Shown here: positions 1 through 64,000 of the stretch, in pieces
Layout of the letters: the number at the start of each line of letters is the position of its first letter
Numbering within the stretch: position 1 is the first letter of the stretch
From: Sphaerodactylus townsendi
Lineage: Eukaryota
Length of the DNA: 64,000 bases
Assembly (NCBI RefSeq): GCF_021028975.2
Contig: NC_059427.1
Coordinates: 8,494,001 to 8,558,000, forward strand
Direction: 5' to 3'
Notes under the pieces: model-generated
The model's input: only the letters and a program-made list of their open reading frames with translations
What the model was told of the DNA's origin: nothing
Database searches by the model: none
Program-made: the position numbers and the translations under genes

Positions 1-48
1 ATGGGGCCTTTTTCCCTCCCACTGTAACATCCCTCTCTGCCATTGCAG

Positions 49-174
49 GCGCTGTTTGAACAGGCAGCTGTGAGTTTCTTTGAGGCAGGCCAGCCTCTGC
101 CTGAAAGCGAAGCGGAGGAGGCTGTGGACCTGCAGAAGCCAAAGAGGAGACTGAGGACAATGGCAACCCGTGGG
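49..174 (+). CDS. Gene Z0, internal post-SCAN linker exon (SCAN exon lies upstream of the window)
   Basis: Acceptor catccctctctgccattgcag is nearly identical to those at 21911-21930 and 47348-47368. Peptide ALFEQAAVSFFEAGQPL resembles exon 2 of genes A-D. GT donor at 175. Length 126 rather than 3n+1 implies one indel. Confidence 0.6.
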
Positions 175-460
175 GTACAGAGTGAGGCCTTTATGGGTCT
201 TGAGTTCTTGGGTGCTCTGAAGCTCTCTCTCTCTCTTTAGACAATTCAGGGGTCTTCAAACCTGCAGGATCTGATCAAAGGGCCACATTACACATTACGT
301 TTTTGGATGAGTTAGAACCTGGACCAAACTCTTTGTCTCTGCAGTCACATAACATGTGCTGGGAAAGGCATTATAGAAGTCACCAGGAACCCAATTGATA
401 ACAGCACAAGGGTTTCAAAGACACTCCCACTTCTGGGCAAGCTGGCCTCTATTACATCAA

Positions 461-743
461 GGAGCAGCAGTGGCGTAGGAGGTTAAGAGCTCGTGTATCT
501 AATCTGGAGGAACCAGGTTTGATTCCCAGCTCTGCCGCCTGAGCTGTGGAGGCTTATCTGGGGAATTCAGATTAGCCTGTACACTCCCACACCTTGGGCT
601 AGTCACAGCTTCTCGGAGCTCTCTCAGCCCCACCCACCTCACAGGGTGTTTGTTGTGAGTGGGGAAGGGCAAGGAGATTGTCAGCCCCTTTGAGTCTCCT
701 ACAAAAGAGAAAGGGGGGATATAAATCCAAACTCTTCTTCTTC
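461..743 (+). mobile_element. tRNA-derived SINE (Squam3-like), full length
   Basis: A-box-like tggcgtaggagg, B-box-like ggtttgattccc, CORE-like ccttgggctagtca, tail ataaatccaaactcttcttcttc. Many similar copies in the window. Confidence 0.8.
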
Positions 744-1180
744 ATCATCTTCTCAACAGTGGCTGCACAACAACCATTTCCTTCTGATAAAAGATGCAAA
801 TAAGTATACTGGCTCCATGAGCCCTTTAAAAAAGTAGATAAAAGGGGTTAACCACGCATCTTTCAGCCTCACCATTCTTCTCCTGGTACTGTTTCCTTTA
901 AATTCCTTATGTGATGGAGGAAGCATATTCCTTAGCAGTTAAAACATGTGAGCACATTCTGTGACATTACGGCAACTCAGCTAATGATTAGGGCTGACCT
1001 GCACGTCAGGGAACCTTTTCAGTCAGATAATTTTGGGTTGTCAGGATGCCAGATTCCCCAGGAGCCATCCCTGGTCAAGAGCAAAATGCCCGTATGCTGG
1101 TGGGGGCATTGGCCATTGACTTGGATTCTTTTCAGATGTACTTTCTACTTGCTGCAGTTCTCTCTTTCTCTCTACCACAG

Positions 1181-1309
1181 AAGGCAGGACCATGAGAGAG
1201 ATTAAGATGGACAATATTCCACAGGATGGCCTTCCTTCGCAAAAAACCCTGGAGCCTTTTTCAAGAGGACCACAAACAAATGTTTCCTTCCTGGCAGAGA
1301 TATCTCAGC
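1181..1309 (+). CDS. Gene Z0, internal spacer exon
   Basis: Polypyrimidine tract + cag acceptor, gtgagc donor; 129 nt, phase 1/1, open (EGRTMREIKMDNIPQDG...AEISQ); splices in frame to 3019. Confidence 0.55.
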
Positions 1310-2084
1310 GTGAGCATCCTTTCCTGTTATGTTGGAGGAACCAACCAGGCATAACCAGGAGATCTGTATACATTGTAAAGAGGAAATAGCTTGCCAATGT
1401 CAGAGCTAAATTTTATGATCCTGGGAAACAAATACGCTTCTAAGGATTTAATCCTGTTGGGATCTCCCTTAGGATCTCCCCTGATGTAGTACCATAAAGA
1501 AATGCCCTACTAAAGTCCCCGCCGCCCCCGGCAATGCAAATAATTCAGCCTCTTAAAGAATGTACCCATCCCAATCAGGCAGCAAAATAGCATTCAGATA
1601 CACCCCCTGCCCCAGGGCTGCAGTAGAAAAGGAAATGGGCCACACCTATTCCATAAGAGGCAAGCAGTAATAAATGTTATGCTCATTATTACTTTAAACA
1701 TGATACAGAGCTTTTATTTGTTTATTTTATTAAAGTGAATACTCACTCTTTCCCATCAAAAGCTTCCATATGTTATTACTCACATCAAAATATCATAAAC
1801 CATATGCAATTTAAAATCAGCATAATTAACAACACTATTTCAAACAATTCAACATTAAAACCCAGTACATAACTTCATTTCAATGGTGGCCAGTCAGATG
1901 TCCATAACAGACCCTGCAGCGACCTAGAAATCTGTCCATCCCTGTCTCATCATAGATCTACTCACTGTGCAGACGGGGAGGAGGAGGGCAAGATCAGGAG
2001 GGCCCACAAGATGAAACAGACCCATAGTTGCCTTAACCCCCCCTCCCGCCAATATTACATCAGTAGAAAACAAGGCCCATATTC

Positions 2085-2620
2085 AGTCACCCTCAGACAG
2101 AGCACCATGTTAGTTTTGTTCTCTGAGGACAGGACGGATGTCACTTATCAAAAGTGTAGGCTGATAGGGCTCTTGGAAGTGAAGGTTCAGAGCCTGGAGG
2201 AAAGGATTACTACACTTCATGAAATTGAGGGAGAATTTCATTAATAGAAGTCATGGGGGCTTACATAGGGGTGGTGATACTGGTCAAAAGGACAACAGAG
2301 TCCTCAAAGTATTTGAAGGACTGCCACTTAAAGGTGAGCAGGGAGCTGTTTCTGTTGGCAGCACAGAATTTGCAGTAATGGGTATAAGTTATGGGCAGAG
2401 AAGTACCAGTTGGATATAAAGATTTTTTTTACAGTAAGAGTAGTTCAGCAGTGGAAACAACCACCTAGGAAGGTGGTGAGCTCCCCCGTCTGGCAGTCTT
2501 CAAGTAGTGGCTTGGATGAACACTTGTCTAGGATTCTTTCAGCTGATCCTGCCGTGAGCAGGGAGTTATACTAGGTGGCCTCGATGGCACCTTCCAGCTC
2601 AATTATATTATGATTCTAAG
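2085..2620 (+). mobile_element. Old, internally deleted CR1 LINE (ORF1 zipper fragment joined to 3' end)
   Basis: QKCRLIGLLEVKVQSLEERITTLHEI resembles the CR1 ORF1 zinc/leucine-zipper region. It is followed by a CR1 ORF2 end and 3'UTR (...ccttccagctc...atgattct). Confidence 0.55.
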
Positions 2621-2755
2621 GCAGTGCTAACTGGCTAATATGTGCAATTAAAAGATAATATATATTGTGCAGTGCTGTAGTCAGGAGGTATCATAAATAG
2701 GCAAAACACTTTTTCTCCAGTTTAACGAACCATTCACTAATGATGTTTTTCTGTG

Positions 2756-2962
2756 GAAGGGCCCTGGCTCTGTAGCAGAGCATCTCTTGGCATGCAGAAA
2801 GTCCCTGATTCAATACCCAGTATTTCCAGTTAAAAAGATCTGATAGAGGGTAATGTGAAAGATCTCTGCCTGAGACCCTGGAGAGCCACTCCCGTCTGAC
2901 TAGACAGTATTGACCTTTATGGATTAAGGGCCAACTGAGTATAAGGAAGCTGCATGTATTCA
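2756..2962 (+). mobile_element. tRNA-Ala-like-head SINE with CR1-type tail (Squam2-like)
   Basis: tggctctgtagcagagcatctcttggcatgcagaaagtccctgattcaataccc head, followed by the ctgagaccctggagagcc body. Confidence 0.6.
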
Positions 2963-3018
2963 TGCACTGTTCCCTGCTTACTGTTTCTTCCCTTGGCTTT
3001 CTTTTTCTGTTCCAGCAG

Positions 3019-3870
<852 letters not shown>

Positions 3871-5036
3871 CTTCCCCCCTACACACACGCCTATTGATGT
3901 ATCACAATCACAACCCCCACATTAATATTAGTCAACAGAAAATACTGGGAGCTCAGGAACCATACAAATGCTCACACTGCAGAGAAAACTCCTATAATAA
4001 ATGTAGTCTTGGTGTGATTCCGAAAAGCCATGGAAATGCTTTCTGGACAACTTTTCAGCCAAATCCAGAGCTTGCAGTGGCAAGGGATGGTGCTGCTGCC
4101 AAGCCACCACACTGCCAACAAAGGTCTTTCAAGCAGCACAGGAAGGTGGAAAAAAAAAACAAGGAAACCCCTGGCCATCTGAAAATTGCCCACTGGACAA
4201 AAAGGACAGGCGCCCACACTTTTGGATGGCATAAGTCTGTGGCTGGAGAGGGGGCATTCCCAGGCTGAAAGCTGACTAAAAGTGCGCTAACAGAGCTTTA
4301 GGTGTCAGCATTTCTGCTGGGCAGTGGGCTCTTCTGGGTTCTGTTGACATAGGACTGCACAGCACCCACCTGCTGACATGGGTACCCTCTCTGTCAGGCA
4401 TTTTTGCATCTTATGCCAGTAGGGTGGGCACCCATGTTGACACAAGCCCATGCCGCATCTATAACTCCATTCACCTCCTCCTCACCCCCGGATTGTGCTA
4501 TTACAGTTGAAGCTGAAGAGACATTGCTGAGGATGAGAATAAACAATTATTTGATTGGAAACTAATCTAGATTTCATTACTATTAGAAAAGGCTATGGTT
4601 TTGCTTTTTCATATATCCACATTTTGTTTGGGAATGATTATCGTTAATGACATGCATAAATCAGTTTGTTTTTCTTACATATTTTTGTGTGCTGTCTTTT
4701 GTCACACCTCATCATTTTTTTTGGTTTGGCAATTAAATTCAAAGGACACTTTCCTGGAAGTAAGCCCAATTGAAGAGACCTGAGTAGCATTCTTAGTAGA
4801 GGATTGTTCCATCAGAAAACAGGCTTTTCTTTATGCTCAAGGTGACGCCCACTTAGTTCTCTTTTTTGAAAATTTCCCTTCTCAGACGTTTAATTTTTTA
4901 AAACAAGAAAACTAGAGAAGGTTTCTCAAAGGTTCTTTATGATATTTAACAGGGCTGGGACTCCCACTTTTAATTTCTCTTCTCAACTTCAAGCTATATT
5001 GCAAATCGAAGAGATTCGTAGTAGAGTCTGATGTTA

Positions 5037-6109
5037 TCATAAATGACCTGGAAGTAGGGGTGGGTAGCGTGGTGGCCAAGTTTGCAGATGATACCAAATT
5101 ATGTAGGGTGGTGAGAACCACAAAGGATTGCGAAGAGCTCCAAGCGGACCTTGATAAATTAGGTGAGTGGGCTCAGAAATGGCAAATGCAGTTCAATGTA
5201 GCTAAATGTAAAGTGATGCACATAGGGGCAAAAAATCCAAACTTCACATACACGCTACAGGGGTCAGTGCTATCAGTCACAGACCAGGAAAGGGATTTGG
5301 GCTTCTTAGTTGATAGTTCCATGGGAATGTCAACTCAATGCATGGCAGCTGTGAAAAAGGCAAACTCTATGCTGGGGATCATTAGAAAAGGAATTGATAA
5401 TAAAACTGCAAAGATTGTCATGCCCTTATATAAAGCAGTGGTGCGACCGCACCTGGAGTACTGTGTCCAGTTCTGGTCGCCGCATCTCAAAAAGGATATT
5501 GAGGAGATAGAAAAAGTGCAGAGAAGGGCAACAAGGATGATTGAGGGACTGGAGCACCTTCACTATGAGGAGAGGCTGCAGCGTTTGGGACTCTTTAGTT
5601 TGGAGAGGCGGCGGCTGAGGGGGGATATGATTGAAGTCTACAAAATTATGCATGGGGTAGAAAATGTTGACAGAGAGAAATTTTTCTCTCTTTCTCACAA
5701 TACTAGAACCAGGGGGCATTCATTGAAAATGCTGGGGGGAAGAATTAGGACTAATAAAAGGAAACACTTCTTCACGCAACGTGTGATTGGTGTTTGGAAT
5801 ATGCTGCCACAGGAGGTGGTGATGGCCACCTCAACCTGGGATAGCTTTAAAAGGGGCTTGGACAGATTTATGGAGGAGAAGTCGATTTATGGCTACCAAT
5901 CTTGATCCTCTTTGATCTGAGATTGCAAATGCCTCAACAGACCAGGTGATCGGGAGCAACAGCCACAGAAGGCCATTGCGTTCACCTCCTACATGTGAGC
6001 TCCCAAAGGCACCTGGTGGGCCACTGCGAGTAGCAGAGAGCTGGACTAGATGGACTCTGGTCTGATCCAGCTGGCTTGTTCTTATGTTCTTATGTTCTTA
6101 TGTTCTTAT
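5037..6109 (+). mobile_element. Young 5'-truncated CR1 LINE: C-terminal ORF2 (RT) + 3'UTR + (TTCTTATG)n tail
   Basis: ORF 5060-5905 has [32 protein letters not shown] and [13 protein letters not shown] motifs; octamer tail at 6079-6109. Confidence 0.95.
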
Positions 6110-7115
6110 CAGGTTGTTAAAATCCTATACTGGTAAGCATAGGGTGAACAGCGTCATCATTCCAAATATGTTATGAGTGGTGTGAAAATTATTCGTGCTT
6201 CATGCATGAACAAGCACATTAACATTTTATCCAAGTCTCTTTGTTTGTTCTTCAGGCCTGGTAACAGTGTAAGACTAGATATTTACATATAAACACATCC
6301 TGTATCTGACGAAGGGAGCTGTATCTTTTGAATGCTTGTGCCCTGGAAATCTTTGCTACCAGACTAGAATCTTACAGTTCTGCTGCAGAGCAAGCTAGCT
6401 ACCCGCATGAAAGATATTTACAGTTATCACATCGGTATTCAAGATGTTTGGAGTTTCCCTCAAAAAACTGCACAGATGCTTAATGCAGTATTTAAAATGG
6501 CCTGGACTGGTTTCAATTCATGTTTTTGTGGGTATCAGTTTCAGGCCGGAAGGGTAATTACCTCTGCAGTAGGAACGGATCTCCAATATCCCATTGCTGC
6601 TGTTTCCTGGATCACTGAGGTTGACAATATACATACTGTACCTATTACTAAGAGTTCTCCTGTGGCCCCAAAGTTGGCAGTGGAAAGCAAGAGAGAAATC
6701 CACTCCTAAACTTGTAACAAGCCACCAGTCTACTGCATTGCTGGTATGTTGTATATCTGTTAATCCTGGGGGTGGGGTGAACTGTGTAGTGTTCCCCTCT
6801 CTTTCAAGGTGGAATGTATAGTTAATTCAGTAACAGAGACTGTATCCCAGTTAGGACAAAAGACCTGCCCTAAATCTATTTAGATCAGAGGGTACAACTC
6901 TGCACTGAATGGCATTGTTTATTTCAGAAGCCTGTTATCCTAGTCCTGATACATTGCTTATTAGACCTCTTCCTATTGATTGTACTGATTTGCACTATAT
7001 AAATCTGGGGATGCCAGTCCTCCAAGTGGGCCTTGGAGATCTCCTGGAATTATAGCAGCCTACAGAGATCAGTTCCCCTGAAGAAAATAGTTGTTTTGGA
7101 GGGTGGATTCTATAG

Positions 7116-7346
7116 GCACAAAATCTAGCTGCCGCCCTTCTCTCCTGAAATGTTGCCCTCCTCAGGCCCCATCCTTAAAGCTCCAGGAATTTCTCATCCT
7201 GGAAGTGGCAACCCTAGAGTCTCAGTGAGAAAAGCAGACTACAAATAAAGTAAGTAAATTAAAAACTGCACACATATGTTTCTGCCTACCTGTCACAGGA
7301 CAAATAATAGGAAATGACTTCACTGCATATCCCAGGGGAATTTCCA
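7116..7346 (+). repeat. 231-bp direct repeat, copy 1
   Basis: Colinear with 8891-9121; about 10 substitutions and no indels by manual alignment. Confidence 0.9.
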
Positions 7347-8890
7347 CAGGGAAAGTGTTGAAAAGGTCAGTTTTGTTTTGAGGGGTTTTTTTTGCAATGG
7401 TATCCACTGGTACTGAGAATCGACTGTCAGTGTAGTGAGGCTATTAGAACCTTGGACCCTTGGATCTGGAAGATCCAGGTTCACATCTCTGCTCTGTAAT
7501 AGACAAATGCTGGGTCACCTTAGGCCAATCATGCTCTTGATTTTTGCACAGGATTTTTGTGAGGATAAGATGGAGAACAGAATGACATATGCCACTTCGG
7601 GTCCCCATTTGGCTGCAAGGTAGTGGTATAAATGAAGCAAATAAACAAAAATAAAGTAAAACTGGATCAGGGGCGTGTCTTTTGAGTCTTGAGGTGGAAC
7701 TGGTGAAAATCAGTGAAACCTTATATATGAGTACTGGCACTTTTTTTACAAAACTAAACAAACAAATGAAGAACCTCTAGAGAACTGTCAGAACATGTGT
7801 AAATGTTTAGATCAGCAAAATCTAAATGACAGCTGGACCCTCCTTCAAACAGGTGCCGTGTGCAGATTAGTACCGAGTGCACAGCATGTACAGTGTGCAA
7901 ACCTGATAAGGTGAGGGCATCTGATTGGTACCACTTTTGTATATAGTTAGCACAGACAGCAGAGTGAGGTGTGCCTGAAAACACATGTGGTCTGGCGAAG
8001 CACTTTGTAAGTAGATAGCAATAAAATAGAACTGCACTGGTGACTGTGTGTCTATCAGTTCTTGTCTACATTGTGTCCTACAAGGTGGTCTACTCCGAGT
8101 AAATCCGCTGCTTCAACAAGAACACACACGGGCCAGTTGGAGGGAGAACAGTTTTAAGTCCCCCTCCCTAACTAGTTTGTAGCTTCTCCGGCCTTCCCAG
8201 TGTCAGGAAAAGAGGAAAAAACCTTTGCAAGTCTTTCCCTTCTTTTGGTTGCAGGGTAGGGCAGCCTCAATGCAGCGACTTCTACAGCAGCAGAGTTGCA
8301 AGGTTTCTTCTCCCCCTTCCCATCCAGACTCCCCTGAGTGGACGAGTGCCCCTGCTGGACAACCTCAAACAAGGGGATTTTCCCCCTTTGGGTCTGCAAT
8401 GTCTAAAGGGGGTTAAGGACACAGAACTGCACTGCCTAGAGAAGACAGCTGGCAGTGGGAGGAGGATAGCAAAACCTCTCTTGCTTGTTCAGAAAGGGAA
8501 GGAGATTGGGTGGCTGGGAAGAGCACGAAGATCGGAGAGCCTGAGCTCTGGGAGGTGAGTAGAGTTGGGGGTCGGAGGGAGAAGAGACACCCCTCGCCAA
8601 TTGATCCTGGTCCAAGCAAGATCTTTTCTCCTTCTGGATCAGGTAGAAGGAAGAGGAAGAGCATCCCACCTTTCTCTCTGCAGAGGCAGGTGGGCAGCTC
8701 ATCTTGGCAAGTTTTTCTTAGGTCGGGTTGCCAACTCCAGCTGGTAAATTTCCTGGAGATTTGGGGGTGGGGGCCAGCAGCAGAGTGTAACTGTGCAGTG
8801 TCTACCTCCATCAGCAATTGCATCTTTTGCAGTCAGTGGGGTTGAGAAGGTGTAACACTGTTTAGGATTGTATAGTTAGCATATTGTATA

Positions 8891-9121
8891 GCACAAAATC
8901 TAGCTGCTGTCCTTCCCTCCTCAAATGTTGCCCTCCTCAGGTCCCATCCTTAAAGCTCCAGGAATTTCTCATCCGGGAAGTGGCAACCTTAGAATCTCAG
9001 TGAGAAAAGCAGACTACAAATAAAGTAAGTAAATTAAAAACAGCACACATATGTTTCTGCCTACCTATCACAGGACAAATAATAGGAAATGACTTCACTG
9101 CATATCCCAGGGGAATTTCCA
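8891..9121 (+). repeat. 231-bp direct repeat, copy 2
   Basis: See 7116-7346. Confidence 0.9.
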
Positions 9122-10548
9122 GTTTGGTGACGCCCCCGTCACCAAACAGTGGCCATTTGGGCTTGCCAACAGGCCTGGAGAAAAATGGCTTGTCCTTTAA
9201 ATTGAGGCTTCATGTTTAGACATGGGCAGGTAGGTGAAGCTTTTTCAGCACGATCACTTAGTAATTGGATTAAGCCTTTATTGAAGAGCCAGGACTCTTC
9301 TTTTTTTTTTGGTCCAGGGCTGTTGGGTGTGCAAAATGCCACCAAGTCACAGCTGACTCACAGCATCCCCAGCAAGGAGCTTTCAAGGCAGGTGAGGAGC
9401 AGAGGTGATTTACCTCTGCAGGGTCTTGTTGGATGTCTTGAATCAGCTTGGAGCTCAACTTGGCTGGTTTTGAAGCGGCTTGGAACCCAAAGTGAAAACA
9501 ACACGCAAATTTTCATTGTCCAGGGAATGACTGTAATGGAACTTTGGGACCCATCTCTTTTCACTTGCTGTTTTGAAGGCATTTGTGAACTACTTACACG
9601 GTGGCAAAAGATTACCGATACAGCCTGGCTAGTGTGCTTTGGAGCATTTTTGCAGATTTATTTGCTATGATGAATTATTGCTTTGAGCAGAATTGATGCT
9701 TTTGGTGTTGCAGTGTACTTATTGAGCAACTGAGCTTAATGTAGGCTTATATTTAATCTAAATATTGTGAATAGATACAGGTATTTCAGTACAGGCTGAT
9801 GCTGTTAATATAGTTTTCCTGTACTGGTCCCCTTATTTGGATGTTAATTTTTGGCCTGCAGAAAGTGTCGGGTTCAATCTTCAGCATCTCCCGTTAAAAG
9901 GACTAGACAATAGATGATGTGAAAGGCCTCCACCTGAGACCCTGCCAGTCATGATGGTCTGATTCAATATAAGTATACTTATAAAGTGTGTGCATGTGCG
10001 TGTGTGTGTGAAGTATAAAGGAATAGTTATAAAGTATAAAGAATGTCAGCACCCATATGTACCTGCCCAGGCACTGAGGTCACAGGGGGAGACTTTCCCT
10101 GTGTTACCCCCCCCCTGCTGAATTATGGGGACAGGTGCATGCAGGAGGGCTTTCTCTGTGATTGTCCTCAGGATTTGGAATAATTTCCCCTCAGAGGTTT
10201 GCTGGGCGCCTACCTGTATGGTTTAGGTGCCTCGCGAAGATTTTCCTTTTCACTCAGGCATTTGGTTAGTCTCCCGGAGGCCCCCTCTATGATGATGCTG
10301 GTTGGCATGGGGGTGGGGTGAGGGTTAGGGTTGGGTTTTTAATTTTTGTATGCTGTGTTTTTAACAGATGTATTTGTATAAGAGGATACATGTGAACTAT
10401 AAATGTAAAAAAAAAAAGAGGAGTATTCATATTTGTGTTTGTTTTTTGAAATATATGTTTCCATCTCTGTTATCCAGGCTAAAATTCAATATTCCTATTG
10501 ACATTCCTAGAGTTTTGTATTGTGAGACTATTTTAATCAGACAAGGAA

Positions 10549-11262
10549 ATGGAGGAACCAGATCCTACAGGCCTCACCTTAATGGAAGCCCTTCATGGCC
10601 ACCAGGCTGGGTTTGTGAGGGAATTCCTGCACAGGCAATCAGCAGAACAGATGAAACGGGAACCAAGAGAGGGATCCCTTCAGCATTGGGAAGTCCAGTG
10701 GCAAGAGTTCCTCAAGACTGTGGAGACGCCTCAGCCACATTGGGCAGGTTCAGAGTTGCCACAGGAGCCCACACCATGGGATGATGCCAAGACCTTTCTA
10801 TCTTCTTTTGAGCAAGTGGCCAAAGCCTGCCAGTGGCCCAAGGAAGAGTGGGTGGCCCGACTCCTGCCAGCCCTCAGCCATGAAACTGAGCAAGCTTTCA
10901 TTAGCCTGAATGATAAGGATAGGAGGGATTATGGGAAAGTGAAGGCAGCCATCTTGCAAGGAGACACCTTGAGGAGGGAGAAGCAGCGTCAATGCTTCCG
11001 ACATTTCTGCTACCAGGAGGCTGAAGGGCCAAGAGGGGCTTACAGCCAGCTCCAGGAACTCTGCAACAAGTGGCTGAGAGTGGAAAATCACACCAAGGAG
11101 CAGATCCTGGAGCTCTTGATCTTGGAGCAATTGCTGAGTGTCCTTCCCACAGAGATCCAGAGCCGGGTGAGGGAGAGCGGACCTGAGAGCTGCTCCCAGG
11201 CAGTGGCCCTGGCTGAGGAGTTCCTCTCAAGGCAGCAAGAGGCACAAAGATGCAACGATCAG
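10549..11262 (+). CDS. Gene A exon 1: extended SCAN domain
   Basis: ATG at 10549. SCAN motifs [61 protein letters not shown]. Donor cag|gtgaga; 714 nt, phase 0. Confidence 0.93.
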
Positions 11263-12063
11263 GTGAGAACAGTTCCTTCTGTTACCCCTATGTGACGTGT
11301 GGCCTGTGTTGATATCTCTCTCCACCGTGACAACCATTCCATTCTCCATTTTGTGACAGGGAAGGCAAGCTGTGAGCTGAGCAAGATTTGTTGCTTGCCT
11401 GTCCTTGACTGACAGCACTGGTCAGTTCTGTCCACTACTACACCCACGGTCTTTTGGTACCCTAGGCCAATCATTAGTCTGAATAGCTTCCGCCCACCAC
11501 CACTGCAGCCCAGGTGGTTGCCTTTGCCTACCCAGCCTATCTTTCCCCTCCTCCCCAAGGAGGGAGGAAGAGCAGCTGGCCATTTCAATGCCCAGCTGCC
11601 AAGGGGGGGGGGGCGCAATGCCCAGCTGCCAATGCTTCTTACTTACCTGGCTCTAAGCACTCCAACACAGGTGCAGATAGACAGTGAGTCCCAGCAGCTG
11701 GACTCTGCCATACCCACCAAGCTGGTGATAGCTAGCTGGTCTCCTTCCCTCCCTCCCATGTGGCTAAGAAGGAAGGCTAGGGGAACCACCTTGAGGACCC
11801 CTGCACTAGACAACTGGTTATGTGTACCTCATGGGTGGGCCGGCTCTGACTATACTGTGTCCTATCTCATTTAAAAGGTGTCATGTCTTATAATCAAGCC
11901 TAACAGATCCCAAGAAACCCAGATATAATTTCTCCTTTATGTGTGGTAGTGGCGCTGTTTGGTGCTGAGCAAAGAAGGAAGAACAGAGCCTTTATCTCAT
12001 CAAGCATTCTCCATCCCATCTCTCTTCCTGTGTTCCTAAAAAGGCACCTCTGTGCTCTTGCAG

Positions 12064-12196
12064 GTGGTGTTTGAAGAGGCTTTTAAAGAGGTGACAGCGA
12101 CAGCCTCTGAGGCAGGCCAGACTTCATCTGACCACAAGCTGCGGCACTCGTATATGGAAACGAAGCAGAAGGAGTATGGGGAAGCCAGCCTGTTAG
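12064..12196 (+). CDS. Gene A exon 2 (linker)
   Basis: ttgcag|GTG ... TTAG|gtaaag; 133 nt open (VVFEEAFKEV...GEASLL), phase 0 to 1. Confidence 0.85.
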
Positions 12197-13158
12197 GTAA
12201 AGAGGGCAGGCCAGGTGGGGCCTGAGTCCTTGGGTGCTCTGAAGCTCCTTTTCTTCTTTCAGGGAATTCAGGGGCTGCTCCATCCTTGGAACTTTTAGAA
12301 TTGTTGATGAGGTGTAGAAAAGGGCAGGCTGGAAGGGGGAACTGCAGAAGCAGAGCCAATAACATATGAGGGAACAATTTAGTCAGTCAGAGAGCCACCA
12401 TGGTGTAATAGTTAAGAGCTGTGGACTCTAATCTGGAGAAATGGGTTTGATTCCCCATTCTTCCTCATTCACCTGGGGCCAATCACAGTTCTCTCAGAAC
12501 TCTCTCAGAAATTATTAAACTGTATAATAATTATCAGCTGTTTTAAAATTTGAACTAGAATGCAATGATATCAGAAAACTGGATGAATAGAATATATAGC
12601 CAAGTTCCCAGGATTTGTTTTTTGCATCTAAACATTCACGGATGGGATCTCAAAAATAATGTTAGATGCGCACCAAAAAAAAATCCCTCTGTGTGTAATT
12701 CTGACAAGCGACTTTCCTTTACAAGATTTAACGATGAAATTTTGAAGACTCCCTAGGGAAAAGTGGATTTCCTTCGCAGCAAAATAGAGGAAGACTTATG
12801 TGCAGAAATAAGTTGAAGGGTATGGAGGGCAGAATGCGTGGATTGGGTTTTAATGAGAACTGGAAACCAGCTTCAGACTCGGTGATTTTTCTGCTCTCTG
12901 CAAAGTGAGCTATATTGATAATCCTTTTCTCCTAGCAACAAATAAGCTGGTGAAAGGGCTGCTTTGCCACCATGGGTTATACTGGGAGTGGGACTTCTAC
13001 AGTGTATTCTTTTTAAGGGCTAACTCCCCCTTTTTCTGCTCCTTTTCAATATTGTCTGCAGTATTTCTCACTACAGAAAAAGCTGAGACAGTAGGGTGAA
13101 AATTCTAGATAAGATAGCAATTTGAAAGAACCCTTTATTCTTTTCTTTATGTCAGCAG

Positions 13159-14171
13159 GCAATGAGTGGGACAGCCAGATGGAAAAGAAACAACATGAGT
13201 TCTTGTCAGGAAGACCTGAACAGGAGGAACGGAAAGGAATTTGCTGGAATCAAGATAAAGCTAAGGGGCAAGAGTGGAATGTATTGAAAAATACAGATAA
13301 GTCCATCCTTTGCCAGGGTGGAAACTTCCATGAAATCCCAGTACAAGAGGAGAATCAAACTGAAATTAAAAGAAGGAAGCTCCTTGGTGCAGATTGGAGA
13401 ATGCACACAGTAGAGCAACCAAATAAAAGCTTCACATTTGGAAAGACTTACAGTCAAAGGAGAAACCTGAATAAACACGAAATGCTCCATGAAGGACAAA
13501 AGCCATATAAATGCTCTGAATGTGGAAAGAACTTCACAAGGAGCACAAGCCTTACTTCTCACAAAAGAGTCCATACAGGAGAAAAACCATATAAATGCTC
13601 CGAGTGTGGAAAGAACTTCACCAGGAGCACCACTCTGACTTCCCACAAGAGAATCCACACAGGGGAGAAGCCATACAAATGCTTAGAGTGTGGGAAGAAT
13701 TTCAACCGGAGAACAAATCTCACTTCACATAAAAGAATGCATACTGGGGAGAAACCATATAGATGCTCAGAGTGCGGAAGGAGGTTCGGTGATCAGTCAA
13801 GCCTTGTTAAGCACAAGAGGACCCACACAGGAGAGAAGCCCTATGAGTGCTCAGAGTGTGGGAAGGGTTTTACCACAAACACAAATCTTACTTCACATCT
13901 AAGAATGCACACAGGGGAGAAACCATACAAATGCTCTGTGAGTGGAAAGAATTTTACAACAAGCACAAATCTGGCTTCACATCAGAGATCTCACATTGGG
14001 GAGAAACCCTATAAATGCTCTGAATGTGGAATGAGTTTCAGTCATAGCACAACCCTCACTTCACATCAAATGATTCACACAGACAAGAAACAGCATAATT
14101 GCTTAGAATATACCAGAAGCTTTAGTGAGGTATCATGTCTTAATGCATATCAGATAGTATACACAGGATAA
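13159..14171 (+). CDS. Gene A exon 3: C2H2 array (6 canonical + 3 degenerate fingers); spliced gene join(10549..11262,12064..12196,13159..14171) = 619-aa SCAN-ZNF
   Basis: cagcag acceptor; open to TAA at 14169-14171; repeated CxxC..H..HTGEKP; total 1860 nt in frame. Confidence 0.92.
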
Positions 14172-14964
14172 AAAAACCCATTTGGGTGTATGGAATGTGA
14201 AAAGAACTTCATTTAGAACACAGATCTTAATTCACATTGAAAAATCTTTCAAGGAGACTGTGCAAACAGAGTTTCCCATACACACAAAGTAATTACATTC
14301 CCTATGCTGTTATAGACACAGTTATAGCACACAAGCCGTATCAGTATCTAGCTAAAGTTCTTGGTGTAAATCAGACTTGGTGTAAATAGATCTGAGAAGC
14401 TGTGACTGTCAGAAAATGAAAAATCAATTCAGATACTAAGGAGGGAAAGAAACAGTGGAAAAGTTTATGTTGTTTTTATTTGGTTACTACATGTATATAT
14501 TTACACCTAAAATAATCTATTTTATTTGCTTCCTCAAAAGGTTATTGTGACAAAAGTCAGTCTGTGGTAGATTTCTCACAAGTATGTGCAGACTTTGCAG
14601 TAAAAAGATGATCAAAGTCTTTAATCACTACCCACTATCCTGTGGACTCCAGTTCCATGCTATTCCACTGGACAGAAGAGAAAATTCAAAAGGAAAAATA
14701 GAATTTGAACTAAGCCATCCTCTTCTCTAGGAGTGATTAGCTGATCTGGCCAATCCAGCGCAAAGCCTTGTTTCTGATATTGTTTCCAGTTAGAAAATTA
14801 CCAAAATGATACTCCTGCCCACCAAATAGCTACCACGGTCCTGCTGAAACTGGTTCCCCTTGTCTCTAAAAAGGATGAAGTTTGGCAAGATGTTCCCATA
14901 GGGGAATAGGTTAATGAAGACCCATTAGTTCAATATCCTAGAAACTACACATGACACTTTTGAG

Positions 14965-15275
14965 CCTAAGGCTGTTGTGGATTTTTGTTCCTAACATTTT
15001 GTTGACCCTAACATTTTCTTGTTCCATAGTTTGTGCTCCTAACATTTCACCCACATCTGTGGCTGGCATATTCAGAGGCATGTTATGGTGAGATGTGTTT
15101 CTTTCCATGGCAGAGTCTCTTCTTAGTACAGAAACACATCTTACTGTGAGATGCCTCTGAAGATGCCAGTCATAGATGTGGGTAAAACGTTAGGAGCAAA
15201 GTGTACCACAGCCACACAGCCTGGAAAACCCATAATTGCTAGTTGATTCCAGTTCTGAAAGCCTTTGACAATACA
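14965..15275. mobile_element. Penelope-like terminal fragments in inverted arrangement
   Basis: ctgaagatgccagtcatagatgtgggtaaaacgttagga and its reverse complement flank an internal hairpin. Confidence 0.55.
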
Positions 15276-15770
15276 TTTCTCAAACAGTTTTTCCCCCATA
15301 TTGTAGGTAGTTGGGACAAGTTCTTATCCACTTTTGTTCCCTGCAACCAGTGCTATATGAGTTGTGTGACATGAGACTGTATTTATTTTTACTTTTAAAA
15401 ATTTATGGCCTGCTTTTTCTCCCCAACTGGGACTCAAAGTGGTTTAGAGCATTATTCTTCCCTCCTCCATTTTATCCTCACAACAACCCTATCAGGTAGG
15501 CGAGGCTGAGCATTTGCAATTGGCCCAAGGTCACCCAGCAAACCTTCATGGTTGGTGGGAATTTGAACTTGGTCACTGAAGGTCCTAGTCCTCCATTTGT
15601 ATCCAGTACAGCGTATCTAACAAAAGGAGTTTGAGTCATGAAAATTTATATCCTGAAAATCTTTCTGGTCTCTAAGGGGTTCCTGGATTAGAACCTAGCA
15701 ATGATCCCAGCACTTGTTTTTTGCATCCAAACATTCAGGGATAGGATCTCAAAAATAATGTTAGATGCAC

Positions 15771-15853
15771 ATGAATGAATGAATGAATGAATGAATGAAT
15801 GAATGAATGAATGAATGAATGAATGAATGAATGAATGAATGAATGAATGAATG
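15771..15853. repeat. (ATGA)n microsatellite, about 20 units
   Basis: Direct reading. Confidence 0.97.
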
Positions 15854-16199
15854 TCTGTGTGTAAATCTGAGGAGCGACTTTCCTTCCTTTAACTGCGAGA
15901 TCTTGAAGGCTCCTTAGGGGAAAGTGGATTCCCTCCCCAGCAAAATAGAGGAAAACTTATGTGCAGAAATGAGTTGAAGCGTATGAAGGGTGGAATGCAT
16001 GGATTGGGTTTTAATGAGAACTGGGAACCAACTTCAGCCTCGGTGGTTTTTTCTGCTCTGCAATTCCCTTCCGTCTTTCACGAAATGTATGGGCCCTGAC
16101 CCTCCCCACCCCCAAAACACACACTTTATCAACTGCAAACACGTTATGCTCTTTGCAAACTCTGTCAATCCTTTCAGAACTGGGAAACATTTTTTGCAA

Positions 16200-16581
16200 G
16201 ACCCTCCTGCCTCAAAGCCTCCCGGTAGCAGCCAGCACCATTCAGGCCGGGGGCGGGGGGGTGGCTGGGTCCGGGGTGCGGGGAGGAAGCTGCCCCATTC
16301 AGGACGCCTTCCCAGTCCCCCTACTCCGAGCGCCCTGTCCTTGCAGCCCTCCTGTGCTTTCAGGCAAAAAAGAGGAGCAACCAAACGACTCAAGCAAGTC
16401 AGAAGCATATTTCGCCTCCCGTGCTCCATCCTGGCAAGAGTTAAGCCGGCAGAGCTTTGCATCCTAGAGAGGATCATAGTAGTGGTGGAGGCTCTTTTCC
16501 GGAGAAGGAAGCGATCGCTTTTGAATGTCTCCCCCCTTCCAGCTGTAGAGAGAGGGGAGGAGGAGCGAGCCGGGAAGCTTG
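16200..16581 (+). promoter_or_regulatory. CpG/GC-rich putative promoter and non-coding first exon of gene B
   Basis: Local CpG enrichment, GC boxes (gggggcgggg at ~16250), candidate donor ccag|gtaggt at 17119/17120. Confidence 0.45.
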
Positions 16582-17109
16582 TGTAACCCCTGTGTCAGAA
16601 TGGGATGACCCAGAAAGGGGTGGAGTCTGAAATGAAGCAGAATGCTGCAGAACTCATGAGGTTGGAGGAAGCGAGACTACCAGGCTGGGACCTTGATTGA
16701 TTTTATTAAGCCCTTAACACCTTGTTTAAGGTAACTGCAATGTTGTGGGGAACTAGTGGGAAGGGAGTTTATTTTTTTTGCTATATTGTAAATGTTAGAA
16801 TTTATTGTTTCAGGGTTTTTGTGTATGTAAATGGTGAGAGTTTTCTGGGAACCTTCATCATCTTGAAGCCCATTCACCAAGCCTCAGAAGTCTTCAAAAC
16901 CAACCACCAGCAAAGAAGAATTGGACTTGGCAATATCAGTAGACTGTAAATAAGGACTTGAAAATGCAAACTTAACAGGACTGCAAAGTGTAAAGGTTAA
17001 ATGTTTTAAAAGTGTTATTTGTTAAGTAAAGTAAACTGTTTTGTTTAAATTTGGTTCTTTGCAACGCCTTCCAAGTACTGCCCCACAGAACCCACAAGCT
17101 GAGGTTACA
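16582..17109 (+). mobile_element. Solo LTR (gypsy/ERV1-type), 528 bp
   Basis: Inverted termini TGTAACC...GGTTACA; exact 4-bp TSD CTTG (16578-81 and 17110-13); AGTAAA signal at ~17025-17035. Confidence 0.75.
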
Positions 17110-19071
17110 CTTGGACCAGGTAGGTGTGTGGAAAGGGGGAGGGGGGCAGAAACAGGATACTAGAGAGCCTCCCCAGCCCCCCCTGCCCATAGAACCTGTT
17201 TCCCAGCAGCAGGGCTTGCCTTCCTGTCTCCAGCTGCAAAGCAGCAAAGGCAAAGCTTTGCAAGATTTCGTCTCCCTGCACACATCACGCCTCTCTGTTC
17301 CAGGGGGTCGTCGTCGCCGCCCTCATTTATTCCTCCTGGGTGTTGTTGTTGAGACGGTGCCCTGTAGAGACTCAACGTACGAGCCTGGAGGGGCTCACCA
17401 AATCAGCTGATGGTCTTTGAGCAGACCTCTGCTTCCCTATGCCTGCACAAACTCTGCGGTGGAAAAATGTCAGTACTGATCTGCCTTGCAAGGTTGTTGT
17501 TGGACTACCCAAAAGAATGTACGTACAGAATTCCAAAGCACAATATAAATGCCGAGTTATTACTGACTCTGTTGTCCCTTCAACTGTATATACGCACACT
17601 CATTCAGCACTCTCCTTGAGATTCTCGCTGTCCATTGTCCTGATAACGGTGATTCTCTTTCCATCTTCCCACCTTCCATGTTGGGTAGACTTGTCGTATT
17701 TATGTGCAGTATTTGTATATATATATATTTACTTTATTTATATCCCACCTGCCACAACTTTATTTATATCCCACCTGCCTCAAAGTGGCTTACATCATTC
17801 TCCTCTTTTCCTTTTTACCATTTTCCCCTTCTCTTCCCCTTTTTCATGTCCTCCCTCCCTTTCCTTTCCTCTTTTTTGATCTTCCTTTTCTTTCCCTTTC
17901 ATCCCTCAGAAGGAATGAAGCCCCTGCTTGCTGTTGGTCTCCCTTTTGCCATTCTTTGGCCCATCGGTGCCTTATTGAACTATTTCTCTATATAAGTAAA
18001 ATATAATTAAGGTGCCATCTATTAGTTCTGTCTGGATTTTATTATTTTAATATTTTTTTAAAAAAGTGTGTGTGTGTGTTTTTATACAGTTATCCCTTCC
18101 ACATCACTGGGGTTGGAGGCGCGGCATCCCCTACAATCTGGAAATCCGCATAAAATTTGCTGGTCCTCCCTTCGTACCAGAGAATAAGCCTGACTTTTTT
18201 CTTTTTTTTAACTTTAAAAAAGAAATTGTGTATATTTATGGTATTAAAAGATAAAACATGTTGCTATTACACAATACTGTACATATATTTTATTCATTTC
18301 TGAGTTTTAAAACTTTTTCCTGTGTTGTCTGCCAGCCTTCGCATGTCGTCTATTGCTTCTGCAAAACTAAAAAAAAAAAAAATCCCATGCAATTTCTTAT
18401 GCCAATCCATGATATACCAAAATCGCAGCTGGGAAAGTCACAAAGTAGAATGGGTGTGAGAGTGTGTGTGTATACATGTGGGTGTGTATTTTATTTGTAT
18501 CCCTGCTGTTTCTCAGCATAACTGGGCTCAGGGCAGCTAACAATGCTATCTATCTGCCTGCCTCTTGCGATGTTAGCTACCCTGAGCCCTACTGTACCAG
18601 GAAGGGGCAGAGTATAAATCAAATACAACAATCCTGCAAAGTAAGTTAGGCAGACAGAGTGTGACTGGCTTTCATGGCAGAGTGGAAATCTGAACCTTAC
18701 CTAGGTCTCTCAGATCCTAGTCCGACCCTCCAATCACTACAACACTGTGGCTCTCTTGTTCTTCCTGTGAGCAATCTGGATTGTTTGATTACAGCAAGTC
18801 TTGAATGGCCAAAGAACTTCTGACAACGTGAGACTTTTAAAATTTATCCCTGCTCTTTCCTAGGAATGCAGGAAGGATCCTGGCATTTCAGACAGAGCTT
18901 TTTAGGGGAGCAGGGCTGAGAAATTCGATGCCATCCACTATTGATCTGGAATGTTTGTTTCTTCCTCCTGTTCTTTTCTCCATAGGCAGAAGCTCAACAC
19001 GCTTGTTTCAATCACAAGGATCTGTTGTAGAGTTTTCTTTATTGTGACCCCCTCTGTGAGGTTACCTCAAG

Positions 19072-19812
19072 ATGAAAATGGAGGAGCAAGATCCTGCAAA
19101 CCTTGCTGTAGAGAAGAGGTTGGAAGAAATCGGGACAAGCCACCATGTCCTCCAGGCTGGGAGCATTGGGGAGTTCTCCCAGAGGAAACCAGGAGATTCC
19201 GTGAAGCAGGAGCCACGAGAGGGGCTTCTTCAGCAGTGGGAAGTCCAGTGGCAGGAGTTCCTCAAGACAGTAGAGTTCCCTCTCTCAAGATGGGCAATTC
19301 CACAACTGCCAGAGAAACCTTCCCCATGGGAGGACACCAAGGCCTTCCTGGCCTCCTTTGAGCAAGTGGCTGAAGCCTGTCAGTGGCCCAGAGAAGAATG
19401 GGTGACGCAACTCCTACCAGCCCTCAGGGGAGAAGCCGAACAGACCTTCAGCAGCCTGGATGCCCAAGACAGAAAGGATTATGGGAAAGTAAAGGCAGCC
19501 ATCTTACAAGGGGACACTATCAACAGGGAGAAGATTCGCTTGCACTTCCGATGTTTCTGCTACCAGGAGGCTGAGGGGCCACGGGGTGCTCTTAGTCGAC
19601 TCCAGGAACTCTGCCGTCAATGGCTGAAGGTCGAGAGGCACTCAAAGGAGCAGATCTTGGAGCTCTTGATCCTGGAGCAGTTCCTGACTGTCCTCCCGCC
19701 AGAGATCCTGAGCTGGGTCAAAAGGTGCAACCCAGAGACCTGCTCCCAGGCAGTAACCCTGGCAGAGGAGTTCCTGTTGAGGCAGCGAGAGACTGAGAGG
19801 CAGGAGAAAGAG
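19072..19812 (+). CDS. Gene B exon 1: extended SCAN domain
   Basis: Open, 741 nt; [47 protein letters not shown]; donor gag|gtgata. Confidence 0.9.
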
Positions 19813-19924
19813 GTGATACTGTGTGTGCTGTCTCTTTGGGTCATTGGGGAAGGGTGGGTTAAGACTGTGCTTGAATGAGTTGGAAAGCTATAGGGTGCAT
19901 TTAAGTGGGAAAGTGACTTCTTGT

Positions 19925-20323
19925 CATAAGAACATAAGAACATAAGAACAAGCCAGCTGGATCAGACCAGAGTCCATCTAGTCCAGCTCTCTGCTACTCG
20001 CAGTGGCCCACCAGGTGCCTTTGGGAGTTCACATGTAGGATGTGAAAGCAATGGCCTTCTGCGGCTGTTGCTCCCGAGCACCTGGACTGTTAAGGCATTT
20101 GCAATCTCAGATCAAAGAGGATCAAGATTGGTAGCCATAAATTGACTTCTCCTCCATAAATCTGTCCAAGCCCCTTTTAAAGCTATCCAGGTTAGTGGCC
20201 ATCACCACCTCCTGTGGCAGCATATTCCAAGCACCAATCACACGTTGCGTGAAGAAGTGTTTCCTTTTATTAGTTCTAATTCTTCCCCCCAGCATTTTCA
20301 ATGTATGCCCCCTGGTTCTAGTA
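19925..20323 (-). mobile_element. CR1 3' fragment, same young family as 5037-6109
   Basis: Starts with (CATAAGAA)n; reverse-complement match to ~5700-6109. Confidence 0.92.
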
Positions 20324-20495
20324 AATGAGCCAGTCTGTCATGAGCCAGTCTGACAGTGTCTGTAGAGTGCCTTCTGGTGGGTTGGAGGCCTAACGTCAAT
20401 CCCTGAAAGCATCTTGGTCCAAGGAATTTGACAGGTGTGCATTTAAGTTGCATATATCACCTGTTCTAGGCTGGGTGGTCATCTAGGATCTAGGA

Positions 20496-20638
20496 CCGTG
20501 GTGGCGAACCTTTGGCACTCCAGATGTCATGGACTACAATTCCCATCAGCCCCTGCCAGAGTGGCCAATTGGCCATGCTGGCAGGGGCTGATGGGAATTG
20601 TAGTCCATAACATCTGGAGTGCCAAAGGTTCGCCACCG
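20496..20638. mobile_element. Palindromic hAT-type MITE
   Basis: gtggcgaacctttggcactccagatg... pairs with ...catctggagtgccaaaggttcgccac; near-complete foldback. Related copy at ~34495-34610. Confidence 0.8.
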
Positions 20639-20786
20639 CTAATCTGGGTTCAAATTCACCACACACACACACCATGAAACTGACTTGCACCTGTTGCCCT
20701 CTCTCAGCCTAACCTGCTTCACAGGTTGTAAAAATGAAACAGGACAATGGAGAACAATTTAAGTTGACCTGAATTCCTTGGAGAAG

Positions 20787-21078
20787 TGAAGAAAAAGAAG
20801 AGTTTGGATTTATATCCTGCTTTTCTCACCTATAAGGAGTCTCAAAGCAACTTACAAACTCCTTCTTTTCCTCCTCACAACAGACACCTTGTGAAGTAAG
20901 TGGAGCTGAGAGAGTCCTGACAGAGCTGAGACTAGTCCAAGATCACCCAGCAGGCTGCATTTGGGGGAGTGGAGAAACAAATCCAGTTCACCAGATAAGA
21001 GTCTGCCACTCATATGGAGGAGTGGGGAATCAAATTCTGTTCTCCAGATTAGAGTTCACTGCTGTTAACCACTACACT
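20787..21078 (-). mobile_element. Squam3-like SINE
   Basis: Reverse-complement match to 461-743 (gaagaagagtttggatttata...ttaaccactacac). Confidence 0.75.
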
Positions 21079-21675
21079 ATAATAATACCCTAAATGGATG
21101 AGTTAGCTCTGCTCCGCAGTCTAATAGGGCAAAATATAGGTTGATCTATTATTGGCTTGCCAATCTCCAGGTGAGGCCTGGAGTACTCTTGAATTACAGT
21201 TCATCTTTAGGCGATCACAATCAGTTCCTTCGGAGAAAATGGCAGCTTCGGAAGATGAACTGTGACATCATATCCACACTGAACTCCCCAATTTTTGCCT
21301 TCTCTAGGCACCCTCTCCCCCCAAAAAATCTCTAGGAATTACCCAGTCCAGAGTTCGCAGCACTAGTCCATTCTGTGCCTTGGAACTGTGAGCTACCTGC
21401 TCTGGAACTGAACCTGGTGAATAACAGGTCAGGTCTTGGAGCTCTCCTTTCAGGCAGGCACAGAACAGAACAGAATGAGGAATTTAGGAGATAAGTTCAG
21501 GAAAGGTTGGTTTGGTACATCCTCTGGAAGGCTGGCCTTCGGCATTCATTGCATTTGACACAAGAATGAAGCATGGAGCAGGGGTCACTGGGGGCGTGGG
21601 GTGAAGTGGTTGTGAATTTTCTGCATTGTGCAGGGGGTTAGACTGGATAACCTGGAAGGTCCCTTCCCACTCTAT

Positions 21676-21816
21676 GGCTCATTCCGCACATGCAGAATAA
21701 TGCACTTTCAAACTTCTTTCAGTGCTCTTTGAAGCTGTGCGGAATGGCAAAATCCACTTGCAAACAGTTGTGAAAGTGGTTTGAAAATGCATTATTTTGC
21801 GTGTGCGGAAGGGGCC
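21676..21816. mobile_element. PIF/Harbinger-like MITE
   Basis: TIR ggctcattccgcaca / tgtgcggaaggggcc; 3-bp flanking repeat TAT; related copies at 41108-41247 and 42028-42178. Confidence 0.7.
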
Positions 21817-21930
21817 TATGTTTCCATGATTCTGCAGTCCTAATGCCTCCCTGGCCTTGGTCAGTTGCATGCATGCTGAGCTGAAATTAGAGGATCCGGC
21901 TTCTGAAAGGATCCCTCTCTGCTGTTGCAG

Positions 21931-22051
21931 GTGCCCTTGGAGGAGGCAGTTGGGAGCATCTTTGAGGCAGGCCGGGTTCCATCTGAGAATGACCAGATGC
22001 AGCTCTCAATAGATGTCAAGGAAGAAGAGGAGGGAGATGCAAGTCTGCTAG
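21931..22051 (+). CDS. Gene B exon 2 (linker)
   Basis: ttgcag|GTG ... CTAG|gtaaga; 121 nt open (VPLEEAVGSIFEAGR...GDASLL), phase 0 to 1. Confidence 0.85.
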
Positions 22052-22159
22052 GTAAGAAGGGGATAAATTTTTCCTCCCCGAGAGTTTTTTACATTTTTAG
22101 CTAAGAAATATCTTCTGTACATAAAGCCTCCCACAGTTGAGAACTGTTGTGGCTCCAAA

Positions 22160-22700
22160 TCCAACCCTTCTCATCTTGTTTAAATTTTTCTTTCAGTTGA
22201 TGATATAAAAATTCGTGACATTGATCTCCATTCACACTTTTCCTTCACATTTCTTTACTATATCCTTCAACCCCAAATAATCTATGCTCCCTCTATCTTT
22301 CTAATAGTACCACTTCATGTAGGGGATATCCACCAGGGTATTTTTATATAATCGCCATCTCTCCTACATTCCCCCCAACCTTTACCTATAGACCATCATA
22401 TATAATGATAATTAAACTCTTTATGCACCTTTGTCTTTCTTGTACCCATGCCGTCAATACATCCAGGTCATGATGATCTTCCAGTTTAATAGATCCTTAT
22501 TTTTAAGCAGCATCCTAATGTTGCAGCTTGGTAGAAAAAGTTTGAAATTTGGTAATCTCTAAACCTCCGCGGTTCCTGGCAATCCACACAGAGTTCTTAT
22601 ATATTTAATTCTGGTTCTTTCTCCCACACAAACTGTAAAATATCTCTCTCTTCATGTTCTTAAAAAAAATTGTATGATATCAATATAGTTTTACCATCTA
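22160..22700 (-). mobile_element. L1-clade LINE ORF2 fragment
   Basis: Reverse strand around 22515-22570 reads approximately GG.RLPNFKLFYQAATL, a post-RT L1 motif. Confidence 0.45.
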
Positions 22701-22719
22701 CTACTTGCTGGCCCCTTCC

Positions 22720-23620
22720 TTTCCCAAGCTGACCTGGCTATCATTGTGGTCCATGCAACAGTCACCTCCAGGCTAGACTATTATTGCAACTCTCTCGCTT
22801 CTGAGGGCCTGGCCTTGCATCTGGTTCGAGATTGAAAATGGTCCAGAATACGTGAGCGTCTGCATGCCTGCCAGGTGCCATGAGAGAACATATTACCCCT
22901 GTGCTCCCCTCGCTTGCACTGGCTACCAATCGACTCAATCATTTTCAAGGTGTTGAGGTGTTGGCAATCCTTAAGGCCTTATGCATGACCTGGGACTCCT
23001 CCTCGCGGTACCCTCATGGGACCGCCTTACCCCATATGTCCCAAATAGGTTCCTGTGTTCGCAGAGGCCAACTTACTGAGGATCCCTAGCTCTTCGATGA
23101 TAATGGCTGGTTTTCACACCTCGCCAGAGACCTTCACAGCTTCTGGCCCCTGCCTGGTGGAACGCTTCTTCCATCAGCTGTCCGGCCCTGCAGGATCTTG
23201 CTGAGTTCTGGGTAGGCCTGTAAGACTGAGCTGTTCCACTGGACCTTTGGGGTATTCAGCCGCTGATGAGGGGGCCACTCCTTTCCTCCCTCCTTTATGA
23301 TTATCATGGAGATCCTGCCACACTCTTCCTTTTGGGGTTCTTATGGGAATTGATAGCAGGCTTTCATCTGGAGTTAATTTCACGCTGCATTTTAAATGGG
23401 AGCAGGCTTATTTTATTAGAGCTGTTTTAACCTATATTTATTGTATCTTATTACGATGCTGTGCTCTATCTATGCTGTTCATCACTTGGAAGTTCTTCGG
23501 GAGTGGGCGAAATGAGTTTATAAACCCCAAAAAATTTAAAATAATAATAATAATAATAATACACATTACTAGCGTACACATAATAATAATAATAATAATA
23601 ATAATACATAATAATAATAA
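22720..23620 (+). mobile_element. L2 LINE 3' fragment ending in (AAT)n
   Basis: VVHATVTSRLDY-CNSL, HITPVL and LHWLP motifs typical of the L2 ORF2 C-terminus. Confidence 0.75.
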
Positions 23621-24890
23621 TAGCTTCGCCGCCATGCTGCCTGGGCTCAAGCGCTGACCTGGGCGGGCGCTAGCTTGGGGCGGCTGGAGGAGAGGCAGCT
23701 GGCGCGGGCGGGCGAAGCTTCCGGGAGGCGGCTGCTCATGGTGCAGCTTACATGCTGGCATGGAGTGCAGTGCCTAAAGATCTTGAACGGCACTTAAAAC
23801 AATTGGCGCTGACAAAATCACCATGGGTGCGCTCCCACTCACCACATTAGCCAGCTGGGTTTCTCTTGTTCAGACGCTGGTTTCGGTGGACGTCCCTCAT
23901 ATCCCCAGCGCTCGCACTGTCGCGGGTTGCAGAAATTGCAGCGCTTCCTCCTCCCTGGCTGCTGGCGTCAAATCTGCTCTTCAAAAAAACAGCAACATTT
24001 TTCCCAAACCCCGAGCTTGGCGCTGGTGGTGCGGTGAGGGAACCCGAAGATGACCAGCTGTTGATCTCGCCATTGGGCGCAGGAGCTTCCGCCAATCAGG
24101 GAAAGAATCCCTCCATTTTGTTTGGGGAGGGCGCTAACAACCGTCGCCGGAACGGTTTCACATGAAGAGCGTTGAGACGCGGTGCACAACGTGACGTGAC
24201 GATATTGTTCCCTTTGTTCATGTTTATTGCTGCAAATTCACAGCTTAATTTAGTTTACACGAGGTAATACGGTGAGGTGCTGCACTGCATTCAGACCAGG
24301 AAAGTAGCTCGGTGGCGGCGGTAAGAACTGATTTTCACTTTATTTTTTATGCTGATCGCCAGCATGTGCAGAGCGCCTCAAACAAATGCTTCCAAAGTTT
24401 CCAGCGTTTCTGATGGCGACGCAGACATCCGGGAGCCTATCAAAAACGCAGCCTCGGCCCCAGCTAATGAAAAATGGAGGCTCCTCCCTCCATAGACGCG
24501 ACACCTGCAATGCCAGCCAATGAAAACACTTCATTGCCTCTATTCCCATGAAATCGCCGTTATTGCCTGCAAGCGTTAGCTCTTTAATGTAGCAAATGAG
24601 TGGGGAGCAAATAGTCTCCGTGGTCATAAGCCGCTTGAGGCTTTTTTTCAGCTGCGGACGCCATTCGCGGAGTTGCACTACGGCGAGGTAAGTGGGGAGC
24701 GACCCCATATGTCAGCTGCAAAGGCCACTCATCGGCTCTCAATGCGCATTGATCAAGCCGATACATCACGCACAGTCCTAGATGTTTGGGAAGTGTCCGA
24801 CGCGTGATGTAATATGTCAAAAAACTTTCAGCATATTGATCTTGGGTTTCTTTGCTTTCAAAAGTAACTGTTCCCTTTGGTATAATAATA

Positions 24891-24924
<34 letters not shown>

Positions 24925-25554
24925 TCAGAATTATCTGAAATTATCTGCATGCCAATGGGCAGTTTCATTTCTGCATTTCTTCAAAAAAGCCACTCTTATT
25001 TTCTGAAGTTGGCTAAGCCACATTTCCCTTTTTTTGTTTATGTTGCTCTCCATGCAAAAAAAAAAAATCTCCCCTTCCCATGAAAGCAAGAAGCCAAGAG
25101 GGAAATATCTTGACTTCTTGGTTGGAATGTGGTCCTGAAAATCCACAGACTAAACTCTTACATCATGTTAGAGGAAGGCAGTAGCGCTAGAGCACCTAGA
25201 AGACCTTTTTCAGATGACTCACATTTCTTCTCTGCTCTTCTATCTGATCTCTAAGCAGAGCTGGGAAACACAAGATGGATTTCCTAAAGAAGTCCATTGG
25301 CTGGAGACATCTCAAGCAAGTCCAAGATGAGGACCACGCACTTGGTTTGGTAGGCCAACCAAATTTTTGGGCAGCACCTCTATGTCACAGAGTGCTCCCA
25401 ACGGGCGGCCCATGGACACTATGGCACCCCACTGACACCGCAGTGAGATTTTGCCCAGCAGTGCATCTGGTTAACCATTTTGAGATTCTCCTCCTGCACC
25501 AATCCCTTTTAACTGGAAATGCAGGGATTGGAATGTGGGATCTTCTGTATATCA

Positions 25555-25878
25555 AGAAGAGAAGAAGAGTTTGGTTTTCTATCCCCTCTTTCTCTCCCAG
25601 GAGACTCCAAAAGGGGCTGGACAATCTCCTTGCCCTTTCCCCCTCACAACAAAACACCCCCAGGGAGTGGGTGGGGCTGAAGAGATTCGGTGAAGCTGTG
25701 ATCAGCTCCAAGGTGCCCCACCTTAGCCATGCGGTGTAGGGAATGCCTGACATAATCTGAATTCCCCAGATAAGCCTCCACAATTCAAGCGGCAGAGCTG
25801 GGAATCAAACCTGGTTCCTCCAGATCAGAGTGCACCTGCTCTTGGCCACTGCTCTTAGCCACTACGCCACTGCTGCTC
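25555..25878 (-). mobile_element. Squam3-like SINE
   Basis: Reverse-complement match to 461-743, ending ccactacgccactgctgctcc. Confidence 0.8.
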
Positions 25879-26012
25879 CAAGTAGATGTTCTATCGCTAA
25901 GCTACATGCCTCCCACAAGAAAGATGCAAGTTGTAACATGGCCTTCAAATGGGCTTTAAAGGAAGCCAGAGAACACCCCTGCTTCGTTCTCCAAGCTGGC
26001 AAGAGGAACTGA

Positions 26013-27172
<1,160 letters not shown>

Positions 27173-29489
27173 AAACGACTTTGAAAACTATTGTACTGTC
27201 AGGAATTAGAGTCCCTTTAACCAGGTACATATGCATGGTTGAATAAATCGGCCCTGCATCAAGTTTACTTGGTATTTGAGGCTAGGAAAGAATTTCTGTG
27301 AAACAGAGCCCTTTCTGTGTTACCCTATTCTGTGTAGAACTGTCTGACTAAAGCTTTGAGGTTGCTTGGTAGTTTTCGTTTTGTAAATTTTAATAGTTTA
27401 ATTGTAATTTGGAAGGTAAACTTTCTTGGAGTTGCTTTTGGATTGAAACCCAAGGCATAGTAAAATATAAAATAATTAAACTGTTTACATTTTACTGGCT
27501 GTTGAAAGTATTTCAGTTGGAGCAGGTGTCTAAATTTGCATATGAGAACCAGTGCAGGAAAAATGAAATCAATAAAGCTCTTTCCCACGCAGCAAGTGTC
27601 TTGTTAGAGAAACGTGGTGCAAAAGAAGTCAGTACATAAGAAGGAAAATAAACTGGCAGAAACTTGTATCAAAAATGAGAGAGAAGGAAGCAGAGTGAGA
27701 TGAAATCCATTCCATCCCAGGAATCTAGTACCAAACGTTACAGACCCACAGGGTCATTGTTTTCTGTCTGGGGTGAGATTTCTGCATTTCTGATTCTATT
27801 ACATTACTTATTGGATGTCCTATTCTGTTGATTGCATTGATCTTCTTGGTGATCCATCTTGGATTCTTTCGAGTGAGGAAAAGACAGACTATAAATGATT
27901 AATGAAATTGTTGAATTTGCACTCTGCTCTTTTCTGGTTAGCAGAAGGAAGGTTGAGGAACAAGTGGGTATGGATCACCTCCCTTGTGCGCAGCCAAACA
28001 GTACTCTAGAAATTCAGATGACCCTGGCATAGTGGAAAGTCCCGAGTTATCCCTGGACCATAGAGCCTCAAGAGGCCAAGAGCAGAGTGGACCTTATTCC
28101 AGACAGGATGAGAAGGGAAGTTTGCTGGGGTTGGGGAAAAACAGGTCATGAAAACTTGGTTGAGAAAGGAGGCCATTTTCTACATATATCTTTACGGGGA
28201 GGAAGGCACCTTCACAGCTCAGGAAAACAGCAGTGAGGAGCACTTGGTCCTGAGAAAGCAAGGAAGTATCTCTAAATACTGAAACCAAAGTAGTGAATGA
28301 GCCAGAATAAATGCAACTTAATTTCCATCTTCAGAGATAAGGGGGAAAGGATGCGCCTTTATTCCAATTTCTTGTACCCTTGCTCAGTTGTGTTTACCAG
28401 TGCAGTATGTGTGTGTGTGCTTTTAATTTGTTCATTAAACAACTTTTCATTTTATGTACAATCAGCTGATCACAGGAAACGACATGAAGCCCAGTTTAGT
28501 CCACGTTTACCAGTAGGATTTCCAGCTCCAGATTGGTGGAACTTGGGGAGGGGTTTGGGGAGGGGAGGAACCATAGCAAGGTATAATGCCATAAAGTTTG
28601 GGCTGTCAGGCCCTTCATGGGGGGGAAGGGTGGGGTTTCGGGACTTTGGAGTTTAATAAGTGATATAACCCCTGGACATATCAAGGGGATGCCCTGACCA
28701 CAGCAGTGGTGAGAAAAGATTTTTTAAAACCCACCACAAGCGTTATAAACAGTGGTATGTTATGTCCAGTAAAAAATCTGGAAGTGACATTGGAGTTTGC
28801 TCTAGGAATGATCCAGAAACTCTGTGGCAAAATCACAACAGCTACACGAGTGTGAAGCTTCTATTTTTTTTTACCTGGCGAGTGGGATGTAGTGCCACAG
28901 AGCAGCATCCCAGCCCTCATTTCCTGCACCCTACAACCCTCCTGCTGGTTAAGTTACAGTCTACTCTCCAAAGCACCCATTTTCTCTTAGGGGAAACAAG
29001 CCCAGATTTTTGGAGATGAGCTCAACCCCTGAGATCCCAGGGTGGTCCCACCTACAGGTGGTATTCCTACTTGGAGAGCTCACCTGAGAGAGGCTGGTCT
29101 CCTTTGTAGCAATTGAGCAAAAGAGGGAGATGTCCAACTGGTGCAGAGCTCTTTTAGGAGATTAAATGCGAGGGGAAAGTGCAAATCCTTGGGTCAGACA
29201 AAACTGCTGCAAATTGGTCTGCTGGTGGGAGTGTTGCTACCTTGGGAGAAATGGATAAGGAGTCTTTTCCAGGAGTAGCTGCTTGAGACTTGTACTGACT
29301 GTGTGACTTCCTCGTAGTCCCAGGGTGCAGCAGAGAGCACAGCACTGCCTGTCTCAGCCTACAGAGAAGTGTTATTTAAAGCCGTTTGTTTCTGTGTTGT
29401 TCATCAGCAACAGAAACAGGACAGCAGCTCCAAATGTTTTGAAGATCACATTTCGTTTGGTAATAAATGGGAATGCTTGCCAGCATTCT

Positions 29490-29668
29490 TTGATCTGAGA
29501 TTGCAAATCCCTTAACAGTCCAGGTGCTCGGGTGCAACAGCCGCAGAAGGCCATTGCTTTCACATCCTGCATGTGAGCTCCCAAAGGCACCTGGTGGGCC
29601 ACTGCGAGTAGCAGAGAGCTGGACTAGATGGACTCTGGTCTGATCCAGCTGGCTTGTTCTTATGTTCA
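29490..29668 (+). mobile_element. CR1 3'UTR fragment (young family)
   Basis: Near-identical to 5910-6090. Confidence 0.85.
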
Positions 29669-31884
29669 TTGTGTTGCCTGTATCATCCCTGAAAGGTTCA
29701 AAGAGAATAGCAAACTCTCAGGCAGCCTGCAACAGAGAGACACTGTTTTTGGCTAGTGAGGAGGAATTGGTGTTTATAAAATTCTGGTGTTCCAGAGTGT
29801 GTCATATTGGGGGGTTGCTATTTTTGTGAGCGGTTACTTGTTTGTTCATTTGAATTCTTGCTGATTTTGTAGGTATTGGGTTTCCTATAGCTCCCTGTCT
29901 GGAATTTAAGGCAACTCCTCTTTGTGGAGGGGTTCTGTGGGGATTGTGGCTCAGGCCAAGAGGAAAATATAATCCCCAGAAGCCTTTTGCCAGATCAACA
30001 AAAAGTGACGAATCCCTGCAAAGACTTCACTGTGTGGGTTTTTGCCAAGTGTTCAGAAGAGGGAGCTCCTACATTAAAAACCGAGCCAGTGGGGGGTGGA
30101 AGCCTTCCTTGTGAAGCTGGATCTGTGTGCAGCAACCACTCTAGGCTTTCTTTGGGAATAGAGCTGAGATTCCTAGAAGGGAATTTTTGCAGATTGAGGG
30201 AATCCCTTTCTTCATTACTTTCTTTCCCCTGGAAACTGGCTTCTTTTGAACATCATTTTCCCAAGACTGGCAGTCACACAGTCAATACAAGCCTTGAGAA
30301 TCTCTGGGTGAGTGCAGATTTTGCATATCTGGAGAGAAGCATCAAAATAGGGGAACCTCTCGTTGGAAAGCAGGCAAAAACCCCAGATTGGGACAGAGAG
30401 AATTAGGGCTTGTGGTCTTCTCCATTCCAAGCCTGGAGGGGGGATGAGGGATCCAGCAACCATTGAGGCTGAGCTCCAGGGAACAGTGGAGAGAAAATGC
30501 TTTTGCAAATGGGTCATGTTTTCTTATGGGTTGTATTGAGCTGTTCAGGGATAGCTCTGGAACTGGGGGCGGGGAGGGGATCCACTTTACGGAGTGCACC
30601 ACAGGGCAGCTGTAAACAGGCTCTTAAAAAGGCCCCGGGGACGGGGCGGTATAAAAGTGGAAAGTATAAATAAATAAAATAAATAAATAAATAAATAAAA
30701 AGCATGATTGATCCCTGCATGTGAGGATGCGGCAGAAAATCAGTGCTCCTGGATCTCCACCCGAGTGATCCTGTGACTTCCTTATCTCTGTGGGTCCTGA
30801 GTCATGGCATAATGTCTAGGCTAGGGAAAGACTGGCTGGGAGCTGAACAATTGCTGTAAAAGGCGTCCTCTGATTCAACTGGAAGACCCTTCTCTTTAAG
30901 CTATGCAGGAACTCCAGCAGTTATTCGCCAGAAGGGAGCCATGCTCTACAGTGGGGCTCAGGAGCACCTTCATGGCACCTTTCTTTTTCCAGAGACTAGA
31001 AACTAAAGCTATGTAATGCCTTCTTGTCGAGGCTAACTGAGATGACAGAAGCAGCCAGAGCCAGATTTCGAGTTCTATCAGAACCCTTCATCAGGTGGAA
31101 GTTACAAAAATTGAGAAAGATGCTCATGGCCTTGTTCCACTGCAGTCGGAGTTAGATTCAAATCTCTGCATTCTGGGGAAAGATGTGTAATTGTATCAGT
31201 GGGCCCTGGGTTTGGGGCTTGTTCCCGAATGCTATGTTTTCCTCTCCAAAATGCGGAAGCTTGAGTTAGGCTACTTTTCTACTCACTTCTCAGGAAGGGA
31301 TCAAAACCCAGATATCTGCTCCTAGCAATATATTGCCCTTTTCTCTTCCTTTCTTTTCTTCTTAAGTATAACTGTTAAATCTATATGGGACTTATTTATT
31401 TGCATCGTTTTTATACTTCACATTTCTCCCCAGTAGAGACTCAAAGGCTGATTCCGCATGGGCCCAAAACAGCAGTGTGAAAATGGTGTGAAAATGGTGT
31501 AAAGCAACAAAATGGTAAAGGGTTTATACAGTTTTCAATTGCTAGACTGCTTTGTTTTAGCCTGTCAGTGAATTGTAGCCAAAGAGACTTACAACATTCT
31601 TCCCTTCCCCATTTTATCATCACAACAACCTTTGAGATGGGTTAGGCTGGAAATGTGTAACTCACTATTATGATAAAGAATAGATTTGAGCCTGGCTGTC
31701 CCAGATCCTACTCTCAATCTAACCACTACACCACCCTGCCAATTCCTGCTCCGATCACAACTCCCCTCTGTATACATGGGCTGTCCCATAGACTTCCTGG
31801 ATCCAGCATGAATTCATCTTCCCACGTGGAAGGGAATGCATCTGATCAGAAACCTCCAGATTTCTATCCTTTCCCCTGGAGAAA

Positions 31885-32120
31885 GTCAGCTTGGTTTACT
31901 GGTTAAGAACAGTGGACTCTAATTTGTTTTTTCCTGCTCCTCCACATGAAGCCTGCTGGGTGACCTTGGACCAGTCACAGTCCTCTGAGTACTCTCGCAG
32001 CCCCACCTACTCCAAAGGTATCTGTTGTGTGGAGAGGAAGGGGAGGAGTTTGTAAGCTGCTTTGAGACTCCTTATGGGTGAGAAAAGCAGGACATGAATC
32101 CAAACTCTTCATCTTCTTCC
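31885..32120 (+). mobile_element. Squam3-like SINE
   Basis: Match to 461-743 including the ccaaactcttc tail. Confidence 0.7.
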
Positions 32121-32319
32121 TTACTTGAGCCATCTGGAATTGCTTAGCTACATCTTGTTTTGAATGATTAAAGAATCTCTGCCTCTGCTTGACTTTTTAA
32201 AATTCTCCCTGGGCTGCTCTGGGCTGTTTGCTCTCAGATACAGATTATGAGATTTTCAAAGTGTGGAATAGGGTTGGCAATGTGTGTGTGTGTGGGTTGG
32301 GGGGGAAATCATATCTACC

Positions 32320-32739
32320 TGAAAGGGTCTGGTACTCCAGTCAGTAATAAGACTCAAGGTAGGTTCAAGAGCTTTATTCAGAATTGAGTCAGCCCATCGG
32401 CTAGATAGCCGAAACTGGGGGTTTGGCTCTCTGGCCCCAGTATATACCTAAAGGTTACAGTTTAGTTCAATCCATAATCCCCTTGCACCCTTTGCATTCT
32501 CTTAATATCAACGTGTAACGAACAATGAGAAAGAGACATTGTTTCTTTGGAACAAGCAGATTACTCCCTTTAGAAAGACAGATAAGGAGAAACCATCAAA
32601 GCCATTGAGACCAGTTACATGTAATGAAAGGAAAAGAGGCCTCATGGCTCCTACGGTGAATTAAGATATGGCTGGGCCATCTGCAGCAGAGCTGTGTATG
32701 TGTGAGATTTGCCAGGCCAAGGATGGCACAGGCCTGACA
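32320..32739 (-). mobile_element. Solo LTR, 420 bp
   Basis: TG...CA ends; exact 5-bp TSD CTACC (32315-19 and 32740-44); on the minus strand TATA (32441-46) precedes AATAAA (32373-78) in U3-R-U5 order. Confidence 0.8.
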
Positions 32740-33050
32740 CTACCTTAGTTCCTTGTGTGATAACTTCTTCATTATGGACTAGCTGCACTACACTTCCACC
32801 ATTGGGACGAAAAAGAAAACACTAGAAGAGCACTTCAGAATAATTCTAGCATTTGTATGAAAATGCATTTTTTTTACAAATGTGCATTCGAAAAGTGAAT
32901 AGATATTTACGTATCATGTCAAATATTATCAAAAACAAATGGTTGAAGCTTTACCAGTGGATGGATATCAATTTGTGTTAATTCTCTACATTGTCCCTCC
33001 CAGGGAAAATCTCAGCACGATTGTTTAGCTCACTAGCATTATTTAATTTG

Positions 33051-33862
33051 ATGAAAATGGAAGAACTAGACTCTACAGGAGACGTACGTTGTGTGGCATC
33101 TGAGGCAACAGGGGAACAATGCTGTAACGGCCCAGAGTGCAAGTCTCTGATGGACTTTGAGAGAGAAAGGAAGCTCTTGGAAGCTACGCAGTCTGCAAGC
33201 AATGAAGGATCCTTCCAATCAGCACCTTCATTTCAGGTGAAAGAGGAGCCACCAGAGGGTTTGGCTGAAAACTGGGAAGCCCGATGGCAGGAGTTCCTAA
33301 GGATGGTGGAGTCCCCTCACTCAAGGTGGGAAATCTCACAACATCAAGAGAAACCCTCTCCATGGGAAGACACAAAGAGCTTTCTGTCCTCAGCTCCTTG
33401 AGCAAGTGGGTCAAGCCCAAGCAATGGCCTATAGAGAACAATGTGGGTGGCCTAGACTCTTTGCCAGCCCCTCAGCCTGAGGGACCTAAGAAAGCCTTTA
33501 TTGGCCTGAATGCTGTTGACAGAGAGGATTTTGGGAAGGTGAAGACAGCCATCTTACGAGGGGACGTCATCAGCAGGGAGAAATGGCGCCAGCACTTCAG
33601 AGGTTTCCATTACCAAGAGGCCGAGGGGCCGAGGGAGCCCTTACGGGGTCACCCAACAACTTTGTTCAATGGCTGAAAATAGAGAGGCTTCAAAGGAGCT
33701 AGATTCTGAGCTGGGCTGATCCTGGAACAGTTCCTGACCATCCTGCCTCCAGAGATCCAGAGCTGGGTGAGGGAAAACAGTCCAGACACCTGCTCTCAGG
33801 CAGTGTTCCTGGCTGAGGATTTCCTGCTGAAACAGCGGGGGACCCAGAGATGGGGAAAGCAG
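33051..33862 (+). CDS. Gene C exon 1: extended SCAN, frameshifted at ~33385-33720 as assembled
   Basis: MKMEE start as in gene [50 protein letters not shown] appear in shifting frames. Donor cag|gtgaga. Confidence 0.75.
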
Positions 33863-34235
33863 GTGAGATCATGTCATCAAGATCTGGTTAGATAATTCAG
33901 CCATCATTTGCTCCCCTGCCATGCTTTTCTTCTCTGTTCCCTTACTCCTGTCAGTCCCTTCTTGGCCTTTCTCTGTTTCTTGGCTTTTGAAATCTTTAGT
34001 TCAGGCTTGAGGGCCTTGTTATATTATAGAAGTCTTCTTGCTTGGAACAAAAGCCATTTAATCACATTCTGTACCTGGCTTCTAGCCAGCTTACCTTTCC
34101 TTTGCCATAGACCTAAATAACTCAGCTATCATTTTGCTCCTGTTGTGCCTCTTCCTCTGATCCCTTACACCTGTCAATCCCCCCCTTCGCTAGTCTCTAC
34201 TGCTAATTTTAAAACAACCTTTCCGTGGTCTATAG

Positions 34236-34362
34236 GTGTGGTATTTCAGGAGGCAACAGCACAGTACACTGAAGCTGGCCAGACTCCATCTGATGTCAGC
34301 CAGAAGCATCTGGGCAGAGAGACCAGAGGTAGGGAAGGCAACAGGGAATGCCAGCCAGTTGG
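34236..34362 (+). CDS. Gene C exon 2 (linker), with indels
   Basis: VVFQEATAQYTEAGQTPSD is paralogous to gene A exon 2; gtaagt donor. Confidence 0.65.
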
Positions 34363-35069
34363 GTAAGTGAAGGGGCCTTTGGGATAAAGACTTATGACTC
34401 AGCTGAGACTTGTGACTCAAGCTGAGGGATTTGGACCCACAGGCTGAAGATGAGTAGGATCCTCAGGGAGGACCTCGACAGATTCTCCAGAGGAATCATG
34501 GCTACAATTCCCATCATCCCCTGCCAGCATGATCAATTGGCCATGCTGGCAGGGGCTGATGGGAATTGTAGTTCATGAACATCTGGAGTGCCATAGGTTC
34601 GCCACCACTGGTATAGATTAATTTGGGTTTTTGTTTGACATTTTTGTCTCATTCCATTTCTTTATGGTTTTCCTCTTACAAGAGAAAGCATCACACCTGG
34701 GATATCTGAGAGCATTCAGTGACATCTGATTTGCATCTGATTGGACAGATTTTTGCTTAGTTTATGTAAGAGAAATCTTGTCTGTGTCTAAGCATTATTT
34801 AGGGTGATAAAATGAGGATAAGATGCTCGGGGTTTTCTTTTCTTTGCCCAAAGCTAGTATTATCATGAATCTGATATGTATTTCAATGCCCTCTATTTCG
34901 ATGTACCTTCCTGTCCAAACAGAGCTCCACTCCACACAGTTTTTGAGGCAAATATATTCTGTCCTTTTCCTCTATATAATTATAATTGTTTCTATACCTT
35001 GTTTGTCCATTTCCATTTTCCTCTGGTCCAAGTAATAAATTTTCCAGGATTCTCTCATTATTTCTCCAG

Positions 35070-35336
35070 CAACCCAAGGGTGGTTGGCCATCAGTGATGG
35101 GAAGAAATATGTGCCCAGAAATTCAGAATCAGTGGCACCCCACAGGATATCAACTTGGAAAGAAGAGAATGTTTCTCTATTATTTAAAAAACTTGGGAAA
35201 GTACCTCAACAGAGTCAGGAGAGGGCAGAGCATCAGCAGGAGACCCAGCCAATGGAGGAGATGGACGAATTCCTTCCTTGTGGGGGAGATTGTAGGGTTC
35301 CTAATGACACCATAGTCCAGACAGGAGCTAACACAG
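35070..35336 (+). CDS. Gene C spacer exon
   Basis: ttatttctccag acceptor, cag|gtaaga donor; 267 nt open, phase 1/1; paralogous to 48123-48323. Confidence 0.65.
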
Positions 35337-35375
35337 GTAAGAAACAAAATGAAAAATTAAGTAGAACTCAGTATA

Positions 35376-35380
<5 letters not shown>

Positions 35381-35422
<42 letters not shown>
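35381..35422. repeat. (AC)n microsatellite
   Basis: Direct reading. Confidence 0.97.
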
Positions 35423-35424
<2 letters not shown>

Positions 35425-36657
35425 GCTGGTGTGTGGCAAAAACTTTTCCTTGGGAGCAATCCTATGCAAGTCAACATAGAGGCAAGTTCTATTTCATTCA
35501 GTGCAGCTTGCTCCCAGGAAAGCATTAATAGTGTTCCAGCTGTTGTGGCTTAAAGCTTAAAATTGGAGAACTCATCCTGAGGAGGAGCCATATAAAACTC
35601 TGTTGTGGAAAGATATTCACTCATGATTCAACTCATACCTGATACCAGACAGATACTTGGTGGTTCAAGATATTGCTGCCACAAGATTTACAATAGCAAT
35701 CTCTCTTTCACTGTACGTCTGCAAAGACATCCATGTTCTGGTGTGATCTCTACAAGACATAATTGTGTATCTTTCCAAGAAAGACTGAAATCATGCAGGA
35801 ATGTGAGTGTGCTTTTTTAGGGAGAACTGTGAGACATAACTGGGTTTTTTGTTCCTTCCAAAAGACTTGCAGCTCCCAAATTCAACCCCCTCTCCTGGTT
35901 TATTTTGATATGGAGAAAGGGTAAAGGTCAGCAGGTGTGTGCTGGATCCCTTTGATATTTGAGAATTGTGGGGATCCCTCAGCAAGGGTGTACTGATTCT
36001 TCAGTCCCTGCTCAGACTGCCTTCTTTGGCCCTGAGGTCCTCTGAATGTTCGTTCCAGTGGCAAAGAACCCCTTTATACTAATGATGTCTAAACTTTGAG
36101 AGAAACTGTTGTGCAAGTTTGACTCCTTAATGTGAAATAAACAACTGGAATCCCTACCACTGGCTCTTTTAGGGTTCCAGTCGCTGCAGTGTAAACTTCT
36201 GGTGTGTTTGCCCTTACAACAGGATCTCATTCTTCTAAGCCTGTTGAAATCAAGGAAATTAAAAAGGATAACTCTGCTTAGCATTTCTCTGCAAAACAAG
36301 CATTAGGCAAAAAAAAAAATCATGAAATGGATTTCTAGTGTCCTACCTCTCTTATTTAAACTAGAAACTTCAACCCAGATGAGTAGATCAGACCTCAGTG
36401 CCCTTTTTACTCAGCAGTAACAGGAATCACCAGTAACCTCAGTTTAGTAAACACACCTCTTTCCACAACACAAGGACTAGTAACATTTGACATGAAAATG
36501 TTACAGGAAAGATAAGGGACAGAGAGAATCACTCTGTAGCAGGACCTGGCCAAAGAGAAGAAAACAGGGATACGTACACATGATGTACAGAAGGGATGGA
36601 TTTGAAGTTTTGTTTCTCTAATGGGCATTTCCCAAATTTCTGTCTTTATTCCTGCAG

Positions 36658-37949
<1,292 letters not shown>

Positions 37950-38287
37950 ATGCTTGGAATGCAGAAAGAGCTTGAATTGCAGCAATTAAAATTATTTCAT
38001 ATCAAGAAATTGGTATGTGGGGAAAGGGAGAATTCACCCATGAACTTTCCTAGACATTTATCACAAAATATCCAAGATGCTAAAGGAGCAAAAACCGTAA
38101 ATGATCTTTGGGCAACATAACAGTTAATTTATTGTGGCATAAACAATTGTGATTTACAGCTGATGTTATTTTCAGTGATTACATTTTCTCAGTGGAACAC
38201 CCTGTCTAATGACTCATTTGTGATTTTGGTGGCATGGTTTCAATTAATAGTTGTAATGATGGAGAGAGGGTTTTTTTTTATCTAGGC

Positions 38288-38974
38288 CAGGAGTCCCCAG
38301 TGTGGTGTCCATGGGCACCAGGGCACTCATTGACACTTTTGCTTGTCAGCCAGGTATTTTTTAGAAAGTTGGGGGTTACTTGAAGCTAGCAGAGCTTCTT
38401 ATTGGCCACTGGAGATCTGCCAGATACTGACAAATGAGTATTCCTTAGATAAATATGTACATTTGTGTGTAGCATGGTGTAGTGGTTAAGAGCAGGTAGA
38501 TTCTAATCTGGAGAACTGGGTTTGATTCCCCTGAGTGGTGGTGAACCAGATGTGTTTCTGCACTCCTACATTCCTGCTGGGTGACCTTGGGCTAGTCACA
38601 ACTCTCTCAGAACTCCCTCAGCCCCACCTACCTCACAAGGTGTCTATTATGGGGAGAGGAAGGGAAAGGAGCTTGTAAGCCACCTCAAGTCTCCTTACAG
38701 GAGAGAAAGGTGGGGGTATAAATCCAAACTACTACTCCTTCTTCTTCTTCACATAAGAAAATATTTTTGAACAATATGTTCATTTTTAAAAGCATCCTGT
38801 TAAAACAGAGCTTCTGCCACAAATGGTGAAGACCTACAGAGTTCTGCATTGCCTCACTCCCAGACATTTTCTGATCAGCTCTTCCTTGTGCATCGGTCAT
38901 TTTGTGGCTGCGCCCAGCACCTTGTGTCAGATTTCCACAGGTGTCCACTAGCTCAAAATGTTTGGGGATCCCTG
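38288..38974. mobile_element. Old hAT-type non-autonomous element with a nested SINE (38470-38751)
   Basis: TIR caggagtcccca / tggggatccctg; imperfect 8-bp flanks atctaggc / atctggcc. Confidence 0.55.
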
Positions 38975-39261
38975 ATCTGGCCTTCCTTCAGAATTTTCAT
39001 AAATAAAATCAATTCTGCAAATGCTTGAAGTGTGGAAAGAGCTTCCATTAGACTGAATATCTAAATCCATATGAAATTGTTTATGTGGAGAAAACTTGGT
39101 GGTCATTGTAGAGGCAAAAAAGGCAGGATATACATTTTGTAAATAAATAAAGAATACATAACTAACACGCCCCCCCCCCCCAAATAATCATAGAAAGACG
39201 AGGATAAATACAAAGTCAAAAAGTGCTTTAAAGCATAGTTAATTCACAATGGGTAAATGTA

Positions 39262-39747
39262 CAGTGGAACCTCAGTTTTCGTTGGTAATCCATCTGAAAA
39301 GAATCAATAAAAACTAGGGCGATGAAACCGAGGCAAATTTTTCCATAGGAATCAGTGTAAATCCAATTAATCCATTCTAGGCACTCCAAAAAATATACTA
39401 AAAACAATTTTTGGGGGTGAATAAACATAGTGTTTAATGCTGAAAACAGTAACTAACAATAACACTAGGACCAGCTTCAGAGCCAGTGGACCAATGTCAC
39501 ACCAGAAAGCTGTCCAAAGGGTATGTTCTGGCCTCTTTTAGATTTGTCTGAAGCAAGGACAAGACATTGTCATTAAACAAGTTCCAGACACGGCCTGCAA
39601 CAGCTTTGTCCGGGTGATTTTTCTCCACAAACCCCTGCACTTTACTGCAAATCGATGAAAACCGAGGCAAATCAATGAAAACCGAGACAAAATTTTCACT
39701 GAAAAGATCGATGAAAACCGAAACCTATGAAAACCGAGGTTCCACTG
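39262..39747. mobile_element. Tigger/pogo-like (Tc1-mariner) non-autonomous element
   Basis: TIR cagtggaacctcagttttc / gaaaaccgaggttccactg; TA TSD on both sides; subterminal ATGAAAACCGA repeats. Confidence 0.88.
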
Positions 39748-40049
39748 TATTCTAATAGCTGACAACAATTCACACAGTTTTCAGTGACAACCTGACAAGA
39801 TTTGAGTAACTGTATACCATCATGTGGTATGTTTCATTACTCTGGAGAGAAAAAAATAGTGCTTATGAGGTGTCACTAACTCACAAACATATTCCACAGC
39901 ATTCTCCCTGTAATAATGATGGCATCTACCTTTTTGGAGCTGGAGGTATTCTCACAACACAAAAGTCACAAAAAATGTTCTGATTGGGACAAAAGTTCAT
40001 ACTATGAACTGAACATATCCACTAGTGGATAAACTTGTGTGTGTGTATA

Positions 40050-40235
40050 TAATGCTGTCATGTCAACTCACAGTCCTCGACTCCTTGCAACCCTAGCAAA
40101 GAGCTTTCAGAGTAACTGAGAAGCAGAGTTGTTGTGCCATTTCTGTCTCTTCTATGTCTTCCTTTGGAATTTCCCTTCCAAGTTCCAACCCTGCTTAGCT
40201 TCCAAGATTTGGTAAGATTGAGCTGTACCATGCCA
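40050..40235 (-). mobile_element. 5S rRNA-derived SINE
   Basis: Minus strand atcttggaagctaagcagggttgg resembles the 5S internal control region; related pieces at 43075-43200 and 43490-43690. Confidence 0.55.
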
Positions 40236-41761
40236 TCTTCCCTCCCAGAGAAAGAGCTTTGAGATATTTTGAGGTGGGAGAGAAAAGAATGTCTGGAGAG
40301 TTTCTTTTGTTGCTCCATCACTGAGACTTTAAAGAAAATGCATGCAACTGTGTAGGTATTTGTTTTGGAAAATACTCCTATCTTAATGTTCAATGATATC
40401 TGTAGATAGACCATATAGAAGTTCTCCCTTCGTTTCCCACCCTCTGTCCTTAAAACAGTGTAAGCACTTCTTGATGTGGGAGGAGTTGACATGGGAGGAG
40501 GTGGTTTCTGAAATCATGGGGTCTGGAACTTTATCATAACTTCTCTTTTTTTGAGGATAGAGAGGAGCTAGCAACCAAAGTAGATTTAACAAAGTGAGTG
40601 CAATATGTTCCTACCAGCTTAACCCTTCAGAAACTTAGCAGTCACATTTTGAACTGCTAAGTTATCCCTTCAGAAACTTAGCAGTCACATTTCCAGATCA
40701 GGGGTGTCAAACAAGCAGCCTAGGAGTCAGATTTGACCCCTGAGGAGGGACGACCTGCTGAGGGCAACCATCCCACACACTGCTTGCTCTGATCTGGATG
40801 CAGGTCCAGGCATTCCACTAACTTACTCCACTGAGTGGTGAATCATACAGAGTTGTAACTGGCAGCTTGGATGAATGCTTAAAGGCGCCACTAACCACTT
40901 AATATATCTCATATCATATCACTCTCATGGCACCTGCTTCGGTAACACAGAGAGCTGAGTCCTGAGCATGCTTCCTAAGGAACAAATTAAAATTAAATGA
41001 TTGCAGGCTGTTAAGATTCGTTTAAGAGAGAACGGCCAGAGATTCAAATGTCATAAACAGAAGAGGAACAGAAAATATTTTTAAGAACTCTGTTTTGAGA
41101 TCTCTCTGGCTCATTCAGCACATGCAAGAATAATGCACTTTCAAACTTTCAGTGCTCTTTGAAGCCTCGCAGCGGAATGGCAAAATCCTGCAAACAGCTG
41201 TGAAAAGTGGTTTGAAAATGGATTATTTTGCATGTCTTGGAAGGGCCTGTGGGTTCATCAGCACATCTACAGGTATAAAAGCATTCTCTATCTTCATCTA
41301 AATCTAGTCTAGTTCCTTGGCCGTATGTTGGAGGGCAGTCTAAAATACATCTCTGTCCTAACACCTATGCCATGATAATGCTCTTTCTCAAAAAAATAAA
41401 AAAATGAGGGGGGGGGGATCATAATCTGCTTTCTCTAAGGTTGCCATCTGCTGGTTGGGAACTTCCTGGAGGGCTGCGGGCAGAGCCTGAGGGTTAGGGA
41501 AGAGCAGAAACCTCGGTGAGATATAATACCACAAAGTTCTTCCTGCACAGCAGTTGTTTCATCCAGACAAACTGATCTATATAGTCAGCCGATCAGTTTT
41601 AATTCCGTGAGATCTCCAGGTTTCACCTGGAGGTTGGCAACCCCAGGTGGAGCTTTTGCTTTTCTGCAGCTAACAATCTACATACTCTGAAATACCCCGT
41701 CTTCAACGAATCCCCCCATTCATGACAACAAAGCCCATATATACTGATACTGATAATAGCA

Positions 41762-41978
41762 CAGGGGTCTGCAACCTGTGGCGAACCCTTATCGCAGAAT
41801 CTTTCCTTGCTATACTGTGGCTCCACATGACCTGGAGGTCCGAGCATAGCATGGGCGTTGTCCCTCCAGGAAAGGTGAGTGGAGGGGCCAAACTGGAGGC
41901 TTTCGGCTCGGTAGATCTTCGGGGCTGGGGAAAACGGGTCCAAATGACTCTTTGGATGGTAAAGGTTGCTGACCCCTG
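41762..41978. mobile_element. hAT MITE, 217 bp
   Basis: 16-bp TIR caggggtctgcaacct / aggttgctgacccctg; exact 8-bp TSD TAATAGCA. Confidence 0.9.
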
Positions 41979-42027
41979 TAATAGCATATTCGGTGGTGAC
42001 ATATTCGTTTTTGAGAGTTCATTCTTA

Positions 42028-42178
42028 GGTCCCTTCCGCACACGCAGAATACTGCACTGTCAACCCACTTTCACAATTGTTTGCAAGTGGGCTTTGCTAT
42101 TCCGCACAGTAAAATCCAGCTGCAAAGTGCATTGAAAGTGGATTGAAAGTGCATTACCCTGCATGTGCAGAAGGGGCC
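42028..42178. mobile_element. PIF/Harbinger-like MITE
   Basis: TIR ggtcccttccgcaca / tgtgcagaaggggcc; TTA TSD. Confidence 0.78.
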
Positions 42179-42299
42179 TTAGTTTTGCTAAACTTGCATC
42201 GGTTGGAACATCTCAAGACTCGGGTAGAATTCTTGGAGTACTTCATCAGCACACCCCCTCCCACTTTAAAGCTAATTCTTAACCATTTAAAGGGTTAAA

Positions 42300-42660
42300 A
42301 CGAAAGAGAGACGTGTCTCCTAGACAGACCAGTCAGAACGAAGGGTGGGGGGTGCGTATTGAAACTGTTGAGGCTGGTTTTCCTGTTTGGAGGAGAAGGT
42401 TTATTTTGTGCAATTTTTGCGAGGCGAAGGAAGAGTGCTGGTGTGCATGTGAGTTGTGGGGGGGTATATTCGGGGTACATAGCAGGAACCACAGCACGTG
42501 GGCGCGGGAGGGGAGGACCCCCCCAGCTTCTTCCCTCATTCCTTACTCCTTGCTTCTCCCGTGAGGTCCCCTCCCACTCAATGCGTTCCGCATCGGGGAA
42601 AGTATTCTTTCTCTCCGTTCTAAGATACAACATTGTGGTCACTGAATCAAGCGGCTTGGG
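42300..42660 (+). promoter_or_regulatory. CpG-enriched putative promoter of gene D
   Basis: Local CpG cluster, CACGTG E-box and GC-rich run at ~42496-42515, about 1.2 kb upstream of the SCAN exon. Confidence 0.35.
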
Positions 42661-43767
42661 AGATTTGCAATCTACCTCCAAAAATTCAGAGTTAGTTTTT
42701 CATCTTTTTGCACTGCCGGGGCTGAAATGTATCTCACATGGAGCACTCTAAACAGATAACTGTCATGGGAGCTAAGAATGGAACTTCCAGGTGCAGGAGC
42801 AGTGTATCTTTTGTAACTCAGTTAAGAAGACAATGCCTAAAGGGTGTCCACTAGTTTGGGGATTAGGGGAGGTGGTACAACAGATGCTGTGCCTAGAGAG
42901 AAAACAGACAATCCTCTGATTTTTCTGGCTTTAAAAGTTTCTTTTAAAGTGGCTCAAGATCACCCAGCAAACTTCCATGGCTGGGTGGGGATTCGAACCT
43001 GGTTCTCCCAGACCACAGTCTGATGCTCTAACCACTGCAAACCAACAGTTCTGGGATTTTAATTAATTTATTTATTTGGCAACCCTGTAAGGTTTTAAAG
43101 GCAAGAGGCATTCGGAGGTGGTTTGCCAGTTCCTGGTTTCTTGTTAGGACCCTGGTATTCCTTGGAGTTCTCCCATCCAAATACTTGCCAGGGTCAGGGC
43201 TGAGAGTGTATGATTGTCTCAAGGTCACCCAGCAAGCTTCCACTGCATGAGTGAGGATTTGAACCTGCGTTTTCCAGATCTTAGTCCAATACCTTAACCA
43301 CTACACCACGCTTGCTCTGGGATACACAGTCCAAAAAGGGGAAACAGAAAGGTGGGGACATCTCCAAACAGCTACCAGCTCTGGACACCTAACTATAGTA
43401 AATGTTTCTTTTAAGAAGAACTTTATGGAGCTGTAGAGACTGGCTGATGTATTCTGGCCTAAACATGTGTGACTTGACCTCTTGTCAGAACCCAGAGGCC
43501 AAGGCAGTCAACCCTAGTATTTGGACAGGAGACCTCTAAGGAATACCAGGGCCATGATGCAGAGGGGCAGGCAATGGCTAAACCATTTCTGTGTGTCTCT
43601 TGTCTTGGAAACCTTATGCAACTTGATTGCACTTGACACTCACATTTGCAGAAGAGTAACATTAAACAGATTAAAGTATGTGGCTTGTGTCTATTCTCCT
43701 GTTTAGATGACTGTCCAGTGTTCCGGAGTTTTCTGTTGTGTGATGTCATCTTTGTGAGATCATCTGC

Positions 43768-44549
43768 ATGAAAGACAAAACGGGTCCGACGCAACAGGAG
43801 GCCTTAAAAGTAACTGGAAAGGGAATTTGTAATCTCCTGATACGTTGAGGACTCGGCACAGCTTTGGAAGGAGGCAGACATCCCCCTGAAGCAATGTGGT
43901 GTGGAATGCGGTGGAGGATGCCTCTGCAGAGCATCTGCACCAGATAGGGAGGGCAGAGGAGGGTTTGGCTGAGCGATGGGAAGCCCGATGGCAGGAATTC
44001 CTTGGAACTGGAGAGTCGCCTCACTCCAGCTGGGCAGTCCCACAACTGCCAGAGAAGTCCACCCCATGGGATGACGCCAAGGCCTTCCTGGCCTCCTTTG
44101 AGCAAGTGGCGGAAGCCTGTCAGTGGCCCCAGGAAGAGTGGGTGACCCGACTCCGGCCAGCCCTCAGTGGAGAAGTTGAACTGGCCTTTTTCAGCCTGGA
44201 GGCCCGAGACAGAGAGAACTATGGAAAGGTGAAGGCAGCTGTCTTGCAAGGGGATGCCATCTTCAGAGAAGCTGCGTCGATAGCTAGGTGTTTCTGCTAC
44301 CGGGAGGCTGAGGGGCCACGGGGGACGTACAGCCAGCTCCAGGAGCTTTGCTGTCGGTGGCTGAAGGTTGAGCAGCCCTCCAAGGAGCAGATCCTGGAAC
44401 TCTTGATCCTGGAGCGGTTCCTGACTGTCCTCCCACCAGAGATCCAGAGGTGGGTCAGGGAATGTGGCCCGGACACATGCTCCCAGGCAGTGGCCCTAGC
44501 CGAGGAGTTCCTGGTGAGACGGCTGCAGCCAGTGAGACAGGAAAAGCAG
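43768..44549 (+). CDS. Gene D exon 1: extended SCAN; 5' part frameshifted as assembled
   Basis: ORF 43896-44594 has [24 protein letters not shown] and [18 protein letters not shown]; donor cag|gtggga; candidate ATG at 43768. Confidence 0.8.
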
Positions 44550-44796
44550 GTGGGAGTGTTTTTATTGCACTGTTCTTGGCAACTTGTGGCTTGAATGGGT
44601 GCTGGGGGTGGATCAGGCAAGATCTTTTGGTTGCCTAAGTAATGTATACCTATTGCCTTTTCCTGTGCTGCTGCCATCTGGAACCATGCAAGAAAAGGGG
44701 GTATTGGCCATCTCTTCCTTTGGTGAGCTAATACTCCAGAGGACAGGGTATAAATTCAAAATGACCTGGATAGATTAGAGAGCTGGGCCAAAACTA

Positions 44797-45001
44797 TATT
44801 CTTTCCCACTGAAAGATCTCAGGAGATGTGTGAATTGATCTGCCATTGCCTGGACCATCTATGTTCTAGAATGCTCCTCTTGGGTCCCAGTTCCTTGGGG
44901 ACAAACTAGGTAAGCACTGGGACCCAAGTGGAGCACTCTAGAACATAGATGGTTCAGGAAAAATTAAAAAATCTCCTGAGATCTTTCGGTGGGATAGAGT
45001 A
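44797..45001. mobile_element. Foldback Tc1/mariner-type MITE inserted at TA in the CR1
   Basis: Long imperfect inverted arms, TA duplication; removal restores CR1 codons ACT-AAC. Confidence 0.8.
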
Positions 45002-45215
45002 TAACAAAATGGATTTCAACAGGGAGAAATGTAAGGTACTGAACCTAGGCAGAAAAAAATGAAATACACAGATATAATATAGGCGACACCTGGCTTGACA
45101 GCAGTACATGTAAAAGGGATCTGGGAATCTTAACCACAAGCTGAACATGTGTTGGCAGTGTGGTGTGGCAGCTAAGAAATAATCGCGATTCTAGATACCT
45201 CAATGGGAGTATAGT

Positions 45216-45354
45216 CAGTGGTGGGATTCAACGGAGTTCGCACCACCGGCCAAAATTTCCGGTTGTTAAAATGGTGCTTGTAAACAATCAGTTGTTAAAT
45301 TATTTGAATCTCACCACCGGAACCGGTTGTTAACTTTTTTGAATCCCACCACTG
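45216..45354. mobile_element. hAT MITE, 139 bp, inserted in the CR1
   Basis: Perfect TIR cagtggtgggattcaa / ttgaatcccaccactg; exact 8-bp TSD AGTATAGT. Confidence 0.92.
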
Positions 45355-46124
45355 AGTATAGTGTCTAGCTCAAGGGAAGTAATAGTACTACTGTAGTCTG
45401 CGTTTGTCACCCTCACTTGGACACCACAGTTTGAAAAGGATATTGACAAGCTGGAACAAGTCCAGAGGAGGGCGACCAAAATGGTAAAAAGTCTGGAATC
45501 CATCGCCTGTGAGGAGACACTTAGGAAGCTGGGTATGTTTAGTCTGCAGGAGAGTTAAGGGATGGCATGATACCCATGTGTAAATATTTGAAGGGATGTC
45601 ACGTTGAAGAGGGAGCAAGCTTGTTTTCTGCTGCTCCAGAGACTAGGACAAGGAGTAATGGATTCATACTACAGGAATAGAAATTCCACCTAAACGTTAG
45701 GAAGAGCTTTCTGATGGTAAGGGCTGTTTGACAGTGGAATGCTCCCTCAGAGTGTGATGGAGTCTTCTTCTTTTGAGGTTTTTAAACAAAGGCTGGATGG
45801 CCATCTGTCAGGAGTGCTTTGACTGTGTGTTCCTGCAGGGGGGGGGTGGGGGGTTGGTCTGGATGGCCCTTAGGGTCTGTTCCAACTCTATGATTCTATG
45901 AGCACTTTCTGAGTGCTGGCATCCTCCTCACCATGCCCCCCCCCCCCTCAAGACTCACAAGGCTCAGTTACCGTGAAGGGACTGAGATCTCTGACCATGT
46001 AAAGATGGTGGCGGGAAAGAGGGCAATTATATACCATTGTCATCCCTGTAACACGATGTTCCCCAAGACCTCCAAAAGGGCAGTGCTTCTCTAACCTTCT
46101 CCCCTGTAAGAGGAAGAGAAGAGC

Positions 46125-46820
46125 AGCGCTTGTGGCTCAGTGGTAAAGTATCTGCTTGGCATGCACAAGGTCCCAGGTTTGATCCCCATCTTTTCCTGTG
46201 GAAAAGATAAAGTAGGAACAGTGAAAGGCAGTAGTTCATTTGGGAAAGGATCCATGGCTCAATAGTAGAGCTTCTGCGTGGCATGCAGAAGGTCCCAGTT
46301 TCAATCTCCAGCATCTCCTGGTGAAAGGATGAAGTAGTGCCAGGGCCTAAATGCGCCTAAAGGCAGGTTCATGCAGAGAAGGGATCGTGGCTCAATGGCA
46401 GAACATCTGCTTGGTATGGATAAGGTTCCTGGTTCAATTCCCGTCATTTCCAGTTTGTTTATTTATTTCGTTCGATTTATGACATGCCCTTCGCCGTATC
46501 GACTCAGGGCATCATACAACATGATAAAAATTTAATAAAAAACCAATAGCGTATACATTTTCAGCAATGCGTGTTTCATAAAATCCAAATTAAGAACGGG
46601 TGATCAAATAAGCAATCCCCCAAACTTGTTCACTTGTACTTTAGCCTAGAGGAAAAATGGACAGTGGGAAGGGAAGGAAACAAAAGAACAAGGAAGGGTG
46701 AGGGAGGTAGTTTAATTCTGCAGAAGGCAGGTTCATTGAAAGGTGTCATGGCTCGTGGCAGTCCATGCCCCAATTGTGCAAAAGGTCCCCGGTTCAATCC
46801 CTAGGGTCTCCAGTTGAAAG
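46125..46820 (+). repeat. Four tandem tRNA-Ala-like SINE heads
   Basis: tggctca(g/a)tgg...ttggcatgc...ggttc(a/g)atcccc at ~46130, 46250, 46385 and 46745. Confidence 0.6.
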
Positions 46821-47051
46821 ATGAGGAAGGCCTAGGGTAGGGGTTACAAACTTGGGGCCCTGGGGACCAGATTTGGTCTTTTGAGAGGGCTTGTCATCCC
46901 CATGAGCCAGCTCAGGCAATCCTTGTTCTCAAAGGGGAGGGTTGTCTCAACTGGCTTGCAGGCCTGATAAACCCTTTCAAGCTGAGGTACCAATCCCCAG
47001 TGCCAGTGTGGGCTGAGGAGTCTGCTGGGAGCTTGCCAGCCAAGGCAGCCC

Positions 47052-47102
47052 CCACCCACCACCACCACCACCACCACCACCACCACCACCACCACCACCA
47101 CC
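47052..47102. repeat. (CAC)n microsatellite
   Basis: Direct reading. Confidence 0.97.
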
Positions 47103-47368
47103 GACGGGGCCTAGCCTGACCAAGTCACAATTATGTTATATCAGCCTCATTACAAATGAGTTCAACACACCTGACCTAGGGTTTAACTCAGCCAAAGGGA
47201 AGTTCTTGGGGTATCTTCTGTTGAAAAGACCAACCTAAGGCCCTGGGGAGCCATTGCCAGTCAAAGTAGACAAGACTGATTTTGGTGGACTAAAGATCTG
47301 TCCCTGTATCAGGCAGTTTCATGGGTGTTCATGGGTGTAAGTGACCACATCCCTCTCTGCTGTTGCAG

Positions 47369-47485
47369 GTGCCCTTGGAGGAAACCCTCCTGGTGTAGAG
47401 GCAGGCCAGGATCTATCTGAGAACGAGCGGAGGCAGCCATCGATGATTGTCAAGGAAGAAGAGGATGGAGAGGCCTGCCCACTGG
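47369..47485 (+). CDS. Gene D exon 2 (linker), one indel
   Basis: Acceptor identical to gene B exon 2; VPLEE ... EAGQDLSENE ... KEEEDGEACPLG; gtaagg donor; 117 nt instead of 3n+1. Confidence 0.7.
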
Positions 47486-48122
47486 GTAAGGAGGGAAGAA
47501 TGCATCTGTGTCTCTCCTTCCTGGAAAGATCTAGGCTATGATGCCTTCTCTTTGGGGATTGTCTGTCCTTGCAGTATCCAACAACTGTGGTCTTCTAAGA
47601 AAAAGTGTTGGGATGTAGAAAATAAATGCATAAATCTGTAGTCTATCTTGGGCTGTTTCCACATGGATGTTTCTCTTGTGTTCCTTATAGCAGCTCTTTT
47701 TTTTGCAGAGCAACCATACATGAGAGTCATCTCTGCCCAATTCCATGTGTTTTCCCCAGATTTTGCTTGTTATTTCCTAAACTCTGTTTGGTACAGCCTT
47801 TTTTGGAAAAATTACAATCAAAGGCACCCTGAGAGACCCACCTGTGGGAATGGGAAGATGCACACTTATTCTGCCGCCATTTTTCTTTCCTCATGCCCAT
47901 AGATGCCATTGCTCCTCAACCCCTGTCCAAACTTGTTGCTTGGGCTTTTCAGATTTTTTTAAATTAAAAAAAGCTATAACAGCTAGGTCATGTAGTATAA
48001 TAATGCACTGCCTCAATGTACTGAGTCTCATTTTTTTAAAATAAAGTATTTAGCCCTTTTCATTGCATGTTTATAAGGGGAAAGGTGTGCTCTCCAATCC
48101 AGAGTTTTTCTTATTTCTCCAG

Positions 48123-48323
48123 AAGCCAGAGGTTGGATGACCACTGAGGATGGAGAGGAATATGCGCCAAAAGATTACAGATCAGTAGAATCAGGTGGAA
48201 TGTCAATGTGGAAAGTAGAAAAGAATGTTTCCCAGTGTCGTGAGCAGGAAAATGTTCCTGCTTTTTGTGGGGACATTTACAATATCGTCTTTGAAACCAC
48301 AGTCCAAACAGGAGTTGAAGCTG
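48123..48323 (+). CDS. Gene D spacer exon
   Basis: ttatttctccag acceptor, ctg|gtaaga donor; 201 nt open, phase 1/1; paralogous to 35070-35336. Confidence 0.65.
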
Positions 48324-48464
48324 GTAAGACACGTAACAGTAAAGCATATGAAATCTCTTTAGGATGCTTAGAAATTATTGAAGCTACCAGCAACAGAAAT
48401 CCAGTTATTATCTGTGGTTGGAAACACTAGGAATCTCTGATTTTTGTTCTTCTTCCTGTAGCAG

Positions 48465-48566
48465 GATCTTTGATCCTCAAAAGATGATGTCCTCTCTTGG
48501 TTGAAAGAAAGGAAAGATCCATTTGTTCTGGGTTCTAGGGGAGGAGAGAGAGACAGAAGTATTGGT
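48465..48566 (+). pseudogene. Degenerate KRAB-B-like exon
   Basis: tagcag acceptor; GSLILK/DDVLSWLKERKDPFVLGS (one frameshift) resembles KRAB-B (KPDLISWLEEGEDPFV); gtgagt donor. Confidence 0.45.
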
Positions 48567-48613
48567 GTGAGTGTGGAGCTTGACACTGTTATCTTGTGAG
48601 TGCCTGCCTACTT

Positions 48614-49592
48614 GAACATAAGAACATAGAGCAACCAGCTGGATCAGGCCAGAATCCATCTAGTCCAGCTCTCTGCTACTCGCAGTGGCCCACCAGGTGC
48701 CTTTGGGAGCTCACATGTAGGATGTGAACGCAATGGCCTTCTGCGGCTGTTGCTCCCGATCACCTGGTCTGTTGAGGCATTTGCAATCTCAGATCAAGGA
48801 GGATTAAGATTGGTAGCCATAAATCGACTTCTCCTCCATAAATCTGTCCAAGCCCCTTTTAAAGCTATCCAGGTTAGTGGCCATCACACCACCTCCTGTG
48901 GCAGCATATTCCAAACACCAATCACACGTTGCGTGAAGAAGTGTTTCCTTTTATTAGTTCTAATTCTTCCCAGCATTTTCAATGTATGCCCCTGGTTCTA
49001 GTATTGTGAAGAGAAAATGTCTCTCTGTCAACATTTTCTACCCCATGCATAATTTTATAGACTTCAATCATATCCCCCCTCAGCCACCTCCTCTCCAAAC
49101 TAAAGAGTCCCAAACGCTGCAGCCTCTCCTCATAGGGAAGGTGCTCCAGTCCCTCAATCATCCTTGTTGCCCTTCTCTGCACTTTTTCTATCTCCTCAAT
49201 ATCCTTTTTGAGATCGTGACCAGAACTGGACACAGTACTCCAAAGTCTTGAGTCGCACCACTGCTTTATATAAGGGCATGACAATCTTTGCAGTTTTATT
49301 ATCAATTCCTTTTCTAATGATCCCCAGCATAGAGTTTGCCTTTTTCACAGCTGCCATGCATTGAGTTGACATTCCCACGGAACTATCGCTAAGGCAGCCC
49401 AAAATCCCTTTCCTGGTCTGTGACTGGTAGCACTGACCCCTGTAGCGTGTATGTGAAGTTTGGATTTTTTGCCCCTATGTGCATCACTTTACATTTTGCT
49501 ACATTGAACTGCATTTGCCATTTCTGAGCCCACTCATCTAATTTATCAAGGTCCGCTTGGAGCTCTTCGCAATCCTTTGTGGTTCTCACCAC
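48614..49592 (-). mobile_element. CR1 3' fragment, young family
   Basis: Reverse-complement near-identity with 5110-6090; ORFs 49389-49673, 49196-49402 and 48979-49305. Confidence 0.95.
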
Positions 49593-50348
49593 TTGGAGAA
49601 CGATTGATTGAAGGCAGAGATGGTTTTGTGCCACCTTACATGCTTTGTGAATTAGCCTGGTGGTAGCAAGCAATATCTGTGAAATGTGACAGCTTTCTTT
49701 TTCCTAGGTTTTCTTTTGTCAGGATTGGGGGGTGGGGTGTTCTGGACAGTTTAGACACTTTGAGTCCACGATGAGAGGGGAGAGAAGTGATTTAGAAGCA
49801 CTCAAAATAAACCCATGTGTAGGAATAAGGAAACTGCCTCTCCCAGTATGCCCCCCAAAGAGCATTGCACTTTGCAAATAACAACTTGCAGGTAATCCCT
49901 GCCCTCAACCAGAGTCAGGCCTGGCCTGGTGGGATGCTGAGGAATGCTCCAGCAAGACCAAGGCCCTGTGGAATTTATCTCAGTTCCCCAGGGCCTGTTA
50001 AGATGGAGCCATTCCACAAGGCCTATGGTTGAAGGCAGCAATAGTTTTATCCATCTTGGCTGGCCTCTCTCCCACCCCTTTTGCTCTGGTTTTATTGTTT
50101 GTGGGTTCTGTTTAATGTGGGTATACTAGAAGGGTACTGTAATTTTAATTTATTCTTTCATGGGATATTGTTTTAGGAGCTACTCCTGAATTGCTGCTCT
50201 TATCTTTATTTTATTGGAACTAATGTTGCTGATGTCAGCTGCTCTGAGCCTGTCGTAACAGGGGAGAGTGGGTTAAAAATCCAATAAATAAATAAAATGA
50301 AGCTTCCCTTTAAGAAATCCACCTGGCTCCATCACTGTAGTGGTTTTG

Positions 50349-50632
50349 GAAGAAGAAGAAGCATTTGGATTTATATCCTGCTTTTCTCTCTGGTCAAGAA
50401 TCTCAAAGTAGCTTACAAACTCCCTCTCCCCACAACAGATAGGTGAGGCCCAGAGAGAGTTCTGAAGAACTGTGGCTAGCCCATGGTCACCCAGCGGGCT
50501 TCTACATGTATAGAGATGGGGAAACAAAGCTGGTTCACCAGATTAGAATCTCCTTCACATGTATAGGAGTGAGAAATCAAACCCAGTTCTCCAGATTAGA
50601 GTCTGCTGCTCTTAATCACTATACCACACTGG
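50349..50632 (-). mobile_element. Squam3-like SINE
   Basis: Reverse-complement match to 461-743. Confidence 0.75.
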
Positions 50633-50702
50633 CTGAAAGGGAGTGAAAACCTTTCATCTGGCCACTAATAGTTAAGTTTGCTCTTTTTGGTTTGCTCTGG
50701 CC

Positions 50703-50806
50703 CAGGGGTAGGGAACCTGCGGCTCTCCAGATGTTCAGGAACTACAATTCCCATCAGGGAATTGTAGTTCCTGAACATCTGGAGAGCCGCAGGTTCCCTA
50801 CCCCTG
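50703..50806. mobile_element. Perfectly palindromic hAT MITE, 104 bp
   Basis: 50-bp perfect arms with a 4-nt loop ATCA; exact 8-bp TSD CTCTGGCC. Confidence 0.93.
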
Positions 50807-50921
50807 CTCTGGCCTGTTCTTTTTCTACTACTATTTATTTATATTCTTTTTATTTCTTTATTATTGGTGTTTTATTTTCTTTATTTGGAACTTGTACAGA
50901 GTAGCTCATAAATCTCAGAAA

Positions 50922-51235
50922 TAGAATCATAGAGTTGGAAGAGACCCCAAGAGCCATCAAGTCCAACCCCCTGCAATGCAGGAACACATAAGCAAAGCAC
51001 TCCTAACAGATGGCCATCCAGCTTCTCCTTAAAAACCTCTGAGGTAGTGCATTCCACTGTCAAACAGCCCTTACTGTCAGGAAGTTTTTCCTGATGTTTG
51101 GGTGGAATCTCTTTTTCTTCACCTTGAACCCATTATTCCTGGTCCTAGTCTCTGGAGCAGCAGAAAACAAGCTTGCTCACCAACATTCAGATATTTAAAC
51201 AGGGCTATGATGTCACCTCTTAACCTTCTCTTCAC
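50922..51235 (-). mobile_element. CR1 3' fragment (older family, as 44725-45901)
   Basis: Begins tagaatcatagagttggaa; reverse-complement match to 45540-45900. Confidence 0.85.
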
Positions 51236-51441
51236 CGAGATAATAATTTAGTTTTTAAAAATTTAGTTAAAAAAAAATAACAAGGCATAATTTGAAGAAT
51301 ATTTACAGGTTTCCAAGTTGCTGTGGCAGAAATGGGGGTTCAAACTTGATAGAGCTTAGTGTTAGTGGTGTGGAAAGATAATAGGTTTTTTTTTCTCCCT
51401 ACTCACCATTGGGTAGCATTTAATTCTCTCTGTTTCTGAAG

Positions 51442-52298
51442 GTGATGAGCAACTGAATGAGAACAAGGGAGAAAAATGCAACAATTTGTCTGAAGGAGCC
51501 CTGTGTCAAGCATCAAAAGAGACCGTTCACATTCCAGGTGGATCAAAATGGCAGGTGGAACACCAAGCCAAGACCGAGAGGAATGCCTGTGTTGTTTCTC
51601 GGGAAGTAGAGTATCTTGAAGCCCCTGTCAAACAAGAAACCCAATCAGAAAGGAGAAGGAACATGTCCCACGATGTTTGGTGGAGGATCAACATGGAGGA
51701 GAAACACAATAAAAGCATGAAGTTTGGGAAGAGCTTCAACCCGAGCAGAAATGCTACAAAGCTCCAGAGACTGCACAGAGGGGAGATGCCATATAAGTGC
51801 TTGGAGTGTGGAAAGAGCTTCAACTATAGGGGAAGCCTCACTTCCCATCAGAGAATCCACAAAGGAGAGAAACTTTACACTTGCTCAGACTGTAACAAGA
51901 CCTTTTTCCGTAAATCCATCCTGAACTTACACTTGCGAATGCACGCGGGGCAGAAGCCGTACAGCTGCTCCGACTGTGGCCTGACCCTGAGCGCTCAGTC
52001 AAGCCTTGTTAGACATCAGAGAATCCACACCAGGGAGAAACCCTATCACTGCTCAGAGTGTAGGAAGAGCTTCAGCCAGAGTTCAGACCTCATTAGGCAC
52101 CAGAGAATCCACACTGGGGATAAGCCGTACAAATGCTTTGAATGTGGGAAGAGCTTCAGTCGGAGCACAGGCCTTACTTCGCATCAGAGAATCCACACGG
52201 GTGAGAGGCCATACCAATGCTTGGACTGTGGCAAAGGCTTTTACCAAAAATCAAATCTTACTCAGCATAAGAGGATTCATGGGGGAGAAGCAGTGTAA
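51442..52298 (+). CDS. Gene D terminal exon: 6 intact C2H2 fingers
   Basis: ttctgaag acceptor in phase 1, open through ORF 51486-52298. Confidence 0.9.
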
Positions 52299-52854
52299 AA
52301 TACCCAAATGTCCAATTTCCTATCAAAGAATCTGCACACAGCAGAAGTCATGTGTAAATACTTGGTGTATGAGAAAGGACTTCTCTAAGACCACATCACA
52401 TGGGAGAAATTCTAGAGCTGAACTGTTTTCCAGACCCAGAACAATCATGGCTGCTTTTTCTATTTTTATTTAATTGGATTAGAAACGTACAACCCTGTCC
52501 CCTAATCAGATAAAATACAAAAGTACCGGTAAAATTCTTGCAATGGATGACATATTTGATGACAAATATATCGTGTGTTCAAGGTTTTCAGATCTTTTTT
52601 AAAAAGAACAATTACAGACTGTCAAGGGACTGACTGGCCAAATGACCATGTGGATTTCTACCAATTTTGCTTTCTCGTACTTCTTTGAAACATACCGTTC
52701 TGTCATAAAGGGAAGGAAAGCAGTGTTAACCAATCTGTGCAGTGGTTTCATTACATATTATTACAGAACATGAAACCACAACACCACTTGGGTCACAGCA
52801 AAAACATTTGGGGTAAATCTGGCATGTATTTTGAGTTGTGGGGGATAGATTGGT

Positions 52855-53131
52855 AGATAGACACCTTTGCAAGCATTGGATCATTACTGACCCATGGGGT
52901 GACTTCACATGGCAATGTTTATTAGACAGACTGTATTTATAGGGTGCCTTCCCCAGTTGTTTACATTATACCTACAACAAGCTGGGTACTCATTTTACCA
53001 ACCTTGAAAGGATGGAAGGCTGAGTCAACCTTGAGCTGGCTACCTGAAACCGACTTTCATCAGGATCAAACTCAGGTTGTGAGCAGAGCTTTGACTACAG
53101 AACTGCAGCTTACCACCCTGTGCCAAGGGGC
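52855..53131 (-). mobile_element. Sauria SINE
   Basis: Diagnostic agctgggtactcattttacc...gaaaggatggaaggctgagtcaacct segment. Confidence 0.75.
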
Positions 53132-54286
53132 ATGGCACACGACAGAAATTTATAAAATTATGCACAGTGTGGAGACGAGGAGAAAGAGAACATTCCCTTC
53201 TCTTCTCCAAACACCAGAACTTGGGGGGCATCTGCTGAATCTGATGGTTCAGGATAAGCAAAAACAAAAAAGTGTATTCTTGATTATGTAATTGCGACCT
53301 AATTATCCTGCTACAGGATCTATTGATGGTTTTAAGAAGGGTTCAGTCAAATTTGTGGAAGAGATCCACCAGTGGCTGGTGCTAATTATGATGCCTAAAG
53401 GGAACTTTTGTGAAGAGCCTCTGAATTTTGCTTTCTGATAGGTAACAGTAGGATTTGCTCATAGGAACATTTGGGAGGGTGGGACGGGAATCACAGTGGA
53501 ACAAGTCCAGACAAGAGCGACCAAAGCTGATATTGTTTGTGCATCCATTGTTTAAGACGTCCAACTGAGACACAATTTTTAAAAAATAGTTTTTCATGTG
53601 TATGTAGTTTTGTTTTGGGAGTAAACATGTTATACTCATTACATGCATTTTCACAAAAAGGTTTGATTGTGTTCTTGCATATACTTGGATATACTTAACA
53701 TTGAGCAAAGGAATTAATCTTTCTTTGTGCAACAGGGGAAATCAAACAGTTATCCACCTGGCAGATTTTCAGGCATTTTGTAAACCAGTACATTAGAAAG
53801 GTCATGTTTAACTTACTATAAAAAGGAAACTGTGGCTTTCTCTTGTAATTCCTCTTTCCGGTATAATGGTTAATGATAGGACATTTTGGAAGTCAATAGT
53901 CTCAGCTAAATCAGAAATGAGTTGACAGCACATAGCTCATATGCGTTGGCCTCCTACACTCCAGAGAGACTTCACTTTAGCACTTGACCTACTTCTTAGT
54001 TGCTTATCTATACTTGGTGGGTATTTTTGGCTTTGCCTGTGTTAACAGCAGTGTAAACATTTTTCTTAGGAACTAGCAAAATTTGTTTGCATGTTCCTGC
54101 TCAGTGTAGTTGATGTCCTGAGGACTAGTAACTTGGAATCATCTACTACAAATTATGTCCACCAGCAGTTTCACAGTGACCAGAGTTAGAACATCCTACC
54201 AATTAAAGATAATTCTGCTGATTTTAGTTGTTTTTAATTTCCATAGTTTTAACATAATGGTTACCTATTGGTAATGCATCTAATTT

Positions 54287-54733
54287 TGTAGTGATGCACT
54301 GCTGACCCAGCAGCACCATTGGTGAAACGTTCAGGGCAGCCAATGTCCCTCACGGCCTTGCTGGTCGCTGCAGCGCCCCACTCCCTCATCCCCTATGAGT
54401 CACGGGTCATGAACTGTCTGGCTCAGTCACGCGGTATGGGGACAATGGTCTTACCCCAGGTGAGTTAGGCTCAAGGCAGCTACAGCTCCTCTCCATACGC
54501 GTGTGGGTGAGATCATGCATCACATGATGATCGCCAGGTCTCGGTCTCCATCATCTCCCTACCCACCTCCTTTACAGCCACAATGAAACCCTAATAAAGG
54601 TGCGAGAGACCAGCACAGGGTAGAGTTGTCAGGATCACGAAACCAGCGCTTCCTGTTGCTGGCGCTCTCAGCCAGATGAAACCTCCTCCAGCGTCTACGC
54701 CTATTCCTTGGCGACCCTGCGGGGTTGACTACA
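54287..54733 (+). repeat. ERV 5' LTR
   Basis: TGTAGT...ACTACA termini; colinear with 59645-60085; AATAAA at ~54593. Confidence 0.93.
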
Positions 54734-54736
54734 AAC

Positions 54737-54753
54737 TGGTGCGAAACCGGGAA
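54737..54753 (+). other. Primer-binding site, tRNA-Phe
   Basis: tggtgcgaaaccggga versus the tRNA-Phe complement TGGTGCCGAAACCCGGGA (two C-runs each one base short), 3 nt after the LTR. Confidence 0.8.
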
Positions 54754-54926
54754 TCCCTCGAACCTCCACCCTGCTCACATTAAAGCCTGGGGGAAGGGCA
54801 GCGATACGAAGTCCGGCTGGATCGAGCATCCAGGACCACCGTTTGGTGTCGCCTGTCCTCTGGATGGTAGCATCCAGAGATTTCTGGCGATCCCTAGGAC
54901 CTCGTCGGCCGGAACACCGGTGGAGT

Positions 54927-56300
54927 ATGGGAGCTTGCAAAAGCAGGGCTTATGACAAGCCACGTTGGCGAACTGAAGATTAGCGAAATGCGGCAGGGGT
55001 CCCGTAAAGAGAAGGGAGCTGCCAAATTGGTTCCGAGGAGATTGAAGCTCAGTGTCCATGGTACCCAGAGGGGGGGACATTGAATCTTAAGGACTGGGAA
55101 AACATGGTAGCACTCTTAGCACAGAGCCTGCGGCAGCCGATAATGGCTGCTACTATTTGATGGAGACAATGTTTTGTAAGCCATCAGCCTGCGAACCCTA
55201 TGGCTCCCTTGCTGCTTAGGCCGCCCTCCTTCGATCTTTCACCTTCAAATTTCAGCGAATTTTCTCTATCCACTAAATTGGGCCGCCTGTCCTCCTTCTG
55301 CCCTAAGCTCCTTCACCCCATTTCAAACTCTCAGCGGCTCCAGCGCTACTCTACTCCGCCTTCGACCGAAGCCACTGCACCTCGTCAAACATACGCGTAA
55401 TGTGGTTTCAAAACTCATAGGCAGTATTAGCCGATCTGCAGAAGAAAACCCTAATGAGCGATGCCGAATTCTTGCATTGTGCCCGTCCACTTCACAGATA
55501 CCTGAGGGAGGGTGGCGTCATCCGGCCGGGTTGTCGGTACCGCCCCTAAGCTATAACATCCTTACTGAGCTCCATAAAGGCAATGCGGGCGGTAGAGTCA
55601 CTGCTTCACGATGAAGGCATGCTGGAGATACATCGCAAACCACCTAATGGACCAGATGACTGGAAGACCTGCTACGCGCTCCTGAGCCCTCGCCAATTTG
55701 TGGTCTGGGAAAGTGAAGTTCCGCCAATAATGCTTCAACAGAGCAGCCACCTCACCGTGGCCTACACCGCCCGCTCCAAGCTTCGCGGCCCGATGCTGCC
55801 AATCCCAGCGATCAGATTGTCCTGCCTGAGGCCACCCTTACGATTAAGCCTCTAGGTGCGCCTATAAGGCATTTGTCAAAGTCCCCAATGCCGGCCAGCC
55901 AACCCAGAGTTTCTCCTCCATCGGCCAAAAACCCCAGAGCCCTATGCGAATTGTGAACAGGCTCAGGAGGGCCCTCAAGAGGCAGGTTGACGGGGAAGGC
56001 CCAGGGCCGAACTCCTTAAAGCGCCTTGCCAAGGAGAGCGCCTCCGCTGAGTCACCTTAAGCGATCCACAAGGCCTAGAAGGAACCCGAGCTGGCCGACA
56101 TACTCCAAAAGCTTGCAGGATGCTCCGGGTCTTTAAGCCCATCAAGCCCAGTCTTCCCACAATTACGCCCGCCCTCTCCCGCTGCCATGAGGCAGCCCGA
56201 GCCGAAGTGTTTCCAGTGCGGCAAACCGGGACATTTCCGGAGGAATTGTAGGCTGCCGGTGAGAGAGACCTACAACCCTGGCGGAGGAGGTCTCTCCCAG
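54927..56300 (+). pseudogene. gag: Betaretrovirus-like gag (frameshifted)
   Basis: MGACKS myristoylation-type start; MA motif CPWYPEGGTLNLKDWE (55053-55100); CA segment PDDWK..LSPRQFVVWESE; CCHC knuckle CFQCGKPGHFRRNC (56208-56249). Confidence 0.85.
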
Positions 56301-56439
56301 AGTGAAGACCCCCCCAGGAGAGAAGTCTAGGGCGAGCTCCCAGTACCCGCTGGGAGGCCAGCGCCGGGCATCTCCCCAGCCAGGACAAGATCCGCGCCTC
56401 CAAACCCTTCCCGGGCTCCCCATGGGATGCCCGGCTGCT

Positions 56440-56640
56440 CCAGCTCAGTATAGTGATCCCATCCCACGGAGACCATTAGGCTGGTCTTGCCAAAAGCTTC
56501 CCTTGGCGGAGCAAGGGTTGTTCATCCCAGGGTCGCCGACCCCATGCACCAGGGAGCCATCCACATCAAGTATGGACAAACATCCTGCAGAAACTGCCAA
56601 GTTCACGGAACACCCTGCCTCTATGCTCTCACTTGGAGTC
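56440..56640 (+). pseudogene. dUTPase-like remnant of pro
   Basis: Fragmented LVLPKAS..QGL..IPGVADP...G.I.I resembles dUTPase motifs 2-3, at the betaretroviral position after gag. Confidence 0.5.
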
Positions 56641-58949
56641 TAATCTAAATTCAATAATCTAAATCCCTGATTTTCGCTCCCCTCTCGTCTATACTTCCCT
56701 GCTCTGCTAGCCCCTTCTACTTCCAAAGTCACCACATGCCTCCGCCAGTGCCCCAGAATGTGCGCATTTCACAAAATCTCTGCAGAGTCCACAGTCACTG
56801 GTGCAGCAGAAGGAATGCTTTGTGGAAGGGACTGCCCGTTTGAGCCCTCCTCAGAATGCCCCATAGCCAATCTGGGAGTTAATGAGAAGAGGGCATGGAA
56901 AGGAGGAAGATGCTGCGCTGAATGGCCTTAAGCCAAAGTCCTTCGTGAAAGAAGAAGCCCCTTAGCCCTCTCTCAGCTGTAAAGGTTCAAACCAGATCTC
57001 CTTAGCCTCTGAGCCTGTACAAAGCCTAAGCTCCACAAAGCTCCCCCCGAGTGGCAGCAAATCGTCAGCACCTCAGAGGCAAAATCTCAAATCAGGTTGC
57101 AATCCTCCTCGTTACTTTATATATTGCTCTGTATGCCTATGTGTATGTTCTGTATGTCTTGCCCCTTTCAAAGAGACCCTAAGTTTTTTCCCTCATAGGG
57201 GGGATTTTTCCAGTACTTCGCTATGCTCTTGTGTGCTTCAATTAAAGTTTTTCTCCCTTCTGATTATGTGTGCCAATGCGAAAGGCTTACGCCCATTACA
57301 GCTTATCCGCCAGCGGGACACAGCTACGTCACGTGCTCCCCAGGATACCACGATGGGACCTGCTTCAAAGCCCAGCCTCCATCTTAGTTTAAACCTTCAA
57401 AACTTTTCTTCAAACCTCTCCTTGAGACCTTTTTCCTTAACCGTCCATCTGAGCCTACACTGCCACATTGGTAAGCAGGATTTATATAAACCAAATCATT
57501 TCATGCTCCCACATTCTCTGCTGGGGGGCTCCCTGGCTAGTCAGAGTGCCAAGGGGGGTTTCCCATCTGCACCTATCTTACACAGCCTCGCTGTGAAGGT
57601 GGGAAGCTGACTCAAACCGGCCAAAGTCCCCTTACGGAGGAAGGTGAGAGCTGACTTCCAAACCCTTCCCCCCCCCCCTGCCTTCCTTTCTGCACACCCT
57701 CCCTCTTTCTAATGGGCTGGCTTACCTCTAGATACAGGATTTGATAAAGGGTTTTACAAACCCTCTCAATTTGCTCCATGATCAAACCTCCAAGCCCAGG
57801 AACTGTTTTCTTGCATCTTCTCTATGCTCTTTCTATAGAGCCCGTATATTACGATATGACTATAATTGTGAATTGTTCAAAGTTGCTTTGCAAAAAACCC
57901 ACACCTTAGAGCGGTGATTGGGATTGTTTACAAACAAACATCGACCTGGATATGACCTCTCCCTTCTCCCTAAGCCTTGGACGGTTCCTGCCTTGTATCT
58001 CTGCATGAATGTGCAAGTGTCGTTGTCCCGAGGAATGGGCCAGCCTAAGCCTAAGCTTGGCCAAAACAAGCGAAAGAGTGGTTCCCCCATTGACCCAATC
58101 AAGGTCTCATCCAGCAGACCATATCAAAGAATTACTCTTCTCTATTCTCTATCCAAAATTGCCGCCCCACTCAGGGCTCGGGCTTTCCATTGTCATCTAT
58201 AAGGCGGTGTTAACTCAGCCCATGCATAAAACCCTGGGGCATTAAGCTTGTTTTCTCTTCTATACGGAGTCCAGCTGTATGCCAGGCCAGCCCATCCGGA
58301 GATGGGCGGGGCCTCCCTGGAGGATCGACCCGCGCCCTGTTGAGAGAGTGATCACCCCCCTCCAGCCTATGGAGCCCAAGATGGGAGGGACCTCTCTGGA
58401 ACCAGTACCCATTCTTCCCACGGAGATGCCAACCAGGCTGCCATTGGACCCAGCTGGCTCCAAGGTTGGCTGTGTGTATTCCTCCTCATCTACAGCCGCC
58501 ATTTCTCTCTCCCTCTCTGCCCCTGGCTGGAAACTTGGAATTGCAGCCAGGAACATTCCTGATAAGATTAACCCTTGGAACTCTCCAGCTGTTTTCCAGC
58601 CGCTTGAATAGTGGTGGAATGCGCCTTCTCTCACAACCTTGCCGTGAGAATCACTGAACCTGCAATGCTCAAGACTATCAGTAGCTCTCCCTCGCTCTTG
58701 AGAATCCACATGGACTCCTAACGTCCTTAGCTCTACCAGCTTTGGTAGTCAAACAGCAAGAGCCATGCATTGAACAATTATGCAACCACGGGTTGCCTTC
58801 CTTCCATATCATCCAGCCTATGTATCGTTTTAGCCATGTTTGTTGTTTAAATTTATTGCATACCCTAGTTTTGAAGTTATGTTATTTATTGTGCTGCATT
58901 TCATGCACCTGTCTGTCTGCGGGACTCTCTGCTACCCCAGGCTCCACCC

Positions 58950-59636
58950 CAGGGCCCCGGGGCCTTGCCGCCGCCCAGCTCAGCTCTGCCTTGCGATCCT
59001 CCTGTCCAGAAGCAGCCCGGTGCCCTCTCAAAGAGGCAGACCTGTCCCAGCAACTTCCCTTGTGGGAGCCCGGACTTGTTTCCCTGTAACACCAAGACTA
59101 TTGGCGGCTGGCCTGTGCCTATGCGAAGCCCATCAATTCTACCTCCATTGCTCTAGACTCTGGCCTCCAGGCAGCAGGGAACTCTCAAGCGACCACCTAG
59201 ACAATGATTACGCTATTGATTACTTATTGTTATTACATCCCTGAGGTTGTGAGAATGTACATAATATGTGTTGTTTAATCTACAGTAATTTAATTGATTC
59301 ATATGAAAGTCAGTGAGCTGCAAAGAAGTTGTATCTAATCTGAAATTATGATGTTTGCCCCATTGGTGGTCAGCCCTCTGGAGCTGGCTGCGGGGAGGAT
59401 AGTTGAGTGTTATTGTACAGCTCTGCATTGGTTTAATTGTGTGCCTCGTTATGGATCTTGTTTGCGTTCAATGTGTGTCTAATGTGCCTGTAGCGTGTGC
59501 AAGAAGCCTCAATTTCCTGCACCCGCAGCCAAGTTCTAATGTTACAAGCAGCTTGGTCAGCTTGACCAGATGGCCGGAGAACAAAGCGATCCCTTCATCG
59601 CCCTTAGCATTTGATTCCCCTTTTTCTAAAATGTAA
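58950..59636 (+). pseudogene. env: env TM subunit, alpharetrovirus-like
   Basis: APG/LAAAQL fusion-peptide-like segment; LDNDYAIDYLLLLH-x-x-GCENVHNMCC (ISD + CX6CC); WWSALWSWL and a hydrophobic anchor; ends at the PPT. Confidence 0.8.
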
Positions 59637-59644
59637 GGAGGAGA

Positions 59645-60085
59645 TGTAGTGATGCACTGCTGACCCTTATGGCACCATGGTAGAAACGTTGGAGGTGGAC
59701 CTCTGACCTTGCTGGTGCCCACGCGCCCACTCCCTCATCCCATGGTCACGGGTCATGAACTGTCTGGCTCAGTCACGAGCGCAGGGGACAGTGGTCTGCC
59801 CCCCAGGTGAGATTAGGCTCAGGCAGCTTGCAGCTCACTCTCGGCACGTAGCCAGGTGAGATCATGCATCACATGATGATCTCAGATGCTCGGTCTCCCG
59901 CTCATCTCCCTACCCACCTCCTTTACACGCCCACAATGAAACCCTAATAAAAGGTGCGAGAGACCAGCACAGGGTAGAGTTGTCAGGATCCATAGCCAGC
60001 TTCCTGTTGCTGACGCTCTCCGCCAGATGAAACCTCCTCCGCGTCTCGCCTATTCCTTAGCGACGACCCTGCGGGGTTGACTACA
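59645..60085 (+). repeat. ERV 3' LTR
   Basis: Preceded by PPT aaggaggaga; same termini as the 5' LTR. Confidence 0.93.
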
Positions 60086-60259
60086 AATTTTGTTCTGGTT
60101 TTATTTGAAGTTTATCTGTATTTTGTATTTGAGATTTATTGTTTTACTATCTTTTATTGTTACGGTCAGTGACCAAATACAATAAATTATTTACTTACAG
60201 TCTAGTTAGTCCTAAAGTTAGTTGAACTTTAAACAGCTGAAGGTACTCCCAAGAAGAAA

Positions 60260-61080
60260 CTAGCTATGTTTTCACATATGGTTGGATCAGAAGTGTTTAA
60301 TAAACAAGATAACTTTAGAATATCAGGAAGTCCAACACTTTAGATTAAAATGGTTTATATATTTCTTGCAGATCACATCATTAAAAGGACAGTTTAAAAA
60401 ATGGGCATTAGAGTCCCAGCACACCCACCCCACAGGGATATATCGTCTCATCCTGAGAGATGTTATGAAACCTTTCATACAGTAACGCAAAAGGCATAAC
60501 ATTAAATTTAGCTAGCGAGAAAGCTCTGTGTTGGTTAGGATTCTGCAGGTGATAAAGATAATCAGCTACTTCACCATATTTAATTGGAATCCCCAAACCC
60601 AAAGGAGAGCAGGTCTTGAAAGCAGCCTTTAACAGATTTTGGGCATCCAACTCTAAAAGGGTGCATTTGATTCTTTTGAAAGCCTCAGGGGCAGAGAGAA
60701 CACAAAACGTATCAATAGATAGCCCCATGGCATTAATTTTACCATCAATGGATGCTAACCAATTTGAATAGTCAGATTCAGTGAGCATCCAAAAAATTAA
60801 ACTAGAGGAGTCTGTATTATAGTGAATACATAGCTGAAATGTAAATGTCCTCAACCACGCCATGGAAACCTCGTCTTGTGCTGGAAGAAATACTGTAATC
60901 CTTTTTATGCCTTCATTCACCCTAATAAATAGAAACTGCACTGCAAATCACATAGGCTCTGTTCCCAGCTCTGTTAAGATTTCTTTTCACTTTAACTGCC
61001 ATATTTGTGGTTGCCCCAACTTGGTTTTCTGCTGGCAAAGACTGCTTCTGAATATAAGCAGAGTGCCTTGGCAACACTAC
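60260..61080 (-). mobile_element. Non-LTR retrotransposon ORF2 C-terminal fragment (RTE-X-like)
   Basis: ORF 60408-60941: YLYHLQNPNQHRAFSLAKFN...RF...IYPCG, a degenerate C-terminal cysteine motif. Confidence 0.45.
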
Positions 61081-64000
61081 TGAAAACATCCGTGTAATAA
61101 TTTGTTTTTAATTGGGACCAGTAAAAAGTGGGGTGGGGGTGTTTCTGGGCACAGAAAAGCTTGTAGTCTGCCATTTGTAGCCTAGCCGATCTCATGGGGT
61201 TGTCGTACGGAGAAAATGGAAGAGGAGATGATGTTGTAAGTCCCTTTGAGTCCCCCACTGGAGAAGAAAGATGTAAATGTCTTAAAATAAATTGCATGTT
61301 CAATTATGTACATAAAACTGAAACAGATTGTTGACCAGAGCTGCAAAAATACATGAAGTTGCCTTAGACTGAGCTGGACCCCTGGTCTTTCAGGGATAGT
61401 GTTGCTTAGTCAGAAAGACAAAAGGCTCTCCAGGACCCGTGTGGGTTTTTTTTTTTTCAGAACAGAGATTTTGGAGACAACCTGGGACTTCCTATTTCTA
61501 AAACACGTCATCTACAGTCTCTACCCTCCATAACACCTTGCTCTCTTTGAAAATGAAAAATATAAAAGCTGGCACTTCATCAGCTGCTCAGAATATGCAA
61601 ATGCCTTGTAAGAGAGCAGAAGGAAAAACTGTGGCAGATCTTCTATTAATAAGGAAGGGTGGATTTAGCATACACTGGTTGTTTTTGTACGTCTGTAAAA
61701 TTAAGGCGCTTGATATACATTAAAAGAGAGGAGGGGCTGTTTTGATTTTGTGTGTGTGAGTGTGTGTGTTTTGGCAAGGTGGGAAAGGGTTAAATCAACC
61801 GAGCGCGGTTTGCTAGAGAGGCCAAATATGGGTGGAAGGGAAGGCTCTTTCTCTGCCAGGGGTGGAGTTTGGTTCAGCATTTCTAAAAGAGGAGGAGGAA
61901 GCTGTGGAGTGTGGAAGTGCATAAGGTGAGTTCCGGGGGAGGGGTGCATACCCCCCCCCCAAAAAAGGGGGGGTAATTGGCAGGGATACAACACGGGGGG
62001 AGGGGGGACAGAAAAAGAGACTCCCCCTAACTTCCTCTGTCCCCTACTGTTGATCATGGAAATATCTATCTGGTCTCAGGTCTTTCCAAATAGAAGCAAA
62101 GATTCCCTAACTCTCTGCAGCTTTTTTTTTTAGGGCAGATCGGGGCTTTGCAATCCCATGACAACCCCTCCTCAATGGGGGGTTTGCAATCCCATGGGAC
62201 CCCCTTTCCAATCTGAGAGAGGAGTCTCTCCCATAATTCCATTCTTGTCTCTGAAATGTAGAACACCTGGAATTACCAGGAATACAGTTGGCAAAGGTGT
62301 TGGGGTGAGGCTTTGAATTTTCCCTTCCAGTCCCCAAACTGGACGTGGGGGTGACAAAGTTTGCCCATTGCAAACAATCAGGGGTGCCTGAAGGCCCATT
62401 GGAGATACGGGGAACTAGAGTGCCGTGTCCGTTGACCTGTATGGGATCCAGTACAGTACAGAAGAGTAGCAACATAAATGTGGAAGGGGTTTAGAGAAAT
62501 CTGCTCTGGGTTTAGAGTGCCAGTTTAAAGAGTGGAATAACAGGAGTAGCATGATTGCTCTGGGACTGAGATGACAAGCCCCAGGGTGGAATGACGGCCC
62601 CTGGGAGAAGCAAAAGTGTTGTGGGACTGGAATGACAGACCCCCAGAGTGGAATCACAGTCCTTGGGAACGTCATGATTTCACTGAGATTGGAATGACAG
62701 GCCCCCAGAGTGGAATCACAGTCCTTGGGAACGTCATGATTGGTATCTGGGGCTGAAATGACAGCCCCTAGAGTTGTATGTTGGTCCCATAAATGGCTCC
62801 ACTATGGGAGCTGTCATTCCTATCCCACAATACTCATTCAGCTCCCAGGGACTGGCATTCTAAGCCGGAAGGCTGTCATTCCTGGCTCATATTCAGGTGG
62901 GTAGCAGCAGAAAATAGTTTGAGTCCAGTGGCACCTTTAAGACCAGCGAAGTTTTATTCTTAATTTATTCTTCATTCTTAATATGAGCATTCATGTACAC
63001 GCACAAATGCTTCTACCAAGAATAAAACTTTGTTGGTCTTAACAATGTTAAATGGTCTGGGACTGTCATACCTGCAGGATCACCTCTCCCGATATACCCA
63101 CTGGAGAGCATTGCGTTGAACTAATATCAACCTAATGGAGATGCGTGGCCTGAAAATTGTCCAACTGTCCTCAACCAGGGCTAGAACCTTTTCAACTCTG
63201 ACTGAAACTTTTTTTTTATTGCCCAGAGCAGGTTTCTATAAATTCTTTCTGTATTTTCATTGCAGCTCTTCACTAGGTCAGTGTGCCTCAATGGAACCCA
63301 TGCAAGTCAACTGGCATTTCTGGCGCCCATTATCCCCAGAGGTTCTTGGGAAACCTCCTGTTATTCTCAGTGGGCATTTTCTCATTTGTTTCAGTACATC
63401 TCAGTGTTGTGTAGTGGTTAGAGTGTCAAGACCTCAGAGGTTAAGGTTAAAATCCTCTCTTTGACTTTGAGTCAACTACTTTCAGACCAACCTACCTCAA
63501 AAGGTTGTTGTGTGGACACAGTGCAAAATGGGGACTGACCTGTAAATAAATAAATTGACTTCACATTGTGTGAAACTTTTGCAAAAACGGGCTGGCTGTG
63601 GGAAATAAATGACATTTTCTCCCAATCTGATATCTCTGTTGATGGCTATGCATGGTGACCAAAGAGAACCTCCACATCCAGAGGCAATGAGCCTCTGAAT
63701 GCTAATGCTGGGAGACAGCATCAGGGGAAGACCTCAGTCTCTATGCTGTGTTTGACCTTCCAGAGGAACTGGTTGAACATCGTGTTAGGCAAGACACTGG
63801 CCTAGATGGATCATTGCTGTGATCCAGCAGTGGGATCGTCTGATATTCATAAATTCCTCACTCACCTGTGAAGCACACTGCTTGATCTTGGGCCAGACGT
63901 CCTTTCTGATAGCCTACCTTTCCTCACAGAGTTGAGGATGTGAGGATGAAGTGATAGAGGAGATAACTTTAGTTTCTCCTTTTAACAACATCTAGGACAT

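Follow-up and report, generated by a model that had tools for sequence, protein, structure and literature searches.

The role of the SCAN domain beyond dimerisation is a long-standing question, and it is raised in a particular form by a gene cluster of the gecko Sphaerodactylus townsendi (CM037616.2, ~8.494-8.558 Mb), in which four SCAN-C2H2 zinc-finger genes (A-D) lie in tandem on the + strand. An earlier note on this 64-kb stretch of DNA, which was analysed as a whole and is called the window here, proposed that a conserved extension upstream of SCAN is the N-lobe of a retrotransposon capsid and that the proteins might form hexamers or lattices rather than only dimers. Here we follow up this proposal.

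Organisation of the gene cluster

The features of the cluster are collected in Table 1. Gene models were searched exon by exon, and the spliced proteins used were the database entries P0012 and P0032. In genes A, B and D, the motif WExxWQEFL...PW[DE]D...FEQVAxACQWP...YGKVKAAxLxGD was found in one open frame with the Pfam SCAN domain (PF02023) directly after it. The ~100-residue motif had been attributed to all four SCAN exons; this was true of the three open frames, whereas in gene C it is readable only via frame changes. The SCAN scores of A, B and D were 125.7, 128.0 and 111.0 bits, and that of gene C (22 bits) fell under the gathering cut-off of 27 bits because the exon is frameshifted.

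The exon that holds both extension and SCAN (the ESCAN exon) is intact in genes A and B, open but without an in-frame ATG in gene D, and broken in gene C by eight indels relative to A (+4, +1, +4, +2, +3, +1, -2 and +1 nt). Gene A, whose ESCAN exon has a splice acceptor near 10476 and the donor CAG/GTGAGA at 11262/11263, is the sole complete gene of the cluster in this assembly. The gene B ESCAN exon corresponds to residues 1-247 of the RefSeq protein P0012, and the gene B finger array is truncated, as out-of-frame finger remnants at 26828-27127 follow its TAA. The public model of gene C starts at 35252 and lacks the ESCAN exon. In gene D, indels at 43904-43954 put the ATG at 43893 out of frame, and a compensated -2/-1 nt frameshift at 44270-44287, where the extension meets SCAN, garbles the inter-lobe helix. 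Genes C and D may be without expression; in the inverted copy of the duplicated segment, the versions of both genes are intact.

A C2H2 array is retained in A and D, with six or more and six fingers, respectively; B has one finger, and the frameshifted array of C is split over two frames. Downstream of each ESCAN exon we found spliced linker and zinc-finger exons, not the protease, integrase and RT-RNase H of a live Gmr1-like element, and the RT-like ORFs at the locus were only CR1-like LINE fragments. An Rfam scan of the window gave no match.

Table 1. Positions of the ESCAN zinc-finger genes and their parts, numbered from the first letter of the window.
Feature	Position	Strand	Remarks
Gene A ESCAN coding exon	10549..11262	+	238 codons, intact
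Gene A leading helix, residues 42-58 (WExQWQEFL), conserved	10672..10722	+	low model confidence
Gene A extension core, residues 75-143, putative capsid N-lobe	10771..10977	+	four modelled helices
Gene A Pfam SCAN, residues 144-231, capsid C-lobe	10978..11241	+	125.7 bits
Gene A middle exon, acidic linker	12064..12214	+	no Pfam family, no KRAB; boundaries fit annotated 626-residue product
Gene A zinc-finger exon	13156..14171	+	six canonical C2H2 fingers (13506-14078) and additional degenerate fingers
Gene B ESCAN exon, intact	19072..19812	+	extension 19237-19515, SCAN 19528-19791; donor GAG/GTGATA
Gene B middle exon, acidic linker with VKEEEE	21931..22051	+	no Pfam family
Gene B last exon	26170..26576	+	single C2H2 finger, then TAA
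Gene C ESCAN exon (about)	33051..33865	+	eight indels, in extension and SCAN alike
Gene C zinc-finger region	36621..37949	+	fingers in two reading frames
Gene D ESCAN exon	43893..44549	+	open from 43896; extension 43977-44255; donor CAG/GTGGGA
Gene D middle exons	47398-47484 and 48122-48322	+	match the paralogue product P0032 at 100%; without Pfam family
Gene D zinc-finger exon	51486..52298	+	open frame, six C2H2 fingers
Duplicated segment	34002..50739	.	inverted copy, 96% identity, ~143 kb off on same chromosome

Absence of KRAB

The reported lack of KRAB-A was borne out. A KRAB-A regular expression, which recovers the KRAB-A of P0157 as a control, gave no match in the six-frame translation of the window, and Pfam revealed no KRAB in the middle exons, which belong to no Pfam family in genes A, B and D, or in the annotated products P0012 and P0032. 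KRAB was absent in 129 of the 130 extension-bearing family representatives and present in one; its absence is the norm of the family and no special feature of genes A-D.

Conservation and spread of the extension

As had been proposed, the extension was found to be conserved like SCAN, while the linkers diverge. Pairwise dN/dS between the paralogues, which differ by a dS of 0.5-1.2, was 0.19-0.28 for the extension (0.12-0.28 for the core at gene A residues 75-143) and 0.20-0.23 for SCAN, far from the 0.67-0.97 of the N-terminal linker. Across 123 lepidosaur sequences, the mean top-residue frequency was 0.77 in the extension core and 0.76 in SCAN, compared with 0.39-0.50 in the loop and tails. 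By these sequence measures, purifying selection is as strong on the extension as on SCAN.

A search of 1.84 billion proteins with an extension-only HMM yielded 2,230 matches; the best 150 were listed, all at E ~1e-30 or better, and the 1,913 weaker matches outside those listed may include Gag. The listed matches were squamate in 10 of the 10 cases whose source was named. In a word search, which found 305 relatives, all of the 120 listed were lepidosaurs. The motif is not due to chance, since 149 proteins among the HMM matches listed had E <= 1e-30 and the motif-to-motif spacing was constant across 120 homologues. The same residues are conserved in geckos, iguanians, skinks, amphisbaenians, snakes and tuatara, and Anolis loci carry the same extension at 66-69% identity. 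Extension and SCAN occupied one uninterrupted exon in the six species checked, and 75 extension-bearing representatives contained SCAN in 71 cases and C2H2 fingers in 56. Genes A-D are tandem paralogues of an ESCAN zinc-finger family that has undergone a large expansion in lizards, snakes and tuatara, and the locus represents no new kind of gene.

Predicted structure and structural matches

The AlphaFold (AF2) model of the gene A ESCAN, with a pLDDT of 83 overall and ~90 across residues 80-235, revealed a four-helix extension core of ~70 residues (helices 76-93, 98-108, 111-118 and 128 onward) directly before a five-helix SCAN. In this monomer prediction, the first helix of SCAN prolongs the last helix of the extension, and the two form one continuous inter-lobe helix (residues 128-151, pLDDT ~90). 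Residues 60-73 form a variable loop behind the leading WExQWQEFL helix, which may be the counterpart of the N-terminal tail of the capsid N-lobe.

The best Foldseek matches were SCAN dimers (E 1.6e-5 to 4e-3); in particular, the superposition on 3lhr_A reproduced the SCAN monomer fold (E 1.6e-5, target TM 0.85, rmsd 1.5 Å, 87 columns). Next in the whole-length search were bilobar capsids aligned over 155-211 columns with weak scores (E 0.08-2.6), namely rat Arc 7r24 (prob 0.97), human Arc 7r23 (0.90), Arc 6gse, Ty3 6r24, MLV 6hww and dArc1 6s7y. These capsid alignments showed a TM of ~0.3, an rmsd of ~15 Å and sequence identities of 11-17%, and they could stem from the SCAN half, with any helical region sufficing to extend them. 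The top match in the viral library was a fungal metavirus Gag, which was also weak.

The same 4+5-helix layout has been reported for the Ty3 and Arc capsids, and the Ty3 capsid has been described as a 'double-SCAN fold'. The modelled layout thus supports the proposal that the extension is a capsid N-lobe, and Arc, Ty3, MLV and dArc1, which head the non-SCAN matches, support it weakly (E >= 0.08). The N-lobe reading is not new, because ESCAN has already been published (Emerson and Thomas 2011); in the review that summarises that work (PMC3406341), the Anolis ESCAN is described as a Gmr1-like CA of full length with zinc fingers fused to it.

Proposed mechanism and the question of a lattice

The best overall explanation, which we consider likely, is that genes A-D are ESCAN zinc-finger paralogues with a domesticated full-length Gmr1-like Gag capsid, whose products form SCAN dimers with an additional N-lobe contact surface and act independently of KRAB. 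The ESCAN unit would comprise both the N-lobe and the C-lobe of that capsid, as Emerson and Thomas proposed for Anolis. The C-lobe (SCAN) would form the known domain-swapped homo-/heterodimers between family members. We infer that the N-lobe would be fixed rigidly to the swapped first helix and would provide a second conserved protein-contact surface per dimer, which would either buttress the dimer or, in the manner of the Arc N-lobe, bind a partner peptide. The zinc fingers would bring the dimer to DNA, and a repressive or chromatin effect, if any, would not require KRAB/TRIM28, in agreement with reports of nucleosome anchoring by mammalian SCAN-ZFPs; most SCAN-ZFPs do not bind TRIM28.

If both lobes were kept for assembly, ESCAN zinc-finger proteins would instead build hexamer-/pentamer-like capsomers or a lattice on DNA, as Arc, PNMA2 and PEG10 do, and serve as a KRAB-independent effector in that form. 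The predicted bilobar fold, with Arc, Ty3, MLV and dArc1 as its best non-SCAN matches, is consistent with such assembly, as is a constraint on the N-lobe equal to that on the dimerising C-lobe; moreover, the Ty3 N-lobe builds capsomers that the C-lobe links, and individual dArc lobes are oligomeric. However, the modelled lobes are joined by a confident continuous helix, whereas the Ty3 capsid needs a flexible inter-lobe linker, a feature that permits quasi-equivalent packing in capsids, and the known SCAN dimer is domain-swapped (Ivanov 2005), a mode of contact unlike that of the capsid CTD dimer. Additionally, in mammalian Arc the bilobar domain is a monomer when the separate N-terminal domain is absent, and the exons searched with Pfam yielded no nucleocapsid knuckle, no coiled-coil and no further oligomerisation domain. 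In our analysis, the evidence on hexamer or lattice assembly leans mildly against it, and we regard this arrangement as unlikely. It is quite unlikely that ESCAN proteins assemble on their target DNA into capsomer-like rings or arrays, in which SCAN-type dimers would be cross-linked by N-lobe contacts, the leading WExQWQEFL helix would act as a dArc/Ty3-like N-terminal tail that locks the N-lobe into capsomers, and chromatin would be coated independently of KRAB. If true, squamates would possess a capsid-derived, KRAB-independent means of coating or compacting chromatin at transposon-derived sites.

Origin of the extension

The extension could also have arisen outside a capsid, as a lineage-specific helical elaboration or a host-derived sequence that was fixed beside SCAN in the lepidosaur ancestor. 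The extensions of A and B matched no Pfam family at E <= 10, the PDB, searched by sequence with gene A and with the 123-sequence and extension-only profiles, returned only SCAN entries or noise and no Gag N-lobe, and the listed HMM matches likewise gave no Gag link; the statistical weakness of the Foldseek capsid matches points the same way. In contrast, the extension lies in the intronless block of SCAN in every species checked and, placed directly before the C-lobe, shows the helix count and size that a Ty3/Arc N-lobe would have. The non-SCAN match list was headed by bilobar capsids and not by other helical bundles, and homology to a full-length Gmr1-like CA is reported in the review cited above. 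Overall, a non-capsid origin appears rather improbable. A scan of viral contigs gave no match. In a separate scan of metagenome contigs, we observed one 1,058-base contig (L007) with a SCAN-only match, which may be mammalian, possibly human, contamination.

That the extension is an internal SCAN duplicate, and/or that its conservation stems from gene conversion between young tandem copies rather than from selection at the protein level, is very improbable and largely refuted: capsid N- and C-lobes do have one core fold in common and the locus does contain the recent 96%-identity duplication, but internal duplication is rejected because hhalign showed no similarity between the extension and the SCAN profile (probability 0.5%, 13 columns), the paralogues are old and yet have a dN/dS of ~0.2, and the same residues are conserved from geckos to tuatara.

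Under the preferred reading of a domesticated full-length capsid, hundreds of squamate genes would retain the remaining half of the ancestral capsid under a constraint equal to that on SCAN, and would therefore form a natural system for the contribution of a full capsid module to a DNA-binding protein. Candidate contributions are higher-order assembly, partner recruitment and stabilisation of the swapped dimer. The locus offers a compact test set for these, with an intact gene, a gene poor in fingers and two damaged copies whose intact twins lie nearby.

Comparison with known systems

We compared the gecko genes with the ESCAN genes of Anolis carolinensis (Emerson and Thomas 2011, J Virol 85:12043), using the summary in PMC3406341 and Anolis loci fetched here. 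Both have a conserved region directly N-terminal of SCAN, read as the remainder of a Gmr1-like capsid, and a fusion to C2H2 fingers, and the family is expanded in squamates. The gecko (sphaerodactylid) cluster differs in that it contains two damaged copies among its four and one copy with most fingers lost.

The mammalian SCAN dimers ZNF24 (3lhr), ZNF174 (1y7q), MZF1 (2fi2), Zfp206 (4e6s) and PEG3 (4bhx) match gene A residues 144-231, with E values of 1e-16 to 1e-24 by sequence and target-normalised TM values of 0.70-0.85 by fold. Many mammalian SCAN zinc-finger proteins, like the gecko genes, combine SCAN and fingers without KRAB. The solved mammalian constructs (85-98 residues, 77-93% aligned) cover gene A residues 142-227 only and none of the extension.

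KRAB zinc-finger proteins resemble ESCAN in that their C2H2 genes duplicate in tandem and encode an N-terminal module for effector or interaction functions in separate upstream exons, whereas KRAB-A is absent from the window and occurs in only one of the 130 extension-bearing representatives.

The bilobar capsids of Arc/dArc and Ty3 Gag (7r24, 7r23, 6gse, 6s7y and 6r24) and the ESCAN model have a four-helix N-lobe, putative in ESCAN, followed by a five-helix C-lobe. Particle formation is known for the domesticated Gags Arc, dArc, PNMA2 and PEG10, and is hypothetical for ESCAN. Compared with Arc, dArc and Ty3, ESCAN lacks a matrix-like or nucleocapsid domain, has a modelled rigid inter-lobe helix and is fused to a DNA-binding array.

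Organization and state of the cluster

Genes A to D, the four SCAN-C2H2 paralogs, follow one another head to tail, all on the + strand of the 64-kb window, and the exon order per gene is an ESCAN exon (N-terminal linker, extension and SCAN), one or two short acidic linker exons and a C2H2 zinc-finger exon. Canonical splice donors were present 3' of the ESCAN exons in A, B and D and polypyrimidine/AG acceptors 5' of those in A, B and C; N runs were absent from the entire window. Positions 9072-36576 are 100% identical to a 27.5-kb public locus of Sphaerodactylus townsendi (GCA_021028975.2, CM037616.2, 8,503,072-8,530,576), which places the window, as gecko DNA, at approximately 8.494-8.558 Mb of this record. 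Gene A is complete and encodes six or more fingers. The ESCAN exon of gene B is intact, and a stop follows one finger in its last exon, with downstream finger remnants out of frame. Gene C carries eight indels spread over the extension and SCAN; its SCAN score is under the Pfam threshold, its fingers are divided between reading frames, and its ESCAN exon is skipped by the public model. Gene D has 232 open codons, the first being GTG; its ATG at 43893 is out of frame owing to indels at 43904-43954, and nine residues where the extension meets SCAN are garbled by a pair of indels (-2/-1 nt) at 44270-44287.

The segment containing genes C and D (34002-50739) matched an inverted copy (locus L001, positions 1-16901) at 96% identity, located on the same chromosome at a distance of approximately 143 kb. 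This copy codes for an intact SCAN-finger protein of 787 residues and for the gene D paralog P0032 (336 residues). Only two tight clusters of small indels set gene D apart from this twin; the rest of the exon is identical. The segment and its inverted copy are separated by 248 substitutions and 284 small indels, patchily clustered, and 231 of the 284 indels are runs of a single base type. The differences may reflect either true decay or errors of assembly within a recent duplication.

At 3252-3865 (+), a degenerate run of C2H2 fingers interrupted by in-frame stops probably represents the 3' part of a fifth gene of the family, with its ESCAN exon located before the start of the window. Fragments of CR1-like LINEs, comprising the C-terminal part of the reverse transcriptase with a weak RVT_1 match, recur in the introns and spacers. 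Against an observed/expected CpG ratio of 0.27 for the whole window, CpG-rich patches were found at 23001-25000 (0.63-0.95), within gene B intron 2, and at 54001-57000 (0.5-0.65), in a G+C-rich region downstream of gene D in which no gene was identified.

Features of the cluster and of the gene A model (window positions unless residues are stated)
Feature	Position	Strand	Remark
Gene A exons	10549-11262, 12064-12214, 13156-14171	+	Agree with 626-residue public model
Gene B exons	19072-19812, 21931-22051, 26170-26576	+	Exactly encode RefSeq protein P0012 (422 aa)
Psi-K-x-E, gene A	~10650-10665		MKRE
Psi-K-x-E, gene B	~19200-19215		VKQE
Psi-K-x-E, gene C			VKEE
Psi-K-x-E, gene D twin			IKEE
CR1-like LINE fragment	5060-5905	+	
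CR1-like LINE fragment	48979-49305	-	
CR1-like LINE fragments	19930-20323, 29487-29675		
Microsatellite (ATGA)x21	15771-15853		Perfect
Microsatellite (AC)x21	35381-35422		Perfect; inside middle-exon-like region of gene C; translates as His-Thr repeat
Microsatellite (CCA)x16	47056-47102		Perfect
Weakly predicted helix	Gene A residues 42-58		AlphaFold
Disordered loop	Gene A residues 60-73		AlphaFold
Four extension helices	Gene A residues 76-93, 98-108, 111-118, 128 onward		AlphaFold
Five SCAN helices	After extension helices		AlphaFold

Constraint on the extension

The earlier note had described a stretch of approximately 100 residues, upstream of SCAN in all four copies, that was about as conserved as SCAN itself, while the linkers diverged. 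This observation was largely right, in that the extension is conserved, although copies C and D are damaged; the motif was found in A, B and D. Pairwise dS between the paralogs was 0.5-1.2, indicating that the paralogs are old. The dN/dS was well below that of the N-terminal linker (0.67-0.97, the linker being poorly alignable) in both the extension (0.19-0.28; core 0.12-0.28) and SCAN (0.20-0.23). In a set of 123 gecko, other lizard, snake and tuatara sequences, the mean top-residue frequency was 0.77 in the extension core and 0.76 in SCAN, compared with 0.39-0.50 in the loop (residues 61-74) and the tails. Additionally, the spacings between the WQEFL, GKVK and EQILEL landmarks, 78 and 55 residues, were fixed in nearly all homologs. 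These results rule out gene conversion and chance as sources of the conservation; the extension is real and constrained.

Family architecture and the absence of KRAB-A

Genes A to D belong to an already known family of ESCAN zinc-finger proteins. Among 75 representatives bearing the extension, SCAN accompanied it in 71 and C2H2 fingers in 56. No KRAB-A was found by regular expression in the six frames of the window, or by Pfam in the middle exons or annotated products, which bears out the earlier note. The same expression, which evidently works, detected KRAB-A in only 1 of 130 family representatives; lack of KRAB is therefore the usual condition in the family and not special to this cluster. 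This agrees with a recent preprint, according to which SCAN-ZFPs are strongly expanded in squamates, mostly without TRIM28 binding, and anchor nucleosomes over transposon-derived sites.

In 107 of 204 family proteins drawn from database entries P0001-P0250, versus approximately 9% expected, a psi-K-x-E motif (the form of the SUMO consensus) stands no more than 20 residues ahead of the extension. A motif of this kind showed no enrichment in the acidic middle exon (45% vs 34%). The upstream motif is a possible KRAB-independent repression handle.

A few extension-bearing proteins have a BED/hAT-type architecture. Two non-C2H2 proteins carry it at their head: P0173 (Sceloporus, 1430 aa), which combines it with Pfam SCAN, zf-BED and hAT dimerization domains, and P0249 (Crotalus, 956 aa), named ZBED5-like at source. 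In squamates the module seems to have been put to use again on proteins derived from transposases. In 13 representatives (P0121-P0133) and in P0195, a single predicted protein contains the extension two or three times. These are probably adjacent tandem genes fused by gene prediction, although they may be true double-ESCAN proteins. A metagenome contig (L007, Ga0126362_10067199, 1058 bases) gave a SCAN-only match with 63% identity to gene A residues 150-225 (query residues 111-186), with no extension ahead of it. Alone among the sequences retrieved, this contig may stem from contamination of the metagenome with mammalian DNA, possibly human.

Origin and predicted structure of the extension

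No Pfam family matched the extension at E <= 10, and PDB sequence searches gave no match to it. The extension showed no similarity to the SCAN profile (hhalign probability 0.5%), and a recent internal duplication of SCAN was rejected on this basis. A profile of the extension only (gene A residues 47-139), built from nine exons of five species, retrieved 149 proteins at E <= 1e-30, 317 at E <= 1e-10 and 2,230 at E <= 1e-3; all 10 proteins looked up by name, among the best 150 of the 2,230 matches, were from squamates. A Gmr1-like Gag would most obviously sit among the 1,913 weaker relatives (E between 1e-10 and 1e-3), outside these best 150, so that it is the literature that supplies the direct link in sequence to Gmr1 Gag. 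A review (PMC3406341) presents ESCAN, following Emerson and Thomas, as a domesticated full-length Gmr1-like capsid, and describes how in Anolis this capsid joined zinc fingers either whole or truncated to SCAN.

The AlphaFold model of the gene A ESCAN, predicted with the 123-sequence alignment, was confident (pLDDT 83, and approximately 90 from residue 80 on; pTM 0.68), and its helix 128-151 crosses the extension/SCAN boundary unbroken. The modeled layout of four helices followed by five is the one reported for the two domains (N- and C-terminal) of Ty3 capsid and for Arc; the authors of the Ty3 study named this layout a "double-SCAN fold", and the N-terminal tail of Ty3 capsid is unstructured (PMC6525542). 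In the Foldseek comparison that the earlier note had suggested, run with the whole model, SCAN dimers were the top PDB matches, and the next were all bilobar capsids aligned over 155-211 columns: rat Arc 7r24 (prob 0.97, E 0.08), human Arc 7r23 (0.90), Arc 6gse, Ty3 6r24 and immature MLV 6hww, with dArc1 6s7y ranked lower. The best match in the viral library was ORF1 of a fungal metavirus (prob 0.75). The capsid matches are weak (TM ~0.3, rmsd ~15 Å) and may lean on the SCAN half, yet they point the right way for an N-lobe. Reading the extension as a capsid N-lobe is reasonable on the helix layout and the fold matches, although these matches are weak and the sequence searches silent; the interpretation is already published and hence not new.

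Possible function and comparison with known capsids

In the best-supported reading, the SCAN half would dimerize family members via the known domain-swapped contact, and the N-lobe, carried on the swapped first helix, would supply a second conserved surface, while the fingers would give the DNA address. The Arc N-lobe binds peptides; the surface of the ESCAN N-lobe could likewise bind a partner, or it could reinforce the dimer.

The novel part of the earlier note's interpretation, that ESCAN proteins might form a lattice, is unsupported speculation. The lobes of dArc are oligomeric, but the capsid domain of mammalian Arc is a monomer when its additional N-terminal domain is missing, and a bilobar capsid domain alone does not predict assembly. 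No nucleocapsid or coiled-coil module was found by Pfam in the ESCAN and middle exons. Furthermore, Ty3 packing needs the flexible linker between the two capsid lobes (PMC6525542), whereas the ESCAN model places a rigid helix at the corresponding position.
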